In this document: positions 1 through 64,000 of the stretch, piece after piece
Layout of the letters: each line of letters starts with the position of its first letter
Numbering within the stretch: the first letter of the stretch is position 1
NCBI GenBank assembly: GCA_021813655.1
Contig: JAKAJU010000189.1
Location: forward strand, 2,229-66,228
From: Chloroflexota bacterium
GTDB lineage: Bacteria > Chloroflexota > Limnocylindria > Limnocylindrales > CSP1-4
Reading direction: 5' to 3'
Length of the DNA: 64,000 nucleotides
Made by a program: the position numbers and the translations under genes
Notes under the pieces: generated by a model
Seen by the model: only the letters and a program-made list of their open reading frames with translations
What the model was told of the DNA's origin: nothing
The model's database searches: none

Positions 1-26
1 TCCGAGCGAGGTGGTAGCCTGCCCGG

Positions 27-419
27 ATGCCGCCGCATGATCGGCACGGGCCCGCGCGGGTCCCGCCCGTGCCGACGTACCCGCGCCGTGATCCCGAACC
101 GGGCACCGCCGCGGACGACCCGGCCGTGATCGCGCTCGCGACGGCGTTGGGCGAGGAGCCGGCGTTCGTCTCGCGGACGCTGCGGTCCTTCGTCCGCGAT
201 GGCCGGCTCGAGGCGATCCCGGCGCGCGACCGGAAGCGCCGCGTGATCCTCCGATGGCTCCGCGACAGGGCGTTCCCCGGGGATGGGACGTGGGCCGAGC
301 GGGAGCTGGACGCGCGCCTCGCGCTCATCCACCCGGACGTCTCGGCCCTGCGCCGCTACCTCGTGGATGCCGGCCTTCTCGCGCGAGGCGGGGGCGTGTA
401 CCGGCGCGGGGCGGGCTGA
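27..419 (+). CDS. DUF2087-like protein; the N-terminus may lie upstream of the window
   Basis: The translation ends with ...RKRRVILRWLRDRAFPGDGTWAERELDARL...LRRYLVDAGLLARGGGVYRR, which matches the conserved C-terminal DUF2087 signature as I recall it. The ORF begins 27 nt from the window edge. Confidence 0.4.
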   Translation: MPPHDRHGPARVPPVPTYPRRDPEPGTAADDPAVIALATALGEEPAFVSRTLRSFVRDGRLEAIPARDRKRRVILRWLRDRAFPGDGTWAERELDARLALIHPDVSALRRYLVDAGLLARGGGVYRRGAG

Positions 420-472
420 CGACCAGGCCACGGCTCCCGGGCTGGCCCTGCCCGCCGGCCGGGAGCCGTCCG

Positions 473-1081
473 TCACGCTGACGCGGCCTTCGTCTTCGAC
501 CGGGACGGTCGCGCAGGCGTGTAGTCGCCCCCGACGACCGGCTCGATCAGACCGTATGCGCCGTCGTTGCGGCGGTACAGGACCGCGATGCGTTCCGTCT
601 CCGCGTTGACGAACACGAAGAAGTCGTGGCCGAGGTCGTCCATCCGCTCGATGGCGTCCTCCTCGAACATGGGCTCGATCGCGAACCGCTTCGTCTTCAC
701 GACCCGCCTGTCCCGAGCCTCGTCGGCCGTTCCGTCCGCGATCCTGCGCAGAAGCTCCTTCTCCTCGGGCGGCCGGACGCGATGCGACCGCGGCTTCTCC
801 CGGAAGTCGACGGCGCGCCGCTCGATCTTGTCCACGACCTCGTCGATCCCAGCCTCGTGGGTGGGCCCTGCCGCCCGACCGCGAAGCGGCTCGCCGTCGA
901 TCACGAGCGTGACCTCGACGATCCGGGAGTCCGCCGCGCTGCGGTGCTTCTCGACGGAGAGCTCGACGAGCGCATCCGATCGGTCATCGAGGAACCGTTC
1001 GAGGCGCGCCATCTTTCGCTCGGCGTACTCGCGCGTGCGATCCGGGACGTCGATGTTCTTGCCCTTGACGATCGTCCTCAC
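473..1081 (-). CDS. hpf: Ribosome hibernation-promoting factor (long HPF)
   Basis: The sequence VRTIVKGKNIDVPDRTREYAERKMARLERFLDD...RIVEVTLVIDG... has the sigma54-modulation/RaiA fold signature plus the long-HPF C-terminal dimerisation domain. A GTG start at 1081 sits 6 nt after a GGGAGG SD on the minus strand. The ORF-track start at 1369 is probably an over-extension. Confidence 0.85.
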   Translation of the reverse strand: MRTIVKGKNIDVPDRTREYAERKMARLERFLDDRSDALVELSVEKHRSAADSRIVEVTLVIDGEPLRGRAAGPTHEAGIDEVVDKIERRAVDFREKPRSHRVRPPEEKELLRRIADGTADEARDRRVVKTKRFAIEPMFEEDAIERMDDLGHDFFVFVNAETERIAVLYRRNDGAYGLIEPVVGGDYTPARPSRSKTKAASA

Positions 1082-1248
1082 GGATGACCTCCCATGGGCG
1101 ACGCGGCGCGCGGCGCTGCGGTCGATCCGCAGCGAACGCGCGCCGGCATGGCCGATGTCACGACCCGAGTATAGGTCCGCTGCCCGCGTCCTCCGCCAGC
1201 GCCCGATGGCCGGTCCGCGGGATACCGAGGTCCCGAACGCCGGCCGGC

Positions 1249-1977
1249 TCACCGCTCTCGGGCGAACGTGATGGCCGAGACCGCGACGGCGCCGGCCGAG
1301 TAGATGACGAGGGCGCCTTCCCGGAGCGTCGCGCCGGTCGTCATCACGTCGTCCACGAGGACGACCCACCGGCCGCTGACCCGGGCTGTCACGGATGGAG
1401 GCACCGCGAAGGCTCCGGCGACGTTCCCGGCGCGCCCGGCCCGGTCGAGGTCCGCCTGGCGGCCGGTGCGCCGGGCGCGGACCAGCGCGCCCGCGACGGG
1501 GACGCCTGCCGCCCGACCCGCCTCCCGTGCCAGAAGCTCAGCCTGATCGAAGCCCCGCTCGCGAAGGCGCTCGCGATGGACCGGCACGGGGACGAAGAGG
1601 TCGCCGCGCATCCCGCACGCGGTCCACCTGCGCGCCAGCGCATTCCCGAGCGGCCGTGCGAGCCGCCGTTCGCCGCCGTACTTGAGGGCATGGATCGCGG
1701 CGCGGCCGAGCCCTGCGTACGGGATGCACCACTCGTGGGCGACGAGGGGAAGCGGCACGTCCGAGGGCACGCCGACCGCCACCCCGGGCGGGAGTCCGAG
1801 CCGAACGTCGAGCGCCGCCTCGCACGCATGGCAGAGCACGACCCCCTCCCGGCCGCAACCAGGGCACGTGGGGGGCAGGACCAGGTCGAGGAGGTGCGAG
1901 GCACCGACGCGGACGGCACGCCCGGCGGGAACGAGGGGTGAAGGCGTCATCGGGGGATCATCGGCCGGGGCCGTCAT
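1249..1977 (-). CDS. ComF-family phosphoribosyltransferase-domain protein
   Basis: An N-terminal 4-Cys cluster (CPGCG...CHAC) is followed by the C-terminal PRTase motif VVLVDDVMTTGATL. A comF-like gene next to hpf is the arrangement seen in actinobacteria. The start could be M60 or M69 of the ORF. Confidence 0.7.
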   Translation of the reverse strand: MTAPADDPPMTPSPLVPAGRAVRVGASHLLDLVLPPTCPGCGREGVVLCHACEAALDVRLGLPPGVAVGVPSDVPLPLVAHEWCIPYAGLGRAAIHALKYGGERRLARPLGNALARRWTACGMRGDLFVPVPVHRERLRERGFDQAELLAREAGRAAGVPVAGALVRARRTGRQADLDRAGRAGNVAGAFAVPPSVTARVSGRWVVLVDDVMTTGATLREGALVIYSAGAVAVSAITFARER

Positions 1978-2039
1978 CCGGCGACCACGCTGCGCTGGCC
2001 GCCGGGTCGCCACCGGGTCACCGCGGGGTCGCCGACGGT

Positions 2040-2405
2040 TCAGCGCTCGATCACCACCCTGTCTCCGAGCGCTGTGCCGGAGCGGTCGATGGTCCCGACC
2101 GGGAGCTCGATCGTCCCGGAACCCCCGCGCACCCACCAGACGACGCCGATCCACGGCCGGAGCGCGCGCCGGAGGCCAACGACCGCCCGGGTCCCATCCG
2201 ACTCCTGGCGCCCGACGAAGACGCAGTCGATCGGAAAGCGCATGAAGAGCATGTGGATGCTCGGCGAGCCCGGCAGCCAGAGACCCGCGCCATCGGGTAG
2301 GCCGGGGCGCCCCATGAGCCCCATGAACTTCTCGACGAAGCCCTCGCCGAGCTCGAGGTCCGCGGCGAGGGCGGTCCCCCGCGTCAGGTTCCGGGCGCTC
2401 GCCAC
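2040..2405 (-). CDS. DUF192 (COG1430) family protein
   Basis: The C-terminal 95 aa (MGLMGRPGLPDGAGLWLPGSPSIHMLFMRFPIDCVFVGRQ...GTIELPVGTI) match DUF192. The upstream part of the ORF is low-complexity Ser/Arg junk that overlaps tadC, so the start was placed at an internal GTG. The start is uncertain (2324-2405). Confidence 0.5.
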   Translation of the reverse strand: MASARNLTRGTALAADLELGEGFVEKFMGLMGRPGLPDGAGLWLPGSPSIHMLFMRFPIDCVFVGRQESDGTRAVVGLRRALRPWIGVVWWVRGGSGTIELPVGTIDRSGTALGDRVVIER

Positions 2406-2421
2406 CGACCGGACACCAGCC

Positions 2422-3360
2422 TCACTGAGGCATGCCGGAGAGGCCACGGATGAGGAGGATGATCGCCGGCCCGAGGATGACGATGAAGAGCGTCGGGAAG
2501 ATGCACCCGATGAGCGGGAACAGCATCTTGATCGGCGCCCGCTGGGCCATCTCCTCGGCGCGCTGCCGGCGGTCGATCCGCATCTGCTCGGACTGGACCT
2601 GCAGGACCTTGGAGATCGAGACACCCAGCTGCTCGGCCTGGATGACCGCGGAGATGAAGTTCGTGAGGGCCTGGACCTCGGTCCGCGGGACGATGTCGCG
2701 GAGCGCGTCGCGGCGCGTCTTGCCCATCCGGACCTCGGCGAGCGCGCGGCGGAACTCGTCGGGGAGCGGGCCCTTCATCTTCTCGACGACCTTCGCGAGC
2801 GCGGCGTCGAAGCCGAGGCCGGCGCGCACCGAGATCGTGATGAGGTCGAGCACGTCCGGGAGCTGCAGGACGATGAGCTTCTGGCGGGCCTTCACGCGGC
2901 GCCCGAGCCAGAACTCCGGCGCCATGTATCCGACGGCGATCCCCGCCGCTCCCAGAGCGATGGCCAGGGGGAACCCGACGCCGATGAACAGCCAGAAGAG
3001 GAGGAAGAAGACGACGCCCGCGACGCCCGCCGCGATGACCTTGATCCCCATCCACTCCTGGACGCCGACCTCGCCCGGGTTCCCTGCCTGCGCCAGGCTC
3101 TTCTCCGTGCGGTCGGCGAAGCTTGCCGAGGCGAATCGCTTCGAGAGTCCGGAGAGCCGGAGCGCGAGCGGCCGCAGGGTGCGTTCGGCGAACGGCTGCT
3201 GGAGCTCGAGCTCCTCGAGCGACTTCGCCTGCATCGTGCCGAGCTGAGAAAGGCGCGCCTGGACGGGGTCCGTGGAGCGTCCGCTCGCGACTGCCACGGC
3301 GATGAGGACGATCGACGCGGCGGCCGCGGCGGCGATGATGATCGGGAGGAATGCGCCCAT
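2422..3360 (-). CDS. tadC: Tad pilus assembly inner-membrane platform protein TadC (T2SS-F family)
   Basis: Polytopic membrane protein with the type II secretion F-domain pattern and the C-terminal ...MLFPLIGCIFPTLFIVILGPAIILLIRG. It sits immediately downstream of tadB. Confidence 0.85.
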   Translation of the reverse strand: MGAFLPIIIAAAAAASIVLIAVAVASGRSTDPVQARLSQLGTMQAKSLEELELQQPFAERTLRPLALRLSGLSKRFASASFADRTEKSLAQAGNPGEVGVQEWMGIKVIAAGVAGVVFFLLFWLFIGVGFPLAIALGAAGIAVGYMAPEFWLGRRVKARQKLIVLQLPDVLDLITISVRAGLGFDAALAKVVEKMKGPLPDEFRRALAEVRMGKTRRDALRDIVPRTEVQALTNFISAVIQAEQLGVSISKVLQVQSEQMRIDRRQRAEEMAQRAPIKMLFPLIGCIFPTLFIVILGPAIILLIRGLSGMPQ

Positions 3361-3362
3361 CG

Positions 3363-4379
3363 TCAGACCTGGATGTCCACGATCCTGCGGATGAGGATGA
3401 AGCCGATCGCCATCATGAAGCCGCCGATCGCGAGGATGATGACACCCGCGGGAAGGCCGAGCACCTCGGGCGGCTTCGAGAACATCGGCTCCATGAAGCT
3501 CGGTGCGATGACGAACAGGAGAGCCATGATGCCGATCGGCAGGCCGGCCACGACGTAGCCGGACATCCGCTGCTGCGCAGTGAGGACGCGGATCTCGCCC
3601 TTGATCCGCATCCGCTCGCGGATCGTGAACGCGATCGAGTCGAGGATCTCGGCGAGGTTACCGCCGACCTGGTGCTGGATCGTGATCGCGGTGACCATGA
3701 GCTCAAGGTCGTCCGACCGGACGCGCCGCACCATGTTCTCCATCGCGCCGTCGAACGGGAGGCCGAGGTTGACCTCGCGGATCACCCGGCCGAACTCCAG
3801 CGAGATCGGCGGTCGCGACTCGCGCGTGACGAGCTCGATCGCCTGGAGGAACGACGACCCGGCGCGGAGGGCGTTCGCGATCAGGGTGATCGTGTCGGGC
3901 AGCTGCTTGTTGAACGCATTCAGTCGTCCGTTCTTGCGCCGGCCCACGTAGATCCGCGGCAGGAAGAACCCGACGACGGCCCCGATGACGAGGAAGATCG
4001 GGTTGGCCAGAGTCGGCAGCACGAGCGAGAAGGCGAGCATCACGACCGGGACCGCCACCGTGCTGCCCACCATGATCGCCATGTACTCGCTGACCCGCAG
4101 GTGCAGGTCGGCGCGGGCGAGGTCGCGGGCCATGGTCGCGCCGAAGCTGCGCTGCTCGACCGCCCTGTTGATCTGCGAGAGCGCCTCGCTCTGCTGGAGG
4201 AGCTCGGCGATCGAGGGCGACGCCTCCGTCTTCTTCTGCTCCTTCTGGCGCCGACCGGGCGAGACGTACCGATCGATGCGGCCCGAGACGCCACCGGAGC
4301 CCGCACCGGACAGCGCGAACGCGATGAGGACGATCGCGACGGCCGCGACGACGGCGACGGCGACGGCGACGGGGGACAT
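3363..4379 (-). CDS. tadB: Tad pilus assembly platform protein TadB (T2SS-F family)
   Basis: Paralogue of TadC with the same architecture (NAFNKQLPDTITLIANALRAGSSFLQAIE...). It lies between tadA and tadC. Confidence 0.85.
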   Translation of the reverse strand: MSPVAVAVAVVAAVAIVLIAFALSGAGSGGVSGRIDRYVSPGRRQKEQKKTEASPSIAELLQQSEALSQINRAVEQRSFGATMARDLARADLHLRVSEYMAIMVGSTVAVPVVMLAFSLVLPTLANPIFLVIGAVVGFFLPRIYVGRRKNGRLNAFNKQLPDTITLIANALRAGSSFLQAIELVTRESRPPISLEFGRVIREVNLGLPFDGAMENMVRRVRSDDLELMVTAITIQHQVGGNLAEILDSIAFTIRERMRIKGEIRVLTAQQRMSGYVVAGLPIGIMALLFVIAPSFMEPMFSKPPEVLGLPAGVIILAIGGFMMAIGFILIRRIVDIQV

Positions 4380-4391
4380 GGTCGGACCTCG

Positions 4392-5801
4392 TCAGAAGCT
4401 GAAGCCGAACAGCCCGGGCGGGAGCTGGATGCCCATGACCTCGAACTTCTCGACGAACCGGGGACGGATCCCGGTCGGCTTCAGCCGGCCCTGGATGCGG
4501 CCTTCCACGACGCCCGTCTGCTCGAAGATGAAGACATCCTGCATGACGATGACGTCGCCTTCCATCCCCTGGACCTCGGTGATGTTCGTGATCTTCCGGG
4601 TCCCGTCCTTGAGGCGCGCCTGGTGAACGATCAGATCGACGGCGGAGGCGATCTGCTCGCGGATCGCGCGGAGCGGGAGCTCCACGCCGGCCATGAGGAC
4701 CATCGTCTCGAGGCGGGCGAGCATGTCGCGCGGGCTGTTCGCATGGCCCGTGCTCATCGAACCGTCGTGGCCCGTGTTCATCGCCTGGAGCATGTCGAGC
4801 GCCTCGCCGGACCGGCACTCGCCGACGATGATGCGGTCGGGCCGCATCCGGAGCGAGTTCCGGACGAGCTCCCGGATCGGGATCGCGCCACGACCCTCGA
4901 TGTTCGGCGGTCGGCTCTCGAGCGTGACCACGTGCTCCTGCCGGAGCTGCAGCTCGGCGGCGTCCTCGATCGTGATGATCCGCTCGTCGTTCGGGATGAA
5001 GGACGAGAGGACGTTCAGGGTCGTCGTCTTGCCCGAGCCGGTGCCGCCCGAGACGAACACGTTCATGCGGGCCTCGACACACGCGCGGAGGAAGTCGAAC
5101 ATCTCCGGTGTGGCCGTCCCGAATCGGACGAGGTCCTCGACGGTGAACGGGCTGGCTGCGAACTTCCGGATCGTCAGGACGGGGCCCACGAGCGAGAGCG
5201 GCGGGATGATGGCGTTGACGCGGGACCCGTCCGTGAGCCGGGCGTCGACCATCGGGCTCGACTCGTCGACGCGTCGGCCGATCGGCGCGATGATCCGGTC
5301 GATGATCCGCATGACGTGCTCGTCGTTCTGGAAGACGACGTTCGTCAGCTCGAGCTTGCCGCTCCGTTCGACGTAGACCTGGCGCGGCCCGTTGACCATG
5401 ATCTCGGTGATGCTCTCGTCGCGGAGGAGCGGCTCGAGCGGTCCGAGGCCGATGATCTCGTCGGTGATCTGCTCGAGCATCCGCACGCGTTCGGCGCGGG
5501 TGAGGGCGAGGCCCTCCTCGTCGACGACGCGGCTGAAGATCTCCTCGATCTGCCGGCGGACCTCGACCTGGTTGGAGAGGTCGAGTCGCGGGTCGAGCTC
5601 CTGGATGACGCGGGTCTGGATCCGGAACTTGACGTCGCGGAACGACTCGCGGACCGGCGCGGTGGCCAGGAGGCGCGCGGCCGAGGTCGGGGGTCCCGGC
5701 GGCATCCCGCCCGGCGCCGGAGCGACCGGGCTCGGTGCCGGCTCCGGCGCCCCCCCGGCACCCCCGGGTCTCGCGCTCTCGATGCGCTTCAGCAGGGACA
5801 T
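4392..5801 (-). CDS. tadA: Tad pilus ATPase TadA/CpaF (T2SS-E / VirB11 family)
   Basis: Walker A motif GGTGSGKTT, the ...RIIVGECRSGEA... segment, and the Asp/His boxes typical of CpaF secretion ATPases. Confidence 0.9.
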   Translation of the reverse strand: MSLLKRIESARPGGAGGAPEPAPSPVAPAPGGMPPGPPTSAARLLATAPVRESFRDVKFRIQTRVIQELDPRLDLSNQVEVRRQIEEIFSRVVDEEGLALTRAERVRMLEQITDEIIGLGPLEPLLRDESITEIMVNGPRQVYVERSGKLELTNVVFQNDEHVMRIIDRIIAPIGRRVDESSPMVDARLTDGSRVNAIIPPLSLVGPVLTIRKFAASPFTVEDLVRFGTATPEMFDFLRACVEARMNVFVSGGTGSGKTTTLNVLSSFIPNDERIITIEDAAELQLRQEHVVTLESRPPNIEGRGAIPIRELVRNSLRMRPDRIIVGECRSGEALDMLQAMNTGHDGSMSTGHANSPRDMLARLETMVLMAGVELPLRAIREQIASAVDLIVHQARLKDGTRKITNITEVQGMEGDVIVMQDVFIFEQTGVVEGRIQGRLKPTGIRPRFVEKFEVMGIQLPPGLFGFSF

Positions 5802-5860
5802 CGCTTGGGCCTCGATTCGCTTGGGACGCTCACGTTACATACCCTCGTCCAGCCCGCCCG

Positions 5861-7114
5861 CTAGCGGAGCGAGAAGATCCCTCTCTTCCTCTCGACCTTG
5901 GCGCGCTGGCCCGACGCCTCCGTCTCGCCGCCGAGCAGGAACCGCGCGAGCTTGAGGATGTCCTGCGACACCTGCATCTCGCGGTTGCTCGTCACGAACG
6001 GCACGCCGCGGTTGAGAGCGTAGACGACCGTCCGGCCGTCGCTGATGATCTGGTGGTCGAACTTCCGGCCGATCGACTGCTCGGCGTCGGAGACACGGAT
6101 CCCGAGCGCCGAGTCGGCTCGGTTGAGGACGAGCCTGATGCGGTCCGCCGGGTAGCCGAGCTGCTCCGCGATCTCGAGGAAGAGCCGAACGCTCTTGATG
6201 CTCGTGATCTCCAGGGTCAGGACGGCGAGGATGACGTCCGCCGTGTCGAGGATCGCGAGCGTCGTGTCGCTGAACCATGCCGGACAGTCGACGATGACGA
6301 GGTCGCTCGACTGCCGGAACATCTCGACGACACGCTTGGCGGCCGCGGGCGTGATGAGGTCCGCCGTCTCGGGCGAGGGCGGCGCGAGGAGCACGCGCAG
6401 GCCGGACGAGTGCGACACGGTGAACGTCTCGAGCGACTCCACCTCGCCGCCCTGCATCTCCGGGATGAGGTCCGCGATCGACTTGGACCGCGGGTTGAGG
6501 TTCAGGAGGATCGCGACGTCGCCGAACTGGAACGCGGCATCCATGAGGACGACCTCGCCCGCCCGTTCGGCCGCGGCCGCCACGGCGAGGTTCACCGCGA
6601 CCGTCGTCCGTCCCACGCCGCCCTTCGGGCTGAAGACCGCCACGACGCGACCGGGTTCATGATCCGGCCGGGCGATCGCGTGGGCGTCCGGGCGCACCGG
6701 CACGGGCATCCGGCCCATCTTCTCGCGCTCGCGTTCGTAGACCTGTCGGATCGATGCTGTCAGCTCGTCGCTGCTGAACGGCTTGACGAGGAACTCGCGC
6801 GCGCCGGCGAGCATGGACCTGCGCAGGTAGTCCGCCTCACCCTGGACCGACATCATCACGATCGCCGCCGTGGGCACGATCGCGGCGAGCCGCTCCGTCG
6901 CCGTGATGCCGTCCATCTCGGGCATGTTGATGTCCATGAGCACGACGTCCGGCAGGAGCTTCGGGGCCATCTCGATGGCCTCGGGCCCCGACGCCGCGGC
7001 GCCGACGACCGTGAGATCGCGCTCGAAGCTGAGCAGCTTCGTCAGATGGTCGCGCGTCTCCGCGATGTCATCCACGATGAGGACGCGGATCTGCTCGTCC
7101 ATGGGCCTGCCCAT
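5861..7114 (-). CDS. cpaE: TadZ/CpaE: N-terminal receiver domain fused to a ParA/MinD-like ATPase
   Basis: The N-terminus (RVLIVDDIAETR...VVLMDINMPEMDG...MMSVQG...LVKPF) is a receiver domain that keeps the canonical DD, D, S/T and K residues. The C-terminal part carries the deviant Walker A motif SPKGGVGRTT. The start may be M1 (7114) or M5 (7102). Confidence 0.85.
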   Translation of the reverse strand: MGRPMDEQIRVLIVDDIAETRDHLTKLLSFERDLTVVGAAASGPEAIEMAPKLLPDVVLMDINMPEMDGITATERLAAIVPTAAIVMMSVQGEADYLRRSMLAGAREFLVKPFSSDELTASIRQVYEREREKMGRMPVPVRPDAHAIARPDHEPGRVVAVFSPKGGVGRTTVAVNLAVAAAAERAGEVVLMDAAFQFGDVAILLNLNPRSKSIADLIPEMQGGEVESLETFTVSHSSGLRVLLAPPSPETADLITPAAAKRVVEMFRQSSDLVIVDCPAWFSDTTLAILDTADVILAVLTLEITSIKSVRLFLEIAEQLGYPADRIRLVLNRADSALGIRVSDAEQSIGRKFDHQIISDGRTVVYALNRGVPFVTSNREMQVSQDILKLARFLLGGETEASGQRAKVERKRGIFSLR

Positions 7115-7154
7115 CTGCGACGGAGGCGGCGGCCGGTGATGGTCCGGCAGGCCG

Positions 7155-8036
7155 TCACTTCGTCGGCGGAAGGCTCGCCTCCAGGATCTGAGGAGGAAGG
7201 ACGCCGTACTCGGTGATGAGCGTCTTGAGGACCACGCCGCTCGTCTTGACGTCCGGCGCGTCCTTGTCCTGCGGGGAACGCAGCACCAGGGTGACGTTGT
7301 TGGCGGGGAGCGCGGAGCCCATCGTCAGCCCATCCTGCTGGACGAACTGCAGGACCTCCGCCTGTTGCGGCGTCATCGCCAGGATGACGACCTGCTGGGC
7401 GGTCGCGAGGTCCGTCAGGGCAGGAGCTCCGGTCGTGGCCACGGAGGTGCTCGCGGTCGCCCCCAGGATCGCCCGCACCTCGGCGTTCTGGATGATCACC
7501 TTGGACGAATCGCCCTCGAGGCCGGGGATGTCGATCGACTGCGGCGGCGCCGACGGCTCGGCTCCCGGCGCGAGCAGCGTCTCCTTGATCTTGATCGTCA
7601 TGACGATATCGACGCGGTCACCGGGGAGGATGAGGGTCCCGACGCCCGTGACCGCGTCGACGCGGACGGCGACCGCCACCATGCCGGTCGGCAGGTCCTT
7701 CGACACGCTGGTCTGCCCGGTGCCGCTGAACATCGTCTGCGACAGGTAGGCGCCCTTCGTGATGTCCGTGCGCGCCACCTGGCCCACTACCTCGCCCGGC
7801 TGGGCGAAGTAGTCCGGCTTCTTGTCGGTCACGGGAATCTGCAGCGCGGCAACCTGGCCTTCGCCGATCTTGTCGCCGAGTGGAATGTCCTGCGTCGCGA
7901 CGACCACGCTGGTCATCGGCGTCGCCGTTGGACCTCCGCCTCCGCCCTTGGAGTTGAAGACGAAGATGATGCCGACGAACGCGACGACAGCGAGGAGCAC
8001 CCCGACGACGAGGATCAGCCGGTTCGTGCGCTTCAC
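7155..8036 (-). CDS. cpaB: Flp pilus assembly protein CpaB/RcpC (SAF domain)
   Basis: N-terminal TM anchor, then a SAF-like domain (...TQDIPLGDKIGEGQVA...) and a C-terminal RcpC-like region. It sits between the pilin genes and tadZ. Confidence 0.8.
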   Translation of the reverse strand: MKRTNRLILVVGVLLAVVAFVGIIFVFNSKGGGGGPTATPMTSVVVATQDIPLGDKIGEGQVAALQIPVTDKKPDYFAQPGEVVGQVARTDITKGAYLSQTMFSGTGQTSVSKDLPTGMVAVAVRVDAVTGVGTLILPGDRVDIVMTIKIKETLLAPGAEPSAPPQSIDIPGLEGDSSKVIIQNAEVRAILGATASTSVATTGAPALTDLATAQQVVILAMTPQQAEVLQFVQQDGLTMGSALPANNVTLVLRSPQDKDAPDVKTSGVVLKTLITEYGVLPPQILEASLPPTK

Positions 8037-8230
8037 TCTGTGCCCACCCCCACCTGGTTGGAACCCAACTCTAGCACCGCACCGAACGGCCGGGACTATA
8101 CCAAAGGCCTATCGCGGGACAGGAGTACCGGATGCAGGATCTCGCCGTGTCGGATGGCGCGCTGCCGGCTGCCACATATCGAACGGCCGGCCCGGAAGGC
8201 CGGCCGTTCGATCGTTCGCGGGTCGCCCCG

Positions 8231-8416
8231 TCAGAGCGAGTTGCCGACGGTGCTCAGCAGCGAGCTGATCCCGTTGCCCATGAAGAGCAGGGCGACGATC
8301 GCCAGCACGGCGATGAGGCCCAGGATCAGGGCGTACTCCGCAAGGCCCTGGCCGCGCTCGTCGTGAGTGCCTGCAACGAAGAACGGATCGATGAGTGCAT
8401 GGAGATGGTCGAGCAC
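8231..8416 (-). CDS. flp: Flp/Fap family type IVb pilin
   Basis: The 61-aa protein carries the ...ERGQGLAEYALILGLIAVLAIVALLF... prepilin motif (G/XXXXEY). A GTG start follows a strong SD (GGAAGGAGGT). Confidence 0.8.
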   Translation of the reverse strand: MLDHLHALIDPFFVAGTHDERGQGLAEYALILGLIAVLAIVALLFMGNGISSLLSTVGNSL

Positions 8417-8629
8417 CAGGGCTACCTCCTTCCTGCCCGAGACCCCGGGATCGACGGGGCCGATCCGCCCGGCCGACGGGCGCGGCCGGCGCGACTGTGA
8501 CAGCGATGTGATCCGCGAGAGAGGTCGCCGGGCCGCGCGACGCCCGGCCCACCCTCGAGTCTGCTCACGAAAGCCGACCGCCGGTCAGGCTGTGCCCGGC
8601 CGGCGGTCGAGATCGCGCGTGCGGAGTCG

Positions 8630-8803
8630 TCAGACCGACGAGCCGACGGTGCTGAGGATGGTGCTGATCTGGCCACCGAGGAAGATGAGCGCCACGATGG
8701 CGATGATCGCGATGAGGGCGAGGATGAGCGCGTACTCGGCGAGGCCCTGGCCCTCCTCGTCCCGGCGGATGGACGCGATGAGTGCGGAGAAGTACTGGAT
8801 CAC
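8630..8803 (-). CDS. flp: Flp/Fap family type IVb pilin (second copy)
   Basis: The 57-aa product VIQYFSALIASIRRDEEGQGLAEYALILALIAIIAIVALIFLGG... is preceded by an AAGGAGGTGA SD 7 nt upstream of the GTG. The ORF-track entry 8630..9175 is an over-extension. Confidence 0.75.
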   Translation of the reverse strand: MIQYFSALIASIRRDEEGQGLAEYALILALIAIIAIVALIFLGGQISTILSTVGSSV

Positions 8804-9193
8804 TTGGCTGTCACCTCCTTTCCTCGAAGATCCCCCGGCACCTGCCGGGAGTCGGATGTGACCTGGATCGAAATCCCGGATCGGATGGCGCGACCGCCTC
8901 GGGAAAGATGCCACCGGCGTCAAGTCGAGCGCAAGGTGCGAAGGGAGCGCCGTTCGGCTCGCCACCCGACGTGGCGCGCCGCTCGCGTCCCTCCGGCTGT
9001 TGGGTTCGGGACCTCCCGGATCCGATCGGTTCGCGTGCTCGCGGTCCGAGCACGGCAACCCTAATCCCACGCGGCCGGGTGCGGCATGACCCGTTCGTCG
9101 GGGTGGGGTCTGGTGATTCGGTCCTGGGGGCCGCCTCCACTCGTCCCGCCCCGGGCCTCTCCCGGGCGATCGCACGCCCCGCGCGAGCAGCGT

Positions 9194-9409
9194 CTACTGC
9201 TGGACCTGGGCCCCGATGAAGTCGAGGATCGCCGCCAGCTGCGGCCCGAATACCACGATCGCGATCGTCGCGACGACGACGGCGATCCCGAGGGTGAGAG
9301 CGGCCTCCACGAGGCCCTGCCCGCGTTCGTGGCCGCGGGTGCCGTCCGCCGCGGTCCCGGCCGCGCGGCCGATGCGCGCGGAGGCGACCCGTGCGCAGGC
9401 CGTGTTCAT
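9194..9409 (-). CDS. Flp-like pilin, divergent third copy
   Basis: ...HERGQGLVEAALTLGIAVVVATIAIVVF... keeps the Gly and Glu of the prepilin motif but has Ala in place of the conserved Tyr. The leader is longer. The ATG overlaps the stop codon of the upstream kinase-like gene (ATGA). Confidence 0.55.
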   Translation of the reverse strand: MNTACARVASARIGRAAGTAADGTRGHERGQGLVEAALTLGIAVVVATIAIVVFGPQLAAILDFIGAQVQQ

Positions 9410-10566
9410 CCCTCGGGCAGGTCGATCGCGACGCGGAGTCGATGCCCTTCCTCGTCGATCTCCACGTCCGCGCCGATCGTCTCGGCGCGCTGCTCCACGG
9501 ACCGGATCGTCTCCTCGGGGAGCGCGGTCTCGGCCGCCTCGCGGATCTTCGGCGCCGCGTCCACGACCCGCTGGCGCATCATGGCCGCGAGGGCGGGCGG
9601 GACGTTGTCGCCCTCTGCCGTCTCCGCCTCTGCGACTCCGGCCGCGAGCGCGGCGACCGGCGCCGCGTACGGGGTCGCCATGACCGCGACGAGCCGTGTG
9701 CCCCAGTCGAGACGGAGCGAGACGTGATCCGGATGCGTGGAGATGAATCCCGCGAGCGTCTCGTCGATGATCCGGAACAGCGTGCTCTCGACGTCGATCG
9801 GGAGGCGGCGGTCGGGTCCGAGCGAGTCGAAGTCGATCGGGATCAGCGCGCGGCGGCTCCTCTCGCGCGCCACCCGCCGGAGCGTGGGCACGAGCCCGAG
9901 ATCGTCGAGCACCATGGGCCGGACGTCGAAGATGAACGTCTTCGTCGCTTCGAGCGTCCGCTCGACCATCCGCACCAGCTCGGCGATCTCCGCCGCGGCC
10001 GCGTCGGGGTTCGACGCCTGGAGCCGCTGGACGATCTGGGCCTGGAGGACGATGTTCGTCAGGCTCTGGGCCGGCCCGTCGTGCATCGAGCGTGCGATCT
10101 CGCGCCGCATGTCCTCCTGCGCGGTGAGCACGATCCGGGAGACGCCACCGGAGCGCTCCTTCTCGCCGGCACCGCCGGACGGCAGGTCCATGTCCTCGAG
10201 CTCCGCCCTGATCTCGACGAGCCTGTCGCGGAAGCGGGCGATCGCGCGGCGCTTGCCCTCGAGGACGTCGATCGACGCCTGCATGACGCTGGCCTTGCGG
10301 GTCATGGTCAGGAGCGCCTGGTACGCCTCGGTCAGTTCGTGGATCGCGACCGACCGCCCGCTCGTGACCTGGGCGATCCGTTCTCCGGCCTGCTCCACGC
10401 GCTGCTCGTGACGCGACGTTTCGTTGCGCGCCTGCTGCAGCAGGAGGTCGATCTCGGCGAGCTCAGCCTCGAGCCCCACGACGTCCGACGTGATGCGCGC
10501 GACGAGATCCGGTGCCGTCGCCGGGTCCGTCTCCGCGGGCCGGCCCCGGCTTCGCGCATCAGTCAT
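9406..10566 (-). CDS. HisKA_3-type histidine-kinase paralogue with a degenerate catalytic (ATP-binding) domain
   Basis: Coiled-coil N-terminus, then the H-box REIARSMHDGPAQSL (HisKA_3). In the CA domain the N-box Asn is replaced (DETLAGFISTH versus QEALQNIRKHA in the paralogue). No DxGxG (G1) or GxGL (G2) motif is present. Confidence 0.7.
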   Translation of the reverse strand: MTDARSRGRPAETDPATAPDLVARITSDVVGLEAELAEIDLLLQQARNETSRHEQRVEQAGERIAQVTSGRSVAIHELTEAYQALLTMTRKASVMQASIDVLEGKRRAIARFRDRLVEIRAELEDMDLPSGGAGEKERSGGVSRIVLTAQEDMRREIARSMHDGPAQSLTNIVLQAQIVQRLQASNPDAAAAEIAELVRMVERTLEATKTFIFDVRPMVLDDLGLVPTLRRVARERSRRALIPIDFDSLGPDRRLPIDVESTLFRIIDETLAGFISTHPDHVSLRLDWGTRLVAVMATPYAAPVAALAAGVAEAETAEGDNVPPALAAMMRQRVVDAAPKIREAAETALPEETIRSVEQRAETIGADVEIDEEGHRLRVAIDLPEG

Positions 10567-11299
10567 CGGGCATCTTGATCCAGCCCTGGCGCATGGCGTA
10601 CACGACGGCCTGCGTCCGGTCGTTCACCGACAGCTTCCGCAGGATGCTCGACATGTGGTTCTTCACGGTCTGCTCGCTGATCGAGAGCGTGAACGCCACC
10701 TGCTTGTTCGTCATGCCCTGGGCGATGTTGTCGAGGATCTCGACCTCCCGTGGCGAGAGGGGCGCGAAGATGGGCTGCGCCTCCTGCCCGTAGACGGCGA
10801 GCTCGCGGAACTCCTTGAGCACACGGCCCGCGACGGTGGGCTTGGAGAAGACCTTGTCGTTGATGAGGTACTCGCCGCTGCGGACGCGGCGGATGATCGT
10901 GACGAGATCGTCCGGGCCCACGTCCTTGAGGATGAACGCGGCAGCCCCGGCCTTGATCGCGTCGAAGAGCGCATCCTCGTCCTCCTCGTCGGCGAGGATG
11001 ATGATCCCTGTGGCCGCGAGCTCCCGCTTCAGCCGCTGGGTCGTCTCGATCCCGTTGGACAGGGGCAGCGTGAGGTCCATGAGGACGATGTCCGGCGTCA
11101 GCTCGACCGCCATGTCGAAGGCGTCGCGGGCGTTGTCCGCCTCGCCGACGATGATGAAGTCGACCTCGCGGGCGAGGATGTCCCGGATCCCGATCCGGAA
11201 GAACGCGTGATCGTCGACGATGAGGATCTTGGTGGGCTCTCCGGTCCCGCGTCGATCCGGCCCGCCACGCCGCCGATCCGGCCCGCTGTAATCGGTCAT
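10559..11299 (-). CDS. NarL/FixJ-family response regulator (REC + LuxR-type HTH)
   Basis: Receiver domain ILIVDDHAFFR...IVLMDLTLP... joined to a C-terminal LuxR HTH (LSPREVEILDNIAQGMTNKQVAFTLSISEQTVKNHMSSILRKL). The ATG at 11299 overlaps the stop of the upstream kinase (ATGA). Confidence 0.85.
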   Translation of the reverse strand: MTDYSGPDRRRGGPDRRGTGEPTKILIVDDHAFFRIGIRDILAREVDFIIVGEADNARDAFDMAVELTPDIVLMDLTLPLSNGIETTQRLKRELAATGIIILADEEDEDALFDAIKAGAAAFILKDVGPDDLVTIIRRVRSGEYLINDKVFSKPTVAGRVLKEFRELAVYGQEAQPIFAPLSPREVEILDNIAQGMTNKQVAFTLSISEQTVKNHMSSILRKLSVNDRTQAVVYAMRQGWIKMPDD

Positions 11300-12489
11300 C
11301 CTGGCTGCCCTTCCCCTTCGATGCTGAGTCGGACCACGGTGCCCGCCCCCGGCTTCGATCGGACGACCACGGTCCCCCCGACCAGCTCGGCGCGTTCCCG
11401 CATGAACTGGAGCCCGAAGTTGTGCCGCCCGCGCGACCCGATCGCGTCGACGTCGAAGCCGCGCCCGTCGTCGCGGACCTCGAGCACCCACCCTTCGTCG
11501 GAACGCGACGTGACGATGGCGACCGTCCGGGCGGCCGCGTGCTTGCGGATATTCTGCAGCGCCTCCTGGAGCACACGGAGGACGACGACCTGCTGCATCT
11601 CCGAGAGCGCCTCGGCGGGCCCCTCGAGGTCTGTCTCGGTCCGGACCTCCACGCTCGAGGTGAAGGTGTCCACGGCTTCCCGGATCGCGCCGTCGAGCCC
11701 GACCTCCGCGAGAGCCGGCGGGCGCAGCTGGCCGATGAAGCTCCGGACGTCAGCGAGCTCGCGCCGCATCACCTCGCGCAGGTATCGCAGCTCCGTGCGT
11801 GCGAGCCGTGGGTCGCGGTCCATGAGTCGCTCGACGTAGTCCACCTGGAAGAAGGCGTTCGCGATCGTCTGGGCGGGCCCGTCGTGGATCTCCTGCGCGA
11901 GGCGGACCCGTTCCTGCTCCTGGGCCTCCACGACGCGCATCCGCAGATCCGACGGGCTCAGCGGGACGCCGTCGTCCACGCCGAGCGACGTGTCGTGGCG
12001 CTCCAGGAAGAGCCAGGCGTTCTCGAGGCTCCGCGTGACGATCTCGAGGCGCGACAGGTCGCTCTGCTCGTCGCCGAGCACGGATCCGGTGATCTCCACC
12101 GCGCGCCGGAGCTCCTGGCGGACCGCGCCCTCGGCCGCGCCCTCCGCGGCGAGCGCGAAGGCCTCATCGGATCCGGGCTCCTCAACGCCGCCCGCCGCCT
12201 CGGCTGCCGGCGGCGGGCCGTCGCCGCGGACCAGGCGGCGGTCCATCCGGGCGAGCTCGTCGCGGTCGTGGTGCCAGCGCCGGAGCGCGAGCCGGTGCGT
12301 CTCGCGGTACAGGTCCGTCAGCCCGCGGAACTGGTTCGCCGCGTACCCGAGCGCGCTCTTCGCCTCCGCGTAGAGAGCGTCGAGTCGCTCGGCATCCTCG
12401 GACGGATGCACGACGGGAGCGTCGGAGCCGGGAGAAGCCTCCATCATGCGGAGTATACGGGCGTCCCGAGCCCCTTCCCCGACCTCCAC
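11296..12489 (-). CDS. Cytoplasmic sensor histidine kinase (HisKA_3 + HATPase_c)
   Basis: H-box LAQEIHDGPAQTIANA. The ATPase domain is complete, with an N-box QEALQNIRKHA, a G1 box VRDDGRGFD and a G2 box NFGLQFMRERAELVGG. No TM segment is present. GTG at 12489 follows an AAGGGGG SD. Confidence 0.8.
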   Translation of the reverse strand: MEVGEGARDARILRMMEASPGSDAPVVHPSEDAERLDALYAEAKSALGYAANQFRGLTDLYRETHRLALRRWHHDRDELARMDRRLVRGDGPPPAAEAAGGVEEPGSDEAFALAAEGAAEGAVRQELRRAVEITGSVLGDEQSDLSRLEIVTRSLENAWLFLERHDTSLGVDDGVPLSPSDLRMRVVEAQEQERVRLAQEIHDGPAQTIANAFFQVDYVERLMDRDPRLARTELRYLREVMRRELADVRSFIGQLRPPALAEVGLDGAIREAVDTFTSSVEVRTETDLEGPAEALSEMQQVVVLRVLQEALQNIRKHAAARTVAIVTSRSDEGWVLEVRDDGRGFDVDAIGSRGRHNFGLQFMRERAELVGGTVVVRSKPGAGTVVRLSIEGEGQPG

Positions 12490-12588
12490 GCGACCCCCTT
12501 GCGGGAGGCTGTCGCGTCGTCCGCCCCGGCGAGGCCGTTCGCCGTCACGCCCACGCTCGCGACACGACGGCGCGTGGCTGCGGGCCGG

Positions 12589-14226
12589 TCACGGGCACGC
12601 GATGCGATAGACGCGGATCGCGTCCGAGCCGTCATCGGCGCGCACCGTCGCCTCCGGGACCAGGTCGAAGCAGCCGGCAGCCTCCCCACCCGCATCGAGG
12701 ATCGCCGGCCACTCCCCGTGCGCCGGCTCGACGGAGACGACGAGGAGCTTCGCCCCGAAGGTCCGCGCCAGGTCCAGGACGTCGGCGGGGGACTCCTGCG
12801 GCAGGGCGAGGGCTGGAACACGGGCCGTCTCGGCGAGCCAGATCGGGAAGTCGGCGATCACGGGCGCGTTCTCGGCGAGGGGGATGCCGGCGCCGGTGGT
12901 CGTGTCGAGGAGCGCCCGGTAGCGCCGTTCGGCCTCGGTCGAGACGGCCCCGATCCCGGTGATCGTCACGAAGAGCATCGGGATCGTGAAGAGGATGACC
13001 GCCGCGGGGGCGAGGAGTGCCGACCCGCGTCCCCACCCGCGTCGCGTCGCGACCCACGCCACGAGCATGTCGAGGCCGGCCATCGCGCTGACGACGAGGA
13101 GGACGTGGATCGGGCCGCCGGCGTGGAGGAACGTGCCCCAGAGCGTCGCGACGGGGAAGACGAGCGTGGTCGCGAGGAACGTGAGCGCCGCCCCGACCAG
13201 AAGCGGTCGGAGGACGACGGAGCGCAGGAACCAGGGAAGGGCGACGATCCCGATCGGGCCGACCGGGAGTGCCGGGATCAGCAGGACGGCGAGGGTGTTG
13301 TGCAGGAACGCGTCCACGCGGTCCGAGACGAGCTTCGCGGGACCCTGGGCGAGCCAGGCACCGAGCGTCGGCTTGTCCGCCCAGCCGAAGACGTCGTTGC
13401 CCGTGCGGAAGTAGGCGTTGGAGAGCGCCTGCCCGGGCAGCGGGGTGCCGAAGACGGCCCACTGCCGGATCGTCCACGGCACGTAGACGGCGATCGCCGC
13501 GAGGGCCGGGGTGGCGAGCAGGCGGACGTACGCGCGGATCCGCGCCCCCTCGCCCGCGACGGCTCGCGTGGCCCCCCACGCGACCCCGACCCACGCGAGC
13601 GCGTACCAGGCCGCCTCGTTCCGGGTCAGCGCGGCGAGGCCGAGGAGGAGTCCGATGCCCAGCAGGCGGGGATCGGCGAGGCGTGCGCCCCGTGGATCGC
13701 GGACGACGCGCTCCATGAGGATGCAGGCGGAGACCGCCGCGACCGTGAAGGGCGCCGTCGAGTCCGGGAGCGCGCCGTAGAGGACGAGCGGGCCGTAGAG
13801 CGCGGCGACGATGCCCGACCCGACGGCGAGCACGCGCCCGCGGAGCGGGGCGAGCCGCCGCTCCTCGGCGAGGTCAGCGGCAAGGCGCCATGCCAGGACC
13901 GGCACGATCGCGCTCACGAGGACGCCGGCGACCTGTGCGGACCGGAATGTCGTCCCGAGGACCGCGAGGAACGGGAGCGAGAGGAACGTGGGCAGCGGGA
14001 GCCAGATCTCGAACGCCGGACGCGGGAGCGTGAGCGGCGGCAGGTAGTACGACCAGAGTGCGTCGCTCACGAGCCCGCGCCCTTCGACGGCGTTGCGCGC
14101 GACGCCCCAGTAGTACGCGGTGTCCTCGGGGACCGCGAAGGGGACGGCCGCGGCGGCGACGATCCGGACCGCGACGGCGAGCCCGAAGATCGCCGCCGCT
14201 GAGACGATGGCCTCGCGTCGGGTCAT
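12589..14226 (-). CDS. GT39/ArnT-PMT-like polytopic glycosyltransferase (GT-C fold)
   Basis: 545-aa multi-TM protein with an N-terminal AVPEDTAYYWGVARNAVEGRGL loop that resembles the PMT/ArnT DE-motif loop. Confidence 0.7.
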   Translation of the reverse strand: MTRREAIVSAAAIFGLAVAVRIVAAAAVPFAVPEDTAYYWGVARNAVEGRGLVSDALWSYYLPPLTLPRPAFEIWLPLPTFLSLPFLAVLGTTFRSAQVAGVLVSAIVPVLAWRLAADLAEERRLAPLRGRVLAVGSGIVAALYGPLVLYGALPDSTAPFTVAAVSACILMERVVRDPRGARLADPRLLGIGLLLGLAALTRNEAAWYALAWVGVAWGATRAVAGEGARIRAYVRLLATPALAAIAVYVPWTIRQWAVFGTPLPGQALSNAYFRTGNDVFGWADKPTLGAWLAQGPAKLVSDRVDAFLHNTLAVLLIPALPVGPIGIVALPWFLRSVVLRPLLVGAALTFLATTLVFPVATLWGTFLHAGGPIHVLLVVSAMAGLDMLVAWVATRRGWGRGSALLAPAAVILFTIPMLFVTITGIGAVSTEAERRYRALLDTTTGAGIPLAENAPVIADFPIWLAETARVPALALPQESPADVLDLARTFGAKLLVVSVEPAHGEWPAILDAGGEAAGCFDLVPEATVRADDGSDAIRVYRIACP

Positions 14227-14233
14227 CGCCCCG

Positions 14234-15922
14234 TCATCCGCATCGCGTGTCGCTCGGGTCCAGGCAGACCGGATAGAGGGCGAGCCGCGGGATGCCCCCG
14301 TCGGTGGATGGCACCGCGAAGACGGGCGCCCCGATCCACGACGGCCTCGCCGCTCCCTCGAGGACGGGCACGAGGCTCGACGCGACGGCGTCGCGCTCGA
14401 GCACGAGCCAGCGGATCCCGTACGCGCGCGCCACGGCCTCGATCGTCCCGATCGGGTCGTTGGGCGTCACGACACCCGGTCGTCCGGTCCAGTAGTGCAT
14501 CCCCGCCGCGTCGATCGACAGCAGCCGGTCATCCGGCGCCACGCCGAGCCGGTCCATCTCGGACGCGAGCGCGATCCTCGGCTGGCGCTCCGCGTCCCAA
14601 GCCCGGAGCGTCCCCAGCCCGAACGGGATGGAGGTCAGGACGACGAAGCCGACCGTCACCCACACGAACACGCGCCCCGCCGACCCTTCGCGCCACGACG
14701 GCCGGCGCCGGGCCACGAACGCGACTGCAGCGAGCACGCCCTCGAGGCCGAGGATGTACGCGTAGGGAGCCAGCCCGATGGCGGAATGGATGAACGCGCC
14801 CCCGGGCACGTGGAGCGGATAGACGAGCGTCGCACCGGCGAACACGACAGCGGCGTAGACGAACCATGGCGCGAAGTCGATTGACCGCCGCCGTTCCCAT
14901 GCGCCGACGATCACCAGCGGCAGCAGGACGACCGAGCAGATGACAACCGCGAAGTTGGCGACCGCCGCGACGAGCCCGCCGAGGCGGCTCGCGAGGATCG
15001 GCCCCGGCCCCTGCGCGAGGAACCGTCCGAGCGTCGGGTCCACCGTGATCGAGTTCCACTCCGAGATCGTGCGGATCCACATCGCGGCCCCGTTCGAGCT
15101 GGTCGGGGAGATCGATCCGAACGTGGCCAGCTGGCGGAGCCACCACGGCCCCATGACCGCGAGGAACAGCGCGACGGCTCCGACGGCGGCGAGGACGCTG
15201 ACGGGCCGGCGGGTGGCGGGCGACCCCGAGGGTGCGGACGGCTCCCCGTGGGCGGCGGCGGCACCGCTCATCCGGTCGCGGCGGACGGCGAGCCACCAGC
15301 GGAGCCGGTCCCCGAGCCACACGAGCCCGATGGCGCCCATCAGGAGGACGCCGTCGTTCCGGGCGAGCGAGGCGAGGCCCGCGAGCAGCCCCGCGAGCGC
15401 GAACGACCACGCGCTCCCCTTGAGGCCGCGTGCGACGAGCCAGAGGGTCGCCGCGACGAGCGGCAGGAGCAGCGCGAAGTTCTCGGGCTGGCCCATGAAG
15501 ACCGTCCCGGCCGCCGGGATCGCGGCGAGGACGCCGGCGCCGGCCCCCACGATCGGCTGGGCGCCGGCATCCTTCGCGATCTTCCACGTGAGCGGCGCTG
15601 CCGTCGCGGAGATGAGGGCGAGCGGGAGCGCCGAGGCGAAGCCGGTGGGTCCGAGCAGGAGGATGAACGGGACCTGGATGAACGACGCGAGCGGGAGCCA
15701 GTGGGCGTTCGAGGGGACCGGGAGGACGGGTACGGCCGGGATCCGGTTCCCCACCTCGGCGAAGATCCAGACGAACGGGACGGTGAGGCCGTGGCCTCCC
15801 GCGATCGACCGCGCGACCTCGACGTAGTAGTAGGAATCGGGATACGCGGCGTCCGGGTAGATCGCGATGAGCGCGAGGCGGACGATGAGGGCCAGCCCGA
15901 ACAGGAGCAGGGGCGTGCGCAC
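14234..15922 (-). CDS. GT39/ArnT-PMT-like polytopic glycosyltransferase (paralogue)
   Basis: 562-aa multi-TM protein with IYPDAAYPDSYYYVEVARSIAGGHGL in its first loop, which fits PMT_2/ArnT-family architecture. Confidence 0.7.
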   Translation of the reverse strand: MRTPLLLFGLALIVRLALIAIYPDAAYPDSYYYVEVARSIAGGHGLTVPFVWIFAEVGNRIPAVPVLPVPSNAHWLPLASFIQVPFILLLGPTGFASALPLALISATAAPLTWKIAKDAGAQPIVGAGAGVLAAIPAAGTVFMGQPENFALLLPLVAATLWLVARGLKGSAWSFALAGLLAGLASLARNDGVLLMGAIGLVWLGDRLRWWLAVRRDRMSGAAAAHGEPSAPSGSPATRRPVSVLAAVGAVALFLAVMGPWWLRQLATFGSISPTSSNGAAMWIRTISEWNSITVDPTLGRFLAQGPGPILASRLGGLVAAVANFAVVICSVVLLPLVIVGAWERRRSIDFAPWFVYAAVVFAGATLVYPLHVPGGAFIHSAIGLAPYAYILGLEGVLAAVAFVARRRPSWREGSAGRVFVWVTVGFVVLTSIPFGLGTLRAWDAERQPRIALASEMDRLGVAPDDRLLSIDAAGMHYWTGRPGVVTPNDPIGTIEAVARAYGIRWLVLERDAVASSLVPVLEGAARPSWIGAPVFAVPSTDGGIPRLALYPVCLDPSDTRCG

Positions 15923-15944
15923 GGCCCGACTCTAGCATCGGGAG

Positions 15945-16874
15945 ATGCCCCGGCGGCCGGGTCACCCGGGGCGCGGACCGAGAGCGGTCGCGGCGGGGCC
16001 GTACGATGCGGGCGTGACGTTGACCGGGGCCGTCGGGCGATCGCCGCTCCTCCGTGCGCTGCGCGACGGCGCGATCCTGGTCGGTCTCCTCTTCGCGGCC
16101 TTCCTCTTCCTCGTCGTCGCTCCGAGGGCGCAGACCTTCGGGTTCGACGCGTACGCGTACTGGGCTGTCGATCCAGCCGAACCGTACGGACGGACCGCGG
16201 GGGCGCTCGGGGCCTTCACATACTCGCCGCCGATCGCGTGACCGTTCGGCTGGTTCAAGCTCGTCCCGTTCTCCACCTTCCTGGTGCTCTGGACCGCGCT
16301 CCAGGTGGGGACGACCTCCTGGCTGGGGGGCCGCTGGGCGGTCGCGCTGTTCGCGTTCCCGCCGGTCGCCCTCGAGATCCACCACGGGAACATCCACATC
16401 CTCCTCGCGGCGGCGATCGTCCTCGGGTTCCGTTGGCCGGCGACGTGGGCGTTCGTCCTCCTCACGAAGGTGACCCCGGGTGTCGGTCTCGTCTGGTTCG
16501 CCGTCCGGCGGGAGTGGCGGCGCCTCGCCATCGCGCTCGCGGTGACCGGAGCGATCGCCGGGGTCTCGCTCGTGCTCGAGCCGCAGGTCTGGCGGTCCTG
16601 GGTCGAGGACAGCCTCCTCGTCACGGCAGAGGGCTCGCCGCTGAACCAGTTCTCGCTGCCGATCCCGCTCGCGCTCCGCCTGCCCGCTGCCGCGATCCTC
16701 GTCGCATGGGGCGGCCTGACCGATCGGCCGTGGACCGTCCCCGCGGCGGCCACGCTCGCGCTCCCCGTCCTGTGGCCCACGGGATTCGCGGTCCTCGCCG
16801 CGCTCTGGCCGATCGCACAGCGGCGCCCGGGGCTCACGGACGACGCGATGCTCGGGCCGTCGCGAGCGAGCTGA
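15945..16874 (+). pseudogene. GT87/DUF2029 family mannosyltransferase-like gene interrupted by one in-frame TGA at 16239-16241
   Basis: ORFs 15945..16241 and 16284..16874 share a reading frame and are separated only by a TGA. The interrupted motif reads GFDAYAYWAVDPAEPYGRTAGALGAFTYSPPIA*PFGWFKLVPF, which matches the DUF2029 N-terminal signature also seen in the intact paralogue at 17725. Confidence 0.55.
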
Positions 16875-16945
16875 GGCGATCCCGGAGCGGTTCGAGGCGA
16901 TCCCAGTGCGGCCCGAGGCCCGGGACTCCGTCTAGACTCCACGCG

Positions 16946-17728
16946 ATGCCGCCTGCCTCGCTCGCGATCGTCCTGCCCGCGTACAACGAGGAGGCCCGCC
17001 TCGGGCCGGGCCTCGACGAGCTCTTCACGTTCATCGACGGAGACGCCGGCCGCGCGGCGCTCCCACCGGACGTGCGCGTCCTCGTTGTCGACGACGGGAG
17101 CACGGACGGGACGGCGGCGATCGTCCATCACCGTCCGGAAGCGGTCGCCCGCGCCGGTGACCGGCCCCGTCTCGCCGTGCTGAGCGTCCCCCACGGCGGC
17201 AAGGGATCGGCCGTCCGGGCCGGCATGCTCGCGTCGGACGCCGACCTCGTCGTCTTCGCCGACGCGGACATGGCGACGCCGCCGGACGAGCTCGGGAAGC
17301 TCGTCGCGGCGCTCGGCGATCGGGACGTCGCGCTCGGGAGCCGGATCCAGGCGGACGGCTCCGACATGCGCGCGAGCCAGCCGCTGTTCCGGCGGCTGCT
17401 CGGGAAGGCGTTCCACGCGTTCGCGTCGGTGTGGGTGGTCGGGCCGGTCCAGGACACCCAGTGCGGCTTCAAGGGATTCTCGCGCGACGCCGCGCACGAC
17501 CTGTTCGGCCTGCAGAGGGTCGGGAGCATCGTCTTCGACGTCGAGATCATCTACCTCGCGCGCCGGCGCGGGTACTCGATCGCGGTGGTCCCGATCCGGT
17601 GGGCGGACCGCCGGGGATCCCGGATGCATCCACGGCCGGGACTCGCGCTGCGCGTCGCGTGGGACCTCCTTCGGATCCCGCTGATCCACCGCCGCGACGC
17701 TCGTCCTCGGAGGAGGGCGGCGGGGTGA
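16946..17728 (+). CDS. GT2-family polyprenol-phosphate sugar synthase (Ppm1/DPM1-like)
   Basis: LAIVLPAYNEEARL...VLVVDDGSTDGT...ADADMATPPDEL...VQDTQCGFK are the GT-A DxD/QxxRW-like motifs typical of dolichyl/polyprenyl-phosphate mannose or glucose synthases. Confidence 0.8.
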   Translation: MPPASLAIVLPAYNEEARLGPGLDELFTFIDGDAGRAALPPDVRVLVVDDGSTDGTAAIVHHRPEAVARAGDRPRLAVLSVPHGGKGSAVRAGMLASDADLVVFADADMATPPDELGKLVAALGDRDVALGSRIQADGSDMRASQPLFRRLLGKAFHAFASVWVVGPVQDTQCGFKGFSRDAAHDLFGLQRVGSIVFDVEIIYLARRRGYSIAVVPIRWADRRGSRMHPRPGLALRVAWDLLRIPLIHRRDARPRRRAAG

Positions 17729-18861
17729 CCGAGCCGGCCGAGCCGCCCGTCGGCCGCGCCATCGCCGACTCCTCGCGCTCCGCGGCGTCTCCCCCGGAGC
17801 CCGCGCCGCCGTTGCTCGTCGCCGCGGCCGTCGTGGTCCCGATCCTCACGACGGGGCTCATCCTCCTCGTGGCGGGCGACACGCTCGGCTACGACTTCCG
17901 CGCCTACCTCGACGCCGCCCGACGCCTGATGGACGGAGGGGCGCTCTACGAGACGGGCGTGACGTCGTCCGGCGTCGTCGGCCTCTTCCAGTACCCACCG
18001 CCGGTCGCCGTGGCGCTCGTCCCCATCGCGCTCCTCCCGGAGACGCTGGCGCCCACCCTCGTGTGGCTCGGCCTCCTGCTCGCCGCCCTCGCGGGAGCCG
18101 TCGTCGCGCTCCCGGTCCGAGCGTGGGTCCGCTGGGCCGTGCTCCTGGTCGCGGGCCTCACATGGCCGGTCCTCTACGCAGTCAAGCTCGGGCAGGTCGG
18201 GCCGCTGCTGGTCCTCCTCTTCGCGCTCGCCTGGCGCTGGCTCGACCGGCCCGTCCCGCTGGGGCTGTCGATCGCCGCCGGAACGATCCTGAAGCTCCAG
18301 CCGGTCCTCCTGGTCCCGTGGGCCCTCGCGACGGGACGATGGCGGGCCGCCGCCGTCGCGACGGGAGCCATCCTCGTCATCTGCGCCGCGTCGGTGCCGA
18401 TCGTCGGGACCGGCGCCTGGCTCGATTGGATCGGCCTCATCCGCGGCGTGGGCGCGACGGTCGAGACCGCGCACGCTGTCAGCCCCGGGGCGATCGCGCT
18501 GGGGCTCGGCGCGGACTCCACGGTCGCCACGGCGATCCAGTGGGCGTTCGTCGCGGCCGTCGCGATCGTCACGATCCTCGCCTGGCTCCGACGGGACGCG
18601 GCGTCGAGCCTCGTCGTGACTGCCGTCGCGTCCCAGTGCGTCTCGCCGCTGGTCTGGGACCACTACGCCGTCGTCCTCCTCCTGCCGGTCGCTCTCGTCC
18701 TCGACCGCCTCGGCCCGCGCGCCTGGCCGATCGCGCTCCTTCCGATCGCCGGCTGGCTTCCGGCGCCCGTCTACCCGATCCTCTTCGCGGTCGGGCTCGC
18801 GGCCGCCTGGGGCGCCGGCCGACCGCGCGGCGCGATCTCCCTGCGTACGCTTGCCGCATGA
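17725..18861 (+). CDS. GT87/DUF2029 family membrane glycosyltransferase
   Basis: A GTG start overlaps the GT2 stop (GTGA) and follows a GGAGGAGGG SD. The N-terminal motif GYDFRAYLDAARRLMDGGALYE...GLFQYPPPVAVALVPIALLP is the DUF2029 signature. Confidence 0.7.
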   Translation: MTEPAEPPVGRAIADSSRSAASPPEPAPPLLVAAAVVVPILTTGLILLVAGDTLGYDFRAYLDAARRLMDGGALYETGVTSSGVVGLFQYPPPVAVALVPIALLPETLAPTLVWLGLLLAALAGAVVALPVRAWVRWAVLLVAGLTWPVLYAVKLGQVGPLLVLLFALAWRWLDRPVPLGLSIAAGTILKLQPVLLVPWALATGRWRAAAVATGAILVICAASVPIVGTGAWLDWIGLIRGVGATVETAHAVSPGAIALGLGADSTVATAIQWAFVAAVAIVTILAWLRRDAASSLVVTAVASQCVSPLVWDHYAVVLLLPVALVLDRLGPRAWPIALLPIAGWLPAPVYPILFAVGLAAAWGAGRPRGAISLRTLAA

Positions 18862-20102
18862 GGAGCGCCCGGCCCCAGGCCCTGTCGGTCCCGTCGACGC
18901 CGGCCGTCGCGTCGGCTCTCGTCGTCTGGATCCTCGCGGCCATCACGTATCTCGCGGCGAGCTGGGTCTTCGCGCCCGGCGGCAAGCTCTTCGATGCGGG
19001 CCGCCCGGACTTCTTCTGGCTCGCCGACGCGTTCCTCCACGGCAGGACGTGGCTGACCCACTCGCTCGGCGCGTGGGACACGGTCGTCATCGACGGCCGG
19101 GCCTACGTCCCGTTCGCCCCGGGCCCGGCGTTCGTCCTCATGCCGCTCGTGGCCGTCGCAGGGCTCGCGACCTCTGTGGCGTGGGAGCCCGTCGTCAACG
19201 CCGTGCTCTCCGGTGCGGGGGTGGCGCTCTGCTGGTCGCTCGCCCGGCGTCTCGGCGTCAGCCGCACCTCGGACCGCGTCTGGGTGGTCGTCCTCTTCGC
19301 GTTCAGCACCGTCACGTGGTGGGTGACGTCGCGAGGCGGCGTCTGGCACACCGCCCAGCTCGTCGCCTCGATCGCGACGTTCCTCGGCCTGATGGAAGCG
19401 TTCGGGCGACGGCGCCCGCTGGTGCTCGGGCTCCTCTCCGGCGCCGGCTTCCTCGCGCGCGCCCCTCTCGCGGCGGCGCTCCCGTTCTGGGCGTGGGCGG
19501 TCATGCCCCGCCACGGCGACCGCGGGTGGGAGGGGGGCCGGCACCCATCGGTCGTCCGCCGGTGGATCGTCCTCGCCGCCGGCTTCGCCCCCGCGTTCGT
19601 CTTCGCGCTCTGGTACAACGCGACGCGCTTCGGGTCGCCGTTCGAATCGGGCTACGGGCTCGCCGGGCTACCCGACTGGCTGGCCGCCCAGCGTGCCCAG
19701 GGCCTCTTCGCGCTCGTCCACGTCCCGATGAACATCGACTACCTGCTCCTCAAGCTGCCGGCGTTCATCGCGACGTTCCCGTTCATCAAGCCCGACTGGC
19801 TCGGCATGTCCGTGCTCTTCACGAGCCCGGGTCTCCTGCTCGCGATCCGCGCGGACTGGCGTGACCGGACGTCCTGGGCGCTGCTCGGGGCGGCGCTCCT
19901 CGTCCTCGTCCCGACCCTCCTGTACTACGGCGGGGGCTGGCTGCAGTTCGGGTACCGCTACTTCCTCGACTCGATCCCGTTCGTGATCGCGCTGGTCTCG
20001 CTCGCCGCAGCCCGCGTCCGCGTGGGGTGGGTCTGGCGGATCCTCATCCTGTTCGGGGTGGCGGTGAACGTCGCGAGCGTCTACTGGGTCTACCACTCGT
20101 AG
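18858..20102 (+). CDS. Polytopic membrane protein, putative GT-C glycosyltransferase (family unassigned)
   Basis: The ATG overlaps the previous stop (ATGA). The protein is multi-TM. It is a paralogue of the gene at 46821..48035 (shared ...RFGSPFE.GY.L... and ...QFGYR.FLD..P... segments). Confidence 0.6.
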   Translation: MRSARPQALSVPSTPAVASALVVWILAAITYLAASWVFAPGGKLFDAGRPDFFWLADAFLHGRTWLTHSLGAWDTVVIDGRAYVPFAPGPAFVLMPLVAVAGLATSVAWEPVVNAVLSGAGVALCWSLARRLGVSRTSDRVWVVVLFAFSTVTWWVTSRGGVWHTAQLVASIATFLGLMEAFGRRRPLVLGLLSGAGFLARAPLAAALPFWAWAVMPRHGDRGWEGGRHPSVVRRWIVLAAGFAPAFVFALWYNATRFGSPFESGYGLAGLPDWLAAQRAQGLFALVHVPMNIDYLLLKLPAFIATFPFIKPDWLGMSVLFTSPGLLLAIRADWRDRTSWALLGAALLVLVPTLLYYGGGWLQFGYRYFLDSIPFVIALVSLAAARVRVGWVWRILILFGVAVNVASVYWVYHS

Positions 20103-20113
20103 CGGAGGGGATC

Positions 20114-21454
20114 GTGCCGGAGCGGAACGTCGACGCGGTCGTCGTCGGGGGCGGCATGGCCGGACTCGCGGCCGCCGATGCCCTCGCGGCTTCCGGCATC
20201 AGCGTCGCCGTCATCGAAGCGGCGCCCGACGTGGGCGGGCTTGCGCGCGCGACTGTCGTGGGCGGCGAGCCGATCGAGCCCTACTACCACCACGTCTTCC
20301 CCCAGGACCGCGAGACGCTCGAGCTCATCGCGCGACTCGGTCTCTCCGGACGCCTCGAATGGCTGCCCGCGAGCATGGGGATCCTCCACCGGGGTCGCGT
20401 CCTCGCGTTCGACAGCCCGCTCGATCTCCTCCGGTTCTCCGCGGTCTCTCCGCTCGATCGCGTCCGGATGGGCGCGGCGACCGCGTACCAGCTCGTTCGG
20501 CGCGATCGAGAGCGCCTCGATGCCGTCTCCGTGGGGCGGGACGGCCCGCACTGGTTCGGGCGGCGCGGGTATGCCGTCCTGTGGGAGCCGCTGCTCACGG
20601 CGAAGTTCGGACCGTACGCGGATCGCGTCGCCATGGCCTGGCTCGTCGCACGGATCCGCCAGCGCGCCGGCGGGAGGCGGGCGACCGGCGACCGCCTCGG
20701 CTACCTGCGTGGCAGCCTGGGCACCTTGGCGGCCGCCCTTGCCGCCGACCTCGACGGACGTGGGGTCGCGATCATGACGGGGACGCGCGTCGGCTCGATC
20801 GTTCCGTCGGACGGAGGGTTCGTCGTCTCGGTGGACGGCGACACCGAGGGGACGATCCGGTCCCGCGCGGTCGTCGCATGCACGAGCGGCGGCATCCTCG
20901 GCAGCGTCGTCCACCTGCCGCCCGCGTACGCGCGGGCGATGGCCGCCATCCCCCACCGCGGCATCGCGTGCGTCCTCGTCGAGATGGACCGGCCGCTCAG
21001 CCCGTACTACTGGATCAACGTCACCGACCGGCTCGGGATGGGCTGCGTCGCGATCATCGAGCACACGAACCTCGTGGACCCCGAGCGGTACGGCGGCCGG
21101 TCGCTGCTCTACCTCGCGCACTACGTCGGGGAGGGGGATCCCGCCTGGACCGCGAGCGCCGAGGACCTGGTGCGCGCGGCGGTCCCGGGGATCCGGGCCG
21201 TGAACCCGCGGTTCGACGAGGGATGGATCACGGGGCTCCACCTCGCGCGCGACCGGTTCGCGCAGCCGGTCCCCCTGGTGGGCGGGCCGATGCCGAGCCT
21301 GACCGTCGAGACCGGGATCCCCGGCCTTCTTCACGCGAGCCTCGCGCACGTGTACCCGGATGACCGGGGCGTGTCGAAGGCCATCGGCGCCGGGCGGCGC
21401 GCCGCGGCGGGCGCGCTCGCGCACCTGGCCACGGCGGGAGCGCCCCGGCCATGA
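20114..21454 (+). CDS. NAD(P)/FAD-dependent oxidoreductase (amine-oxidase/desaturase-like fold)
   Basis: N-terminal Rossmann motif VVVGGGMAGLAAADALAASGISVAVIEAAPDVGG. GTG follows a GGAGGGGA SD. Confidence 0.7.
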   Translation: MPERNVDAVVVGGGMAGLAAADALAASGISVAVIEAAPDVGGLARATVVGGEPIEPYYHHVFPQDRETLELIARLGLSGRLEWLPASMGILHRGRVLAFDSPLDLLRFSAVSPLDRVRMGAATAYQLVRRDRERLDAVSVGRDGPHWFGRRGYAVLWEPLLTAKFGPYADRVAMAWLVARIRQRAGGRRATGDRLGYLRGSLGTLAAALAADLDGRGVAIMTGTRVGSIVPSDGGFVVSVDGDTEGTIRSRAVVACTSGGILGSVVHLPPAYARAMAAIPHRGIACVLVEMDRPLSPYYWINVTDRLGMGCVAIIEHTNLVDPERYGGRSLLYLAHYVGEGDPAWTASAEDLVRAAVPGIRAVNPRFDEGWITGLHLARDRFAQPVPLVGGPMPSLTVETGIPGLLHASLAHVYPDDRGVSKAIGAGRRAAAGALAHLATAGAPRP

Positions 21455-23148
21455 CTGCCATGACGCCGCCCGGCTCCGCGCCGGGGGCCAGCGGCCCCGT
21501 GTCCGCGTCGGCCGATCCGCCGGGTCGTGACATGTCGGCGGCTGCCGAGATCGCGGCCGTCGCCGTCGCAACGGGCGTCGGCGCGCTGACGCGCCTGGTC
21601 CCGGTCGTCACGGCGGGCTTCCCGCTCAACGACGGTGGCCTCTTCCTCGCGATGGCGGACGATGTCCGGAGGTCGGGCGCGCTCATCCCGTCGACGGCCT
21701 CGTACAACGGGCTCGGCATCCCCTTCGCGTATCCGCCGCTCGCCCTCGACCTGACGGGGATCGCGATGGGGCTTACCGGAAGCGACGGGATCTGGATCCT
21801 TCGCTTCGTCCCGGCGCTCGTCGCGCTCGCCACCATCCCGGTCGTCTACCTTCTCGGCCGGGCGATCCTCCCCTCGCGGTTCCACGCGTTCGTCGCCGCC
21901 CTGCTGTTCGCGTTCGTCCCGCGGTCGTTCGAGTGGCTCGTGATGGGCGGGGGGATCACGCGGGCGCCGGGCTTCCTGCTCGCGGCTCTGGCGATCCTCG
22001 CGACGATCGGCGTCGCAAGGCGCGCCTCGGCGCGGTCGGCCATGGCTGCAGGCGTCTGCATCGGGCTGACGGGACTGACCCACCCGCAGGCGCTCGTCTT
22101 CGCTCTCGTGAGCATCGCGATCATCACGGCGGCGTACGCGCGGTCGAGGCGCGCCCTCGGCCTTGCCGCCGGAGCCGTCGCGATCGGCGCGGCCGTCCTC
22201 CTTCCCTGGGTTGCGCTCATCGTCGCCGAGCACGGGACCGGGCCCCTTCTGTCCGCTGCCTCGTCCGGGGCCAACCCGATCCAGAGCATCGCCTACCTGA
22301 CATCGCTCGCCCTCACCGACGAGACGTTCTGGCGGATCGTCGCGCCGCTCGGGCTCGTCGGGTTCCTGTTCGAGCTCTCGCGACGCCGCTGGCTCCTGCC
22401 GGCCTGGACCGTCGTGCTCGTGCTCGCGGATCCTCGGTCGGCCGCCAACTTCACGATGGTCCCGCTCTCGCTCCTCGCCGCGGTCGGGTTCGTGGACGTG
22501 CTCGTGGAGAGGCTGTTCCCGGGGGCGTTGCCGTTCGACGCCCGGAGCGTGTGGCCCCCGTCGGTCGTCCGGCGCCGAGGGTTCGAGGCCCTGTTCGCCG
22601 CGGTCGTGATCCTCGGCATCGTCACCGGGTCGTTCGCTGCCGTCTCGCCGGGGTACATGATCCCGGTCCCGGCCGCCACCCGCGACGCGATGGCGTGGGC
22701 ACGGGCGAACACGGAGCCGCAGGCGTCCTTCCTCGTGGTGTCGGGCCGGGACTGGTTCGACGACGCCACGGCCGAGTGGTTCCCGACGCTCACGGGGCGC
22801 CGCAGCGTCGGGACGCTCCAGGGGTACGAGTGGCTCGGGCGGGACGCATGGCTGGCGCAGAACGCCGCGGCCGACGAGCTCGTCAAGTGCGCGCCCCGGA
22901 CCGTCTCGTGCGTGGATGCGTGGATGCGTGACCACCGGGCCGCCGACTACGTCTTCATCCCGAAGGGCAGGGTCGCCGGCCCGGCCGGCCCGGACGACTG
23001 CTGCGTGCCCCTGCGCGAGACCGTGCGGACGTCGCCCCGGTACGAGGTCGTGTACGACGGCGACGGCGCGACGATCGCGCGCATCCTCCCGGACCCGAGC
23101 GCGGTCGTGGGGCCGCCGAAGCCCGCGGTGCTATCCTCGCGGCCGTGA
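21451..23148 (+). CDS. Large polytopic membrane protein, putative glycosyltransferase
   Basis: 565-aa multi-TM protein. The ATG overlaps the stop of the oxidoreductase (ATGA). No confident family assignment was possible by eye. Confidence 0.55.
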   Translation: MTAMTPPGSAPGASGPVSASADPPGRDMSAAAEIAAVAVATGVGALTRLVPVVTAGFPLNDGGLFLAMADDVRRSGALIPSTASYNGLGIPFAYPPLALDLTGIAMGLTGSDGIWILRFVPALVALATIPVVYLLGRAILPSRFHAFVAALLFAFVPRSFEWLVMGGGITRAPGFLLAALAILATIGVARRASARSAMAAGVCIGLTGLTHPQALVFALVSIAIITAAYARSRRALGLAAGAVAIGAAVLLPWVALIVAEHGTGPLLSAASSGANPIQSIAYLTSLALTDETFWRIVAPLGLVGFLFELSRRRWLLPAWTVVLVLADPRSAANFTMVPLSLLAAVGFVDVLVERLFPGALPFDARSVWPPSVVRRRGFEALFAAVVILGIVTGSFAAVSPGYMIPVPAATRDAMAWARANTEPQASFLVVSGRDWFDDATAEWFPTLTGRRSVGTLQGYEWLGRDAWLAQNAAADELVKCAPRTVSCVDAWMRDHRAADYVFIPKGRVAGPAGPDDCCVPLRETVRTSPRYEVVYDGDGATIARILPDPSAVVGPPKPAVLSSRP

Positions 23149-24359
23149 CCCATCCAGCTCCCGCCGGCGTCGGGCCCGCACGTTCCGCAGCGGGGGCCCC
23201 AGCCCCGCTCACGCGCCCGGCCCCGGGCACTCTCGTGGCGCGCCGGGCGATCGTGGATGCGGTCCCGCCCGCGACATGGGACGCGCTCGCAAGCCGCAAC
23301 CCGTGGGCAACGCCGTTCGCGCGGTGGGCGTTCCATCGCGCGTGGTGGGACGGGTACGGCGAGAACGCCCACGACGAGACGGTTCTCGTCGTGGACCCGG
23401 CGGCCGAGGCCCGCGGTGACGCCGCCCTCGTAGCGATCGTGCCGCTCATGCACCGCCACGGCGTCGAGCCCACGGACGCGGCCCGCCACACGATGCTCCG
23501 CCGTGAGTCCGACGAGGCGCTCACGCCGATCGCACCGGCGGCGAAGGTCGTGTTCTTCGGCGCCTCCTATCACGCCGACTACGCGACCGTGCTCGCCGAC
23601 CCGTCGGATCTCCCGGCGGTCGCGGAGGCACTCGTCGACCTCCTCGCGTCGGACGCGGGACCGTTCGACGCGCACCCCGATCCGTGGGACATCGTGGACC
23701 TCCGCCGCCTCCGCGATGGAGATCCCGCTCTCGACGCGCTCCGGTCGGCGTTCTCGGTGCGCGCCGCCGCTGCCGGCTGGGACGTGCGCGTCGAGGCCGA
23801 GGACGTGTGCCCGGTGGCGACGCTCCCGGCTGACGCCGACATCGAGGCCTTCCTCGGAACGCTCGGGAAGAAGGAACGCCACGAGATCCGCCGGAAGGTC
23901 CGGCGAGCCGAGGCCGCCGGATCGATCGACCTGGTCCCCTCGGCCGACCCGCTCGCGGACCTCGACGCCTTCGTCGACCTCCACCAGAAGCGGTGGGGTG
24001 CCGAGGGCCTCTTCCCGCCCACGGAGGGCGGCGCGATGAGCCGCCGGTTCTTCGCTCGCCTCATCGAGCTCCTCGCCCCGGACGGGACTCTCGACCTCCG
24101 CTTCCTCGAGATCGACGGTCGACGGATCGCGGCCGGCGTGGGCTTCGCGGACGCATCGTCGGTCTACTACTACAACGCCGGCGTTGATCCCGACGCCCGG
24201 GAGCTCTCGCCGGGCGTCGTCATGGTGGAGCGCTACGTGCGCGGCGCCCTCCAGCGCGGGAAGCGGCGTCTCGACTTCCTCCGAGGTGACGAGGCGTACA
24301 AGTACGAGTGGGGCGCCGTGGACGAGCCGATCCGCCGCCTGCTGGTCGTGCGGACGTAG
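23145..24359 (+). CDS. FemAB-like/BcsL-like GNAT acyltransferase (Acetyltransf_6-type)
   Basis: 404-aa soluble protein with the C-terminal ...YYYNAGVDPDARELSPGVVMVERYVRGALQRGKRRLDFLRGDEAYKYEWGA pattern typical of FemAB-like GNATs. GTG overlaps the upstream stop. Confidence 0.6.
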   Translation: MTHPAPAGVGPARSAAGAPAPLTRPAPGTLVARRAIVDAVPPATWDALASRNPWATPFARWAFHRAWWDGYGENAHDETVLVVDPAAEARGDAALVAIVPLMHRHGVEPTDAARHTMLRRESDEALTPIAPAAKVVFFGASYHADYATVLADPSDLPAVAEALVDLLASDAGPFDAHPDPWDIVDLRRLRDGDPALDALRSAFSVRAAAAGWDVRVEAEDVCPVATLPADADIEAFLGTLGKKERHEIRRKVRRAEAAGSIDLVPSADPLADLDAFVDLHQKRWGAEGLFPPTEGGAMSRRFFARLIELLAPDGTLDLRFLEIDGRRIAAGVGFADASSVYYYNAGVDPDARELSPGVVMVERYVRGALQRGKRRLDFLRGDEAYKYEWGAVDEPIRRLLVVRT

Positions 24360-24362
24360 GCT

Positions 24363-25565
24363 GTGGGCGCTCCTCTCCCCGACGACCCGCGGTACATCAT
24401 GCCTCCGCGCGGGCCGCTCCCCCCGGGCGGGCCCGTCCGCGTCGTGGAGCTCCTCGCGACGGGGACGAACGGCGGCGCCCAGGAGCACGTCTACGGGCTT
24501 CTCTCGCGCCTCGACCGCGAGCGGTACCTCCCGACCGTCGTCTCGCTCTCGCCCGGTTCGGCTGTCCGACGGATCGCCGCTCTCGGCGTCCCCACGCTGG
24601 TGCTCGACGAGCCCGACGACGCGATCGCGGTCGGCGCGCTCGCGGCACACCTGGCCGACGTCCGGCCGGACGTGCTCCACAACCACATGTACCGGGCGGA
24701 GCTCGTGGGGACGCGCGCGGCCATCGCGCTCGGCGAGATCGGCAAGCGACGGCCGTACGTCATCTCCACCGTCCATTCGAGTCGCGTCCGATCGCCCGAG
24801 GACCGGGCCGAGCTGCGTCGCCTCACGCCCTGCATCGACCTCCTGGTGGCGGTCTCGCACGCGATCGTGCAGAAGATCCGCCACGAGGAGCGCGAGGGGT
24901 CGCCGGTCCGGCTCGTCTACAACGGGGTGGACCTCCATCGGTACGACCACCAGGAGCCGTGCTGCACCCTGCGGGAGGAGTACGGCATCGAGGAGGGCGC
25001 GCCGATCGTCGGTGTGGTCGCGCGTCTCGAGCCGGAGAAGGGCCACCGCACGCTGCTCGACGCGTGGCCGCAGGTCCTCCGCAGCGTCCCCACGGCGTGC
25101 CTCATCGTGGTCGGGGAGGGATCCCTGCTCACCGAGCTGGTCTGGCAGGCACGTGAGCTGGGGATCGAGCGGCGCGTGATCTTCACCGGCCGCCGCGACG
25201 ACATTCCCGCCGTGACGGCCGCGCTGGACATCGCCGTTCTGCCCTCGTACCGCGAGGCACAGGGCATGGTGGTCCTGGAGGCGATGGCGCTGTCACGACC
25301 CGTCGTCGCGACGAACGTCGGCGGGATCCCCGAGATGATCGAGGATGGCGTCAGCGGCGTGCTGGTGCCGCCGCACGACCCGGATGCGCTCGCAGCCGCG
25401 ATCGCTCGCCTCCTCCTCGACCATCCGCTCGCGGACACGATCGCCCGCAACGGCCACGACGTGGTCCACGAGCGCTTCTCGATCGAGTTCATGGTGCGCG
25501 CCGTCGAGGACGCGTACGACGAGGGAGCGCGGGCGGCGCGTCTCCGGGACGCGATCGCGGTCTGA
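24363..25565 (+). CDS. GT4-family glycosyltransferase (Glycos_transf_1)
   Basis: The C-terminal GT-B domain carries ...LIVVGEGSL...ERRVIFTGRRDD...AQGMVVLEAMALSRPVVATNVGGIPEMIEDGVSGVLV, which includes the E-x7-E-like signature. Confidence 0.8.
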   Translation: MGAPLPDDPRYIMPPRGPLPPGGPVRVVELLATGTNGGAQEHVYGLLSRLDRERYLPTVVSLSPGSAVRRIAALGVPTLVLDEPDDAIAVGALAAHLADVRPDVLHNHMYRAELVGTRAAIALGEIGKRRPYVISTVHSSRVRSPEDRAELRRLTPCIDLLVAVSHAIVQKIRHEEREGSPVRLVYNGVDLHRYDHQEPCCTLREEYGIEEGAPIVGVVARLEPEKGHRTLLDAWPQVLRSVPTACLIVVGEGSLLTELVWQARELGIERRVIFTGRRDDIPAVTAALDIAVLPSYREAQGMVVLEAMALSRPVVATNVGGIPEMIEDGVSGVLVPPHDPDALAAAIARLLLDHPLADTIARNGHDVVHERFSIEFMVRAVEDAYDEGARAARLRDAIAV

Positions 25566-25614
25566 CGGATCGTCGGGCGGCCGAGCGGCGCGCCCGCCCA
25601 TGTAGCATCCTCTC

Positions 25615-27198
25615 GTGCGCTCTCTCCGGGTCTCGATCGACGCCGTCTGGGTCGCCGCTGCGGTCGCGCTCCCGGCGCTCGGGGCGCTCCTCGCCCCGCT
25701 GACGAGTGAGGACCTCGCCTACCAGGTCCGCACCGGGGACATGATCCTCGCGAGTCGGTCGATCCCGTCGGTCGACACACTCACCTTCTCCGCGGCCGGC
25801 CTGCCGTGGACCGTCCAGCAGTGGGCCGCGGCCGTCGCCCTCGCGGCCGGGTTCGCGCCCGCCGGGTGGACGGGACTCCTGGTCCTGCGGGCCGTCGTCG
25901 TCGCGGCCATCTTCGGCCTGGTCGTCCTCGCCTGTGCCCGGATGGGCGTCCGGAACCGCACCGCTGCTCTTCTCGCGATCGCCTCGTTCGTGGTGGCGCT
26001 CGGTGGCCTCGCGCTGCGGGCACAGCTGTTCGGGGTCCTCTGCTTCGCCGCGATCCTCGCCCTGGTCGCCGGGCGCTCGCGGTCGCCCCGCGCGTTCCTG
26101 GCCGTCCCTCTCGTGGTCCTGGCATGGGCGAACGTGCATGGCACCTTCCCGCTGGGGCTCGCCGCCGTGGCGTGGGTGCTCCTCGAGGACGTGGCAGCCG
26201 CTCGCCTCCCGACCGGCTCGCCTCTCGGCGCTGCGGCCGACGACGGCGCGCAGGCGGCGGATGCGGGGCCAGCGCCAGACCCCCGAGCTCTGTCGAGCGC
26301 GGTTCGCCGCGACATGGCGATCCTCGTGCTCTCGCTCGTCGCGACGTTCGTCACCCCGTTCGGCGCGGGTGTCTGGTCGTACGTCGCGGGCCTCGTCACG
26401 ACGCCGGCCGTCGCGGGCCTGGTGTCGGAGTGGCAGCCCACGACCATCCAGACGTTCGCCGGCGCCACGTTCGTCGCGTCCGTCGTCGGTGTGGCGGTCG
26501 TGCTCGGCGCGCGTCGGCGCGGCGCGACCTGGCCGACGCTCCTCTGGCTCGCAGGCCTCTTCGTGCTTGGCGCGTGGACCGAGCGCGGGATCGTCTGGTG
26601 GGCGGTCGGTGGCGCGGTGGCCATCGCTGGGGTCCTGGGGCGCGCGGAGGCCGCGGGCGGCACCGCGCACGAGGCCGGGGGCTCGACGAGGGGCGCGGGG
26701 AGCATCGGCGCCGGGCCGCGCGGGGGGGCGCGGCCAGTCTCCATCGTCAACGGCGTCCTCGCGCTCGCGATCGCCGCCGCGCCCGCCGTCCTCGCGGTGG
26801 CGATCCTGTCCCGCCCGTCCGACCCGGTCACGGGTCCCGCCGGGGTCCTCGTCGACGCTCCGGCCGGGATCACCGCCGCGGTCCGCGAAGCCGCACCGCC
26901 CGGGACCCGCATCCTCAACGCCCAGCGCTGGGGATCGTGGCTGGAGTGGGCCGTGCCTGACGCGCTCGTCTACACCGACTCGCGGTTCGAGGTGATCCCC
27001 GCCGACGCGTGGCGCGACCAGGTCGCCGTCTCGAGCGGGCGCTTCGACTGGCGGGAGATCATCGACCGGATCGCGCCCGACCTCATCGTCGCGTCACGCC
27101 ACGATCAGCAGGGGCTGCTCGACGCGATCGCGGCCGACCCGGCTTCGGGCTGGCGCCGGGTCTACGCCGACGACGACGGTGTGGTGCTCGTCCGGTGA
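25615..27198 (+). CDS. Polytopic membrane protein with a C-terminal extracytoplasmic domain (unassigned)
   Basis: 527 aa. At least 10 predicted TM helices are followed by a roughly 120-aa soluble tail. It is co-directional with the GT cluster. Confidence 0.5.
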   Translation: MRSLRVSIDAVWVAAAVALPALGALLAPLTSEDLAYQVRTGDMILASRSIPSVDTLTFSAAGLPWTVQQWAAAVALAAGFAPAGWTGLLVLRAVVVAAIFGLVVLACARMGVRNRTAALLAIASFVVALGGLALRAQLFGVLCFAAILALVAGRSRSPRAFLAVPLVVLAWANVHGTFPLGLAAVAWVLLEDVAAARLPTGSPLGAAADDGAQAADAGPAPDPRALSSAVRRDMAILVLSLVATFVTPFGAGVWSYVAGLVTTPAVAGLVSEWQPTTIQTFAGATFVASVVGVAVVLGARRRGATWPTLLWLAGLFVLGAWTERGIVWWAVGGAVAIAGVLGRAEAAGGTAHEAGGSTRGAGSIGAGPRGGARPVSIVNGVLALAIAAAPAVLAVAILSRPSDPVTGPAGVLVDAPAGITAAVREAAPPGTRILNAQRWGSWLEWAVPDALVYTDSRFEVIPADAWRDQVAVSSGRFDWREIIDRIAPDLIVASRHDQQGLLDAIAADPASGWRRVYADDDGVVLVR

Positions 27199-27259
27199 GG
27201 ACCGTCGGCCGGACCTTCGAGGGGTACCGCATGCATCGCAGGTTGGTACGCTCGCTCAC

Positions 27260-28459
27260 ATGAGCGAACCGGACCTCGACGTCGTCGTCCTCGGAGGAGC
27301 CGGGCACGTCGGCTTGCCGTTGAGTCTCGCCTTGGCGGCCAGCGGCCTCCGTGTCGGCATCTACGACACGAATGCCGCCACGCTCGCCCTGGTCTCCGAG
27401 GCGCGGATGCCCTTCCGCGAGAACGGCGCGGAGGAGCTTCTGCGCGACGTCCTCCCCACGGGCAGGCTCGTGTTGTCCGCAGACGCCGCCACCATCCGGC
27501 GCGCGGAGGCGCTCGTCATCGTCATCGGGACCCCCGTGGACGAGTTCCTCGGGCCCTCCATGACGCTCTTCGAGCGGACGGTCGAGCAGATCGCAGTCCA
27601 CGTGCAGGACGGCGCACTCGTCGTGCTCCGGAGCACCGTCTACCCGGGTACGACCGAGTACGTCGCCAACGCGCTCGCCGTCCACCATCGCCGCGTCCAG
27701 GTCGCCTTCTGCCCCGAGCGCGTCGCGGAGGGGCACGCTCTCGAGGAGTTCCGGACCCTGCCGCAGATCATCGGCGCGGACGACCCCGCCGTATCAGACC
27801 GCGCCGCGGCGCTCTTCGCCCGGCTCGGCGGCGAGATCGTCCGAACCACCTCCCGCGAGGCGGAGCTCGCCAAGCTCTTCACGAACACGTGGCGATACAT
27901 GAAGTTCGCGATCGCGAACCAGTTCCTCATGGTCGCGGACCAGGCCGGCCTCGACTACGCGCACATCCTCGAAGCGATCCGCCACGACTACCCGCGCGCC
28001 GCGGACCTCCCCGGCCCGGGCTTCGCCGCCGGGCCGTGCCTCTTCAAGGACACGATGCAACTCGCGGCCTTCACGAGCGACCACTTCCCGATGGGTCAGG
28101 CGGCGATGCAGGTGAACGAGGGCCTGCCCGCCTACATCGTGAGCGCGCTCGAGCGGCGCCACGGGACACTGCGGGGCAGGACGGTCGGGATCCTCGGCAT
28201 GGCGTTCAAGGCCGAGTCGGACGACAATCGGGCGTCGCTCAGCTACAAGCTTCGCAAGTTGCTCGCCTGGGCCGGGGCGCGCGTCCTGTGCACGGACCCG
28301 TACGTGCCCGACCCGCGCCTCGTCCCGCTCGAGGTGGTCCTCGAGGAGTCCGACACGATCATCCTCGGCGTCCCGCATCGCGCGTACCGAGGCCTCGAGA
28401 TCGGCGACCGCGACGTCGTGGACATCTGGGACGCCTTCGGCCGCGGGATCACGCTGTAG
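27260..28459 (+). CDS. UDP-glucose/GDP-mannose dehydrogenase family protein
   Basis: N-terminal Rossmann motif VVVLGGAGHVGLPLSLALAASG, a catalytic Cys in GPGFAAGPCLFKDT, and a C-terminal UDP-binding domain. Confidence 0.85.
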   Translation: MSEPDLDVVVLGGAGHVGLPLSLALAASGLRVGIYDTNAATLALVSEARMPFRENGAEELLRDVLPTGRLVLSADAATIRRAEALVIVIGTPVDEFLGPSMTLFERTVEQIAVHVQDGALVVLRSTVYPGTTEYVANALAVHHRRVQVAFCPERVAEGHALEEFRTLPQIIGADDPAVSDRAAALFARLGGEIVRTTSREAELAKLFTNTWRYMKFAIANQFLMVADQAGLDYAHILEAIRHDYPRAADLPGPGFAAGPCLFKDTMQLAAFTSDHFPMGQAAMQVNEGLPAYIVSALERRHGTLRGRTVGILGMAFKAESDDNRASLSYKLRKLLAWAGARVLCTDPYVPDPRLVPLEVVLEESDTIILGVPHRAYRGLEIGDRDVVDIWDAFGRGITL

Positions 28460-29285
28460 GGTCTCCCGGGGGAGCGTGCGGCGCTTCAGGCGCGGCATCT
28501 GACGGCGCTGGTGAACGGGTCGCCGGAGCGCTCGACCGGCCCGGCCATCGCCACCCGAGAGATGAGGCCGACCGGCGCCGTGTGCGGCCGAACCACGCGA
28601 CGATCGGCACGAGCAGGAGCGGCACGGTGACGAGCGCGTGAGCCGGCCCGAGCGAGGAATTCCGTATCGCCACGACGTAGTCCGCCCAAAGCGCGCCGAA
28701 CGATGCGGAGGCGAGGATCAGCACCGCGAGCGCGATCCACCACCCGCGGGTCCGCACGCCCACCAGCGCGAACGGTGCGAGCGATGGCTTGAGGAGGACG
28801 AAGACGCTCGGCCATCCCCAGACGACGCCGGCCGCGAGCGCGGCCGCGATCCACATGTTCGTGTTCCCGTAGAGGAGCGGCGATATCGTAGGCGGGTACG
28901 CGATCCCGGCGGCCATCAGCGGCCATGTCCACGGAGCCGGTCGGAGTTGCCAGAGCGACCAGGTGAACACGCCGATCGGGACGGCCCACCAGAGCGGCCA
29001 GGGCAGGAAGAGGAAGGGGACGAACAGAAAGAGCGCGTTGGGCGGGTAGAGAACGTCGACGTTCGATTCGACGATGTAGGGCCCGGCCAGCTGGCGAGGC
29101 AGGTAGAACTCGCCGGTGTCCAACCACCGCTCGGCGATCGACCGGAAGTACGCGAGGTCCAACCCGAGCGCGTGCTGGCCGTCGACGTATCTCCAGAGCC
29201 AGACGGATTCGGCGATGCCGACGACGACGAACAGGCCCGTCGTGGTGAGGATCGCGACACGGGCGACGCGGGGGAGACCTGCCAC
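28449..29285 (-). CDS. Short GT87/DUF2029-like membrane protein
   Basis: The ...LAYFRSIAERWLDTGEFYLPR...VDVLYPPNALFLFVPFLFLPWP motif resembles the DUF2029 N-terminal region. The C-terminal 50 aa is low-complexity, so the true extent is uncertain. Confidence 0.45.
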   Translation of the reverse strand: MAGLPRVARVAILTTTGLFVVVGIAESVWLWRYVDGQHALGLDLAYFRSIAERWLDTGEFYLPRQLAGPYIVESNVDVLYPPNALFLFVPFLFLPWPLWWAVPIGVFTWSLWQLRPAPWTWPLMAAGIAYPPTISPLLYGNTNMWIAAALAAGVVWGWPSVFVLLKPSLAPFALVGVRTRGWWIALAVLILASASFGALWADYVVAIRNSSLGPAHALVTVPLLLVPIVAWFGRTRRRSASSLGWRWPGRSSAPATRSPAPSDAAPEAPHAPPGDPTA

Positions 29286-29420
29286 GACCGCAGTCTACGG
29301 ACCGCCCTGCGCGCGCGATGGCCGCACGAGCGCGCTGACCCCCGGGAGCGGTTCGTCCCGGCTGGCCGCGCCCGTCTGCTAGAGTCGGGCGCGATCCGTT
29401 CGCAGGAGGCGCGTGGTCGG

Positions 29421-30446
29421 TTGGTGAGAATCCTTGTCACCGGCGCCGCCGGATTCATCAACGGATATCTCGTTCCCGAGCTGCTCGGGGCGGGGCACGA
29501 GGTCATCGGCCTCGACGACTTCAGCAAGTACGGCCCCGCCCGTCGCAGCTACGACGACCACCCCGCGTACACCTTCGTCGAGGGGGACGCGAAGGACGTC
29601 GCGCTCCTGCGCGAGCTGATCCGCGGCTGCGACCAGGTCGTGGCGGCTGCCGCGATGATCGGCGGCATCAGCTACTTCCACCAGTTCGCGTACGACCTCA
29701 TCGCCGAGAACGAGCGGATCCTCGCCGCGACGTTCGATGCCGCGATCGACGCGCACCTCGACGGCAGCCTCCGGCGGATCGTCGTCCTGAGCTCGTCGAT
29801 GGTCTACGAGTCGGCGACCGTCTTCCCGACGCCGGAGGGGGCGCAGCTCTCGTCGCCGCCGCCGGTCTCGACGTACGGCTTCCAGAAGCTGGCCTCGGAG
29901 TACTTCGCGCGAGGAGCATGGGAGCAGTACCGGCTGCCGTACACGATCCTGCGGCCGTTCAACTGCGTCGGGATCGGCGAGCGGCGTGCCGTCCGCGACA
30001 GCACCGTCATGAGCGGGAACGTGAAGCTCGCGCTCTCGCACGTCGTCCCGGACCTCGCGCTCAAGGTCCTCCGCGGACAGGATCCGCTTCACATCCTCGG
30101 CGACGGGACGCAGGTCCGCTGCTATACGTACGGCGGCGACCTGGCCCGCGGGATCCGGCTCGCGATGGAGTCGGAGGCCGCCGTCAACGAGGACTTCAAC
30201 CTCTCGACGCCCGTGAGCACGACGGTGCTCGACCTCGCGCGCCTCATCTGGCGGACGATCCACGGGCCGGATCGCCGGTTCTCATGGGTCTCCGATCCGC
30301 CGTTCGACCACGACGTCCAGCACCGGGTCCCCGACGTGCGAAAGGCGCGCGAGATCCTCGGCTTCACGGCTGACACGACGCTGGCCGAGATGCTGGACGA
30401 GGTCGTCCCGTGGATCCGCGCCGAGGATGCAGCCGGGGCCATCTGA
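29421..30446 (+). CDS. NAD-dependent epimerase/dehydratase (extended SDR)
   Basis: N-terminal motif ILVTGAAGFINGYLVPELL and the catalytic YxxxK (STYGFQK). A TTG/GTG start lies downstream of an AGGAGG SD. Confidence 0.8.
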   Translation: MVRILVTGAAGFINGYLVPELLGAGHEVIGLDDFSKYGPARRSYDDHPAYTFVEGDAKDVALLRELIRGCDQVVAAAAMIGGISYFHQFAYDLIAENERILAATFDAAIDAHLDGSLRRIVVLSSSMVYESATVFPTPEGAQLSSPPPVSTYGFQKLASEYFARGAWEQYRLPYTILRPFNCVGIGERRAVRDSTVMSGNVKLALSHVVPDLALKVLRGQDPLHILGDGTQVRCYTYGGDLARGIRLAMESEAAVNEDFNLSTPVSTTVLDLARLIWRTIHGPDRRFSWVSDPPFDHDVQHRVPDVRKAREILGFTADTTLAEMLDEVVPWIRAEDAAGAI

Positions 30447-31102
30447 TGACCGACCTTGGCCGTGTCTACCGCGCGCGATTCGACGACGCCGACCATCGCG
30501 CGAAGATGGCGCTGTGGCGTGAGATCGTGCCGTCGATCGCACGGATCGTCCCGATCGACGGCCCGGTGCTCGACCTCGCCTGCGATCGCGGCTACTTCAT
30601 CGCGCACGTGCGCGCTCAGGACCTGTGGGCGTGCGACGTCCGCGACGTCGCCGCCGATCTCCCGGCGGGCGTGCGGTTCGTCCGCGCATCCGGGCTCGCG
30701 CTCGACGACGCCGTTCCCGCGGGCCACTTCGCGACCGTCTTCGCGAGCAACTACCTCGAGCACCTCGCCTCGTCGGACGAGGTGCTCGACCAGATGCGCG
30801 CGGTCGAGCGCGTCCTCCGGCCCGGCGGCCGGTTCGTCGTCCTCCAGCCGAACATCCGGCTCGTCGGGGGTGCCTACTGGGACTTCATCGACCATCACGT
30901 CCCCCTGACGGAGCGCAGTCTCCAGGAGGCGGGCTCCCTCGCCGGGCTGCCGACCGAGCGCACCATCGTCCGCTACCTGCCCTACTCGACGAAGGGACGC
31001 CTGCCCGCCGACCCGCGCCTCGTCCGCGCGTACCTGCGATTCCCACCCGCGTGGCGCATCCTCGGGCGGCAGACGCTCTGGGTGGGACGGAAGCCCGCGT
31101 GA
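30446..31102 (+). CDS. Class I SAM-dependent methyltransferase
   Basis: VLDLACDRGYF (motif I) ... LRPGGRFVV. The ATG overlaps the upstream stop (TGATG). Confidence 0.7.
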   Translation: MTDLGRVYRARFDDADHRAKMALWREIVPSIARIVPIDGPVLDLACDRGYFIAHVRAQDLWACDVRDVAADLPAGVRFVRASGLALDDAVPAGHFATVFASNYLEHLASSDEVLDQMRAVERVLRPGGRFVVLQPNIRLVGGAYWDFIDHHVPLTERSLQEAGSLAGLPTERTIVRYLPYSTKGRLPADPRLVRAYLRFPPAWRILGRQTLWVGRKPA

Positions 31103-31866
31103 CGGACGCGCGCGTGGCGACGGCCGGGCGGCCCGATCGGCCGGATCTCACGATCGTCATGCCGGTCTACGAGGAGGGCGCCGCCGTCGTGCCGGTGCTG
31201 CGCGCGCTGGAGGCCGCGCTCTCCACCCCGCACGAAACGCTCGTCGTGTACGACTTCGACGCGGACACCACCGTGCCTCCGGTCCGCGCACTCGCCGCGG
31301 AGCTTCCGGCGGTGCGGCTCGTGCGCAACGACCTGGGGCGCGGCGTGCTCAACGCGATGAAGGCCGGCTTCGCAGCGGCTCGCGGGACATGGATCCTCGT
31401 CACGATGGCTGACGGATCGGACGACCCCGCGGTCGTGGAGGCGATGGTCGCGCTCGCCCGGGATGGCGCGGACCTCGTCGCCGCCAGCCGGTACATGCAT
31501 GGCGGGCATCAGTACGGCGGCCCGCTCGTCAAGCGGACGCTCTCGCGCGCCGCCGGCCTCTCGCTCCACCGGCTCGCGGGTGTCCCCGTGCACGACGCGA
31601 CGAACAACTTCAAGCTCTACAGTCGTGAGTTCCTCGAGTCCACGACGATCGAGAGCACGGCCGGCTTCGAGCTCGCCACCGAGCTGACCGTGAAGGCAGC
31701 GCTCGCGCGACGCCCGATGGCGGAGGTCCCGGCGACCTGGCGCGACCGCACCGCCGGGCAGAGCCGGTTCCGCCTCGGCGCATGGCTCCCGCACTACCTG
31801 CGCTGGTATCGGGCCGCGTTCATCGGGAGGGCGCGGGCGGCCATTCGGATGCCCAGGTCGGGCTGA
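31099..31866 (+). CDS. GT2-family polyprenol-phosphate sugar synthase-like glycosyltransferase (second copy)
   Basis: LTIVMPVYEEGAAV...ETLVVYDFDADTT...ILVTMADGSDDP. A GTG start overlaps the methyltransferase stop (GTGA). Confidence 0.8.
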   Translation: MTDARVATAGRPDRPDLTIVMPVYEEGAAVVPVLRALEAALSTPHETLVVYDFDADTTVPPVRALAAELPAVRLVRNDLGRGVLNAMKAGFAAARGTWILVTMADGSDDPAVVEAMVALARDGADLVAASRYMHGGHQYGGPLVKRTLSRAAGLSLHRLAGVPVHDATNNFKLYSREFLESTTIESTAGFELATELTVKAALARRPMAEVPATWRDRTAGQSRFRLGAWLPHYLRWYRAAFIGRARAAIRMPRSG

Positions 31867-31882
31867 GTCGCCACCTGCGCGG

Positions 31883-33187
31883 TCAGGCCGAGGGTATGGC
31901 GGGCGTCGTCGTCGCCTCGTCGGACCGGTCAGGCGTCCCGCGGACGAGGATCGCGAGCACGTAGACGGCGACGCACGTGATCGCGAGCGAGCCGACGATC
32001 CCGACCGGACCTCCGAGCGGGACCAGCGAGCCGGGCCCGCCCCCGGGCGGAGCCGCGGCCAGGTAGTTCGCCGACGTCGCGACGACCAGCACGACCCACG
32101 CCACCAGGATCCGCCGGTCGGCGAGGAGGAGCGCGAGGAAGACGACGGCCGGATAGGCGTACCGCTCGTGCATCGCAGTGAGGAGGCAGTAGGCCACGAG
32201 GACGGATGCCGCGAGCGCGAGGTAGAGCGCGTTCCCGGTCGGCCTTCGCCGGAGCGCGACGAAGACGAGGGCGAGGCCGACGGCGGCCGCCGCGTATCCG
32301 AGGAGCCGCGGAGTGAGCGGCCCGACGATCGCGCCGGTGTCCGCGAGGAGCCCGTCGCCTGCTGTGGCGAGCGACTGGAGGATCCACCAGGGGTTCCAGG
32401 CGCGCAGCGAGAGGATCGCGAACGTCTCGCCCTGGTACGCAAACGCCGACCGCAGGTAGGCCACGGGGCCACCCGCAGCAAGGAAGGGGAGCCAGAGCAG
32501 GACGAGGGTCGCCGCGGTCGCGGCCACCGGCAGCGCGGCTCGGCGAACGCCGATGCGCGCGACGGCGTACGCGGCGAGGGGGACGACGAATGGAATCGCC
32601 TGAGGCTTCGTTCCCAGCGCGAGCCCGAGCATCACGCCGGCGAGGGCCCAGCGGCCCCGGAGCGCGAGGACCGCGGCGAGGAGGCCGAAGAGCGTGTAGA
32701 TCGACTCGGACTGCCCCCAGAAGGCGCTGAGGTACCACGTGACCGGCACGAAGGACAGCGCGAGCGCGGACGCGACGGCGATGCGCGGCCGGTCCTTCAG
32801 GGCGTACGCGATGACGAGCGCGATCGCGATGTCCGCGGTCGACGCGGGGATCTTGAGCCAGATCCGGACGGTCGGGTCGGCTGCGTCGGTCGCGGTCTGG
32901 AATGCCGCCTGCAGGTGTCCGATCGCCCAGAAGAGGTAGGCCATGACCGGCCCGAATGAGAGGCCGTGCTCGTAGATGCGATCGAGGGGAACGCCCATTG
33001 CCAGCAGATGCGTCCACAGGGCGAAGACGTCCAGATCGCCCGGCAGGCCCTCCGTCGGCAGGAGCAGGAGGCGGAGGATCGCTGCGCCGGCGAGCCCGAG
33101 GGCGAGCGTGGCGATGAGAGCGGGGGTCCAGGTGCCGCCTCCGGCGGGGGCGACCCCGGCCGTGGATCGCCCGGCCCCGACGCTCAT
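31883..33187 (-). CDS. GT-C membrane glycosyltransferase, GT22 (Alg9/PIG-B)-like
   Basis: Multi-TM protein with an HERYAYP motif near the C-terminus that resembles the H(K/Q)ExRF signature of GT22 mannosyltransferases. The ATG at 33187 lies 4 nt after the PIG-L stop. Confidence 0.55.
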   Translation of the reverse strand: MSVGAGRSTAGVAPAGGGTWTPALIATLALGLAGAAILRLLLLPTEGLPGDLDVFALWTHLLAMGVPLDRIYEHGLSFGPVMAYLFWAIGHLQAAFQTATDAADPTVRIWLKIPASTADIAIALVIAYALKDRPRIAVASALALSFVPVTWYLSAFWGQSESIYTLFGLLAAVLALRGRWALAGVMLGLALGTKPQAIPFVVPLAAYAVARIGVRRAALPVAATAATLVLLWLPFLAAGGPVAYLRSAFAYQGETFAILSLRAWNPWWILQSLATAGDGLLADTGAIVGPLTPRLLGYAAAAVGLALVFVALRRRPTGNALYLALAASVLVAYCLLTAMHERYAYPAVVFLALLLADRRILVAWVVLVVATSANYLAAAPPGGGPGSLVPLGGPVGIVGSLAITCVAVYVLAILVRGTPDRSDEATTTPAIPSA

Positions 33188-33191
33188 GGCG

Positions 33192-34271
33192 TCAGAGGAG
33201 GCTCGTCGCCCAGTACCGTTCCGCGCCGCCCGGCACCGCCCCCAGCCGGCCGATCCGCGCCGCGTGCGCGCGTACTGCATCGGCCATCGGGTCCACGCCG
33301 CCGAAGAGCCGGTCCATCTGGCTCTCGTAGAGCGCGATCCCCCGGATCTTCCGCTCTACGACCTCCGAGATCGCCGCGTACTCGGGCGTGAGCGCCACGT
33401 CCGACGCGATGCCGTCCAGCGCCCCAGCGGGCAGGTCTTCCAGACGTGTGAACTCACCCCAGTACGCGTACGGGAAGTCCTCATAGAAGGCCACGCTCCC
33501 GGCCCACCGAGGACCTGGCATCACCCAGTCCTCGCGCTCGGTCAGGAGCGCGACTCCAACCTGCCGCATGAGCTGGTGGTCGACATGGCCGCCGATCCCG
33601 AGCGGCAGGTACACCTTCTGGGGTTCGAGTCGTGCGATCTCTGTCCGGAGGATCTCGATCGGCGCGCGGTCGTCGGGCCGCGGGGCGCCCAGGAGCTGGT
33701 CGTCGCCCTCGTAGCCCCGGAAGACCGCGTCGGGGAGGTCGAGGAAGATGACGGAGGCCTCGGCGAACGCCGCGTACCGCTCGTCCTCGAGCCGGCGCTC
33801 GGCCATGACGTCGCCGGCGATCCCCGCGTCGACCAGCGCGTCGGTCAGCACCGCGCCCTGCTGGGCGACGTCGTCCGGAGCCGTCCCCGAAGCCTGCGAC
33901 CCGGCGTGGATGTCGGCGCGCCGATACCACGATGCGCGCTGCCAGAACCGACGTGCGCTCGCATCGGCCGCCGTCTGGGTGGCGGCGAGGCGATCGTCTG
34001 CGGCGAGCCACGGAGCGAGCGCGCCGTCGGTGGACGACGGGTAGTCGTTGCCCACGTTGGCGCGGTTGAACGCCTCGGTGTTGGGCCAGACCGCCTTGTT
34101 CCCGAAGCCGAGAGCCTCGCGCTGGTACCCGGTGAGCGTGCCCACTGCGCCCATCCCGGAGAAGACCGTGACGATCGCAACGTTCTGTCCGAGCTCCCGC
34201 AGACCGGCGATGAGCCCGCCGCAGGAGAGGGCGACGTCGTCGGGGTGGGGCGCGACGAAGACGTGGGTCAT
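33192..34271 (-). CDS. PIG-L/LmbE-family N-acetylglucosaminyl deacetylase
   Basis: N-terminal VFVAPHPDDVALSCGG (the HPDD zinc-binding motif of the PIG-L/MshB/LmbE family). Confidence 0.8.
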   Translation of the reverse strand: MTHVFVAPHPDDVALSCGGLIAGLRELGQNVAIVTVFSGMGAVGTLTGYQREALGFGNKAVWPNTEAFNRANVGNDYPSSTDGALAPWLAADDRLAATQTAADASARRFWQRASWYRRADIHAGSQASGTAPDDVAQQGAVLTDALVDAGIAGDVMAERRLEDERYAAFAEASVIFLDLPDAVFRGYEGDDQLLGAPRPDDRAPIEILRTEIARLEPQKVYLPLGIGGHVDHQLMRQVGVALLTEREDWVMPGPRWAGSVAFYEDFPYAYWGEFTRLEDLPAGALDGIASDVALTPEYAAISEVVERKIRGIALYESQMDRLFGGVDPMADAVRAHAARIGRLGAVPGGAERYWATSLL

Positions 34272-34344
34272 GGCCCGGCGAGTATACCGGCGCCTGCAGG
34301 CGTCGAGACCGGGGTCGCAGCGACCGCCCGGCGCGGCCCCGGAC

Positions 34345-34875
34345 TCAGGACGGCGAGGGCGTGGGCGCCGCGCTGGCGGAGACCGCCGGGGAGGCGGACG
34401 TCGCCGGGCTCGCGCTGGCGGACGTCGCCGGGCTCGGCGAGACGATCGGGACGAGCGTCGGCAGCGAGGCCGACGGAGCCGGCGTCACCGGTGCCGGGGT
34501 GACGACGGGCGCCGGGGTCGGCTTCGCGATCGGCGTGAAGAAGCCGCCGTGACCGAAGAGCAGCGCGTAGAGCGCGATGAGGACGAACGCCGCGACGGAG
34601 ATGCCCACGAAGAGCATCGAGATGCGATCGTCCACGTGGCGGCCGACCTCGGATGGCTTCGCGGGGGCGGCCGGCGCCTGGCCTCGGGCCGGAGGCTTCG
34701 CCGGTGCCCTGCCCGGCGCGGGCTCCGTCGGCGCGCCTTCCGCCGCACCGCCCCCACCGCCCGCGGCGGCAACGACGATCGTCGCGGCGGCCACGGCCTC
34801 TTCCCCCGCGAGGCCCTCCTCGTCGACGACCTCGTCGTCCTCTTCGATCGCGCCCTGCGTGTCGTTGTCCGTCAT
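34345..34875 (-). CDS. Hypothetical single-pass membrane protein: acidic N-terminus, Pro/Ala/Thr/Ser-rich C-terminus
   Basis: The sequence runs MTDNDTQGAIEEDDEVVDEEG... then the TM helix MLFVGISVAAFVLIALYALLF... then ...PTPAPVVTPAPVTPAPSASLP.... A 22-bp direct repeat lies in the DNA. Confidence 0.5.
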   Translation of the reverse strand: MTDNDTQGAIEEDDEVVDEEGLAGEEAVAAATIVVAAAGGGGGAAEGAPTEPAPGRAPAKPPARGQAPAAPAKPSEVGRHVDDRISMLFVGISVAAFVLIALYALLFGHGGFFTPIAKPTPAPVVTPAPVTPAPSASLPTLVPIVSPSPATSASASPATSASPAVSASAAPTPSPS

Positions 34876-35025
34876 CGCGTCGTCATGCTCCGTGTCGGCC
34901 GTGCCCGGTCGAGGGGCCCTCGTGTGCAGCGATATCGCGGGCCGCAGGCGCGCGGGGACGGCGCCGAAGCCTCACGGCAGGCGCCAGTGTACCCAACGCG
35001 CGTCACCGCGGCAGCCGCACAGGGC

Positions 35026-37005
35026 TCAGGCGGCTCGGACCGACCGCGTGAGCAGCCCGGCGAGACCGGTCGACAGCGTGACGAGCCCCGAGATCGCGAG
35101 GACCGTCGAGATCCCGATCCCTGCGGCGAGCAGGCCCGCGACGGCCATCGCGGCGCTCATCGACGCGGTGACCAACGCGAACCGGAAGCTCACGACACGC
35201 CCCATGAGCTCCTGCGGCGTCCGCTCCTGGAAGAGCGTCTGGCTCGGGATCACGTAGACCATGTTCGCGACGCCACAGCCCGCCATGAGGCCGATCGCGA
35301 TGGGCACGTTCCCAGTGAGGCCGAGGGCCGCCGTGCATGCGCCGTACAGCACGAATCCCAGGATCACCATCCTCCCCCGCGCGAAGCGCATCCCCACGAG
35401 GCCGACGAGGAACCCTCCCACGAGGTTGCCGACGCCCACCGCCGTCTCCAGGAGCGCGTACGTCGTGGAGGCGTCGAGCTGGCCCAGCTCGAGGACCTGG
35501 GCTGCATAGACCGGGGTCAGGGCGATCGTCGTGCCCACGCTCACCTGGGCGATCGCCCCCTGGAGCGTGTTGGCGAGCAGGACCGACTCGCTCCTGAGGA
35601 ACCGCCATCCCTCGCGGAGGTCCTCGATGACCCCCCGAACGCCAACGCTCGCTCGCCCGGCCGCACGCACCACGGGCGGGATCGCCATCGTCGCGATCAG
35701 GATCGCGGACGCAACGAACGTGAGCGCGTCGAGCCAGAAGGCGAGGGCGAGCGCCGATCCCAGGAACGCGACGAAGAGACCCGCGATCGGGTACCCCACC
35801 ACGTCTGCGAGCGTCTCGCCGATCCACGTCGCCGAGTTGGCGGTCACGAGCTCGTCGTCCCCGACGATCCGCGGGATCACCGCCGTCCGAGCCGGTCGGA
35901 AGAAGATCGTGATGCTCGTGACGAGGAACACGAGCGGGTAGACGAGGAGGACGTTCACCGTCGCCGCCGCGGGGACGAGGAGGACCGCCGCCGCCCGGAG
36001 GAGGTCGCTCACGACCATCACCTCCCGATGGTCCCAGCGATCCACGAACGCCCCGGCGACGGGTCCGAGGAGGAGACTCGGGAGGAAGGCGGCGACGAAG
36101 ACCGCGCTCACCGCGATGGGGGACCCCGTGAGCCCGAGGACCAGGAAGACGATCGCGATCTGGTTGACCCGATCGCCGAAGAAGCTCACAAGCTGGCCGA
36201 CCCACAGCGCCGAGAAGTCCCCGTTGAGCGCGAGCCGGACGTACGGGTGACGGAGGACGCGCCTCCCGATCGAGGGCGCCGCCCGTTCCGCCGAGACCGA
36301 GGGTCCGCCGCCAAGGCCTCCGAGGAGCCGCGCGCGTGGGAGTGCCGCGGCCTCGCTCATCTCCGCGATCCCCGCGGCGACCGCACCGAGGCGCAGCGTG
36401 GCGCGCCCGCCGGCCGCGGCGGGCGGGGCGGCCGGCGTCGGCGCCTCGTCGAGCCACGCCGGATGGCCCACTACGGCGGCGAAGAGGAACGTGCCCAGGC
36501 CGGCGGCGATGAATACGTCCCCGATGGAGGCGACGTTGCGGACCACCGGGAGCGGGATCGGGATGACGTCGCTCAACGGCCCCAGGTGGAGCAGGAAGGA
36601 CGTGTCGAGCGTCCCCGGCAGCAGGACGTGGAGCGCCGGGCTCACGTCGCCGACCGTGAAGCCGGCCGCGAGGAGGCTCGGCTCCCAGACCGGCATCCGG
36701 CCCGCGTTCCACAGGATGACGATCCCGTTGCTCAGGACGCCCACGAGCGCAAGGAGGAAGCCCGGGTAGCGCCGATTGGCCGCGAGCCCCACGACCAGGA
36801 AGCCGTACGCCACGGTCAGGAGCGCGGTCCGCGCCGGCTCCGGGACCGGCCACCCTGCTCCGACGCCGAACTCGACGATCGCGCGCATGACGAGCGCGCC
36901 GAAGATCATCCAGACGTACGCGATCCGGACCGACGCCAGGCGCCAGATCGAGCCGCCGGCCGCAAGCCCCGCGACCAGGCCCAGGACGATCGCCCCGGCG
37001 AGCAC
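35026..37005 (-). CDS. Fusion protein: N-terminal polytopic membrane domain of unknown function + C-terminal MFS transporter
   Basis: The first roughly 190 aa form 5-6 TM helices (possibly DUF5317-like). From ...LRHPYVRLALNGDFSALWVGQLVSFFGDRVNQ onward the protein is a 12-TM MFS fold. It is a single ORF with no stop between the two parts. Confidence 0.65.
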   Translation of the reverse strand: MLAGAIVLGLVAGLAAGGSIWRLASVRIAYVWMIFGALVMRAIVEFGVGAGWPVPEPARTALLTVAYGFLVVGLAANRRYPGFLLALVGVLSNGIVILWNAGRMPVWEPSLLAAGFTVGDVSPALHVLLPGTLDTSFLLHLGPLSDVIPIPLPVVRNVASIGDVFIAAGLGTFLFAAVVGHPAWLDEAPTPAAPPAAAGGRATLRLGAVAAGIAEMSEAAALPRARLLGGLGGGPSVSAERAAPSIGRRVLRHPYVRLALNGDFSALWVGQLVSFFGDRVNQIAIVFLVLGLTGSPIAVSAVFVAAFLPSLLLGPVAGAFVDRWDHREVMVVSDLLRAAAVLLVPAAATVNVLLVYPLVFLVTSITIFFRPARTAVIPRIVGDDELVTANSATWIGETLADVVGYPIAGLFVAFLGSALALAFWLDALTFVASAILIATMAIPPVVRAAGRASVGVRGVIEDLREGWRFLRSESVLLANTLQGAIAQVSVGTTIALTPVYAAQVLELGQLDASTTYALLETAVGVGNLVGGFLVGLVGMRFARGRMVILGFVLYGACTAALGLTGNVPIAIGLMAGCGVANMVYVIPSQTLFQERTPQELMGRVVSFRFALVTASMSAAMAVAGLLAAGIGISTVLAISGLVTLSTGLAGLLTRSVRAA

Positions 37006-37008
37006 TCT

Positions 37009-38430
37009 CTAGCTGTTCTTGGCGGGTGCCGGCGTGGTGTCGGGACCCCCACCGGAGGTGGCGGTCGCGAGTCGGTCGGCGACGTCGCGGATGAGCGGGA
37101 CGGGGTGGTTCTCGTTCGGGCGTCCCGGGTCCGGCACATCGCGAACCCAGTGCGTCTTCGCGAACGCCTCGACCATCTGCGGGTCGAACTGGATGCCGGC
37201 GAAGCGTCGCAGCTCGGCGAGAGCCTGCGTGTGCGTCAGCGGCGTCATCCGGTACGGGCGGGCGGCCGTCATCGCCTCGTACGCGTCCGCCACCGCGAGG
37301 ATCCGCGCGAGTTCCGGGATCTCCATCCCCACGAGGCGGTCCGGGTAGCCCGACCCGTTGAACCATTCGTGGTGGTGGCGGATGAGGGGCACGACCGGGG
37401 CCAGCTTCGTGACCGGGCCGATGATGTTCGCACCCATGACCGGGTGCGCGTTCATCAGCGCGCGCTCCTCCTTCGTGAGCGTCCCCGGCTTCAGGAGCAC
37501 CGAATCCGGCACGCCGATCTTCCCGACGTCGTGCAGCAGGCCGCCCCACTCGAGAGAGTCGAGATCGGCCGCGGAGACCTTCCGGACGCGCCCGATGTCG
37601 ACAGACATCGTCATCACCCGGCGGCTGTGGTTCGACGTGAACTTGTCGCGGGCGTCGACTGCCTCGGCCAGCACCTCGATCGTCTGCGTGAACATCTCGC
37701 GCATCTCGACGAAGCGGTGATACGCGACGCGGGTGGTGTAGAGCGGGACGGCGAAGAGAAGCGTGGCCCAGGAGAGCACCTGATACATCTGTGCCATGAG
37801 CCACGCGAGCGGGACAAGGAACAGCAGGTTCGTGTACAGCTCAGCGTCTGCGCGGATGATTGTCGACAGTCGGGCGCCCGTCCGGAGAGCGACCACATTG
37901 CTGGCGAGCACCAAGTTCAGCACAAAGAAGACGGATGCTCCGACAGCAGCCGTAGCGATCCCCAGAAGCGCCTGGAGCGGGTCGGCCGATGGCTGGCTCG
38001 GCTGCAAGCCAAAGGCCGATCCGGCACCCCAGATGACCAGTCCTCCGACGATCGCGGGCAGCACCACCCCGGCGTGGTTCGATAGCGTCCCGTACCACGG
38101 GATGTCGCCGCGGAGTTCCCGCATCTCCGTCGCGCCGATGAGCGCGACCCACCCAGCCGCGGTGGGTCCGCCAAGAATCATGGCAACAACCACGGGGGCC
38201 GTGGCTACGTTCACCCGCGTCCCACTGGCCAGCTGAACTGGCATCGCAGATAGCAGCAGAGTCACAAACGTCCAGAACGCGACGCCTGCGATGAGCCCAG
38301 CCTGAGCCGACAGATCGATGCCGCTGGGCGCGATCCATTCCTGAATAGGAATCGTGAGGCTCGTGGCTGCCAGCGCGACGGCGCTGACGCCCACGAGCCC
38401 CGAGATGTAGGCCTTGAGGGGTGTCGTCAC
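37009..38430 (-). CDS. 7TM-receptor HD-GYP domain cyclic-di-GMP phosphodiesterase
   Basis: The N-terminal 7TM region is followed by HDVGKIGVPDSVLLKPG...HHEWFNGSGYPDRL, which gives the HD and GYP signatures. Confidence 0.85.
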   Translation of the reverse strand: MTTPLKAYISGLVGVSAVALAATSLTIPIQEWIAPSGIDLSAQAGLIAGVAFWTFVTLLLSAMPVQLASGTRVNVATAPVVVAMILGGPTAAGWVALIGATEMRELRGDIPWYGTLSNHAGVVLPAIVGGLVIWGAGSAFGLQPSQPSADPLQALLGIATAAVGASVFFVLNLVLASNVVALRTGARLSTIIRADAELYTNLLFLVPLAWLMAQMYQVLSWATLLFAVPLYTTRVAYHRFVEMREMFTQTIEVLAEAVDARDKFTSNHSRRVMTMSVDIGRVRKVSAADLDSLEWGGLLHDVGKIGVPDSVLLKPGTLTKEERALMNAHPVMGANIIGPVTKLAPVVPLIRHHHEWFNGSGYPDRLVGMEIPELARILAVADAYEAMTAARPYRMTPLTHTQALAELRRFAGIQFDPQMVEAFAKTHWVRDVPDPGRPNENHPVPLIRDVADRLATATSGGGPDTTPAPAKNS

Positions 38431-38944
38431 CTGTGCCAGTACCGCTCCCTCGGTGCGCCGCTCCGGTAGAGACTACCTCCCGGTGGCGCCTGGGGGAACG
38501 GAACGCGGGCTAGAAACCCTTCAGAGAGGCCCCACCAGCCAGCGCAGCTGCAGCAACCGCGCCGACGGCCGTGATGAGGCGGAGGATCCTGAACTTCATC
38601 TAGCGATACCTCTGCCGCTCTCGACCTGCCTACCAGCCCTTGACGAAGGACTCGATCCGCACGCTCGTACCTCCTGCGGCCTCCTGTTCGCAAAACAGGA
38701 AACCGACCTGACTCGGGGTCGGTCGGTTGCACTAGTCGCTCTGCCCTTCCCTAAGTGCCCAGTTCAGGAGGGGCTTCGAAGCGTCCGAGCGTCAATTCGT
38801 GCCGCTAGTACTTTCGTACTGCCAGCGCACCGGACTATAGGCGGCCGCTCGCGGAAGGGTCAATAAGCACGCATGCCTATCGACTCTCCGCCGTCTGCCG
38901 TATTCTCGACCGACAGCCGCCAACCGTCGCACACCAGTTGCGGG

Positions 38945-41900
38945 CTACAGCGCGTCTATGGGAGGCACCTCAAGACCGAACTCGGCTCTCTGTACCTGCG
39001 CGTAGTGCGCGTACTGCTCGGCCGCCGCCGCGAAGGCGCCCATGCACCGGTAGAGCCGTATCGCAGTTCGCTCAATGCTCTCCGCCGTGGAGTCCACATC
39101 CAGCACACGGTGCGCCAGGTACAGTGCGTTGGGGTAGTCCCCAGCTTCGGTGAACCGCAGGATCGCTCGCTCCATCGCCTCGAGATACCGCGCGTGCAGG
39201 TAGTCTCGATGCGTTGTCGCCCAGTCCTCGTACTCGAAGTCCAGTGCGAACCGACCGCCGTAGCTCTCCGCGAGGATCGAGACGGAGTCGTCGGATTCCG
39301 CGGACGCCTTCGACCTGAGCAGGACGAGGCAGGATTGGGAATCCGCCTTTACCAATTCCGTGTCGAACCACACCATGTCCTGGTCGCTCATCACGTACCC
39401 AGGCGTGGTCTCGTCGTGGTAGTCAGGCTCGAGGACGCGTCGGAGGAAGTACACCGTTTGGTTCAGCGAATTGGACGCCAGCTCTGGTGTGAGGTCAGGC
39501 CAGATCGCGTCAAGCACCTGCTCGCGCGTTGCCGTCATCTCGGGGCGGGTACACAGGTAGCACACCAAGCTGAGCACCTTGCGCCTGATGCTGGAGCCCG
39601 CGAGGACGGTGTCCCCGACGGCTACGGAGACCGCGCCAAGGTCGTGTATCTCTACCCGCGGTGCCACTCGACGGGCAAGTCGCCGCACGCTCACGTCGAC
39701 TTCGCGGAGTCTCCGGACGCGTCTCCCTGCTTCACGGAGCGGCGCAACGTCACGACTCGAACCCACCGATTCGAGCACCCTGGCTGCTTCGACGACCGAC
39801 TCCGCGGACCCTGTCGCCAGAACGTCGCGCAAGGCAGACGCCCACCGCGCGGGACGCTCCCCAGCGGCCGTCGCCACGACCGCCTCGGATTCTGTGTTGA
39901 GTAGCGGAAGATAGGGCGCAACGACCTCAGCGAAGGCCGACAGAAGCGCTGCGTCACGTCGAGCAATGTCGAGGACGGCATGCGACATCACGCTCCGGTC
40001 CGCACTGGACGCCGCCAAGGCGAGTTGTGCCTTGGCGGCCCAGTAGTCGGCGCCCTGTGCCCTTGCCACCGACAGGGCCCTCCGACACAGTGAGGCGGCT
40101 TCGGGTTGTCCTCGTCGCACGGCCAAGACGGCAACGGAGGCGGCAAGGTGACTAACGGCGCCGACATCGAGAGCCCCGCTTGACGGCTCAGCCTGCTCAA
40201 GAAGCCTGGCAGCATCCTCGAGGGCGCCGAGGCGAACCGCGTTCTCCGCGCGAGCAAGGGGCAGCATCGCGTCACCGGGAACCCAACCCGACGGCAGATT
40301 CTCGCTTCCTAGCTGCAGCCACGAGTCGGCCTGCTCCGGGTCGATGTACGCACCGAGCACGTCCGCGCCCTCAGCGAGCACCTCGTCCATGATTCCCAGA
40401 CTGCCGAGATCGCGTGCGGCCTCCAGGTCGCTCATCGCTTCCTGCGGCCGGTTCAGGTGGGCGAGGGCCCACGCCCGAGCAAGGTGAGCGGAGCTCCGCT
40501 CGATTGACGCGGCCGAGTCGCCGAACGCCGCCAGCGCCTCGTTGGCACACTCGAGCGCTGCGTCTGCGCGGCCCTGAACGCGACAGACGAACGCGAGGTT
40601 GAGGAGCGTTACGCCCCGGTAGTGGCGGCCGGACGCCTCCGTCTGAAGAGTGAGGGCGGCCCGCAGCCGCTCCTCCGCGAGTGTCAGGCTGCCGCCCCGC
40701 GACACGTCAATAAGGGCACTCGTGCCGAGTGCGATCGGGACAAGGTACGGCTCGTCCTCCAGCTCGCTCACGGTCGCCGCCAGTGCCCGGGCCTTCTCGA
40801 AGTCGCCCGCGAAGAAGTGGATCGTCATCAGGTTCGCGAGCGCCAGGTGCCGGTCCGGGCCCGGGGCCTCGAGCTCCGCGACCGCGCGCTCCGCGCGCAG
40901 GATCGCGTCGTCCACGCGGCCGCTCCGGAGCTCGCGGCGCGAGAGGATGATGTCGAACCAGGGCGTCTCGTCCGCCGTCGGGAACCGGCTGATGTAGCTC
41001 TCGGCGTAGGAGTAGTCGCCGGCGGACATGATCGAGCGCGTGGCGGCGACGAGCACTCGGTGGAGGTCGTCGGCGTCGCCGGCCTCGGCGTAGTGGTGTG
41101 CTGCACGCCGCCAGTCGATCGGCTCGGCGGCCGCCGCGATCCGCAGGTGGACAGCCCGCACGCCGTCGGCGCCGATCTCCCGCGCCAGCCGCGCGGTGAG
41201 GAACCCGCGCACGAGCGGGTGATACTGGGCGCCGCTGCGCGCGGAGCGACCGCGGCCCATCGACAGGAGGCCGAGGCGCTGCGCCTGCGCGATGTCCTCG
41301 ACCGCGGTCGCCCGGTCGACGTCCGCGGCATCCATCGCGGGGCCGACCTCGACGTCGACGAGCAGTGACGTCCGCATGAGGAAGGACCGGAGGTCCGGGT
41401 CGAGGTCCCCCACGACCTCCTCGGCGAGGTAGTCGTAGAGGGGACCCTCCGTCGCGGAGAGGTCGCGGATGAAGCGGCGGACCTCGCGGTCCGAACGGTC
41501 ACGGATCGCGGCGCGCACGAGGTTGAGGGAGGCGACCCATCCTTCGGTGCGCTCCTCGAGCGCGGCGAGGGACTCACGATCGAGCGGGCGCCGGTACGTC
41601 TCGCGAAAGAGAGTCTCGGTCTCGGCGTGATCGAACCGGAGGTCGTCCGCCGTGAGTTCCGCGACCTCTCCGTGCGTGCGCAGACGCGCGAGCGCGACCG
41701 GCGGGCGCTGGCGGCCCGAGAGGACGACTGTCATCCGGTCCGGCGCGCGGGCGACGATCTCGCGGAGTGCGTGCTGGACCTCCGGTGCGTGGTCGAGTGC
41801 CTGGACGTCGTCGAAGATCAGCACCGTGGGCTCGTCCGTGAGTGCCGAAAGCTCCCGGACGAAGGTGTCGACGAGCACGCTCGCGGGCGTGGCGAGCGTG

Positions 41901-42202
41901 CCGATGTCACGAAGGAGTCCCGCAGTCGTCTCGCCGACCTCGGGCGCCACCCGGCGGCAGGCGGTGAGCAGGTATCGGACGAACGTGACGACGTCGCCGT
42001 CGTCCTCGTCGAGCTGGTGCCAGATGGTCCGGATCCGCGTCCGCCGGGCGAAGTCGGCCAGAAGCGTGGTCTTCCCGTAGCCGGCCTCGGCGACGACCGT
42101 GACCACGCGCCGGTGGATCTTCGCGTCGAGCCAGTCCAGCAGCCGTGATCGCGACAGGACGTCCGCTCGGAGCTGGGGCGGCTGGGTCTTGCTCAACCGC
42201 AT
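38945..42202 (-). CDS. STAND NTPase transcriptional regulator with a C-terminal SARP module (wHTH + BTAD)
   Basis: The MalT-like N-terminus (MRLSKTQPPQLRADVLSRSRLLDWL...VVTVVAEAGYGKTTLLADF) carries Walker A and B motifs, and is followed by TPR-like helical repeats. The C-terminus is an OmpR/PhoB-type winged helix (RRKVLSLVCYLCTRPEMTATREQVLDAIWPD...LNQTVYFLRRVLEPD) followed by BTAD (FEYEDWATTHRDYLHARYLEA...). The start is uncertain (M at 42202 or 42289, no good SD). Confidence 0.7.
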   Translation of the reverse strand: MRLSKTQPPQLRADVLSRSRLLDWLDAKIHRRVVTVVAEAGYGKTTLLADFARRTRIRTIWHQLDEDDGDVVTFVRYLLTACRRVAPEVGETTAGLLRDIGTLATPASVLVDTFVRELSALTDEPTVLIFDDVQALDHAPEVQHALREIVARAPDRMTVVLSGRQRPPVALARLRTHGEVAELTADDLRFDHAETETLFRETYRRPLDRESLAALEERTEGWVASLNLVRAAIRDRSDREVRRFIRDLSATEGPLYDYLAEEVVGDLDPDLRSFLMRTSLLVDVEVGPAMDAADVDRATAVEDIAQAQRLGLLSMGRGRSARSGAQYHPLVRGFLTARLAREIGADGVRAVHLRIAAAAEPIDWRRAAHHYAEAGDADDLHRVLVAATRSIMSAGDYSYAESYISRFPTADETPWFDIILSRRELRSGRVDDAILRAERAVAELEAPGPDRHLALANLMTIHFFAGDFEKARALAATVSELEDEPYLVPIALGTSALIDVSRGGSLTLAEERLRAALTLQTEASGRHYRGVTLLNLAFVCRVQGRADAALECANEALAAFGDSAASIERSSAHLARAWALAHLNRPQEAMSDLEAARDLGSLGIMDEVLAEGADVLGAYIDPEQADSWLQLGSENLPSGWVPGDAMLPLARAENAVRLGALEDAARLLEQAEPSSGALDVGAVSHLAASVAVLAVRRGQPEAASLCRRALSVARAQGADYWAAKAQLALAASSADRSVMSHAVLDIARRDAALLSAFAEVVAPYLPLLNTESEAVVATAAGERPARWASALRDVLATGSAESVVEAARVLESVGSSRDVAPLREAGRRVRRLREVDVSVRRLARRVAPRVEIHDLGAVSVAVGDTVLAGSSIRRKVLSLVCYLCTRPEMTATREQVLDAIWPDLTPELASNSLNQTVYFLRRVLEPDYHDETTPGYVMSDQDMVWFDTELVKADSQSCLVLLRSKASAESDDSVSILAESYGGRFALDFEYEDWATTHRDYLHARYLEAMERAILRFTEAGDYPNALYLAHRVLDVDSTAESIERTAIRLYRCMGAFAAAAEQYAHYAQVQRAEFGLEVPPIDAL

Positions 42203-42499
42203 CGGAGGATCGGTCACCGCCCAGTACGCGGCCGTCCGACCCTGGTGCGGCGGCGCGCCCCCGGGTCCGACCGGGACGCGTGCCGCCATCCCCCCAGCGC
42301 CGGAATCGGCCTGTGCGGACGATACAGGCGTTTCGAACGGCGCGTGACTCTCCCGCGTCGTGCACGGACGTTGAGTTGTCGCTGAGATTCGGTAGGAGGG
42401 CGGCATGGTCGGGCGATGGTGCCCGACCCGAATCACCCGCGGATCACCACGGACACGCCGAGGCCACTCCTCGGGGGGCTACTCAGCCCCCCGCGCGGG

Positions 42500-42703
42500 T
42501 CAGCTCTCGTATTCGAAGGTGATCTTCACCTCGACGAGGTACTCGACGATCTCTCCGTCCTCGACGCGCGCGGTGGACTTCACGACCTCCACCTGGCGGA
42601 TGTTCCTGACAGTCCGGGACGCCCGGGTGACAGCCTGACGCGCCGCGTCGCTCCACGACGTGGGGCTCGTTCCGACCATCTCGCGGATGATGAGAACTCC
42701 CAT
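42500..42703 (-). CDS. Dodecin family flavin-binding protein
   Basis: 67 aa. MGVLIIREMVGTSPTSWSDAARQAVTRASRTVRNIRQVEVV...EYLVEVKITFEY matches dodecin. An AGGAGG SD lies 7 nt upstream. Confidence 0.75.
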   Translation of the reverse strand: MGVLIIREMVGTSPTSWSDAARQAVTRASRTVRNIRQVEVVKSTARVEDGEIVEYLVEVKITFEYES

Positions 42704-42748
42704 CGAAGCCTCCTGTTCGGGACGCCGCTCTGGGGCGCCCCGGGCAGT

Positions 42749-44098
42749 CTAGGCGGCCCCCGCCGCCGCCCTGTCCCCGGCGTACCCCACGAAGCGCGTC
42801 TGTCGCTTCTTGAACCAGAGCTGGAGCTCTCCCGTCGGTCCGTTGCGGTGTTTGGCGAGACGGACGTTCACCATCTCGCCGTCGGCGTCCGCGTCGTCGG
42901 GCTTCTCCTTGTCGCGCCAGAGGAAGATGACGAGGTCGGCGTCCTGCTCGATCGCGCCCGATTCGCGCAGGTCGGAGAGCCGCGGCTCCTTGGACTCGCG
43001 CATCTCGGCCTGGCGCGAGAGCTGCGAGAGAGCGACGACCGGGATGCTCAGCTCGCGCGCGAGCGCCTTGAGCCCGCGCGAGATCTCGGAGACCTCCTGG
43101 ACCCGGTTCGCGTCGCGGCTCTGCACGGTCGCCTGCATGAGCTGGAGATAGTCGACGACGATCAGGTCGAGGCCCGATTCCGCCTGCAGCCGTCGGGCCT
43201 TGGTGCGCAGCTCCATCGTGGAGATGTTGGGCGTGTCATCGATGTAGATGGGCGCCTCGGACAGGGCATTCATCGCGGGTGCGATGCGGGCGAAGTCCAT
43301 CTCCTCGAGGAATCCGCTCCGAAGCCGCTGGGAATCGATGTTCGCCACGCTCGAGAGGAGGCGCAGGACGAGCTGCTCCTTGCTCATCTCGAGGCTGAAG
43401 ATGCCGACCGACTTCCCGTCGCGGACGGCCGCGTGCTCGGCGACGTTGAGAGCGAAGCTTGTCTTGCCCACGCTCGGGCGCGCCGCGAGGACGACGAGGT
43501 CGCTCTTCTGGAGGCCGGTCGTGAGGGCGTCGAGGTCCGCGAACCCGGTGCGGACGCCGCTCACCTCGCCGCGGTGCGCGTGGAGATAGTCGAGGCGGTC
43601 GTACGCGTCATGGAGGAGGATGCGCAGCCGCGCGAAGCCGTCGTCCACCCGGCGCTGGCTGACGGCGAACAGCTCCTGTTCGGCTCGGTCGATCGCCGCC
43701 TGCACGTCCGCGCCGTCCTCGTACCCGATCGCAGCGACCTTCCCGGCCGCGGCGATGAGGTTGCGGAGGACTGCCTTGCGCTCGACGATCCGTGCGTAGT
43801 GCATCGCGTGGACGGCGGTGGGCGTCCGGTTCGAGAGGGTCGACAGGTATGCGCGACCGCCGACCGCCTCGAGCTGGTCGGCGCGCTCGAGTGTCTCGGC
43901 GACGGTGACGATGTCGACCGGCTCGCGCCGCTCGAAGAGCTCGAACATCGCGCCGTAGACGGTCCCGTTCGCCTGCCGGTAGAAGTCCTCGGGGCGCAGG
44001 AACTCGGCGATCTCGACGATCGCGTCGCGGTCGATGAGGATGGCGCCGAGGACCGATTCCTCGGCTTCGACGCTCTGGGGCGGCAGGCGGTCGATCAC
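42749..44098 (-). CDS. dnaB: Replicative DNA helicase DnaB
   Basis: N-terminal PPQSVEAEESVLGAILID, Walker A motif ARPSVGKTSFALN, and the RecA-like motifs ...IVVDYLQLM... No intein is present. Confidence 0.9.
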   Translation of the reverse strand: MIDRLPPQSVEAEESVLGAILIDRDAIVEIAEFLRPEDFYRQANGTVYGAMFELFERREPVDIVTVAETLERADQLEAVGGRAYLSTLSNRTPTAVHAMHYARIVERKAVLRNLIAAAGKVAAIGYEDGADVQAAIDRAEQELFAVSQRRVDDGFARLRILLHDAYDRLDYLHAHRGEVSGVRTGFADLDALTTGLQKSDLVVLAARPSVGKTSFALNVAEHAAVRDGKSVGIFSLEMSKEQLVLRLLSSVANIDSQRLRSGFLEEMDFARIAPAMNALSEAPIYIDDTPNISTMELRTKARRLQAESGLDLIVVDYLQLMQATVQSRDANRVQEVSEISRGLKALARELSIPVVALSQLSRQAEMRESKEPRLSDLRESGAIEQDADLVIFLWRDKEKPDDADADGEMVNVRLAKHRNGPTGELQLWFKKRQTRFVGYAGDRAAAGAA

Positions 44099-44264
44099 TC
44101 GTGACTCCGGTCTGGGGTGCGACGGGACCGATCATGCGTCCCCGCCCGGCCGGAAGCCACCGACTTACCCACGACCTCGTCCACGAAGATCGGATACCCG
44201 GCTCGCCGTCGTGGGCGGCGTGTGCACAGACTGTGGATTCCGCGCACGGTCCCGCCGACGCGGG

Positions 44265-44945
44265 TCAGTCGAGCCGGCGGATGACGCCGATGAGCTTCCC
44301 CTGGATCCGCACCTCGTCGTAGAACTGCGGCGGGTAGTCCGGGTTGGCCGGCTGGAGGCGGATGCGCCCCTGCTCGCGGAAGAACCGCTTGAGCGTGACT
44401 GCGTTCTCCTCCACCTGGGCGACGACGATGTCCCCGTTCCTGGCCGTCTGCTGCGGCCGGATGACGACGTAGTCCCCGTCGGTGATGTGCGCCTCGATCA
44501 TCGAGTCGCCCCGGACGCGGAGGAGATAGGCGTCGCCGTCCGGAGACAGCATCCCCGGCACCGGCACCGTCTCGGAGACATCCTGGTAGGCCTCGATCGG
44601 TCCACCGGCGGCGATCTCGCCGACGACCGGCAGCACGTGGGAGGCGCCCGCTGTGGAGGACTGGGCGATCTCCAGCTGCAGGCCGAGCATGATCGCGGCT
44701 GCCGGGGTGAGCCGCAGGGCGCGTGGCTGCGCGGCCCGATGGGCAGCATCCGGGCCGTCGAGATAGACACGCTCGAGGTACCCGTCGCGCTCCAGGGCCT
44801 GGAGATGGTGGTGGACGGCCGACGTGGACGCGAGGTCCACGGCGCGCGCGATGTCCCGGATGGACGGAGGGAAGCCGGTCTCGCGGGTGGTGGCCGCGAT
44901 GTACTCGAGGATCCGCCGCTTACGCTCAGCGTCGTGCTTGGTCAC
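44265..44945 (-). CDS. lexA: LexA repressor
   Basis: N-terminal wHTH (RETGFPPSIRDIARAV), a cleavage site in ...VPVVGEIAAGGP..., and the S24 peptidase Ser/Lys (VRGDSM...KRF). Confidence 0.9.
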   Translation of the reverse strand: MTKHDAERKRRILEYIAATTRETGFPPSIRDIARAVDLASTSAVHHHLQALERDGYLERVYLDGPDAAHRAAQPRALRLTPAAAIMLGLQLEIAQSSTAGASHVLPVVGEIAAGGPIEAYQDVSETVPVPGMLSPDGDAYLLRVRGDSMIEAHITDGDYVVIRPQQTARNGDIVVAQVEENAVTLKRFFREQGRIRLQPANPDYPPQFYDEVRIQGKLIGVIRRLD

Positions 44946-44972
44946 CGGGACCTCCTTCGGACGCCAGACTAC

Positions 44973-44986
44973 CGAACGGGTGTTCG
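44973..44986. promoter_or_regulatory. LexA (Cheo-type) box CGAACGGGTGTTCG, embedded in the lexA promoter spacer
   Basis: Perfect CGAAC-N4-GTTCG palindrome. On the minus strand it lies between TTGACA (44989-44994) and TAGTCT (44966-44971), 17 nt apart. That is the classic architecture of an autoregulated SOS promoter. Confidence 0.6.
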
Positions 44987-45107
44987 ATTGTCAAGGGCCG
45001 GCGGGATCGCGCGCGGGCGACGGACGCCGCTGCTGGTACACTTCCGGTCCCCGGGTGCGCCGGCGATACCCGCGCGTCCGCGAAGACAGCATGGAGGATT
45101 CTCTCGC

Positions 45108-45554
45108 GTGAAGGTCATCCTGACCGCCGACGTGGCGAAGCTCGGCAAGTCGGGCGAGATGCGTGACGTCGCGGACGGCTACGCCCGCAACTTCCTCATC
45201 CCGCAGCGCAAGGCCGTGCCGGCGTCGGGCGGCGCGTATCGCGCCTGGCAGCACGACATCGCCAGCCGCGAGGAGAAGCGCAAGCGCGAGCGCGAGGAGG
45301 CCGAGGTCGCCGCGAACCGGATCTCGAGCACGACGCTGACCATGGGCGTGAAGGTGGGCGAGGGCGGCAAGCTCTACGGCTCGATCACCGCCCAGGACAT
45401 CGCCGACGCGCTCGGCCGCCGCGGGATCACGGTCGACAAGCACAAGATCGACCTCGAGGCGCCGCTCAAGACCCTCGGCACGTACAAGGTGCCGGTGAAG
45501 GTCCACGCGGGCATGACGCCCGAGGTGACCATCGTCGTCGAGCCGAAGGGCTGA
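45108..45554 (+). CDS. rplI: 50S ribosomal protein L9
   Basis: VKVILTADVAKLGKSGEMRDVADGYARNFLIPQ... is the canonical L9 N-terminus. GTG start follows a GGAGGATT SD. Confidence 0.9.
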   Translation: MKVILTADVAKLGKSGEMRDVADGYARNFLIPQRKAVPASGGAYRAWQHDIASREEKRKREREEAEVAANRISSTTLTMGVKVGEGGKLYGSITAQDIADALGRRGITVDKHKIDLEAPLKTLGTYKVPVKVHAGMTPEVTIVVEPKG

Positions 45555-45611
45555 CGGCCCGGCGATCCGATCCGGGGTCACGGCCCGGGCGGCGGATCGC
45601 CCGTCACGCGC

Positions 45612-46793
45612 GTGAGCGCCGCGCCGTCCTCCGGCAGGGCCCTGGCCGGTTCCATGCGACCCCTCGCGTCGGCGCGCGCCTGGCTCCGCGGTGACGAGGC
45701 GCGCGACGCGGCGCTGCCCGCCGTCCTCTTCGTCGCGGGAATCCACCTGTTCGCGGTTGTGGCCGCCGCCGTGGCGACGCCGCCGGCCGGCGTCGACCTC
45801 CGAGCGGTCTGGACCCACTGGGACGTCGGGCAGTACCTCGGGATCGTCGCCGACGGGTACAGCGCGACGACCTCGCCTGAACGGATCGTCTTCTTCCCGC
45901 TCTATCCCGCGTTGATCCGCCTGGGGTCCGCCCTCGCGGACCCACTCCTCGTCGCGAGCGCCATCTCGGCCGTCGCCACGGTCGCCGGCGCCGTCGGCCT
46001 GTACCGGCTGGCCCGCATGGATGCTTCCCGGTCGGTCGCCCGCTGGTCGGTCGTCTTCCTCCTCGCCTACCCGGCCTCGTTCAGCCTCGTCGCGCCGTAC
46101 ACCGAGGCGCTCTTCCTCGCGGCCGCCACGTGGTCGCTCGTCCTCGCCCGTCGCTCGGCCATGGCCCGCGCCGGCGTCGCCGGCTTCCTCGCCGCCCTTA
46201 CGCGGCTGCAGGGGATCCTGCTGGTCCCATCCCTCGTGTTCGAAGCGTGGCGCGGCAGGCGCTCGGGGCGCTCCGGGCGCTCCGGGCGGGCGATCCGCCC
46301 CCTCCTCTGGGCGCTCCTCCCGGTCGCGGCCTTCGGGCTCTACCTCGGGGTCAACGTCGCCGTGTTCGGCGATCCGCTCGCGTTCCTCCGGATGCAGCGC
46401 GAGTACTGGTTCCACGAGAACGCGATGCCCTGGGTCGTGGTGGGCGGTCTCGTGAACGGCGTCGTCGCTGGCCCGCGGAACGAGGAATGGGCGACCGTCT
46501 TCGTCGCGCCCCTCCTCGCGTTCGGGCTCCTCGCGGTCGCAGCGGTCTGGTCGGTGGTGTCGCGCCGGTCGAGGGCCTCCTACGCCGCGTACACCATCCT
46601 CACCCTCGTGACCCTGCTGACCCTGACGTGGCCGATCAGCGTCCCGCGGTACGTCATCGGCGTCGTACCGGTCTTCCTGATGCTCGGCGGGCTCGCGCGA
46701 TGGCCGGTCGTGGCGGCCGTCCTCGCGCTCGTCTCGGCCGCTTGCATGCTCGCGCTCACGGCGATCTTCGTCACCGGCGGCTGGGCGTTCTAG
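45612..46793 (+). CDS. Polytopic membrane protein, PIG-V (GT76)-like putative mannosyltransferase
   Basis: The ...WTHWDVGQYLGIVADGYSATTSPERIVFFPLYP... motif resembles the WD..HF..IA..GY...AFFPLYP signature of the GPI mannosyltransferase-2 family. A 9-bp tandem repeat (SGRSGRSGR) lies in a loop. Confidence 0.5.
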   Translation: MSAAPSSGRALAGSMRPLASARAWLRGDEARDAALPAVLFVAGIHLFAVVAAAVATPPAGVDLRAVWTHWDVGQYLGIVADGYSATTSPERIVFFPLYPALIRLGSALADPLLVASAISAVATVAGAVGLYRLARMDASRSVARWSVVFLLAYPASFSLVAPYTEALFLAAATWSLVLARRSAMARAGVAGFLAALTRLQGILLVPSLVFEAWRGRRSGRSGRSGRAIRPLLWALLPVAAFGLYLGVNVAVFGDPLAFLRMQREYWFHENAMPWVVVGGLVNGVVAGPRNEEWATVFVAPLLAFGLLAVAAVWSVVSRRSRASYAAYTILTLVTLLTLTWPISVPRYVIGVVPVFLMLGGLARWPVVAAVLALVSAACMLALTAIFVTGGWAF

Positions 46794-46820
46794 GAGAGCG
46801 GCACCGGCCGCCGCCGATCC

Positions 46821-48035
46821 TCAGAAGTCGACGTACCCCGCGCCGATTGCCCACGCCCCGTAGGTGCACGCCGCGATCGAGAGGACCGCCGCGACGACGG
46901 CCAGCCGCGGCATCCCGCGCTCGAAGACGGTGGCGAGGACGACGAAGAGGAGCGGCTGGAGATCGAGGCTGAAGCGGTACCCGAACTGCGTGAAGCCCAC
47001 GTTGCCGTGCGTCACGAGCGGGATGAGGGCCAGTCCCACGCCGACGGCCGACCAGGCGACCCGCGGATCGCGCCACCGCGCCTTCAGGAGCCACAGGAAG
47101 AGCGGCGTGGTGAGAGGCACCGCGAGACCCCACCACGACGGCGTGATCCACGGGAAGTCGTCGCCGTACTTCCACGACTGGAAGAGGATCGCGTACACAT
47201 GGCGCGGGATGTACGCGATCGAGAAGATCCCCTGCTGGTAGTAGGGCTCCTGCAGGACACCCGGGATGAGGCTGTAGCCGAGCTCGAACGGGCTCCCGAA
47301 GCGCGCCACGTCGTACAGGGCGAGGACGACCAGCGGGACCGCGAGGCCGGCGCCGAAGAGGATGGCCGATCGAAGAGCGGCCGGACGGTCGGCCGGCAGG
47401 CGGGGAGGCCAGCCGAGCCCCACCAGGAGCGCCGCGTAGGCGGGCGCCGTGAGGACGACCGGAAGGCGCGAGAGCACGGCGAGCCCGAGGAGGACGCCGA
47501 CCGCGAGGGGCAGTCGCCGCTCGAGCGCGAGGAGGAGCGCGGCAGTCGCGAACACGACCGCGACGACGTGGCTGAGGTACCACGTGTTGCCCGCCTCCGC
47601 CGTGTAGAAGAAGCACGTCCCGAACGCGAAGACCAGGGCGAGGAGGACCCGGACCCGCTCCTCGAGCGCGAACCGGCAGAGGACGAGGTAGGTGAGGCCC
47701 ACCCCGATCCCGCCGAAGATCGCGCTCGCGATCTGCTCATGCAGGTCGGGGCCGAGGAGGGCGACGAACGGGATGAGCATGACCGCCGGCATCGGCGGGT
47801 ACGCGACGTACCAGACGCCGTCGCGCGGGATCAGCTCGGTGAGCCAGGACGGCGCCTCGGTGAGGTACAGGCGCCCGTGCATCATCGCGTCCGCGAGCCG
47901 GACGAAGTAGTCGAGGTTCTCCCTGTCCCGCGACGAGGCGTAGAGGTAGACGGCCGCCGCGAGCGCACCGAGCCCGGCCGCGATCGCGACGTTCCGCGAC
48001 GGACGCCAGCGGGCGCCGGCGACTGCGGCCGTCAT
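46821..48035 (-). CDS. Polytopic membrane protein, putative GT-C glycosyltransferase (paralogue of 18858..20102)
   Basis: Shares the ...ARFGSPFELGYSL... and ...FTQFGYRFSLDLQPLLFVVLA... segments with the gene at 18858. Start assigned at M17 (48035). Confidence 0.55.
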   Translation of the reverse strand: MTAAVAGARWRPSRNVAIAAGLGALAAAVYLYASSRDRENLDYFVRLADAMMHGRLYLTEAPSWLTELIPRDGVWYVAYPPMPAVMLIPFVALLGPDLHEQIASAIFGGIGVGLTYLVLCRFALEERVRVLLALVFAFGTCFFYTAEAGNTWYLSHVVAVVFATAALLLALERRLPLAVGVLLGLAVLSRLPVVLTAPAYAALLVGLGWPPRLPADRPAALRSAILFGAGLAVPLVVLALYDVARFGSPFELGYSLIPGVLQEPYYQQGIFSIAYIPRHVYAILFQSWKYGDDFPWITPSWWGLAVPLTTPLFLWLLKARWRDPRVAWSAVGVGLALIPLVTHGNVGFTQFGYRFSLDLQPLLFVVLATVFERGMPRLAVVAAVLSIAACTYGAWAIGAGYVDF

Positions 48036-48088
48036 GCGGCGCGTACCTGTCTCGTCCCGGGCATCGCGCGCCCGACGATACACTCGCC

Positions 48089-49390
48089 GTGGGCATGCCG
48101 GAGAGTCCGTCGATCGTCGCTCCCGACGGCGCGCGGCCCCGGCCGCGCGCCGTGTGGTCCCGTGCGCTCGCCTCCCGGATCCCGCGCTCCTGGCGCGAGG
48201 CGATCTGGATCACGCTCATCGTCCGGATCGGGCTCCTTCTCGTGGGCGTCGTCGTCTGGCTCCAGGCCGGCGCGCCCGGCCCGTGCCACTTCGAGGTCGC
48301 GCGGAACGGCTGGGCCACGATCCCCCCGCTCGACGGCTCGGGGGCCGCATTCCCGCTCGTCGGGGTCTGGCAGCGGTGGGACGCGTGCTGGTACACGAAG
48401 ATCGCCGCGTTCGGCTACGAGCCGGGCACCGACGCGACGGCATTCTTCCCGGCCTTCCCGCTCCTCATGCGGGCCGTCGCCGCGCCGCTCGCGGGCGACG
48501 TGGCGCTCGCCGGGATGGTCCTCAACCTGGTGCTGTCCGTCGTCGGGCTCGCGGGCCTGCACCGTCTCGTGACGCGCGACCTGGGGGTCCGCGTCGCGGA
48601 CAGGACCGTCGTCTACCTCTCGGTCTTCCCGGCCGCCCTGTTCCTCTACGCGCCGTTCACCGAGGCACTCTTCCTCGCGACGACGGTCTGGGCGTTCGTC
48701 GGCGCCCGCGAGCGGCGCTGGTGGCTCGCGGCGGCGGCCGCTCTCGTCGCCGGGCTGACGCGGCCCCAGGGCGTGCTCCTCGTCCTGCCGATCGCGTGGG
48801 AGGTCGCCGTCGCGTGGCGGTCGGGCGATCTCGTTCGGCCCCGCGCCGCGCCACGAGCCCTCGCCGTCCTGGACATCGTGCGTCCGTCGATCGTCGATCG
48901 GCTCGCGCCGGTCTGCGCCATCGGCGCGCCGATCGCCGGTATCGCGATCTTCGGGTGGTACACGTCCGCCGTGGCGCGCCTCCCGTTCTTCGACGCGCAG
49001 GACGCATGGGGTGGCCGCGAGTTCCACCCGCCCTGGGAGACGCTCGGGGCGGCGATCGACTGGGTCCGGGCCGGCGGCCAGTCGGCGGGGATCGAGCTCC
49101 TGAACGTGGGGCTCCTCGTGCTCTTCGCGGTCGTCGTCGTCCTCGCCGCCCGACGGCTTCCGGTCTCGTACACGCTCTACGCGACGGCATCGCTCCTGCT
49201 CATCGCCATCCGCATCCAGCCGATCCCGCTCACCTCGACCCTGCGGTTCCTCCTCGTCCTGTTCCCCGTCTTCGCCGCTCTCGGGATCGCCGGCCGGAGC
49301 CGCCGCTTCGACCTCGCGTGGACGATCGGCTCCACGCTCCTGCTCGGGCTGGCCGCAGCGACATTCGTCCGCGGGGACTTCGTCGCATGA
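48089..49390 (+). CDS. Polytopic membrane protein, PIG-V (GT76)-like paralogue
   Basis: ...WQRWDACWYTKIAAFGYEPGTDATAFFPAFP... repeats the motif of the gene at 45612. It is transcribed divergently from the gene at 46821..48035, across a 54-bp gap. Confidence 0.5.
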   Translation: MGMPESPSIVAPDGARPRPRAVWSRALASRIPRSWREAIWITLIVRIGLLLVGVVVWLQAGAPGPCHFEVARNGWATIPPLDGSGAAFPLVGVWQRWDACWYTKIAAFGYEPGTDATAFFPAFPLLMRAVAAPLAGDVALAGMVLNLVLSVVGLAGLHRLVTRDLGVRVADRTVVYLSVFPAALFLYAPFTEALFLATTVWAFVGARERRWWLAAAAALVAGLTRPQGVLLVLPIAWEVAVAWRSGDLVRPRAAPRALAVLDIVRPSIVDRLAPVCAIGAPIAGIAIFGWYTSAVARLPFFDAQDAWGGREFHPPWETLGAAIDWVRAGGQSAGIELLNVGLLVLFAVVVVLAARRLPVSYTLYATASLLLIAIRIQPIPLTSTLRFLLVLFPVFAALGIAGRSRRFDLAWTIGSTLLLGLAAATFVRGDFVA

Positions 49391-50781
49391 GCGGGACGCC
49401 CCCGCCCACCCGGCGACCGGGCCGGGGACCCGGAGATGCGCGCGCGCCGCGGATCGGCACCCCCGGCGGCCCTGGCGCCTCTCGCGCCCCCGGCACCCCT
49501 GCGACGATCCTCCATGTGGACCTCGACGCCTTCTTCGCGGCGGTCGAGCAGCGCGACCGTCCCGAGCTGCGGGGGAAGCCCGTCATCGTCGGGGGCGGCG
49601 GCCCGGACGACCGCGGCGTCGTGAGCACCGCGAGCTACGAGGCCCGGAAGTTCGGCGTCCGCTCCGCGATGCCGCTGCGCACGGCCGGCCGGCTCTGTCC
49701 CGACGGGATCTTCCTGCCGGTGGACGGCACCAAGTACCAGGCGGAGAGCCGGCGCGTGATGACGATCCTCCGGCGCTTCACGTCGCGCGTCGAGCAGGTC
49801 TCGATCGACGAGGCGTTCCTCGACGTCGCCGGGTCGGAGGCGCTCTTCGGCCCTCCCGAGCAGATCGCCCGACGGATCAAGGCCGCCATCCACGATGAGA
49901 CCGGACTCACCGCGAGCGTGGGCGTGGGGACGTCCAAGCTGATCGCGAAGATCGGCTCCGACCTGCGCAAGCCGGACGGGCTGGTGGTGGTGCCGCCGGG
50001 GGAGGAGGCCGCCTTCCTCGCGCCCCTGCCCGTCTCGCGCCTGTGGGGCGTGGGCCCGGCCACGGCCACTGCCCTCGCCGAGCTCGGCGTCGCGACGATC
50101 GGCGATCTCGCCGTCCTGCCGCCCGACGCCCTCACCCGCCGGTTCGGGAAGCATGGGGCCGACCTCGTCGAGCGCGCCCACGGCATCGACCGCGATCCGG
50201 TCCACGAGCCCGACGCCATGAAGTCGGTCGGGCACGAGACGACATTCGACCACGACACGAGCGACCCCGAGGTGCTCGAGCGGACCCTCCTCGGCCTCTC
50301 CGATGGCGTCGCATGGCGTCTGCGCGGGATGGGGATCCGTGCCGGGACGGTCGTCGTGAAGGTCCGCGATTCGGGCTTCCGCACCGTCACCCGTCAGGCC
50401 CCTCTGCCCGAGCCGACGGACCTCGCCGAGCCGATCTACCAGGCCGCCCTCGCCCTGGCGCGACCCGAGATGCGGGGGAAGCGCATCCGACTTCTGGGTG
50501 TCACCGCGACGCACCTCGACGCGCCCGACCAGCTCGGGCTCTTCTCAGCCGACGAGGATCGACGGCACCGGGCGATGGAAGCCGCCGACGCACTCAAGCG
50601 GAAGTTCGGCGACCGGACGATCGTCCGGGCGCGCCTCCTCGACAAGGGGCTGCCGGCGCCGTTCGAGCGCGACCCGTCGTCGCCACTGGCGCGTCGCGGT
50701 GTGGACGAAGCGTCCGACGAGCCGGAGCCGGTGACACGCGAGCGCGAGCCGGACGCGGATGCAGGCACGGAGGACGTGTAG
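49387..50781 (+). CDS. dinB: DNA polymerase IV (Y-family, DinB)
   Basis: ...ILHVDLDAFFAAVEQRDRPELRGKPVIVGG...SIDEAFLDV... gives the Y-family catalytic motifs. The ATG overlaps the stop of the upstream membrane-protein gene (ATGA). Confidence 0.85.
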   Translation: MSGTPPPTRRPGRGPGDARAPRIGTPGGPGASRAPGTPATILHVDLDAFFAAVEQRDRPELRGKPVIVGGGGPDDRGVVSTASYEARKFGVRSAMPLRTAGRLCPDGIFLPVDGTKYQAESRRVMTILRRFTSRVEQVSIDEAFLDVAGSEALFGPPEQIARRIKAAIHDETGLTASVGVGTSKLIAKIGSDLRKPDGLVVVPPGEEAAFLAPLPVSRLWGVGPATATALAELGVATIGDLAVLPPDALTRRFGKHGADLVERAHGIDRDPVHEPDAMKSVGHETTFDHDTSDPEVLERTLLGLSDGVAWRLRGMGIRAGTVVVKVRDSGFRTVTRQAPLPEPTDLAEPIYQAALALARPEMRGKRIRLLGVTATHLDAPDQLGLFSADEDRRHRAMEAADALKRKFGDRTIVRARLLDKGLPAPFERDPSSPLARRGVDEASDEPEPVTREREPDADAGTEDV

Positions 50782-50796
50782 GGCGGCCCTTCCCCT

Positions 50797-50853
50797 CTTG
50801 ACATCGAACATCCGTTCGGTCTACAGTCGTCGTCGTAATCGAACGGTTGTTCA
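50797..50853 (+). promoter_or_regulatory. SOS-type promoter with two LexA (Cheo) boxes: CGAACATCCGTTCG (50805-50818) and CGAACGGTTGTTCA (50840-50853)
   Basis: TTGACA (50797-50802) and TACAGT (50822-50827) bracket the first, perfect palindrome. A second box with one mismatch lies just downstream of the -10 element. Confidence 0.55.
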
Positions 50854-50901
50854 GTCGCCGAGTGCCCCGCGCGACGCTGCAATGCCGAAAGGAGCCGACC
50901 G

Positions 50902-51177
50902 ATGGCGATGGTCCGCGTGCAGCCGATCCGCGTGGACGTGCGCACCGACTGGTTCACCGGGACTCCGCGCGAGATCGTCGTGGACGGCCTGCGGGTCCCG
51001 GTCATGAAGGTGTCGGCGGTCCGCAGGGAGGTCTCCGCGTTCCCGGTCTCGACCGGACCGCGCACCGTCTTCGAGGTCCTCACGCGCGAGGCGCGCGTGG
51101 CGCTGTCGTTCCGCCACCGCTCCCGCAAGTGGGAGATCGAGGCGTACGAGCGGGTGGGGGATCTGCGCGCCGCCTGA
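50902..51177 (+). CDS. Hypothetical 91-aa protein, predicted LexA-regulated
   Basis: ATG preceded by an AAGGAG SD 8 nt upstream. The ORF starts about 50 bp downstream of the tandem Cheo boxes. The protein (MAMVRVQPIRVDVRTDWFTGTPREIVVDGLRVPVMKV...) is not a family I recognise. Confidence 0.5.
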   Translation: MAMVRVQPIRVDVRTDWFTGTPREIVVDGLRVPVMKVSAVRREVSAFPVSTGPRTVFEVLTREARVALSFRHRSRKWEIEAYERVGDLRAA

Positions 51178-51404
51178 GCCCGGTCCATCGCCGGGCGCTG
51201 ACCGGCGGGTCCGCGCGCGTCTCGCGCGTGCGGGCGTGGCGCCCGCACCATATTTGCGGTCGCGCGCCGACGCGGCTGCACCGTGACCTTGGGAGGACGC
51301 GGCCGGTACGCGCCCTTCCAGGGTCGCCACTTTCGGGCCGAAGCGGCCCCCGGGCACGGTCCGTCGGCCGTGTCGCGGCACGCGCGTGTCGCTACGATCG
51401 GCGC

Positions 51405-52067
51405 ATGGCGGAACGGCATGGCGCGTTCGGCGACGAGACGCTCAGAGGCTTCGTCGCGCACCTCTCCTCGGCCGAGCCCATCCCGGGAGGCGGAAGCGCC
51501 GCGGCGGTGGGAGCCGCCATCGCGGCAGCGCTCGTCGCGATGGTCGCGTCGCTCTCGCGGGATCGACCCCTGTATGCGCAGTACCTCGTGTCGATCGAGC
51601 GATGCGAAGCGGAGGGCAGGCGGCTCTCCGAACGCTGCCTCTCGCTCGCGGACGAGGATTCGGCGGCGTACGGACGCTTCGCCGCCGCCATGAAGATGCC
51701 GCGGGAGACGGACGACGAGAAGGCGCGCCGCACGGCCGCTCTCGGGGAGGCCGCGACGGTGGCGGCACAGGTCCCGCTGGCGGTCGTCCTCGCCTGCCGC
51801 GAGATCGCGTCCGCCGCGGAGGAGCTCGCCGGCCGCAGCAACCGCAACGCCGCGAGCGATCTCGGCGTCGCGGCGCACTTCTCCGTCGCGGCTGCGCACT
51901 CCGCCGCCGAGAACGTGCGCGTGAACCTTCCGTCCGTCCCTGATCGGGAGCTCGCTGACGACCTGGAGTTCCGCACGACCGAGGCGCTCGCGGACGTCGA
52001 GCGCATCGCCCGCGCCGTTCGCGCGGTCGTCGCCGCCGGGAGTCTCCGCGAGCCCGTCGCGGAATGA
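51405..52067 (+). CDS. fchA: Methenyl-THF cyclohydrolase / formimino-THF cyclodeaminase (FTCD_C/FchA family)
   Basis: ...FVAHLSSAEPIPGGGSAAAVGAAIAAALVAMVASLS... is the cyclodeaminase-domain signature. Confidence 0.7.
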   Translation: MAERHGAFGDETLRGFVAHLSSAEPIPGGGSAAAVGAAIAAALVAMVASLSRDRPLYAQYLVSIERCEAEGRRLSERCLSLADEDSAAYGRFAAAMKMPRETDDEKARRTAALGEAATVAAQVPLAVVLACREIASAAEELAGRSNRNAASDLGVAAHFSVAAAHSAAENVRVNLPSVPDRELADDLEFRTTEALADVERIARAVRAVVAAGSLREPVAE

Positions 52068-52981
52068 GCCCGCGCGGGGGGCCTCGTCTTCTCGCGGGCG
52101 CGCCGATCGCCGCGGAGATCCGGGCCGGCGTGAAGGAAGCCGTCGGGGCCTACGAGCGCCGCCAGGGGTATCGCCCGTCGCTCGCCGTCGTCCTCGTCGG
52201 AAAGGACGCGCCCTCCGCCGTGTACCTCCAGCAGATCCTCCGGAGCTGCCGGAGCGTCGGGGTCCACGGGCGGATGGTCGAGGTCTCCGGCCGCGCGTCG
52301 AACGCGCACCTTCGGTCGGTGCTCGCCGACCTCAACGGGGATCCCCTCATCAACGGGATCATCGTCCAGATGCCCCTCCCTCGGCACCTCGACCTCGAGA
52401 CGGTCGCCGAGACGCTCGACCCGGCGAAGGACGTGGACTGCATCACGCCCCTGAACGCGGGGCTTCTCTCGCTCGGCAAGGAGGGCTTCCAGCCCGCGAC
52501 AGCCCGCGCGTCGGTGGAGATCCTCGTCCGCTCCGGCATCGAGCTCGAGGGCAGGCGGGTCGTGGTCGTGGGCCGATCGAACGTCGTGGGGAAGCCGGCG
52601 GCCCTCCTGCTCCTCCGCCACCACGCGACGGTCTCGATCGCGCACTCGAGGACCGCCGACCTGCGGGGTCTCCTTCGATCCGCCGACGTCGTGGTCGTCG
52701 CGATCGGCCGGCCCGGCTTCGTGACCGGATCGATGCTCAAGCGTGGGGCCGTGGTCGTGGACGTGGGGATCAACGTCGTGGACGGGACGATCGTCGGCGA
52801 CGTGGACCAGGCGTCGGCACGCGAGGTCGTCTCGGCGATCACCCCCGTCCCTGGCGGTGTGGGACCCGTCACGAACGCGATCCTGTTGACCCAGCTGATG
52901 ACCGCTGCCGAGCGCCAGGCGGCAGCCGAACCGCGCGGGCGGCGTGCGCTCCGGACCGGTGCGGCGCAGGCACTCCACTGA
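52064..52981 (+). CDS. folD: Bifunctional methylene-THF dehydrogenase / methenyl-THF cyclohydrolase
   Basis: ...AVYLQQILRSCRSVGV...NGIIVQMPLP...VVVVGRSNVVGKPAALLL...PVPGGVGPVT. The ATG overlaps the fchA stop (ATGA). Confidence 0.85.
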   Translation: MSPRGGPRLLAGAPIAAEIRAGVKEAVGAYERRQGYRPSLAVVLVGKDAPSAVYLQQILRSCRSVGVHGRMVEVSGRASNAHLRSVLADLNGDPLINGIIVQMPLPRHLDLETVAETLDPAKDVDCITPLNAGLLSLGKEGFQPATARASVEILVRSGIELEGRRVVVVGRSNVVGKPAALLLLRHHATVSIAHSRTADLRGLLRSADVVVVAIGRPGFVTGSMLKRGAVVVDVGINVVDGTIVGDVDQASAREVVSAITPVPGGVGPVTNAILLTQLMTAAERQAAAEPRGRRALRTGAAQALH

Positions 52982-53078
52982 CATCTCTCGATCCGGGCCC
53001 GCGGACGGCGGAGATGCGGTCCGGGCCCCGGAGATACGCGCCCGGCCCGTCCGGCCGCCAACCGTCCTGGAGGACCCG

Positions 53079-54785
53079 ATGAGCTTCCCCTCCGATCTCG
53101 AGATCGCGCGTTCGGTCACGCCCCTGCCCATCGTCGACATCGCCCACGACCTCGGGCTCCGCGACGACGAGATCGAGCTGTACGGCTCGACGAAGGCGAA
53201 GGTGACACTCGAGGGCCTCCACCGCGTGGAGGCCGAGGGCCATCGCGGGAAGTACGTGGTCGTGACGGCGATCACACCGACACCCCTCGGCGAGGGGAAG
53301 TCCACGACGACCGTCGGGCTCGCGCAGGGCCTCAACCGGATCGGGCATCGCGCGGCGGTCACGATGCGCCAGCCGTCGCTCGGTCCGGTCTTCGGGATCA
53401 AGGGCGGCGCCGCGGGCGGCGGCTACAGCCAGATCATCCCGATGGAGGACTTCAACCTCCACCTCACGGGCGACGTCCATGCGATCGGCGCGGCGCACAA
53501 CCTCGCGTCGGCCTTCCTCGACAACAGCCTCCACCACGGCAACCCTCTCGGGATCGACGTCCACGGCATCCTCTGGCCGCACGTCGTGGACATCAGCGAT
53601 CGCGCCCTCCGCCATGCCGTCATCGGCCTGGGGGGTCGCGAGGACGGGATCCCGCGCGAGACCGAGTGGTTCATCACGGTCGCGTCCGAGGTCATGGCGA
53701 TCCTCGCGCTCGCCAGTGACCTGCGGGACCTCCGCGAACGGCTGGGGCGCGTTGTCCTCGCGCGGACGCGGGACGGGGGGCCGGTCACCGCCGAGGACCT
53801 GAAGGTCGCCGGCGCGATGACGGTCCTTCTCAAGGACGCGATCAAGCCGAACCTCCTGCAGACGCTCGAGGGCGGCCCCGCGTTCGTGCACTGCGGACCG
53901 TTCGCGAACATCGCGCACGGGAACAACAGCATCCTCGCGGACCGCGTCGCCCTTGCCACGAACGAGATCGTCTGCACCGAGGCTGGCTTCGGCGCGGACA
54001 TGGGCGCCGAGAAGTTCTTCGACATCAAGTGCCGCGCGTCGGGGCTCCGGCCGGATGCCGCTGTCATCGTCGCTACCGTCCGCGCGTTGAAGATGCACGG
54101 CGGGGTGGGCCGGATCGTCGCCGGCAAGCCGCTCGACCCCGCGCTCACACAGGAGAACGTCGAGGCGGTCCGGAAGGGCGCCGAGAACCTCGCGGCGCAC
54201 GTGGAGATCGTCCGCAGGTACGGCGTCCCTGTGGTCGTCGCGATCAACGCGTTTCCCACGGACACCGATGCGGAGTACGCGGCGATCCGCGACGTCGCGC
54301 TCGCCGCCGGAGCCCACGACGCCGTGGTCACGCGCAACTTCGCGGAGGGCGGCAAGGGCGCCGAGGATCTCGCCCATGCGGTCTGGTCGGCCGCCGAGGA
54401 GGGTGCCCCGGGCTTCCACTTCCTCTATCCCGACGAGATGCCGCTCCGCGAGAAGATCGAGACCATCGCCCGCGAGATCTACGGGGCAGCCGGGGTGGAC
54501 TTCGCACCGGGGGCGTCGAAGAGGATCGCCGACTACGAGGCGCTCGGCTACGGATCGCTCCCGGTCTGCATGGCCAAGACCCACCTCTCGCTGTCGCACG
54601 AGCCGTCGCTCAAGGGGCGCCCGACCGGGTTCCGTTTCCCGGTGCGCGACGTGCGCCTCTCTGCGGGAGCAGGGTTCGTCTACCCGCTCGCCGGCGACAT
54701 GCGGACGATGCCCGGGCTCCCGTCGAAGCCCGCGGGGAACGACATCGACATCGACGCGAACGGTGAGATCGTCGGGTTGTTCTAG
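53079..54785 (+). CDS. fhs: Formate--tetrahydrofolate ligase
   Basis: ...VTAITPTPLGEGKSTTTVGL...FDIKCR...LPVCMAKTHLSLS... Confidence 0.9.
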   Translation: MSFPSDLEIARSVTPLPIVDIAHDLGLRDDEIELYGSTKAKVTLEGLHRVEAEGHRGKYVVVTAITPTPLGEGKSTTTVGLAQGLNRIGHRAAVTMRQPSLGPVFGIKGGAAGGGYSQIIPMEDFNLHLTGDVHAIGAAHNLASAFLDNSLHHGNPLGIDVHGILWPHVVDISDRALRHAVIGLGGREDGIPRETEWFITVASEVMAILALASDLRDLRERLGRVVLARTRDGGPVTAEDLKVAGAMTVLLKDAIKPNLLQTLEGGPAFVHCGPFANIAHGNNSILADRVALATNEIVCTEAGFGADMGAEKFFDIKCRASGLRPDAAVIVATVRALKMHGGVGRIVAGKPLDPALTQENVEAVRKGAENLAAHVEIVRRYGVPVVVAINAFPTDTDAEYAAIRDVALAAGAHDAVVTRNFAEGGKGAEDLAHAVWSAAEEGAPGFHFLYPDEMPLREKIETIAREIYGAAGVDFAPGASKRIADYEALGYGSLPVCMAKTHLSLSHEPSLKGRPTGFRFPVRDVRLSAGAGFVYPLAGDMRTMPGLPSKPAGNDIDIDANGEIVGLF

Positions 54786-54797
54786 CCAGAGGCGCGA

Positions 54798-55719
54798 GTG
54801 AGGCGGTTCGCAGAACTCCTCGCGGGCGCGGTTCTCGTGGGCACGGTCCTCGGGCTGCGTCCCTGGTGAGCACGGACCCGCCGGGGTCCGGGGCAGCACC
54901 GGCGCGCGGTCCAGCGGGCGCTCCCCGGACCTCGACCTCTTCGACACGCCCGCCTCCGTCGTCGCGACGCTTCACGCGATCCGGCGACACGCCGTCTGCT
55001 ACATGAGCGCCGGGAGCCTCGAGGGCTGGCGGCCCGACGCTGCGCGGTTCCCACCTCAGGTCATCGGGCGGTCGCTGCAGGGCTGGAGCGACGAGCGCTG
55101 GCTGGACATCCGGACGATCGACGTCCTCGCGCCGATCATGCGCGCCCGCCTGGACCTCTGCCACATGAAGGGCTTCGACGCGGTGGACCCGGACAACGTG
55201 GACGGCTGGGTCAACGGGACGGGCTTCGCGCTCACCGCCGACGACGAGGCGCGCTTCATCGCCTGGCTGGCCAACGAGGCGCACGGGCGCGGTCTCGCGG
55301 TGACGCTGAAGAACGATCTGCACCAGGCGGCGCGGCTCGCCGGATACGTGGACGCGGCCGTGGTCGAGCAGTGCTTCGTCTGCGGCGAGTGCGACCTTGC
55401 GCGACCGTTCGTCGCAGCCCGCAAGCCCGTATGGGAGATCGAGTACGCGCTGGCGCCGGGGGCATTCTGCGCGAAGGCGCGAGCCTCGGCTTCGACGCAG
55501 TTCGCAAGAAGCTGGACCATGGTGCGTGGCGGATCGCCTGCGGCCACGCGAGATGGCCACGCGCGTGACGGTCCTCGTCCTCGGGCGCAGGGCCGCGCGG
55601 CCGACGGCGACGGTCGCATGCGAATCCGGGATGGTGGGCCGATCACACCAGGTACCACCACGCCTCGCCACGTCGGACGAACGAGAGGGACTCCGCGCCC
55701 GTCGAGCCGCCGATCGTGA
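54798..55719 (+). pseudogene. GH114 (endo-alpha-1,4-polygalactosaminidase-like) gene disrupted by a frameshift after the signal peptide
   Basis: GTG at 54798 (AGAGG SD) encodes a signal-peptide-like VRRFAELLAGAVLVGTVLGLRPW and then stops at 54868. The GH114 catalytic motifs continue in the +1 frame (...DLDLFDTPASVVATLHAIRRHAVCYMSAGSLEGWRPD...ERWLDIR...GFDAVDPDNVD...EIEYA). That frame has no start codon before 55003. The C-terminal end is ill-defined. Confidence 0.45.
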
Positions 55720-58700
55720 GCCGGAACGGGACCGCCGAGGCCAGGTCGGCGGCCGACGGCGTCGGGCCGATCCCACCGAGCGCCCAGGCGCCGGTCTTCG
55801 GATAGAAGGCCACGTTGGCGATGAAGCCCCGCCCCGATCGGGGGCGCACGTATGTGCAGACGCCATGGATGGACCGGAACGTCGCGCCGGGGACCGTTTC
55901 CGACAGCGAGCCGACGGTAACGGTGACGTCCTGACCGCACTGAAGGCCGGCGCCCCGCGGCGGCGTCAACGACCCGAGTGCCGCGAGGAGCGGCCCGGCG
56001 CGCCTGGCCTCGGGACGGATCATCGCGATGCGGACGCTGAGCGTTGCGTTGCCCGTCACGCGCACCGTCACGATGGCCGGATCGCTGGTTGCCAGTCCAT
56101 CAGTCGCGGCATACGTGAACGTGACGGTGTCCACGAATGGGGCCGCCAGTGCCGTGAATCGGATCATGCCGCCGACAACGGACGCCGAGCCGGTCGTGGG
56201 CACCGAACTGATGGATACCGTCATGGTGTCGCCATCCGCGTCGATGCAGCCGGGCGCGATCTCCGCGGTCTGACCTGCGATGACGGTCGCGCTGAGAGCC
56301 TGGCAGGAGGGCGTCGCGTTGGTGACGGTGATGCGGAATGTCAGCGGACCCGAATCGCCGACCAGGCTCGTCGCCGTGCTGACGACATGGACCGACCGGA
56401 ACGTGAACAGGTCGGGACCCGCGTATCCGGCCGCCGGCGTGTAGACGAACGATCCGTCGGAAGCGAGCTCAAGAGTGCCGTGCGACGGGGCCTGCATCAG
56501 CGAGTAGCGACGATCGCCATCGTCCGGGCAGCGCGTCGTTGCCGTGAGCCGGTGACCCCGGGCGGTCGTCGCCTCCAGGTCACACGTGCCGGGGGCACCC
56601 GGCGCCAGGACGACGATCTGCTCGCCGGCCGGGTGGGCGAAGCGCAGGGGCGCCGCGACCACGATCGAGCCGTGCTGGCTGTACTCCACCAGCTCCTGGT
56701 TCGGGCCGCCGCCGTTGATCCGGAGACGATCGCCGGGATTGAGTCCGTCGATATTGGCGTCGAGGTGGGCGCTACCGGCGTCGGCCGGTGTGCCCAGCAG
56801 CGCCGAGCGCGCATCACCGCCGAGAATCACCTTCGCCGCCGCCCAGGACACGCGCCCGTCCGGACGCTGCCGCCACGGCCCGTAGACCCTGCCAACGCCT
56901 CCGTCCTGCACCGGAAGCCCGCGGACCAGGATATGTTCGGGATAGTTCGCGACGAATTCGATGTCGCCGAAGACGCCGTAGACATCGACACCGAAGCCAG
57001 GTGCGATGATCCACAGGCCCTCGTAGCCGGGGAACGGGGGCTCGCCGAACGTCCCCGGGTACGACCCGCGATAGAACCTGCCATCGCCGCCGGCGTCCTG
57101 GACCACGAGCACGGCGGCGGGATCCTTGAACTCGGCCCGCCAACCCACGCATTCCCAGGAGTTGCTGACGGCGAACCCACCGGTCACCCGGTTCACGTGA
57201 TAGGCATACGCGACGAGATCCGCGTGAGGCCCATCGATGTGGAACCGCCGCTGGACTCCGTCCTGGGTCGCGACGAGCTCGTTCGCGCAGTCGGGGTTCA
57301 CGCTCGGCCGCGTCAGGATCGGGAAGTCCACGGTGAATGCGGCCTCGAACGTCTCCGCTGGAGCGAACGTCTGGACGTAGTCCTGGCCGGCGCCATGGCC
57401 GGGCATCCGCACCTCGATCGGTCCGCCCTCGGGGTCCCAGCCCGTCCCCCGATATTGGAGCATCTCACCGACACTGATGTCGTATGCCGCGCCGCTGCGG
57501 ACGGCGCTCGAGGTGTCGATGGGGGTATCGACGCCCACCTTGTAGACCGCGAGCTTCTGTTCGAACACGCCGGCTTCGTGGGTCGCCGAGACCTCCGGCG
57601 CCGGGACGGTCGCCCCGTTGTATGTCCCGGTGCCCGAGAAGGTGATGGTGTAGAGGCCCGGCTCCGTCGGCGTGAACGTGTAGTGAAGTTGCAGCCCGCT
57701 GCCGGGGTCGAGCGAACCCATTGACGCCGACGGCGGCACGGTCAGGACGCCGCTGGGGCCCTCGATCGACACCGCGGGTGTGACGTCGTCAAGCGTCACC
57801 AGGCCGGTGTTCGAGAGACCGGCGGAGAGCGCGACGAGGTTGTTCACTTTGAACCGCGCTGGTTCGATGGACGTGAAGCTCGCCTCGAGGCGAGCACCCG
57901 CCACGTCGACCTGCTGTTCGGTGCTGTTGGTGCGGCCGCGGTCGTCGGTCACCACCAGCGTCACGGTGAACGTCTCGAACGCCGGGAAGTCGAATTCGAC
58001 GACCTCGCCGTCCAGGACCTCGGCCGGATGGTCGGCATTGCCGACGGCCCAGCGCCACGTCGTGACCTGCCCGTCCGGGTCGGACGAGCCCGAGCCGTCG
58101 AACCGCCAGTGGAGCAGGTCGTCGCCCTGCTGCGTGGCCATGAAGGACGCCACCGGCGGCTGGTTGTCGCCGAGCTCGAAGTCGGCCGTGGCGTCGCCGG
58201 TCGAGAGGTCCGCCGTTCGGCTCTCAGGTCGGCCGTCGACGTGCCGGATTGTGCAGTCGCCGCTGTCGGGCGGACAGTCCTCGATGTCGGCCGAGGCACG
58301 CACTCGATACGTGCCGCGCTTCAGCCACGTCTCGTAGAACCCCGTCCCGTCGGTCGTGACCGATCGCGACGGGTTCGCGGCGGCGGGCGGGTCGGCGTCG
58401 ATCGTGATCTCCGCGTTTGCCACCCCTTCGCCGTCGTTGCCGCGTACGTATCCCGACAGCCGGTAGCCATCGAACTCGAAGTTCGCGATCGCATCGGGTA
58501 CGAACTCGTTGGAAACGTCGCGGTAGACGGGAACCATCCCGTATGAGTCGTCCGGGCAGGCCTCGTAGTCGGCCGGATCGTCGACGAAGGCCTTGTACGA
58601 GCCATCGGGGCCGGTGCGCGGTACGGTCAACGGCGACGGACGCGGGTCCGCGGTGCAGGGCGAGTCGGTCGCGCCGGCACGTTCATAGATCAGCACGCCC

Positions 58701-59542
58701 CGGTCGGACAGGGGCCGGCCGGCAGCATCGCGAATCGTGCCCGAGACGGACGGATCGAGCAGGTACACCTGCGTCCGCGGATCGCCCGGTTGCGGCCAGA
58801 ACCTGATGGTCTCCTGCGGGGACGGGCGCCGGAACGGCGTGTAACCGAGGTTGGTCACGCAGCCGTCGCACGACGGATCGGGGCCAAGCTCGGGCGTTCC
58901 CGCCGAGAACCAGGCCGCCGCCGTCCGGGCGCCGACGAACGGAGCTTCGGCCTGGGTGATGGGCTCGAACCAGGTCGCAGGGATCTCGTCATGCCGGAGG
59001 ACCGTGAACTCCGCCCAGAGCTCGCTGCCCGGCTGGATGCCGCACAGCGGGAGGTTGTTGTCCATCGCTGCGCCGGCGCGAACGCACCCGTCATCGGAGA
59101 ACGCCCAGATGATCGTGCTCTGCGCGGCGGAGCTGCTCGTGACCACCGCGTTCGACGGTCCGCCCCAGCCCGTGAGGCGGCCGCCCGGGAAGCGAAGCAC
59201 CACGTTCCATGTGCCGGTCGTGTTGAAGACCGGGTGCGGAATGGCGTCAAGCGGGTCGTACTCCCAGATCAGGCGCTGGACGGGCGGATACTCGACGCGA
59301 ACCGCGATCCGCACCGTGTCGCCCGGCTTCGGGTTCGCCTGGTCCACGCTGATCGTGCCGACGAGATGCCCATTCCAATAAGCATCGCAGGTCGATCCCG
59401 GGCCGGTAGCATGCGGCAGAGCACAGTCGGTGCCGCCTGCCGCGGCGCGCGTCGTCTGGACACCAAGTCCGGGGGGTGCAATCGTTGACGTGAGTGCGAG
59501 CAGCAACGCCGGCAGGACGGCACCGAGGCGGGGGTGACGCAT
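55643..59542 (-). CDS. Large secreted multidomain surface protein (PKD, carboxypeptidase-regulatory-like and cadherin/Ig-like beta-sandwich domains)
   Basis: Signal peptide MRHPRLGAVLPALLLALTSTIAPPG follows a GGAGGAA SD. PKD-like segment WRFDGSGSSDPDGQVTTWRWAVGN...TVTLVVTDDRGRTNS. CarboxypepD_reg-like segment YRLSGYVRGNDGEGVANAEITID...TDGTGFYETWLKRGTYRVRA. Several Ig/cadherin-like repeats follow. Product is about 1,299 aa. Confidence 0.75.
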   Translation of the reverse strand: MRHPRLGAVLPALLLALTSTIAPPGLGVQTTRAAAGGTDCALPHATGPGSTCDAYWNGHLVGTISVDQANPKPGDTVRIAVRVEYPPVQRLIWEYDPLDAIPHPVFNTTGTWNVVLRFPGGRLTGWGGPSNAVVTSSSAAQSTIIWAFSDDGCVRAGAAMDNNLPLCGIQPGSELWAEFTVLRHDEIPATWFEPITQAEAPFVGARTAAAWFSAGTPELGPDPSCDGCVTNLGYTPFRRPSPQETIRFWPQPGDPRTQVYLLDPSVSGTIRDAAGRPLSDRGVLIYERAGATDSPCTADPRPSPLTVPRTGPDGSYKAFVDDPADYEACPDDSYGMVPVYRDVSNEFVPDAIANFEFDGYRLSGYVRGNDGEGVANAEITIDADPPAAANPSRSVTTDGTGFYETWLKRGTYRVRASADIEDCPPDSGDCTIRHVDGRPESRTADLSTGDATADFELGDNQPPVASFMATQQGDDLLHWRFDGSGSSDPDGQVTTWRWAVGNADHPAEVLDGEVVEFDFPAFETFTVTLVVTDDRGRTNSTEQQVDVAGARLEASFTSIEPARFKVNNLVALSAGLSNTGLVTLDDVTPAVSIEGPSGVLTVPPSASMGSLDPGSGLQLHYTFTPTEPGLYTITFSGTGTYNGATVPAPEVSATHEAGVFEQKLAVYKVGVDTPIDTSSAVRSGAAYDISVGEMLQYRGTGWDPEGGPIEVRMPGHGAGQDYVQTFAPAETFEAAFTVDFPILTRPSVNPDCANELVATQDGVQRRFHIDGPHADLVAYAYHVNRVTGGFAVSNSWECVGWRAEFKDPAAVLVVQDAGGDGRFYRGSYPGTFGEPPFPGYEGLWIIAPGFGVDVYGVFGDIEFVANYPEHILVRGLPVQDGGVGRVYGPWRQRPDGRVSWAAAKVILGGDARSALLGTPADAGSAHLDANIDGLNPGDRLRINGGGPNQELVEYSQHGSIVVAAPLRFAHPAGEQIVVLAPGAPGTCDLEATTARGHRLTATTRCPDDGDRRYSLMQAPSHGTLELASDGSFVYTPAAGYAGPDLFTFRSVHVVSTATSLVGDSGPLTFRITVTNATPSCQALSATVIAGQTAEIAPGCIDADGDTMTVSISSVPTTGSASVVGGMIRFTALAAPFVDTVTFTYAATDGLATSDPAIVTVRVTGNATLSVRIAMIRPEARRAGPLLAALGSLTPPRGAGLQCGQDVTVTVGSLSETVPGATFRSIHGVCTYVRPRSGRGFIANVAFYPKTGAWALGGIGPTPSAADLASAVPFRLTIGGSTGAESLSFVRRGEAWWYLV

Positions 59543-59728
59543 CGCGATGATTCCTCCGATGGGCGCCGCGTCGATCGTCCCCGCACCCCTCGGTACGTCG
59601 TGGCCCAACGGACCGGCACCGATCCCGCGCCAGCGTCCACGCATACCTTCCTGCGAGTTGCGCACGGGCGATAGCTCGCGATTCCACCCAGTGCGGCAAT
59701 CGAGTGTTATGACAGTTGCCGGCGTGAC

Positions 59729-62224
59729 ATGAGCGACGGGGACACGCACGCGCTGCCCTCGACGGAGATCCGGCGAATGCGCCACGCGCTCTCGCTCAGC
59801 CAGGAGCAGTTGGCCCGACGGGTCGGCGTCTCCTTCGCGACCGTCAATCGCTGGGAGCGCGGCCGCTCACGGCCTCGCGGAGCGGCGCTGCAGCGGCTCG
59901 AAGTGATCCGATCGCTTGCGCCCATCCCGTCGGCGCCCGCCGCGGCGCGAGGCCCGGTGGGCTTCCCGGCCCCGATGACGAGTTTCATCGGCCGGGCCGC
60001 AGAACTGGAGCGGTTGCGCCAACTCCTTGGGACCGTTCGGCTCGTCACGCTGGTGGGCGCCGGCGGGAGCGGGAAGACGCGGCTGGCCGTCGAGGTGTTG
60101 ACGAGCAGCACGCCAGAGCCTGCTGGCGAGGTGCGATTCGCCAGCCTCGAAGCACTCGTGGCAGACGACGATCTCGCCGGCTCCCTCGTCGCGCAGGTTG
60201 GCGACGCTGCCGGCGGCGCGGATGGCGGTGACGCGCTCGCGCAGGCGTTTGCCGGGACGCGGCTGCTGGTGCTCGACAACTGCGAACACGTCCTCGAGGC
60301 GTCGCGCAGGGTCGTCACGCGTCTGCTGGCGGACCGTCCCGACCTTCGCATCCTCGCCACGAGCCGGGAGCCGCTGGGACTGGCGGCCGAATCGGTCGTC
60401 CGCGTGAGCGGGCTGGGAGCCGACGATCCGCAGCATTCCGACGCGGTCGCGCTGTTCATCGACCGCGTCCAGAAACGCATGAGCAGCTACGGGCCGGGTG
60501 CCGGTGAGGTCGACGCGATCGCGGTGCTCTGCCGGCGCCTCGACGGCCTGCCACTCGCGATCGAGCTCGCCGCGGCGTTCTTGCCGGCCCTGTCGCCGGC
60601 GGAGATCTCCGAACGGCTCGACCATCGGTTCCAGCTTCTCGTGTCGCACGACCCTGGTTCAGCGCAGCGACACAGGGCGCTCCAGGCCACGGTCGCGTGG
60701 AGCTACGACCTACTCGAGCCTGCCGAACAGCGGCTCTTCGAACGCCTGTCGATCTTCCCCGCAAGCTTCTCCTTCAATGCGGCCGAGGCGGTCGGCGCAC
60801 GCAACGACGACGAATCCGACGCGTCGGATGTCTTCCTGGGCCTCGCGTCGCTGGTCGACAAGTCGATGGTGGAGGTCCGGACGGACGGCTCAGGTTGGCG
60901 ATATGAGCTGCTCGAGAGCCTCCGCGAGTTCGGCCGCGAGCGGCTGGCGGAACGTGGCCGGCTCGATGAAGCGTCGGCGCTGCTCTTCGCGTGGGCGCAC
61001 GACTTTGCCGGCCGTGCGGCCACGGGGATGGTAGGGCCTGAGCAGCGGACGTGGCTGGTGGCCGCCGCCCTCGAAGCCGACACAGCCGAGTCGGCGCTCG
61101 CGTGGGCCGTGGCTCGCGGCGACGCAGCGCGGGCGGTTGGGCTTGCCGGCCGTTTCTGGCGCTACTGGTATTCGCGCTCCGACATTCGGGGCGGGCTGCG
61201 GCGTCTGGACGCCGCACTCGCGCTGCCAGGCGAGGTCCCGGGAGCGGACCGGGCACGGGCCCTGCTGGGAGCCGGCGCGCTCGCCCGGCAGCGCGGCGAC
61301 TATGCCGCCTCCGTCCGGTATCTCCGCGAGCACCTCACGCTGGCGCGGCAGTTGGGCGACGACAACGCCATCGCTGACGGCTACAACAGCCTCGCGGGCG
61401 CACTCCACGGCGCGGGCGACACCTGCCGTGCGCGCGCGATCCTCCAGGAAGGCGTCGCGTGGTGGGAGAGCCGGCACGATCGCCACGGGCTCGCGTCCGC
61501 GCTCAGCAACCTCGGGGTGCTTGCGTCCGACGACGGCGACTACCAGGCGGCGCGGCGATTCGGAGAACAGGCGCTCGCGATGCGGCTTGCCCTCGGCCAC
61601 GAGGAGAGCATCGCGATCTCGTACGAGAACCTGGCCACGGCGGCGCTTCGCGGCGGCGACCGCGGCGAGGCCCGACATCACTTCCGGGAGGCCCTGGCGC
61701 GGTATTCGGCCCTCAACGAACCCGACGGGATCGCGACCGCGCTCGAAGGCCTCGCGGCGCTGGCCGCCGCCGGCGTCGCCGTGACGCTGTACGCCGCCGC
61801 GGCCCGACTCCGGCGCGACATCGAGGTGCCATCGACCCCCGCCGACGAGGCGTTCCACCGCGACCGCCTCGTGGATCTGCGCCACGAGGTCAAGACGGCG
61901 GAGTTCGACGCGCGTTGGGCGGCTGGCGAAGGACTCGGTGTGCCGGCCGCGACGTCGCTGGCTCTGGCGTCATCACTGGGGGAGGACCGTGGCGCCGCCG
62001 CGCAGCCGTCGGCTGGCCGCCTGACGCGCCGTGAGCGGCAGGTCCTCGAGCTCATGACGCACGGGCACACATCGAAGGAGATGGGGGCCCAGCTCCGTCT
62101 CAGCCCGAGGACAGTGGAGCGCCACCTTGCCAGCATCTACGGCAAGGTGGGTGCCCGCGGTCGAGCCGACGCGATCGCGTTCGGCCTGCGCACCGGAACC
62201 GGAACGCCCGATGCTGAGCCATAG
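59729..62224 (+). CDS. XRE-HTH / NB-ARC (STAND) ATPase / TPR / C-terminal LuxR-HTH transcriptional regulator
   Basis: N-terminal XRE HTH ([32 protein letters not shown]). Walker A motif [15 protein letters not shown] and Walker B motif [12 protein letters not shown]-like repeats. C-terminal LuxR HTH ([44 protein letters not shown]). Confidence 0.8.
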
Positions 62225-62948
62225 GCGGCGTCTGCGCCCACGAGCAGGCCGCCGGTAAGGTCGGCGCTGATCGTCGTCACGAGGATCGGCGGTGGCGGTG
62301 TGCTTCGGTCCGACGGACGCGTCCGTGACGAGGTTCCCGGCGATGATGGCGGCGTCCGATCCGGTGAACCGCCCTGACTTCGGTGGAGACTCTGAGGTGC
62401 CCTGAGTGGCGTGAAGTCGCAACACCTTGCCCTCTCGGGTCGGATGCTCGGTGCACCCCCCTCGACTCACGTGCGAGGGTTCGCTCGCGGGGGCGACTCG
62501 CTCGAACGTCCGACGGGCGATCGCTATCCTCCGCCGGACCTCGGATCCTTCTCATATGGTCGCCCGGCGGACGCAAGACGACTCCCGGCCCCGATCGGCG
62601 CCTGACACCGGACCATCGGGTGCCTCCGCCACGCTTGTCACGCACTCGCACGGGCGCGCGGGGCGCGCGATCGAGCCTCGCCGGCTCTCTACGGTCCGCC
62701 GGGCGACCGTATGAGGTCGTGTGGACCGTGGCGCATGCCGCCCGCTCGCCGCGTTCCCAGTCCACGCCATCCATACACCAGGAGAATGTGTGCCGGGCGG
62801 GCGGGTCCCGGACGCGGCTGGCCGCGCTCTGGAGGCGAGGTCAGGCGCCCGGTCGGAGCTCGAGATCGGCCCGCGCCCTGGCCGGGCGGTGCGTCAGCCC
62901 TGCCGCCCATTCTCCGCGTGCAGATCCGGCCGGCGCGGTCCGGATCGG

Positions 62949-63458
62949 CTAGAGGCGGGCCCCACTCGGGTCGTCCGGGTCGGCCGCGGCCTGTTCGGCG
63001 ATCGCGTCGAGGTCGGCCTCTCCGTCGCCGGCCTCGAGCTCCTCCCACGCGGCCGTGAGCACGGCCACGTCCACCTCGCCGACAATCCCGGTCCCGATGT
63101 AGGCGAGGGCCGCGTCCAGGACAGCGGGAACCGCATCCATGCGCTGGTCGAGTCGCCGGAGTCCATCGGTACCGCCGAGGAAGCCCGAGACCTCCCCGCC
63201 GCCGACCTTCTCCGCCCACCGCGCGATCGTATCGCGCGCCTTCGCGAGGGCGGCATCGCGGCCGGCGCCCGTGACCGCCGCCTCTGCACGTCCGCGCGCG
63301 GAGGCGAGCGCAGCGGCGTCCTCGCCCGCCCGGAACCCGGCGAGCGCCATGATGTCGCCGTCCGTGAGGTGCCGCAGCTCGGCGAGGAGATCCTCCAGCG
63401 GAGCCGCACCGGCCGACGTGCTCTCTGCGGGGCGCTCGGGATCCTGGCCGGCCGTCAC
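62949..63458 (-). CDS. Hypothetical acidic protein (translationally coupled to the upstream gene)
   Basis: A GTG start overlaps the upstream stop (GTGA). The 169-aa Ala/Asp/Glu-rich product has no recognised domain. A GATCCGG-N10-CCGGATC inverted repeat lies 3 nt after the stop. Confidence 0.4.
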   Translation of the reverse strand: MTAGQDPERPAESTSAGAAPLEDLLAELRHLTDGDIMALAGFRAGEDAAALASARGRAEAAVTGAGRDAALAKARDTIARWAEKVGGGEVSGFLGGTDGLRRLDQRMDAVPAVLDAALAYIGTGIVGEVDVAVLTAAWEELEAGDGEADLDAIAEQAAADPDDPSGARL

Positions 63459-63829
63459 AGCACGATGTATCCGGTCGTCACCGCGAGGACGGCCGCGACG
63501 GCGAGCCCGAGAGCCGCCCCGACGATGCCCGCGCCGTACGCGCGCCAATCGATGGGGCCGAGCGCACGTCCGCCGTGGCCGCCGTGGGCGTCATCCGCGG
63601 CATGGTTGTCCTGGGCGTGCGGCAGACCCTCGACATCGCCTCCGACACCCGCGTCCGCGTCGTGATCCGCGACCGCTGCGGCATGGGCGTCGTGTGCGCC
63701 GCTCGTCGCAGCGCCGCGCGCCTGTGCGAGCGCTTCGTCGCGTGCCGCGTCCTCGGCGGCCGCGAAGTCGGACACCACCTCGGGCCCGGGCTCGGGGCCC
63801 GACGTGCCGGCCGTCGTTTCGTCGGACAT
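63455..63829 (-). CDS. Hypothetical His/Asp-rich protein with a C-terminal TM anchor
   Basis: ATG at 63829 lies 7 nt after a GGAGG SD. The product is MSDETTAGTSGPEP...HDAHAAAVADHDADAG...HAQDNHAADDAHGGHGG...GAGIVGAALGLAVAAVLAVTTGYIVL. Confidence 0.45.
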   Translation of the reverse strand: MSDETTAGTSGPEPGPEVVSDFAAAEDAARDEALAQARGAATSGAHDAHAAAVADHDADAGVGGDVEGLPHAQDNHAADDAHGGHGGRALGPIDWRAYGAGIVGAALGLAVAAVLAVTTGYIVL

Positions 63830-64000
63830 CTGTGGCCTCCGCGTGCGTCGTCGAGGCATTCTCGCACGCTAGACTCCATCCCGTGCTCACCCTCGTCGCC
63901 ACGCGACACGGCCTCACCACCCGCTCAGTGCCGGAGCAGCACATCGGTCAGCGGATCGACGTCCCCCTCTCCACCCAGGGGCTGCGACAGGCCCACGCCC

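Follow-up and report, generated by a model that had tools for sequence, protein, structure and literature searches.

A Tad pilus locus of Limnocylindria (Chloroflexota) with a built-in two-component signalling module and several predicted shared promoters

A Tad pilus cluster on the minus strand of an uncultured Chloroflexota (Limnocylindria) genome is best explained as a Tad (type IVc) pilus regulon with a built-in dedicated signalling module, the parts of which appear to be wired through several shared promoters and not through one long transcript. We put the probability of this explanation, taking the regulon, the signalling module and the multi-promoter wiring jointly, at roughly 0.55. The cluster lies in a 64,000-nt stretch of DNA (the window), where the genes follow in the order HK, RR, HK', flp3, flp2, flp1, cpaB, tadZ, tadA, tadB, tadC, with three Flp-type pilin genes between HK' and cpaB (Table 1). 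Domain searches confirmed the gene identities given in a preliminary description of this DNA, with small corrections of coordinates. In the proposed mechanism, the kinase HK would use its private N-terminal helical domain to sense a cue inside the cell and would phosphorylate the regulator RR; RR in turn would bind a shared ~14-nt box at three promoters (those of the major pilin, of the machinery operon and of the GT-C/two-component operon) and switch the whole Tad system on together. The promoters, operator and terminators of the locus are predictions from conservation and consensus.

Table 1. Genes and putative regulatory elements of the locus, all on the minus strand, in the direction of transcription
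Feature	Coordinates	Remarks
Extended -10-like TGCTAGAGT	15929..15937	6 nt before GT-C 2 GTG
GT-C glycosyltransferase 2, PMT_2-like multi-pass membrane protein	14234..15922	PMT_2 35.4 bits
GT-C-like membrane protein 1	12589..14226	~15 hydrophobic segments
-10-like TATACT within conserved GCCCGTATACTC	12452..12457	7 nt before ATG 12444
HK, intact cytoplasmic HisKA_3 histidine kinase	11296..12444	HisKA_3 56.8 bits, HATPase_c 54.1 bits
RR, NarL/FixJ-family response regulator (REC + GerE HTH)	10559..11299	Response_reg 83.5 bits, GerE 75.2 bits (domain searches)
HK', HisKA_3-only paralogue of HK	9406..10566	HisKA_3 47.6 bits
flp3, divergent type A Flp-like pilin	9194..9409	ATG overlaps HK' stop
Candidate operator box ACGAACGGGTCAT upstream of flp2	9086..9098	Positional homologue of GGTACCATCGTCTCAGT box
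-10-like TAGGGT, putative major-pilin promoter	9058..9063	Leader of ~250 nt follows
flp2, major-type Flp pilin	8630..8803	GTG start, SD GGAGGTGA, Flp_Fap 22.3 bits (under the 32.2-bit cut-off)
Hairpin after flp2, then GGCUUUCGUG	8574..8610	MFE -42.9 kcal/mol, z -4.18
flp1, second Flp pilin	8231..8416	Flp_Fap 25.1 bits
16-bp perfect hairpin after flp1	8178..8212	MFE -42.6 kcal/mol, z -4.39
Candidate operator box TAGGCCTTTGGTA, reverse orientation, upstream of cpaB	8099..8111	Pilin-promoter PWM
Extended -10-like TGCTAGAGT, putative cpaB-tad promoter	8068..8076	Alignment
CpaB/RcpC	7155..8036	SAF and RcpC domains
TadZ/CpaE ATPase with canonical N-terminal receiver domain	5861..7114	Response_reg 94.7 bits, AAA_31/ParA
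TadA/CpaF ATPase	4392..5801	T2SSE 216 bits
TadB	3363..4379	T2SSF
TadC	2422..3360	T2SSF in orthologues; weak UpsF match
DUF192 protein, start uncertain	2040..2420	DUF192 45.9 bits

A search of species genomes gave relatives of HK' at 538 loci. The 80 best of these, all from Limnocylindria (Chloroflexota), were used for comparison. In these 80 species genomes the gene order was kept in every related locus with enough flank, so the arrangement is not due to chance. The preliminary description had proposed a search for the same order and had regarded relatives lacking the two-component system (TCS) as evidence against its reading; the TCS was kept in 80/80 of these best loci. The conserved unit begins with the gene of GT-C 2, a protein with ~13 hydrophobic segments; this gene lies upstream of the TCS in every long locus and precedes the gene of GT-C-like protein 1, which matched no Pfam family. 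This pair abuts the kinase gene in most related loci, the GT-C 1 stop abutting or overlapping the HK start (starts estimated by homology). At its other end the cluster closes with the DUF192 gene, which follows tadC in L001-L005.

Three gene overlaps are read directly from the sequence: ATGA formed by the HK stop and the RR start (4 nt, 11299..11296), ATGACTGA formed by the RR stop and the HK' start (8 nt, 10566..10559), and ATGA formed by the HK' stop and the flp3 start (4 nt, 9409..9406). The overlap of the regulator with both kinases and of the third pilin with the pseudo-kinase had thus been described correctly. The overlaps point to co-transcription and translational coupling, and no hairpin was found downstream of flp3 (z +0.88) or of its homologues (median z 0.04); HK, RR, HK' and flp3 are therefore predicted to be one translationally coupled unit, which the two GT-C genes join in most of the class. 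Among 65 distinct loci, at least 47 have a small ORF homologous to flp3 that starts between -37 and +16 nt from the HK' stop. The flp3 product, which carries a G-x4-E motif ahead of a hydrophobic helix and has no Pfam match, is a distinct minor-pilin subtype and the only pilin coupled to the regulators; three pilin subtypes (A, B and C) occur across the loci, and type A is the one at the HK' stop. The flp2 product fits the DEEGQGLAEYALILALIAI...STVGSSV consensus of the type B pilins, which occur in multiple copies. A 181-aa ORF was rejected as flp2, the real start being the GTG at 8803 behind GGAGGTGA.

A single polycistronic mRNA from HK through tadC (HK-RR-HK'-flp3-flp2-flp1-cpaB-tadZABC), by which regulators and pilus genes would be strictly co-expressed, had been the preliminary proposal. 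All genes are co-directional, and the part of the proposal from HK to flp3 agrees with the overlaps and the missing flp3 hairpin; its extension to tadC is unlikely. The pilin genes, described as tandem, do lie co-directionally downstream of the TCS but are not contiguous, the non-coding gaps being ~390 nt (flp3/flp2) and ~213 nt (flp2/flp1), with a further ~194 nt between flp1 and cpaB. Hairpins of about -43 kcal/mol follow both flp2, where 0/200 shuffles fold as well, and flp1. They are a class-wide trait, present after 89% of major and 82% of last pilin genes, and the type B and C pilins have strong 3' hairpins with 13-bp stems and median z of -3.85 and -3.1. The flp2 hairpin is a putative terminator or attenuator, and the pilin hairpins would keep pilin expression high relative to that of the machinery, in the manner of a termination cascade. 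A clear T-tract accompanies only ~1/3 of the pilin hairpins, which leaves room for read-through, and some read-through from flp3 into flp2 is possible. In the distant lineage L090, on one 2.5-kb contig, the pilins and cpaB are absent and HK' is followed directly by REC-TadZ, so the units are separable. A further argument against the single mRNA, and for the multi-promoter wiring, comes from conserved promoter-like modules within the cluster.

Such modules were found before the first major pilin gene, cpaB and the GT-C genes, so that the major pilins and cpaB-tadZABC-DUF192 are each predicted to stand behind their own. All three modules contain a common box of ~14 nt (consensus TACSAWnGnSYYA), located roughly between -35 and -50. 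It is a candidate site for the near-invariant RR, the sole ties between the two being their co-conservation and that the unit encodes no other DNA-binding protein. Each of 70 loci has a single copy of the pilin promoter module; its -10-like hexamer, TATAGT/TATATT in 70 other loci, is equivalent to the conserved TAGnGT of the window's clade. The ACGAACGGGTCAT box has the same 21-nt spacing to the -10-like hexamer as the GGTACCATCGTCTCAGT box and is identical over 12 nt to the GT-C-promoter box of L076; taken alone in the window it is weak, a match to the degenerate pattern being expected there 0.48 times by chance. The main-clade PWM gave no significant match in the window, the box having diverged in the window's own clade, and a sigma-70 consensus scan of 7900..12800 gave no promoter. 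Before cpaB, the best match of the pilin-promoter PWM has a fixed position and orientation in 58/64 loci, and the adjacent -10-like element reads TGCTACAGT or TGCTAGAGT in almost every locus. The element before GT-C 2 aligns with TGCTACGCT at an equal distance from the start in ~57 loci, and its closeness to the GTG suggests a leaderless mRNA or a very short leader. The PWM, built from pilin-promoter boxes only, reached at least 8 bits at a constant position ahead of GT-C 2 in 25/57 loci, versus 9/570 control windows; no box was recognisable before GT-C 2 in the window itself.

This box before GT-C 2, together with the kinase gene abutting GT-C 1 in most relatives, might suggest that the TCS acts mainly on the GT-C glycosyltransferases, for glycosylation of the envelope or of proteins, with an indirect Tad link and the shared box bound by another factor or serving as a promoter element. 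We consider this very improbable, since the box is just as well conserved upstream of cpaB and of the major pilin, its orientation is opposite at different promoters, contrary to a sigma -35 element, and HK' is coupled to a pilin gene. Moreover, in the window's clade a conserved -10 element parts the TCS from the GT-C genes while the TCS stays joined to the pilins. The GCCCGTATACTC element there is invariant in the window, L001, L007 and L010 between unalignable flanks, and its TATACT may be the promoter of a leaderless HK mRNA.

The maximal ORF of HK is 11296..12489, and the start kept in the closest relatives is the ATG at 12444; across 52 orthologues the kinase retains its H, N, G1 and G2 boxes. 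Both kinases are cytoplasmic and lack membrane segments, as had been claimed, with maximum 19-residue Kyte-Doolittle means of 0.71 for HK and 1.65 for HK', the latter reached within an Ala-rich strand of its CA-like domain. RR, whose best NCBIfam match is NarL, is nearly invariant, with 90-100% column conservation, HTH included (75 orthologues). In a manual alignment to CheY it carries Ala at the switch position in place of the conserved Thr/Ser, so its activation may be atypical.

HK' consists of a 125-residue N-terminal helical hairpin, a HisKA_3 DHp and a degenerate CA-like alpha/beta domain, and belongs to a small, conserved family (144 clusters at 50% identity, E<=1e-30). The H-D-G-P-A-Q box (H-D-x-x-x-Q) is intact and its His invariant across homologues, among which the N, G1 and G2 ATP-binding motifs are lacking; HATPase_c gave no match even at E<=5, and the hhalign alignment with HK ends at the N-box helix. 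The AF2 model (pLDDT 81.9) has a DHp plus CA-like fold, with DesK as the best Foldseek match (5.8e-8) and likewise the best sequence match, and ChpT-CtrA (4qpj) and RetS among the fold matches. HK' would be unable to autophosphorylate and would act on a phosphorylated receiver through its His and DxxxQ, a motif that mediates phosphatase activity in NarX and DesK. Its probable role is that of a phosphatase or of a phosphotransfer protein resembling Spo0B/ChpT. Most simply, HK' would serve as a dedicated phosphatase or phosphoryl sink, under the control of its own N-terminal coiled coil, which differs from the N-terminal domain of HK.

The TadZ receiver is a possible second phospho-acceptor: D15, D16, D61, S89 and K111 are conserved, the domain is better conserved than the TadZ ATPase domain, and its best PDB matches are CheY, Spo0A, Spo0F and NarL, which it resembles rather than an atypical receiver. 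The preliminary description spoke of a three-protein phosphorelay, which is a hypothesis. In a four-step version, HK' would shuttle phosphate between RR and this receiver, and one signal would then set pilin transcription plus pilus motor assembly or placement. The DHp with an invariant His and a nucleotide-blind CA-like domain is exactly the Spo0B/ChpT architecture, the ChpT-CtrA fold match agrees with it, and in L090 HK' directly precedes REC-TadZ. Such a relay nevertheless seems rather unlikely: HK' resembles ordinary HisKA_3 kinases (DesK) much more than it does Spo0B or ChpT, a phosphatase role explains the conserved DxxxQ equally well, and the L090 adjacency comes from that one contig. 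More doubtful still is a direct partnership of the kinases, with HK' as an anti-kinase or co-sensor (a RetS/GacS-like DHp heterodimer with HK) or trans-phosphorylated by the HK CA domain, its distinct coiled coil adding a second input. The two DHp domains are homologous (hhalign 99.5% over 138 columns), the N-terminal domains are unrelated (probability 0.6%), HK and HK' have been co-encoded throughout the history of the class, and RetS is among the fold matches; however, beyond the H-box most surface positions of the DHp helices differ between the two, and paralogous kinases usually avoid heterodimers.

Other tad loci are already known to be controlled by dedicated two-component systems, so the statement that this is not the textbook arrangement was too strong. 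In P. aeruginosa, the NarL/LuxR-type PprB and the kinase PprA are encoded inside the flp-rcp-tad locus and positively control its five separate transcription units (PMC3510237), an organization to which the present locus appears similar. P. aeruginosa differs in being a diderm with a secretin in the locus, which contains no second HisKA_3-only paralogue, GT-C genes or pilin-regulator coupling, and the TadZ receiver is canonical in the Limnocylindria locus by comparison. In Pectobacterium, likewise, a TCS flanking flp/tad (ECA0785/0786) is needed for pilin and tad gene expression (PMC3767616), but the regulator is of OmpR type, the kinase is BaeS-like, the host is a diderm plant pathogen, and there are two components only. 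HK' shares the invariant H-D-x-x-x-Q with DesK and NarX, which are membrane sensors with working ATP-binding domains. With Spo0B of Bacillus and ChpT of Caulobacter/Brucella it shares the anatomy of a DHp four-helix bundle, which in those proteins carries the phospho-His, and an ATP-blind C-terminal CA-like domain, whereas by sequence it is a HisKA_3 protein that keeps DxxxQ and has the long N-terminal hairpin. In the tad locus of Aggregatibacter actinomycetemcomitans, as Kram et al. reportedly described in 2008, a terminator/attenuator after the pilin gene leads to a high pilin-to-machinery ratio; the Limnocylindria locus has putative elements of a similar type and differs in that a hairpin stands behind each of several copies of the pilin gene and a conserved promoter of their own is predicted for the machinery genes.

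The locus has the gene complement predicted for a Tad/Flp (type IVc) pilus: TadA (T2SSE, 216 bits), TadB and TadC, TadZ/CpaE and CpaB were recognised, together with T2SSF, AAA_31/ParA and RcpC+SAF domains, TadC being assigned through orthologues flagged as T2SSF. Neither a TadV/CpaA prepilin peptidase gene (window positions 1249..15922) nor a secretin (in the cluster) was found, and the locus is of monoderm type. Its regulatory part comprises an intact kinase with HisKA_3 and HATPase_c domains (HK), a NarL-type regulator with receiver and GerE domains (RR), and a kinase paralogue with HisKA_3 only (HK'); two GT-C-type glycosyltransferase genes (GT-C2 and GT-C1) lie 5' of HK, and three Flp-type pilin genes (flp3, flp2 and flp1) follow HK'. 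The G+C content of the region is 69-74%. The preliminary description had reported overlaps between HK, RR, HK' and flp3 and the absence of transmembrane segments from both kinases; the overlaps were confirmed, and no membrane segment was detected in HK or HK'. While its genes, overlaps and gene order thus stand, its interpretation as one operon from HK to tadC was only partly supported: the overlaps argue for coupling, but the best-supported reading is that of three transcription units under one regulator. The first unit would comprise (GT-C2-GT-C1-)HK-RR-HK'-flp3, the second the major pilins with attenuating hairpins, and the third cpaB-tadZABC-DUF192.

Coordinates of genes and sequence elements in the window
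Feature	Position	Strand	Remarks
Gene cluster	15922 down to 2040	minus	GT-C2, GT-C1, HK, RR, HK', three small Flp-like ORFs, cpaB, tadZ, tadA, tadB, tadC, DUF192
GT-C2 promoter-like element	15937..15929	minus	TGCTAGAGT, kept in window
GT-C2	14234..15922	minus	multi-pass GT-C-type membrane protein; PMT_2 35 bits
GT-C1	12589..14226	minus	multi-pass GT-C-type membrane protein; no family match
HK start	12444	minus	conserved ATG, corrected from GTG 12489
HK/RR overlap	11299..11296	minus	ATGA
RR	10559..11299	minus	receiver and GerE domains; Ala103 at the switch position
RR/HK' overlap	10566..10559	minus	ATGACTGA
HK'/flp3 overlap	9409..9406	minus	ATGA
Pilin promoter-like module	9098..9086; 9063..9058	minus	ACGAACGGGTCAT, N21, TAGGGT; then leader of about 250 nt
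Single block in flp2 leader	8929..8937		CCTTGCGC
flp2 start	8803	minus	GTG, strong Shine-Dalgarno sequence 5' of it
cpaB promoter-like module	8111..8099; 8076..8068	minus	TAGGCCTTTGGTA; TGCTAGAGT; 5' of cpaB
tadZ	5861..7114	minus	receiver domain at residues 1-130
ComF-like phosphoribosyltransferase and ribosome hibernation factor genes	473..2154	minus	3' of DUF192 gene
Lower-GC stretch	37009..42436		G+C 0.648; two minus-strand genes
HD-GYP-type (HD_5) gene	37009..38430	minus	within lower-GC stretch
AAA/TPR/BTAD/Trans_reg_C regulator	38945..42436	minus	1163 aa; within lower-GC stretch

Homologues of HK' all contain HisKA_3 alone, and the named ones are from Chloroflexota or Candidatus Limnocylindrales. 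A separate scan, with one genome per species, yielded 538 loci, the best 80 of which all belong to Limnocylindria-type MAGs. The search of relatives for the same gene order, proposed in the preliminary description, was carried out by tblastn with 13 window proteins and by gene calls, and identical order and strand from GT-C2 to tadC were found in every locus with enough flank; relatives lacking the two-component system, which had been named as the finding that would speak against the proposal, therefore do not occur among these loci. Approximate identities to the window proteins are 88% for TadA, about 80% for RR, 68% for TadZ, 50% for HK and 48% for HK'. Three more distant loci were also compared. 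One (L091; HK' 33% identical) keeps the HK-RR-HK' triad with two large membrane-protein genes 5' of it, another (L090, a 2.5-kb contig, 1..2493; HK' 38% identical) encodes RR, HK' and, directly next, a receiver-bearing TadZ with pilins and cpaB absent between them, and the third (L088) has a distant HK' with unrelated genes downstream, which indicates that the link to the Tad machine survives rearrangement and that the pilin block is separable. The neighbourhood of ComF-like and ribosome hibernation genes is also kept in L001-L005.

The pair of GT-C (PMT_2-like) genes 5' of the kinase (window 12589..15922, minus strand) is likewise present in L001-L086. The tails of the major pilins are rich in Ser and Thr (..STILSTVGSSV), and these genes and the pilins may be linked by O-glycosylation of the pilins. 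In most loci GT-C1 and HK abut or overlap. In the window's own small clade (the window clade), the two genes are 94-141 nt apart, and a strictly conserved GCCCGTATACTC (invariant in the window, L001, L007 and L010), which looks like a leaderless-type promoter, lies 7 nt 5' of the HK ATG. GT-C1 and the kinase were called as one 777-aa fusion in one assembly (L003, 6925..9258) and as two genes in a near-identical one (L004, 6926..9258); the fusion is probably an indel error, since split genes are seen in several of these long-read MAGs.

All three small ORFs are predicted to be Flp-type prepilins with a short leader, a G/XXXXEY-type site and a hydrophobic helix. The sequence GQGLAEYAL is present in flp2 and flp1, which score 22-25 bits with Flp_Fap, under the cut-off, and have orthologues flagged as Flp_Fap; the motif of flp3 is G-x4-E with Ala replacing Tyr. 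Three pilin subtypes were distinguished. Type A, of which the window flp3 is a variant, has a distinct mature sequence (GQGLVEYGL...AIDxATGG) and is located at the HK' stop, starting within -37..+16 nt of it in at least 47 of 65 distinct loci, with an ATGA or GTGA overlap in 35 of 82. Type B, the major pilin (DEEGQGLAEYALILALIAI...STVGNSV), is present in 2 to 4 near-identical copies and includes flp2, and type C is the last pilin copy 5' of cpaB. In the window, the non-coding gaps measure about 390 nt (flp3/flp2), 213 nt (flp2/flp1) and 194 nt (flp1/cpaB). When the 70 nt 3' of each pilin stop were folded as RNA, type A showed no hairpin signal (median z 0.04; z < -2 in 9%; median stem 5 bp), and strong signals were obtained for types B (median z -3.85; z < -2 in 89%) and C (median z -3.1; z < -2 in 82%), with a median stem of 13 bp for the two pooled and a T-rich tail on about one third of their hairpins. 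The window follows the same pattern, with z +0.88 after flp3, z -4.18 (-42.9 kcal/mol) after flp2 and z -4.39 (-42.6 kcal/mol) after flp1.

Each of the three proposed units is preceded by a promoter-like module. The one 5' of the first major pilin, common to 70 loci and present once per locus, reads GGTACCATCGTCTCAGTG - N21 - TATAGT - short hairpin GCCCTC..GAGGG - palindrome TGAGTACTCA - CCAGGAGG - ATG, and the window clade has a diverged version with unchanged spacing. Upstream of cpaB, CCTAGCCCTTTGGTATAGTCGCG - N~14 - GGTGCTACAGTGGTGCCACCTGTCACAC is found in nearly all loci, as is TAGCCCnTTCGTACC - N~26 - TGCTACGCT - N9 - GTG upstream of GT-C2. The leader hairpin (GCCCTC-loop-GAGGG), located 3' of the pilin promoter and ahead of the ATG of the first major pilin, was seen in L003, L053, L083 and ~50 other loci, and pairing of its 5' arm (CCCTC) with the ribosome-binding site GGAGG is also conceivable; 3' of it lies the 10-bp palindrome, perfectly conserved in these loci. 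Both elements are absent from the window clade, which has a ~250-nt leader in their place. Direct repeats ACCTTGC-N4-ACCTTGC occur about 60-80 nt 5' of the cpaB box in most loci of the main clade (e.g., L012 and L029), and the window clade has the single block listed in the table. No known RNA family was found in the long leaders by an Rfam scan of 7900..12800, the sole match (P10, E 0.53) being sub-threshold and attributable to chance. A sigma-70 consensus scan of the same stretch found no promoter; the only terminator that consensus scanning reported (8123..8108, minus strand) overlaps the conserved cpaB box/promoter region and is probably a false positive.

The modules share a candidate operator of ~14 nt with the core TAC(C/G)A(A/T)nGn(C/G)YYA, the centre of which lies near -35 to -50. 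A weight matrix built from the pilin-promoter boxes only had its best match 19 nt 5' of the TGCTACAGT element of the cpaB module, with position and orientation constant in 58 of 64 loci, and, in reverse orientation, 40 nt 5' of the GT-C2 start, where 25 of 57 loci reach at least 8 bits compared with 9 of 570 control windows. Because the box occurs in both orientations, a site for a dimeric transcription factor fits better than a sigma -35 element. RR is the sole DNA-binding protein of the unit and its HTH is nearly invariant, from which we infer that it may bind the box at the three promoters. Within the window itself the evidence for the box is weak and rests on positional homology, and no box was recognisable upstream of GT-C2. 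The main-clade matrix gave no significant match in the window; the best (11.5 bits, 38801..38821, GTACGAAAGTACTAG) was reached in more than half of shuffles and is an intergenic site 5' of the HD-GYP-type gene, without the promoter spacing seen elsewhere. A degenerate pattern, ACSAWYGNSYCAK, had one match, at the expected place, and is not significant, being partly derived from that sequence.

HK has the features of a HisKA_3 histidine kinase (HisKA_3 56.8 bits, HATPase_c 54.1 bits), with conserved H, N, G1 and G2 boxes EIHDGPAQ, LQNIRKHA, DDGRGFD and GLQFMRERA. RR (Response_reg 83.5 bits, GerE 75.2 bits) is by its domains a NarL/FixJ member and scores 156 bits with the NarL model, under the 250-bit equivalog cut-off. 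It is an atypical member: by hand alignment to CheY, Ala103 replaces the Thr/Ser switch residue (T87 in CheY), and this Ala is kept in at least 90% of 75 orthologues; RR is otherwise canonical. A second receiver, the only other one in the locus, forms the N-terminus of TadZ (94.7 bits; D15, D16, D61, S89 and K111). It is closest to CheY, Spo0A, Spo0F and NarL and is conserved across the class more strongly than the TadZ ATPase domain. The TadZ receiver is also more canonical than that of RR.

HK' retains a predicted DHp domain with the phospho-accepting His and DxxxQ; M161-H-D-G-P-A-Q-S168 and the DHp are invariant in 111 homologues, and, as the family too is conserved, a decaying pseudogene was rejected. 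A search for HATPase_c was negative up to E<=5, the 111 homologues contain neither a DxGxG nor a GxGL motif (G1/G2 boxes), and the N-box Asn is replaced (...DEALAGYL at that place); judged by these motifs, HK' cannot be a kinase. Alignment of HK and HK' with hhalign showed homology from the DHp through the N-box helix (99.5%), where the alignment ends, and no homology between their N-terminal domains. The AlphaFold model of HK' (pLDDT 81.9; DHp helices >80) consists of a long helical hairpin (18-125), the DHp (139-222) and an alpha/beta CA-like domain, and Foldseek placed it nearest to DesK (5.8e-8) and the VraS CA domain, with ChpT-CtrA (4qpj) also matched. At E<=1e-30, HK' belongs to a small family: 144 clusters (50% identity) in a set of 1.84 billion representatives. 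No sensor domain, DegS-like or other, was found in the kinase N-termini; the automatic JGI name for HK', DegS-type kinase, was rejected, as its N-terminal 140 residues have no DegS sensor Pfam match at E<=5.

The retained His and DxxxQ would be consistent with HK' acting on RR~P as a phosphatase or phosphoryl sink. Its DHp with His and nucleotide-blind CA-like domain resemble a Spo0B/ChpT-type phosphotransferase, and a transfer role, which might extend to the canonical receiver of TadZ, would also be consistent with these residues. That HK' is the middle His of a four-step relay (HK -> RR-Asp -> HK'-His -> TadZ-REC-Asp), or of a branch to both receivers, we consider unlikely. Co-variation offers no signal on which receiver pairs with which DHp, as RR and the DHp of HK' hardly vary. 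If the relay were true, one cytoplasmic signal would govern transcription of the pilins as well as the activity or positioning of the Tad motor, and a Spo0B/ChpT-like phosphotransferase dedicated to a pilus machine would have arisen independently from a HisKA_3 kinase.

Limnocylindria are widespread, uncultured Chloroflexota of soil and freshwater, and no literature on their pili was found. TadZ receiver domains are usually described as atypical, as reported for the E. rectale TadZ structure; a canonical, strongly conserved TadZ receiver beside a His-bearing pseudo-kinase therefore makes a good test case for phospho-control of pilus assembly. With one kinase, one regulator, an ATP-blind paralogue, a receiver-bearing TadZ and a shared box, the locus offers a compact, testable, class-wide model, which could reveal how an intracellular cue turns on a monoderm-type Tad system and whether the pilus motor itself is a target of phosphorylation.

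Two-component systems embedded within tad loci are an established general principle. In P. aeruginosa, a NarL/LuxR regulator and a kinase (PprAB) are encoded inside the tad locus and control its five transcription units (PMC3510237), and in Pectobacterium an OmpR-type system adjoins flp/tad (PMC3767616). If RR bound the shared box, which is conserved at three promoter-like regions but weak in the window itself, several promoters of the locus would be under one regulator, as with PprAB. In contrast to both systems, the locus described here belongs to an uncultured class, is of monoderm type without a secretin in the cluster, and adds GT-C genes, a canonical TadZ receiver and a third, ATP-blind HisKA_3 protein coupled to a minor pilin.

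Follow-up and report, generated by a model that had tools for sequence, protein, structure and literature searches.

What can a histidine kinase do when it has kept its phospho-acceptor histidine and has lost the motifs that bind ATP? The question is raised by a gene on the minus strand of the window, the 64,000-nucleotide stretch of DNA from a Chloroflexota bacterium that was analysed here. The first-pass annotation had called an ORF at 9406..10566, and this is confirmed: it begins with ATG and encodes a 386-residue HisKA_3 paralogue without ATP motifs, called psHK below, while an identical protein is recorded in the MAG GCA_027399775.1. Its most likely function is to shuttle or strip phosphate on behalf of the signalling pair controlling the Tad pilus. 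The roles proposed for it earlier, as a phosphatase, a phosphotransfer partner or a regulator of the true kinase, all remain, and the evidence ranks them but cannot decide. [quoted passage not shown] No prior description was found in the literature on Limnocylindria and pili, on degenerate or ATP-less HisKA_3 proteins, or on phosphorylation of TadZ receivers.

The operon and its conservation

All the genes described here lie on the minus strand. The first is that of a 545-residue membrane protein (12589..14226), a probable sensor partner of the kinase that follows, since the two are fused in frame in locus L003 (777 aa) and also in L050 and L073. The kinase itself (11296..12489) is soluble, DegS-like and intact, with matches to HisKA_3 (E=3.3e-15) and HATPase_c (E=2.4e-14); its N, G1 and G2 boxes are conserved, and it too has the phosphatase motif HDGPAQ. 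Next comes a NarL-type response regulator of 246 residues (10559..11299; REC plus GerE, phospho-acceptor D75), which is 69-95% identical across loci. An unusually long linker was considered for this regulator and dropped, as the insertion relative to NarL and VraR is only about nine residues. An ATGA contains both the kinase stop and the regulator start, and the end of the regulator gene shares 8 nt with the beginning of psHK. The translational coupling of psHK to the first, divergent Flp pilin (9194..9409), pointed out in the first-pass annotation, is borne out by a real ATGA overlap between the psHK stop and the pilin start (GGATGAAC). The kinase, regulator, psHK and first-pilin genes are thus joined by mutual overlaps of 4-8 nt. 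Of 78 loci, 53 have a Flp-like ORF whose start falls between -25 and +30 nt relative to the psHK stop, and in 29 of these the two overlap by 4 nt.

Two Flp pilins of the major type follow, at 8630..8803 (EEGQGLAEYALIL) and 8231..8416, and then CpaB/RcpC (7155..8036), TadZ/CpaE (5861..7114), the CpaF ATPase (4392-5801), TadB (3363-4379) and TadC (2422-3360), so that the Tad/Flp pilus set of Flp pilins, CpaB, TadZ/CpaE, CpaF, TadB and TadC is complete in one operon. TadZ carries a canonical receiver domain (Response_reg, E=5e-27) in which D15, D16, D61, S89 and K111 are all invariant in 54 orthologues. The TadZ receiver is normally atypical and non-phosphorylatable (bioRxiv 10.64898/2026.07.08.737194). 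Because its canonical residues are invariant here, this receiver needs a phosphodonor. The operon counts two DHp domains, two receivers with an intact aspartate (D75 of the regulator and D61 of TadZ) and a single ATP-binding domain, in the order His1-Asp1-His2-...-Asp2.

Hundreds of Limnocylindria-type Chloroflexota genomes contain psHK, conserved with 43-77% identity, and in 84 species-level genomes the best-segment identity to the protein of the window is 43-72%. The block runs from membrane glycosyltransferase-like proteins through the kinase, the NarL-type regulator, psHK, the Flp pilins and CpaB to REC-TadZ, with CpaF, TadB and TadC after it in full loci. Order and strand are constant for every block gene present in 80 of 80 species-level loci. 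Distant Tad outgroups without psHK were sought through TadZ homologues; none was present among the 120 matches listed, all of which are 69-91% identical. psHK appears fixed across Limnocylindria, a class of abundant, uncultured soil and freshwater Chloroflexota, and comparison of the sequences makes it a deeply conserved syntenic family, not a product of local decay.

Fold of psHK and the lost ATP site

psHK is a full-length paralogue of the adjacent kinase (hhalign E=2e-56). The BLASTP alignment of the two extends only over psHK residues 146-271 and kinase residues 186-311, at 30% identity, and ends at the N-box helix. The protein begins with a helical hairpin or coiled coil (residues 18-125; 10192..10515), whose helices 18-69 and 75-125 are predicted by AF2 with a pLDDT of about 90. 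It carries the invariant motifs QARxEAxRHE and VLEGKRK, is matched by hhalign to the N-terminal part of the true kinase, and is presumed to be an input or partner-binding domain. The DHp domain follows (residues 135-220; 9907..10164), delimited by the AF2 model and by the Pfam match of residues 154-220 to HisKA_3 (PF07730, E=2.4e-12). The remainder is a pseudo-CA domain (residues 225-386; 9409..9894), of Bergerat alpha/beta fold, from which the N, G1 and G2 boxes are missing.

The loss of the ATP site, reported earlier from inspection of the window, is a property of the whole family. HATPase_c, HATPase_c_2 and every other ATPase family of Pfam give no match in psHK even at E<=1, and the HATPase_c profile search suggested in the first-pass annotation recovered no intact ATP-lid motifs. 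HATPase_c is likewise absent from the families matched by 56 of 56 family members, and the best 120 database matches to psHK all carry PF07730 alone. The helix equivalent to the N box (ESTLFRIIDETLAGFIS; 9739..9789) retains the glutamate, E269, which is largely conserved, and the Mg-binding asparagine is indeed replaced, by alanine in 51 and glycine in 33 of the 84 orthologues and with asparagine in none. An alignment with VraS (IEDHLFRITQEAISNTLR) sets its asparagine opposite this glycine or alanine. When the two families are aligned to each other (hhalign), DEAL-A-[A/G]-Y in psHK stands against QEALQNvRKHA in the kinase, the G1 box DDGRGF of the kinase has no psHK counterpart, and WREIQxRA occupies the G2 region where the kinase reads FGLQFMRERA. 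The ATP lid is replaced by residues 298-349 (9520..9675), a variable linker plus a conserved V/LPPALAAMM helix at 9577-9603. AF2 draws helices at 303-317, 324-337 and 344-347, with a lower pLDDT of 53-73, and P323, P324, A325, L326 and M329 are conserved. In the models, it is this conserved helical insert (LPPALAAMM) that stands in for the lid. With neither these three boxes nor a HATPase_c match, psHK should not be a kinase of the HisKA_3 family, and the sequences support the conclusion that it is no autokinase.

The earlier view that only the terminal beta strands of the CA domain persist does not hold. The AlphaFold models contain the complete five-stranded alpha/beta CA fold (pLDDT 84.5 and pTM 0.72 for the pseudo-CA domain, pLDDT 81 for the full model), so that structure prediction of the C-terminal region gives a retained fold with a replaced lid. 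When the isolated domain is compared by Foldseek, each of the top 50 matches is a histidine-kinase or CheA chain that includes the ATP-binding domain (50/50), and TM scores reach 0.75 at 9-16% identity (DesK CA 0.75, VraS CA 0.68). DesK is also the best structural match to the full model (E=8e-8). The pseudo-CA sequence profile has no significant match in the PDB, the best histidine-kinase CA domain being that of VraS at E=0.63, and the homology to CA domains consequently rests on the fold and on the hhalign comparison with the paralogue. The same profile finds only 340 relatives among 1.84e9 cluster representatives; one match, to a protein of 3455 residues, is spurious, since by eye this looks like a protein of Ser/Thr-rich tandem repeats, probably of fibronectin-III type. 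Within the domain, W288 and LPPALAAM are invariant, as is a strikingly basic helix with R230, R231, R234, R236 and R239. A PilZ-like c-di-GMP site made of this Arg-rich helix and an FDSxG motif was considered, and by eye neither the spacing nor the fold fits.

The H-box and a candidate phosphotransferase

The H-box (REIARSMHDGPAQSL) has the core H162-D163-G-P-A-Q167 (10066..10083, with the H162 codon at 10081-10083), which combines the phospho-acceptor histidine with the DxxxQ phosphatase motif of HisKA_3 proteins. The first reading of the sequence had this histidine as conserved, and H162, D163 and Q167 are in fact invariant in 84 of 84 orthologues and in 56 of 56 database homologues. Across the 84 species-level genomes nearly all of DHp helix 1 is invariant, and so are 35 of the 86 DHp columns. 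The mean entropy of the DHp domain is 0.56 in psHK versus 1.00 in the true kinase, a constraint consistent with a surface that has to serve two or more partners. The contacts of the DesK:DesR complex find their equivalents: position His+12 is L174 (L200 in DesK), and His+47 is K209, basic like R235 of DesK.

The following scheme is our inference, in its partners and its direction of flow as in each of its phosphoryl transfers. psHK would add a third component to the two-component system at the head of the Tad-pilus operon, and it would have to act downstream of the real kinase, as it should be unable to make phospho-histidine from ATP. Its DHp domain would dock the NarL-type regulator, and the phosphoryl group of the phosphorylated regulator would be transferred back onto H162, with DxxxQ-assisted hydrolysis as a leak. 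psHK would thereby set the level of phosphorylated regulator; by analogy, it probably drains the regulator of phosphoryl groups and may feed the unusually canonical TadZ receiver, the second of the operon. Such a hand-over would link the transcription of the pilin genes with the platform on which the pilus is assembled.

Several lines of evidence favour this phosphotransferase role. The operon has two DHp domains and two receivers for one ATP-binding domain; neither psHK nor its relatives show an ATP-binding signature, yet the CA fold is retained; H162, D163 and Q167 are invariant and are accompanied by DesK:DesR-type contact residues; the genes overlap and keep their order and strand in 80 of 80 loci; and the characterised degenerate kinases that have kept their histidine, ChpT, Spo0B and PhyT, are phosphotransferases. 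The branch leading to TadZ is opposed by two features of its receiver. The usual partners of HisKA_3 DHp domains are NarL-type receivers, and the TadZ receiver differs from these at helix 1 and at the beta5-alpha5 loop, where it has KP instead of KD; the regulator has D126 after the conserved lysine, the counterpart of D103 in DesR. No analysis tied psHK to TadZ in particular, and covariation and distance matrices did not separate the regulator from TadZ as the partner. Mutual information (APC) between the DHp of either paralogue and the receivers of regulator and TadZ, in 47-79 genomes, gave top scores of 0.2-0.4 without an outlier, the psHK DHp being too invariant to yield a signal, and when domain distance matrices from 44 genomes were compared by mirror-tree and partial correlation, psHK followed the two receivers to nearly the same degree (r=0.66 and 0.65).

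Extending the scheme to a four-protein His-Asp-His-Asp relay, from the soluble kinase to the NarL-type regulator, psHK and finally the TadZ receiver, yields a rather unlikely proposal. What speaks against it, and against the phosphotransferase reading as a whole, is that the intermediate receiver of known relays is a stand-alone REC or one fused to a kinase, and here it would be a full DNA-binding regulator. If the relay were true, psHK would be the first dimeric histidine phosphotransferase of HisKA_3 descent, TadZ/CpaE the first Tad positioning ATPase switched directly by phosphorylation, and the DNA-binding regulator would double as a relay intermediate.

Precedents and competing roles

One architectural precedent for a phosphotransferase is ChpT of Caulobacter and Brucella; the full psHK model finds its chains 4qpk and 4qpj by Foldseek. 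Like psHK, ChpT bears its phospho-histidine on a DHp-type helical hairpin. Its C-terminal Bergerat-like domain does not bind ATP, as an extra helix replaces the lid and closes the pocket (PMC3433190), and the psHK model is similar in having extra helical turns in place of the lid. psHK differs in its HisKA_3/DegS descent, its 125-residue N-terminal coiled-coil hairpin and its retained DxxxQ motif; the donor of ChpT is the receiver of a hybrid kinase, whereas that of psHK would be a full NarL-type regulator. Spo0B of Bacillus sporulation, another degenerate histidine kinase, forms a dimer that combines a four-helix bundle with an alpha/beta domain, and serves as His2 in a His-Asp-His-Asp relay of separate proteins; psHK instead belongs to a Tad-pilus context, in an operon without a stand-alone Spo0F-like receiver. 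Neither HPTransfase (ChpT) nor SPOB_a/SPOB_ab (Spo0B) of Pfam matches psHK at E<=1, and these families are absent from the 25 listed for the 56 members scanned. The likeness is thus one of architecture, by analogy, and not of common family. PhyT of Sphingomonas melonis (formerly PhyP) also has a conserved histidine, a degenerated ATPase domain and a gene adjoining that of its regulator, but it is anchored in the membrane and belongs to the HWE/HisKA_2 type, with an HRxxN motif, whereas psHK is soluble and of the HisKA_3 type. Initially taken for a phosphatase, PhyT was later shown to act as a phosphotransferase that has a negative role besides (PMC5898713).

psHK could possibly, though with less probability than the phosphotransferase role, be a dedicated transmitter phosphatase. 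Locked in a phosphatase-like state, it would hydrolyse the phosphorylated regulator through the DxxxQ glutamine with no phospho-histidine intermediate, and kinase and phosphatase activities would be split between two paralogues with different input domains. DesK, NarX and DegS, which provide the best sequence and structure matches, have the HD...Q H-box and DHp-CA architecture of psHK together with the N, G1 and G2 boxes and HATPase_c that it lacks. The glutamine, invariant in psHK within D163xxxQ167, catalyses the phosphatase reaction of NarX and DesK; their phosphatase activity has no need of the histidine, which is buried and structural in the phosphatase state of DesK (PMC5231405). The invariance of H162 consequently does not discriminate between the readings. 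In DesK the phosphatase state is stabilised by the CA domain when this lies against the DHp, an arrangement that also contributes some 400 A2 of contact with the receiver (PMC5231405), and a nucleotide-free CA fold could do likewise in psHK. Pairing with a NarL-type receiver is moreover the family norm, the genes are translationally coupled, and psHK distances track the regulator REC (r=0.66-0.72). Against this, the real kinase keeps its own HDGPAQ motif, which makes a separate phosphatase less necessary and partly redundant, the precedents whose CA domain is degenerate proved to be phosphotransferases, and the canonical TadZ receiver would be left without a donor in the operon.

That psHK acts on the true kinase, as a non-catalytic modulator or trans-substrate that heterodimerises or docks, is unlikely. 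It might inhibit or re-tune the kinase in the style of RetS-GacS, the RetS kinase region being among its structural matches (Foldseek), or H162 might be phosphorylated in trans by the kinase CA domain, a split kinase as in CheA3/CheA4 that would give a second output specificity. The two proteins are paralogous over their full length (hhalign E=2e-56), with a common N-terminal hairpin, DHp and CA fold and many shared DHp core positions (AQE..R...HDGPAQ.L.N...Q...ER), and coupled translation suggests a matched stoichiometry. However, the psHK distance matrices correlate poorly with the kinase DHp (r=0.38, partial -0.08), some genomes swap the N-terminal region of the kinase for a fused membrane domain while psHK is unchanged, and paralogous kinases usually evolve to avoid heterodimers. 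It is very improbable that psHK is still a kinase whose Arg-rich helix or conserved insert binds nucleotide in a non-canonical way: the Bergerat fold and E269 are kept and the five invariant arginines could bind phosphates, but the Mg-binding asparagine, the adenine-binding G1 aspartate and the G2 glycines are missing in every member, and helices stand in place of the lid as in ATP-free ChpT. A decaying pseudogene or annotation artefact, for which nothing speaks beyond the missing motifs, is effectively refuted by full-length conservation at 43-77% identity, the invariant pseudo-CA motifs W288 and LPPALAAM, and a gene order constant in 80/80 species-level loci and hundreds of genomes.

The phosphotransferase role would place psHK in small company. 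Degenerate histidine kinases that keep the histidine and lose ATP are rare, and the characterised ones (ChpT, Spo0B, PhyT) are central to important decision circuits; the psHK family would be an independent, HisKA_3-derived reinvention of their solution. The pseudokinases PsmA (PMC12963549) and DivL (PMC4211667) are also repurposed histidine-kinase scaffolds of the opposite degeneracy, having lost the phospho-histidine and kept the CA domain, whereas psHK keeps the histidine and loses the ATP site. psHK is a clean natural example of a repurposed kinase duplicate, and it suggests, in concrete and testable form, how assembly of the Tad pilus might be controlled post-translationally. Members of its family are named DegS by JGI, and in hundreds of genomes an annotation as "histidine kinase" or "DegS" is misleading for this protein.

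Loss of the ATP-binding motifs and retention of the DHp

The HisKA_3 paralogue studied here (psHK) is encoded on the minus strand (10566..9406, 386 aa, ATG start), exactly where the first-pass annotation had placed it (9406-10566). HisKA_3 is its sole Pfam family (residues 154-220, E=2.4e-12), and no ATPase-type family is matched even at E<=1, which bears out the reported loss of ATP motifs. Two genes upstream, the DegS-like true kinase (12489..11296, minus strand, 397 aa) carries both HisKA_3 and HATPase_c (Pfam, E=2.4e-14). The NCBIfam kinase models MctS, UhpB, LiaS and NarX end at about residue 273 of psHK, covering the His-bearing helical domain (DHp) and the first helix of the ATP-binding (CA) domain and nothing beyond; the same models reach the C-terminus of the true kinase. 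No dedicated NCBIfam model was found for psHK. In BLASTP, residues 146-271 align with 186-311 of the true kinase at 30% identity, and the alignment stops at the N-box helix.

Aligning 84 psHK orthologues with 70 true-kinase orthologues in hhalign joins residues 22-384 to residues 36-393 (E=2e-56), and the two proteins are thus full-length paralogues, N-terminal hairpin included. At the N box, DEALA(A/G)Y lies opposite QEALQNvRKHA of the kinase with a gap at the Asn, and the equivalent position is Ala in 51 and Gly in 33 of the 84 psHK orthologues. The G1 motif of the kinase, DDGRGF, has no counterpart at all, while at G2 WREIQxRA faces FGLQFMRERA. The replaced Asn and the missing G1 and G2 boxes had both been read correctly by eye, as had the preserved DHp His: the H-box is MHDGPAQS, and H162 (10081-10083) is invariant across the 84 orthologues, together with D163, G164, P165, A166, Q167, S168 and most of DHp helix 1. 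The ATP-lid region has become a variable linker and a conserved helix, (L/V)PPALAAMM. These alignments show that psHK has no usable canonical ATP site and that its phospho-His/DxxxQ DHp is complete.

Of 5.8 billion proteins, the 120 that match psHK best are without exception full-length and HisKA_3-only, at 46-100% identity (the 100% match being the window protein itself). They come from metagenome bins of Chloroflexota and Candidatus Limnocylindrales/Limnocylindria, and their JGI label is DegS. HATPase_c is absent from the Pfam families matched by 56 members (0/56). When GTDB was scanned with one genome for each species, at least 589 stretches were confirmed; the 80 loci kept are all from Chloroflexota MAGs. 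An identical protein is recorded in MAG GCA_027399775.1. The DHp is more constrained in psHK (35/86 columns invariant, entropy 0.56) than in the true kinase (9/80, entropy 1.00). In the pseudo-CA domain, W288 is invariant across the 84 orthologues. Judged by this conservation, psHK is a putatively kinase-dead protein under purifying selection, not decay.

Fold of the pseudo-CA domain

The AlphaFold2 model of psHK, built from 56 homologues (mean pLDDT 81), opens with a long hairpin of helices (residues 18-125), continues with the DHp helices (135-214) and ends in an alpha/beta domain whose strands and helices follow the order of a kinase CA domain (225-386). Its top Foldseek matches in the PDB are structures of the DesK cytoplasmic domain (E=8e-8); the VraS CA domain is also matched (TM 0.69), as are the ChpT chains 4qpk and 4qpj. 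Modelled alone, the C-terminal domain reaches pLDDT 84.5 and pTM 0.72, and its best 50 PDB matches are all histidine-kinase or CheA chains with an ATP-binding domain (DesK CA, TM 0.75; VraS, TM 0.68), at 9-16% identity. The view that only the terminal beta strands persist was therefore too pessimistic: the pseudo-CA is predicted to retain the entire Bergerat fold, with its chemistry gone.

At E<=1e-3, the pseudo-CA profile draws only 340 relatives from 1.84 billion cluster representatives. It has no significant match among PDB sequences; in a weak alignment to VraS (E=0.63), the N-box Asn again faces Gly/Ala. By HMMER, this is a narrow family that cannot be linked to ordinary CA domains. One giant match to the profile is spurious, being a tandem-repeat protein.

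The first pseudo-CA helix (9829-9879, minus strand, residues 230-246) is strikingly basic, with invariant R230, R231, R234, R236 and R239, joined by R254 and R265. The true kinase has nothing comparable there (IREAVDTFTSS), and the helix may serve to dock acidic receiver faces or to bind a ligand. The N-terminal coiled-coil hairpin (10245-10434, minus strand, residues 45-107) has invariant QARxEAxRHE and VLEGKRK motifs, neither of them found in the paralogous kinase, which suggests a specific binding partner or signal.

Proposed phosphoryl transfer and candidate partners

The stop of the true kinase and the start of the NarL-type regulator (10559-11299, minus strand) overlap as ATGA, the regulator stop and the psHK start overlap by 8 nt (GATGACTGA), and the psHK stop codon, TGA, shares bases with the start codon (ATG) of the first Flp pilin (GGATGAAC), as expected from the proposed coupling to that pilin. 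These junctions show that psHK, kinase and regulator are made from one, largely overlapping, message. In the true kinase the N, G1 and G2 boxes are intact, and HDGPAQ is present as well. The regulator has D29, D30, D75 and K125, with Ala103 at the conserved Thr/Ser switch position (NarL S87, Thr in VraR); Ala is the consensus over 79 orthologues. In TadZ/CpaE (5861-7114, minus strand), the receiver residues D15, D16, D61, S89 and K111 are invariant in 54 orthologues. The operon's motifs therefore describe two DHp domains, two phosphorylatable receivers and one ATP-binding domain. The usual TadZ receiver is atypical and non-phosphorylatable (bioRxiv 10.64898/2026.07.08.737194); a canonical one implies possible phospho-control of the pilus assembly platform.

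We infer that psHK passes phosphoryl groups to or from a receiver. At the level of families, the usual partner of HisKA_3 is a NarL-type domain. Since gene coupling agrees with this pairing, psHK and regulator distance matrices correlate (r=0.66-0.72), and DesK:DesR contact positions are matched (psHK L174 for DesK L200, K209 for R235; regulator D126 for DesR D103, where TadZ has KP), the regulator is the best-supported candidate partner. MI covariation and mirror-tree analysis did not discriminate between partners.

The phosphoryl group would be carried on H162, psHK acting as a phosphotransferase, a tentative reading to which we give a probability of about 0.4. It is favoured because TadZ, with its canonical receiver, requires a donor and because the characterised proteins of such architecture, ChpT, Spo0B and PhyT, are all phosphotransferases (PMC5898713, PMC3433190). 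The likeness to these is architectural; by descent psHK belongs to the HisKA_3/DegS lineage and lies outside their families. A pure phosphatase, hydrolysing the phosphoryl group, is less likely, since the true kinase already has a phosphatase motif. PhyT itself was at first misread as a phosphatase (PMC5898713). Invariance of H162 does not decide the matter, because the His of DesK, in the phosphatase state, lies buried in a structural role and is dispensable for catalysis (PMC5231405). An interaction with the paralogous kinase, either RetS-like or as a split kinase, is less likely again, but both it and the phosphatase are serious rivals.

True HisKA_3 kinases differ from psHK in their defining HATPase_c feature. 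DivL and PsmA are His-less pseudokinases (PMC12963549; PMC4211667), and psHK is the reverse. Literature searches (Limnocylindria and pilus; ATP-less HisKA_3; TadZ receiver phosphorylation) found no prior description.

The conserved Tad locus

Wherever the contig extends far enough, each block gene present keeps its order and strand in 80/80 loci: PMT_2 glycosyltransferase-like membrane protein, 545-aa membrane protein, kinase, NarL-type regulator, psHK, Flp pilins, CpaB and REC-TadZ. CpaF, TadB, TadC and DUF192 follow in four fully annotated loci, and the window genes downstream of REC-TadZ are Pfam-confirmed. The DUF192 (COG1430) gene (2040-2624, minus strand) ends the tad operon both in the window and in L003-L005, the three other fully annotated loci. 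Identity across loci is 69-95% for the regulator, 60-89% for TadZ, and mostly about 50% for kinase and psHK (about 70% in the nearest loci). The listed TadZ homologues all share 69-91% identity, with no more distant outgroup among them. At its N-terminus the regulator bears a conserved Arg-rich extension (YxGPERRRGGPDRR), and its HTH domain is almost invariant (mean p-distance 0.02, 44 genomes).

The 545-aa polytopic protein (12589-14226, minus strand), upstream of the kinase and next to the PMT_2-like gene, has no Pfam match. In L003 (6925-9258, 777 aa), L050 and L073 it forms a single reading frame with the kinase; this Rosetta-stone fusion suggests that the glycosyltransferase-like membrane protein may be the kinase's sensor. 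Long ORFs at 5700-16400 on both strands (up to 926 aa) overlap real genes in other frames or on the opposite strand and are not gene evidence, being the usual artefact of G+C of about 70-74%.

In 53/78 loci a Flp-like ORF begins between -25 and +30 nt from the psHK stop; in 29 of these the overlap is 4 nt. The pilin at this stop (9194-9409, minus strand; related loci L003-L085) belongs to a minor Flp subtype of its own, GQG[LIV]VEYG..., with the C-terminus ...AIDxATGG, from which the major pilins differ (EEGQGLAEYALILALIAIVAI); in the window, Glu-Ala replaces its canonical Glu-Tyr (GQGLVEAAL).

Follow-up and report, generated by a model that had tools for sequence, protein, structure and literature searches.

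A conserved, modular gene cluster of Ca. Limnocylindria that may build an envelope glycoconjugate from lipid-linked sugars

What might a bacterium of the phylum Chloroflexota assemble with a cluster of genes rich in membrane glycosyltransferases of the GT-C class? The question is raised by positions 12589-34271 of a 64,000-nucleotide stretch of DNA (hereafter, the window), which a sequence-only reading had interpreted as an 18-gene sugar-assembly cluster resembling the machinery for PIM/lipomannan or GPI anchors. A GC3-based gene call yielded exactly 18 genes in this segment (the gene list of that reading adds up to 19), and searches of the Pfam and NCBIfam families, complemented by hhalign, BLASTP, PDB matches and AF2 models with Foldseek for distant relationships, bore out the sugar-assembly character of the cluster. 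The relatives of the window are MAGs of Chloroflexota, from the uncultured class Ca. Limnocylindria; in the 80 best of 407 related stretches (loci L001-L080), the GT4 glycosyltransferase g10 is 65-89% identical. The same genes appear in the same order in dozens of these 80 loci, so the clustering is far beyond chance; rather than being scattered, the locus is syntenic in the related loci. By contrast, the claim that most genes are chained by ATGA/GTGA overlaps did not hold: a 4-bp overlap is present at only five of 17 junctions (g4/g5, g5/g6, g7/g8, g8/g9 and g14/g15), with a 1-bp overlap at g13/g14, so that overlapping stop and start codons couple g4/g5/g6, g7/g8/g9 and g13/g14/g15. The g7/g8 and g8/g9 overlaps require upstream starts, where the GC3 call favoured later ones; the ENA call agrees for g9.

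Two soluble proteins of about 255 aa each, g4 (16946-17728, +; Pfam Glycos_transf_2, 8e-23) and g15 (31099-31866, +; 4.5e-20), are GT2 enzymes and probable polyprenyl-phosphate sugar synthases that share only 27% identity. Their best matches are polyprenyl-phosphate glycosyltransferases, namely, P. furiosus DPMS, ArnC, AglJ and PpgS, in agreement with the proposed pair of Ppm1/DPM1-like enzymes. For the DPM1/ArnC/PpgS-like g4, NCBIfam ranks dolichyl-P hexose transferase, ArnC and AglJ highest, though none reaches its equivalog cutoff, and the best PDB matches are DPMS (5mlz, 9e-10) and ArnC; g15 matches dolichyl-P hexose transferase, PgfS, AglJ and PpgS. The retaining-type GT4 glycosyltransferase g10 (24363-25565, +; Glycos_transf_1, 5e-43), a recurrent core gene, had been placed in the PimA/PIG-A class. 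The GT4 assignment stands but the class does not, because the closest solved structures are BshA (5e-31), HepE-like Alr3699 and MshA (2e-23), followed by PimB' (6e-19) and PimA (9e-14). Because no match of the GT4 and GT2 proteins reaches its equivalog cutoff, these matches do not assign a sugar or an acceptor.

The predicted PIG-L-family de-N-acetylase was recovered as g17 (33192-34271, -), which passes the Pfam PIG-L model (6e-15, 56.3 bits against a cutoff of 28.2) with intact, invariant motifs APHPDD (7-12) and HVDH (229-232), a mean column identity of 78% and a conserved insertion of about 170 aa. The characterized substrates of PIG-L/LmbE enzymes are GlcNAc moieties on a small or lipid aglycone (GlcNAc-PI, GlcNAc-inositol, GlcNAc-malate), and BshA and MshA make such substrates. 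A FemAB-like GNAT, also anticipated, is encoded by g9 (23145-24359, +; Acetyltransf_6, 1.6e-30; Mig-14, 9e-9), another recurrent core gene that has no PDB relative by sequence and adjoins g10 in 76 of the 80 loci.

The membrane proteins fall into several GT-C groups. The two expected GT39/ArnT-PMT-like genes are g2 (14234-15922, -; 1.6e-8, 35.4 bits), of the GT39/GT83-like kind, and the rare accessory g8 (21451-23148, +; 1.6e-6, 28.9 bits), seen among the 80 loci in L003 only; both pass Pfam PMT_2 (gathering score 26.1). The 545-aa polytopic protein g1 (12589-14226, -) has no Pfam or NCBIfam match and is a further, PMT_2-like paralogue, as indicated by comparison with the g2 family (hhalign, 99.9%, E 7e-33) and with g2 itself (BLASTP, 28% identity over 525 aa); it carries an ED motif after TM1. 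The three proteins assigned to GT87/DUF2029 are all GT87-like, but only g5 (17725-18861, +; Pfam GT87, 2e-24, model positions 1-237), whose start forms a GTGA overlap with g4, is full-length. Its first-loop motif G-Y-D-F-R-A-Y has an aspartate with a tyrosine at +4, as in PimE D58/Y62, and its lysine motif is I-K-L-Q-P; a direct sequence search from g5 did not find PimE. The equivalents of PimE D58 and K195 are retained in both g5 and the short, 278-aa g12b (28449-29285, -), in the latter as the first-loop Asp and an LLKPS motif. The g12b gene is indicated by the GC3 frame signal, an independent ENA gene call and an hhalign match to g5 residues 51-243 (97.8%, E 1e-12); it is an insertion relative to L003 and has 432 homologues, mostly of 240-290 aa, with a precomputed PF09594 match in 3 of the 120 listed. 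The other short form, the 196-aa g3 (16284-16874, +; Pfam GT87, 6e-12, model positions 46-213 only), aligns with g5 residues 136-260 in profile comparison and lacks the first-loop Asp region; without a catalytic loop, it is possibly not an enzyme. Its family has conserved starts and a median length of 202 aa and often occurs in 2-4 tandem copies in the relatives. The protein g16 (31883-33187, -), with about 10 TM segments, had been considered GT22 (Alg9/PIG-B)-like, but no Glyco_transf_22 match was found even at E<=10, and sub-threshold matches to ALG3, PMT_2 and GT87 near 1e-3, along with weak profile links to g8 (57%) and g5 (27%), make it a generic GT-C candidate. An acidic residue is present just past TM1 in every GT-C candidate except g3.

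Instead of four unassigned polytopic membrane proteins, three lack a Pfam assignment, namely, g1, g6 and g11. The AF2 model of g6 (18858-20102, +; ATGA overlap with g5), with pLDDT 80 and pTM 0.85, has AglB, ArnT, ALG12, PglB and AftB as the top Foldseek matches; among its 1661 homologues, 120 of the 120 listed have no Pfam domains, and those that are named are called "hypothetical protein". The 527-aa g11 (25615-27198, +) is, in its structure model, STT3/AglB-like, with a C-terminal globular domain. Compared to the GT66 oligosaccharyltransferases STT3, AglB and PglB, g11 is short and lacks WWDYG, and there is no sequence-level match to any PDB oligosaccharyltransferase. With structural matches to GT-C proteins only, the modelled g6 and g11 are GT-C folds and not polymerases or flippases, and neither of those kinds of protein was encountered in the window.

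The remaining genes of the cluster comprise the nucleotide-sugar module and the FAD oxidoreductase that had been recognized from the start. The NDP-sugar 6-dehydrogenase g12 (27260-28459, +; TIGR03026, 265 bits against a cutoff of 190) is closest in the PDB to UDP-ManNAc dehydrogenase (4r16, 2e-41), CalS8 and Cap5O. The SDR enzyme g13 (29424-30446, +; Pfam Epimerase, 7e-39), a nucleotide-sugar 4-epimerase or decarboxylase-type enzyme with UDP-hexose and UDP-GlcA 4-epimerases, MoeE5 and UXS as PDB neighbours, is about 340 aa long and not the 602-aa ORF originally taken for it. Accessory genes are g14 (30446-31102, +; Methyltransf_23, 4e-10), a class I SAM methyltransferase present in 14 of the 80 loci, and the amine-oxidase/phytoene-desaturase-type g7 (20114-21454, +; Amino_oxidase, 1e-25; NF005560, "hypothetical protein", 381 bits, cutoff 252), found in only four.

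Genes at 45.6-49.4 kb, two of them read as PIG-V-like, had been suspected to belong to the same system, and this is supported by the paralogy of x2 (46821-48035, -) with g6 (BLASTP, 33% identity, E 2.5e-42) and by the presence of x1/x3-like genes inside the locus in about seven relatives. The label PIG-V-like applies to x1 (45654-46793, +), a GT76-like GT-C candidate, by transitive homology but not by direct Pfam match: it aligns with an L019 protein (8026-9087; hhalign, 98.8%, E 7e-17) that passes Pfam Mannosyl_trans2 (26.8 bits against 22.4). The x1 paralogue x3 (48089-49390, +; BLASTP, 36% identity, E 5e-23) is likewise a PIG-V-like candidate, and the L019 protein matches 48377-48586 within it (tblastn). 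A weak NCBIfam match of x2 to the LA_3751/LA_3752 putative glycosyltransferase (1.3e-10) is below cutoff.

Comparison of the loci reveals a recurrent core of GT2, GT87, GNAT, GT4 and PIG-L that brackets a variable middle. Of the 47 loci whose upstream sequence is long enough, 45 carry g9, 39 carry g6 and 36 carry g4; of the 54 that extend far enough downstream, 39 carry g11. The minimal loci L049 and L076 consist of the core, with g1/g2 added in L076, and L066 and L080 are similar but have no clear g17 orthologue; g17 is otherwise kept at the right-hand end of most variants, the two minimal loci included. In the closest relatives (L001, L002 and L004), a Wzy_C+TPR protein, of a ligase or polymerase type, occupies the g11 slot; L004 and L061 encode a WbaP-type (Bac_transf) priming transferase, and the variable cassettes of relatives also hold DegT, Gmd and extra GT87 or PMT_2 genes. 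What lies between g10 and g17 resembles an exchangeable serotype cassette, and the Wzy_C replacement in the middle, together with the priming phosphoglycosyltransferase of L004, indicates a variable surface-glycan locus as opposed to a fixed PIM/GPI pathway. A polysaccharide or protein glycan linked to polyprenyl-PP would fit the Wzy_C slot and the priming gene no less well than a lipoglycan.

The combination of lipid-linked donors, many GT-C transferases and a PIG-L deacetylase implies stepwise extracytoplasmic assembly of a glycoconjugate, a logic that the DPM1/ArnC-like GT2s and the GT-C folds of g6 and g11 support. The product is most likely a variable cell-surface glycolipid or glycan that is built outside the membrane from lipid-linked sugars. 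We tentatively propose that this is a conserved, modular envelope-glycoconjugate locus of Ca. Limnocylindria that uses polyprenyl-phosphate sugars and many GT-Cs, and favour a lipid-anchored glycan (glycolipid or lipoglycan) whose logic would parallel that of PIM/LM, GPI or LTA anchors. From the observed genes, folds, motifs, synteny and modularity, we infer the substrates, step order, topology, flippase and final acceptor of the following scheme. On the cytoplasmic face, g10 would add HexNAc to a membrane-bound acceptor, g17 would then strip the N-acetyl group, and g9 might re-acylate or aminoacylate the freed amine, while g12-g14 would provide a modified, probably uronic, nucleotide sugar, and g4 and g15 would load sugars onto polyprenyl phosphate. 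After flipping, as many as ten proteins of GT-C type could elongate and decorate the glycan at the outer face, namely, the PMT_2-like g1, g2 and g8, the GT87-like g3, g5 and g12b, the new families g6 and g11, and g16; x1-x3 probably contribute, and g11 may attach further glycan en bloc. The window did not yield a recognizable flippase (GtrA, Wzx); MFS proteins lie at the border of the locus or inside it, and LtaA is an MFS glycolipid flippase.

The similarity to the PIM/LM and GPI pathways is one of logic only, and membership in either is not borne out: no GT22, GT50, PatA/PIG-W-type acyltransferase or inositol/PI gene was detected, and the window contains no lipid-acceptor gene (PI synthase, inositol synthesis). 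As in mycobacterial PIM/LM/LAM synthesis, a GT4 step in the cytoplasm would be combined with a soluble DPM1-like GT2 as the putative source of polyprenyl-P sugar; the GT-Cs include GT87 members carrying the D...Y loop and lysine motif, and many of them would act outside the membrane. However, the phylum is Chloroflexota and not actinobacterial, the GT4 is not specifically PimA-like, g5 does not directly retrieve PimE, no PatA-type acyltransferase was found, the PIG-L and GNAT pair has no PIM counterpart, and the middle is exchangeable. Eukaryotic and archaeal GPI-type anchors share the sequence of GT4 HexNAc transfer, PIG-L de-N-acetylation, acylation and GT-Cs fed by a DPM1-like GT2 (an order that is proposed here), as well as PIG-V-like proteins, here among the distal genes x1/x3 and within the relatives' loci; by contrast, GT50 (PIG-M), GT22 (PIG-B), PIG-W, an EtN-P transferase and a transamidase were not found in the window, the candidate acylating enzyme is a FemAB-like GNAT, and the PIG-V relationship is transitive. 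Three-component glycosylation systems (GtrB/GtrA/Gtr*, ArnC/ArnD/ArnT, PpgS/Rv3779, GacI/GacL) also pair a GT2 polyprenyl-P sugar synthase with GT-Cs, and the g15/g17/g16 arrangement mirrors the logic of ArnC-ArnD-ArnT and of PpgS-(unknown deacetylase)-Rv3779 (PMC9671496, PMC11127046). The locus differs in that no GtrA/SMR/MATE flippase was detected, the deacetylase is of the PIG-L and not the ArnD type and persists in loci without g15 and g16, and there are 9-10 GT-C-type genes instead of one.

Conceivably, the product could be a heteropolysaccharide that is assembled on polyprenyl-PP as carrier, primed by a transferase encoded elsewhere or, in some relatives, within the locus, and either linked to the wall or secreted. 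The GT4, PIG-L and GNAT proteins would then make or modify a repeat or linkage unit, the GT-Cs would use polyprenyl-P sugars to attach side chains, following the model of streptococcal rhamnose polysaccharides or mycobacterial arabinogalactan, and g11 or Wzy_C would polymerize or ligate. The Wzy_C+TPR and Bac_transf genes of the relatives support this possibility, as does the cassette-like variability with DegT and Gmd modules, which is typical of O-antigen/CPS loci; moreover, the best NCBIfam match of g10 is TIGR03088, a GT4 from EPS loci (174 bits, below cutoff), and the FemAB protein encoded in those loci shows a weak resemblance to g9. Precedents are the addition of GalN to arabinogalactan via a GT2, deacetylation and a GT-C (PMC9671496), and three-component glycosylation systems (PMC11127046). 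Nevertheless, we regard this scenario as rather unlikely because the window and most relatives have no in-locus priming transferase, Wzx, ABC exporter or LCP ligase, and the minimal loci hold a single cytoplasmic GT; their gene set would by itself suffice for a glycolipid, whereas a polyprenyl-PP-linked polymer would require further genes. Also, members of the PIG-L family are not known to act on sugars embedded in a polymer.

A system that glycosylates an S-layer protein, a pilin or a large adhesin, in the manner of archaeal Agl N-glycosylation, appears improbable. Here, the GT2s would take the role of AglJ/AglD, the dehydrogenase that of AglM, the methyltransferase that of AglP, the PMT_2/GT-C proteins that of AglS or Pmt, and g11 that of an AglB-like oligosaccharyltransferase. 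By fold, g11 is indeed nearest STT3B, AglB and PglB, with a C-terminal domain that matches the globular domain of AfAglB-S2; AglJ, Halobacterial dolichyl-P hexose transferase and AglM are among the best NCBIfam matches of the GT2s and the dehydrogenase, PMT_2 proteins are related to protein O-mannosyltransferases, and a Tad pilus operon and a PKD/cadherin surface protein share the window. However, WWDYG, the defining oligosaccharyltransferase motif, is absent from all 35 members of the g11 family, g11 is absent from the minimal loci and gives way to Wzy_C in close relatives, the relatives show no target protein linked to the locus, and we know of no Agl or Pgl pathway with a GT4, PIG-L and GNAT core. 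The oligosaccharyltransferase-like fold of g11 also counts against a lipid-anchored product. It seems highly improbable that unrelated pathways are merely juxtaposed, with g10, g17 and g9 making a soluble metabolite based on GlcN, for example a thiol of the bacillithiol or mycothiol kind, separately from the GT-C and GT2 proteins. The nearest solved relatives of g10 are BshA and MshA, the best NCBIfam match of g17 is BshB1 (1.4e-8, below cutoff), and mycothiol synthesis is completed by the GNAT MshD; yet, the thiol-family matches are all far below cutoffs, no Cys ligase (MshC, BshC) was found among the window genes scanned, g9-g10 lie amid membrane-GT genes in nearly all loci, g9 has a GTGA overlap with g8 in the window, and g17 pairs with the GT-C g16.

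The locus is bordered on the left by genes for a histidine kinase, a LuxR-type response regulator and another histidine kinase (9406-12489, -; Pfam), a trio that keeps its place beside the locus in some relatives: all three genes occur in L002, L065, L066 and L076, a kinase still adjoins g1 in L080, and the regulator alone is kept in L055. At the right border, which is conserved, Pfam identifies a DUF5317-MFS fusion (35026-37005, -) and an HD-domain membrane protein (37009-38430, -), and the border gene d2 adjoins g17 in 15 of the 54 loci with enough downstream sequence. Farther out in the same window, the Tad pilus operon lies at 2422-8036 and the 1234-aa PKD/cadherin surface protein is encoded at 55643-59347.

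When species-representative genomes were scanned with the GT4 glycosyltransferase of the glycan locus (g10), we obtained 407 related stretches, the best 80 of which are 65-89% identical to this GT4; each of the 80 belongs to a metagenome-assembled genome, with Chloroflexota, Chloroflexia or Candidatus Limnocylindria/Limnocylindrales as the label in almost every case. We therefore assign the window to this uncultured class and reject an actinobacterial origin, to which its 72% GC had pointed. All window proteins were mapped onto these 80 loci, in which genes were also called, and the resulting comparisons of gene order and slots show that the locus combines core genes that recur with a middle part that can be exchanged, much like a serotype-determining surface-glycan locus. 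The canonical order starts with a GT2 enzyme (g4), a GT87 protein (g5), a GT-C protein (g6), in some loci a fusion of an MFS protein with a spermidine-synthase-like domain, a FemAB-like GNAT (g9) and the GT4; it continues with zero to four short GT87 proteins of the g3 type, the GT-C candidate g11, a dehydrogenase, an epimerase, in some loci a methyltransferase, and a second GT2 (g15), and ends with zero to three short GT87 proteins of the g12b type followed, on the minus strand, by another GT-C candidate (g16) and a PIG-L deacetylase (g17). One relative, L003, carries the same genes in the same order as the window and lacks only g12b, between the dehydrogenase (g12) and the epimerase (g13). 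In 25 loci, g6 and g9 are separated by the fusion protein, of about 766 aa; in the window, this slot is occupied by the FAD oxidoreductase g7 and the GT-C g8, which are limited to the arrangement of the window and L003 and to a few other loci. SpeE-like relatives of the fusion also occur as proteins of 706 aa and 276 aa (examples of the fusion and these relatives are L042:2214-4514, L057:2035-4155 and L011:12871-13701). The smallest loci, L049 and L076, comprise only the GT2, GT87, GNAT, GT4 and PIG-L genes, with the pair g1/g2 added in L076, and L066 and L080 match these, without a clear g17 orthologue. Other loci contribute a DegT aminotransferase, a GDP-mannose dehydratase or extra PMT_2 or GT87 genes; proteins of the MprF-type LPG_synthase_TM family are found in six relatives and a Sulfatase-family protein in four. 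The Limnocylindria are described, from genomes only (about 2.4 Mbp and 69% GC), in a report that does not cover the envelope (PMC10608941), and we found nothing relevant in the literature on envelope glycans of Limnocylindria or Chloroflexota or on FemAB-like enzymes in EPS loci.

Because the GC content across the window is about 72%, raw ORF lists are crowded with shadow ORFs, and genes were called by third-position GC (GC3). This yielded a clean model of 17 genes between 12589 and 34271, to which frame-specific GC3 in the apparently empty gap between the dehydrogenase and the epimerase added an 18th, g12b (278 aa, 28449-29285, minus strand); the same 278-aa protein is present in an independent ENA gene call for an identical contig, and the 18 genes counted in the sequence-only reading are thus borne out. 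With g12b on the minus strand, the start of the epimerase falls near 29424, and its length is about 340 aa rather than 602 aa; the 602-aa ORF at 28638-30446 is ruled out as the epimerase by both the GC3 frame signal and the ENA call, which resolve it into g12b and the 340-aa protein. The GT4 has 400 aa in this model, compared to 388 aa in the public gene call. The same reading had most genes chained by overlaps, which proved an overstatement, with 4-bp ATGA/GTGA overlaps at five junctions only and a single 1-bp overlap elsewhere. Nearly all of its family labels were upheld by scans against Pfam and NCBIfam: g2 and g8 both score above the Pfam gathering threshold for PMT_2, the GT87 model covers g5 at full length and g3 in the middle of the model only, and the remaining assignments are GT2 for g4 and g15, GT4 for g10, PIG-L for g17, NDP-sugar dehydrogenase for g12, SDR epimerase for g13, SAM methyltransferase for g14, Acetyltransf_6/FemAB-like GNAT for g9 and an amine-oxidase-type FAD enzyme for g7. 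The label left unsupported is GT22 for g16: neither this nor any other membrane protein matched Glyco_transf_22 (GT22, PIG-B/ALG9) even at E<=10, and g16 yielded only sub-threshold matches to ALG3, PMT_2 and GT87. The unassigned membrane proteins, given as four, number three.

Among the membrane proteins, g1 is a paralogue of g2 (99.9% in the profile-profile comparison of orthologue alignments, and by BLASTP). Pfam has no domain for the g6 and g11 families, whose members carry no annotation beyond hypothetical protein, and profile searches of PDB sequences with the g6, g11 and g3 families retrieved no relatives. The AlphaFold2 models are confident nevertheless (pLDDT 80 and pTM 0.85 for g6; pLDDT 91 and pTM 0.92 for g11), and in structure searches all significant neighbours of both proteins are GT-C enzymes, including AglB, ArnT, ALG12, PglB, AftB and AftD for g6 and STT3, DPY19, ArnT, AglB, PglB and AftA for g11. 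Because no Wzy, Wzx or transporter fold appears among these neighbours, g6 and g11 are rejected as Wzy- or Wzx-type polymerases or flippases, an identity that the sequence-only reading had itself named as refuting it.

The loci further encode shortened GT87-like membrane proteins that form a size series (about 200, 250, 303, 319 and 378 aa); tandem arrays of two to four copies are frequent, and position and orientation vary (examples are g3 at 16284-16874 and g12b at 28449-29285 in the window, as well as L039:11574-13868, L034:15895-18498, L033:12684-13595 and L012:14287-15246). In profile-profile comparison, g3 aligns with residues 136-260 of g5, whereas g12b aligns with residues 51-243, including the first-loop G-x-D...Y...R-x-L-x-G motif and the LLKPS lysine motif. 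The type of about 200 aa lacks the region of the first-loop catalytic aspartate and keeps the lysine motif, and the type of about 250 aa keeps both. We do not consider g3 a truncated pseudogene, given that its family, of about 200 aa, is conserved, start positions included, and also occurs as tandem copies. The short proteins may be GT-C enzymes in minimal or split form or, alternatively, non-catalytic partners.

Of the soluble enzymes, g4 and g15 are each about 255 aa long, lack TM segments and share only 27% identity. Their top NCBIfam matches are dolichyl-P hexose transferase, ArnC, AglJ, PgfS and PpgS, all below the equivalog cutoffs, and their top PDB matches are the P. furiosus DPMS (5mlz) and ArnC, so that by similarity both are predicted GT-A-type GT2 polyprenyl-phosphate sugar synthases of the DPM1/Ppm1/GtrB/ArnC/PpgS type. 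The dehydrogenase is closest to UDP-ManNAc/NDP-HexNAc 6-dehydrogenases, and the epimerase falls among UDP-hexose and UDP-uronate 4-epimerases and decarboxylases. The PIG-L protein scores 56.3 bits against a Pfam cutoff of 28.2, and its APHPDD and HVDH motifs, invariant in 19 orthologues, flank a strongly conserved insertion, about 170 aa long (residues ~50-220), that has no Pfam match; the mean column identity of the family is 78%. For the GNAT, phmmer against the PDB found no solved relative.

The mycobacterial PIM/LM pathway, GPI assembly, Arn/Gtr-type systems and the archaeal Agl pathway likewise combine DPM1-like GT2 enzymes with GT-C transferases. Nevertheless, at the level of sequence, membership of the locus in any of these pathways fails on the defining features tested, because orthology to PimA and PimE is unsupported and GT22/GT50, GtrA, WWDYG and ArnB/ArnD were not found in the window genes scanned. 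With respect to PIM/LM, g10 is a GT4, yet BshA (5e-31), the HepE-like Alr3699 and MshA (2e-23) rank above PimB' (6e-19) and PimA (9e-14) in the PDB, so that g10 is not specifically PimA-like. Similarly, the GT87 match of g5 (2e-24 in Pfam), with an aspartate followed by a tyrosine at +4 and a K-x-x-P motif, indicates family membership, not orthology, and phmmer of g5 against the PDB did not find PimE. The functional residues of PimE are D58, Y62 and K195 (PMC12041525); counterparts of these are present in g5 and g12b, not in g3. No domains for PI or inositol supply or for a PatA-type acyltransferase were detected in the 18 cluster genes and about 20 neighbours. With the GPI pathway, the locus shares a PIG-L protein with the zinc-binding and catalytic motifs and the proposed order GT4, PIG-L, acylation, whereas PIG-M (GT50), PIG-W, EtN-P transferases and the transamidase are absent from the window genes scanned. 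With the Arn (L-Ara4N) pathway, it shares only dehydrogenase, SDR, GT2 and PMT_2 components; the cluster has no aminotransferase, formyltransferase or polysaccharide-deacetylase domain (ArnB, ArnA and ArnD, respectively). No Gtr-type small flippase (GtrA/SMR/MATE) was found, nor is any intergenic gap inside the cluster large enough for one. A precedent for the sequence GT2, deacetylation, GT-C is the GalN decoration of mycobacterial arabinogalactan, for which the deacetylase was not identified (PMC9671496).

The PIG-V (GT76) component of the GPI pathway bears on three distal genes, x1-x3, at 45654-49390, where the sequence-only reading had seen PIG-V-like proteins. Neither x1 nor x3 has a direct Pfam match, and the two, which are paralogues of each other, are related to PIG-V only transitively, through an in-locus protein of a relative (L019:8026-9087) that passes the Pfam Mannosyl_trans2 (PIG-V) threshold (26.8 bits against 22.4); in hhalign comparisons with this protein, x1 scores 98.8% and x3 78.9%, and tblastn of the L019 protein also matches x3. 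About seven relatives have genes like x1 and x3 within the locus and x2 (46821-48035) is a paralogue of g6, so the proposal that the 45.6-49.4 kb genes belong to the same system appears reasonable.

From the enzyme inventory, folds, motifs, gene coupling and synteny observed here, a tentative pathway can be outlined. The GT4 would place a HexNAc on a membrane-bound acceptor, the PIG-L protein would deacetylate this residue, and the GNAT would re-acylate or aminoacylate the deacetylated sugar. The dehydrogenase, the epimerase and the methyltransferase could supply a modified sugar, the two GT2 enzymes would charge polyprenyl phosphate, and the GT-C enzymes would assemble the glycan outside the membrane. 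We favour a lipid-anchored product, in part because the minimal loci would suffice by themselves for a glycolipid but not for a polyprenyl-PP-linked polymer. The PIG-L enzymes characterized so far act on GlcNAc-aglycones made by GT4s of the BshA, MshA or PIG-A type, which points in the same direction, as do the MFS proteins found at the border of the locus or inside it, given that LtaA is an MFS glycolipid flippase. In addition, the slot after the GT4, which g11 occupies in the window, holds a Wzy_C+TPR protein (Wzy_C being the O-antigen ligase/polymerase family) in the closest relatives L001, L002 and L004, and Wzy_C proteins include ligases that join polymers to a glycolipid core; because the slot is shared, g11 may have a comparable role in en bloc transfer.

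These same Wzy_C proteins, together with the WbaP-type priming transferase (Bac_transf) encoded in L004 and L061, would suit a polyprenyl-PP-linked wall or secreted polysaccharide no less well, whereas in the scanned genes of the window the priming phosphoglycosyltransferase, Wzx and Wzy are all absent; we regard such a product as somewhat less likely than a lipid-anchored one. Protein glycosylation, with g11 as a divergent oligosaccharyltransferase (OST), appears considerably less probable. Like the GT66 OSTs, g11 combines the GT-C fold with a C-terminal globular domain, which matches the globular domain of AfAglB-S2, but none of the 35 family members contains WWD or WW[DE][YFW]G, and, with WWDYG absent, we do not accept g11 as a true OST. 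A low-molecular-weight thiol pathway for the GT4, PIG-L and GNAT proteins, in line with the rank of BshA and MshA among the relatives of g10, has a low probability. Returning to the lipid-anchored product, its most specific version is a Limnocylindria lipoglycan on an N-acylated glucosamine-type lipid anchor, made by the succession of GT4, PIG-L and FemAB-like GNAT as a bacterial analogue of GPI or lipid A logic. Its extension would proceed wholly outside the membrane through an expanded, lineage-specific GT-C set, including the smallest known GT-Cs (GT87 derivatives of 200-300 aa, possibly split or heteromeric) and an AglB-like transferase without WWDYG that would ligate a variable cassette onto the anchor. 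Taken as a whole, this composite scheme is speculative and rather improbable in all its parts.

GT-C- and polyprenyl-phosphate-driven extracytoplasmic glycan assembly in bacteria is best characterized in Corynebacteriales (LM/LAM and arabinogalactan). That such a locus, conserved and at once hypervariable, occurs in a class of soil and freshwater Chloroflexota that is abundant and uncultured suggests, as a prediction, that the strategy is wider. Judging from the sequences and models, the notable features are the density of GT-C genes (as many as 13 candidates within 37 kb, in a small genome), GT-C families without a Pfam model (g6/x2 and g11), the size series of shortened GT87s and, in g11, an OST-like enzyme without the OST signature. 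Furthermore, g17 is a candidate for a deacetylase of the PIG-L type that is coupled to pathways of lipid-linked sugars; in mycobacteria, the corresponding step of the GalN pathway is unassigned (PMC9671496). The middle of the locus varies in the manner of a serotype cassette, and the locus may therefore be a determinant of interactions with phages and predators.

Several observations concern the surroundings of the locus. A recurrent right border at 35026-38430 (minus strand) encodes a DUF5317-MFS fusion and a membrane HD-domain (HD_5) protein, and a left border at 9406-12489, found in a subset of relatives, encodes a histidine kinase pair and a LuxR-type regulator; the products of these border genes could be regulators or transporters for the glycan system. 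A Tad/Flp pilus operon (2422-8036, minus strand), located 4.5 kb upstream of the locus, encodes two TadB/C-like T2SSF proteins, a CpaF-type ATPase, a response-regulator/ParA-like CpaE and an RcpC/CpaB protein; a pilin could be a target of glycosylation. A possible cell-surface glycoprotein is encoded at 55643-59347 (minus strand): a 1234-aa predicted surface protein with PKD, Big_9, cadherin-like and CarboxypepD_reg domains. The long plus-strand ORF at 44211-45554 contains ribosomal protein L9 domains in its last ~150 residues only; its upstream part is overlapped by a 242-aa minus-strand ORF at 44265-44990 with a GC3 of 0.90, which is probably the real gene there. The rplI gene is on the strand opposite to that of dnaB (42749-44098, minus strand). 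Finally, the GC content dips to 0.648 at 38001-40000, compared to ~0.72 elsewhere, at the 3' end of, and downstream from, the gene for a 1085-aa AAA/TPR/BTAD (SARP-like) regulator (38945-42202, minus strand).
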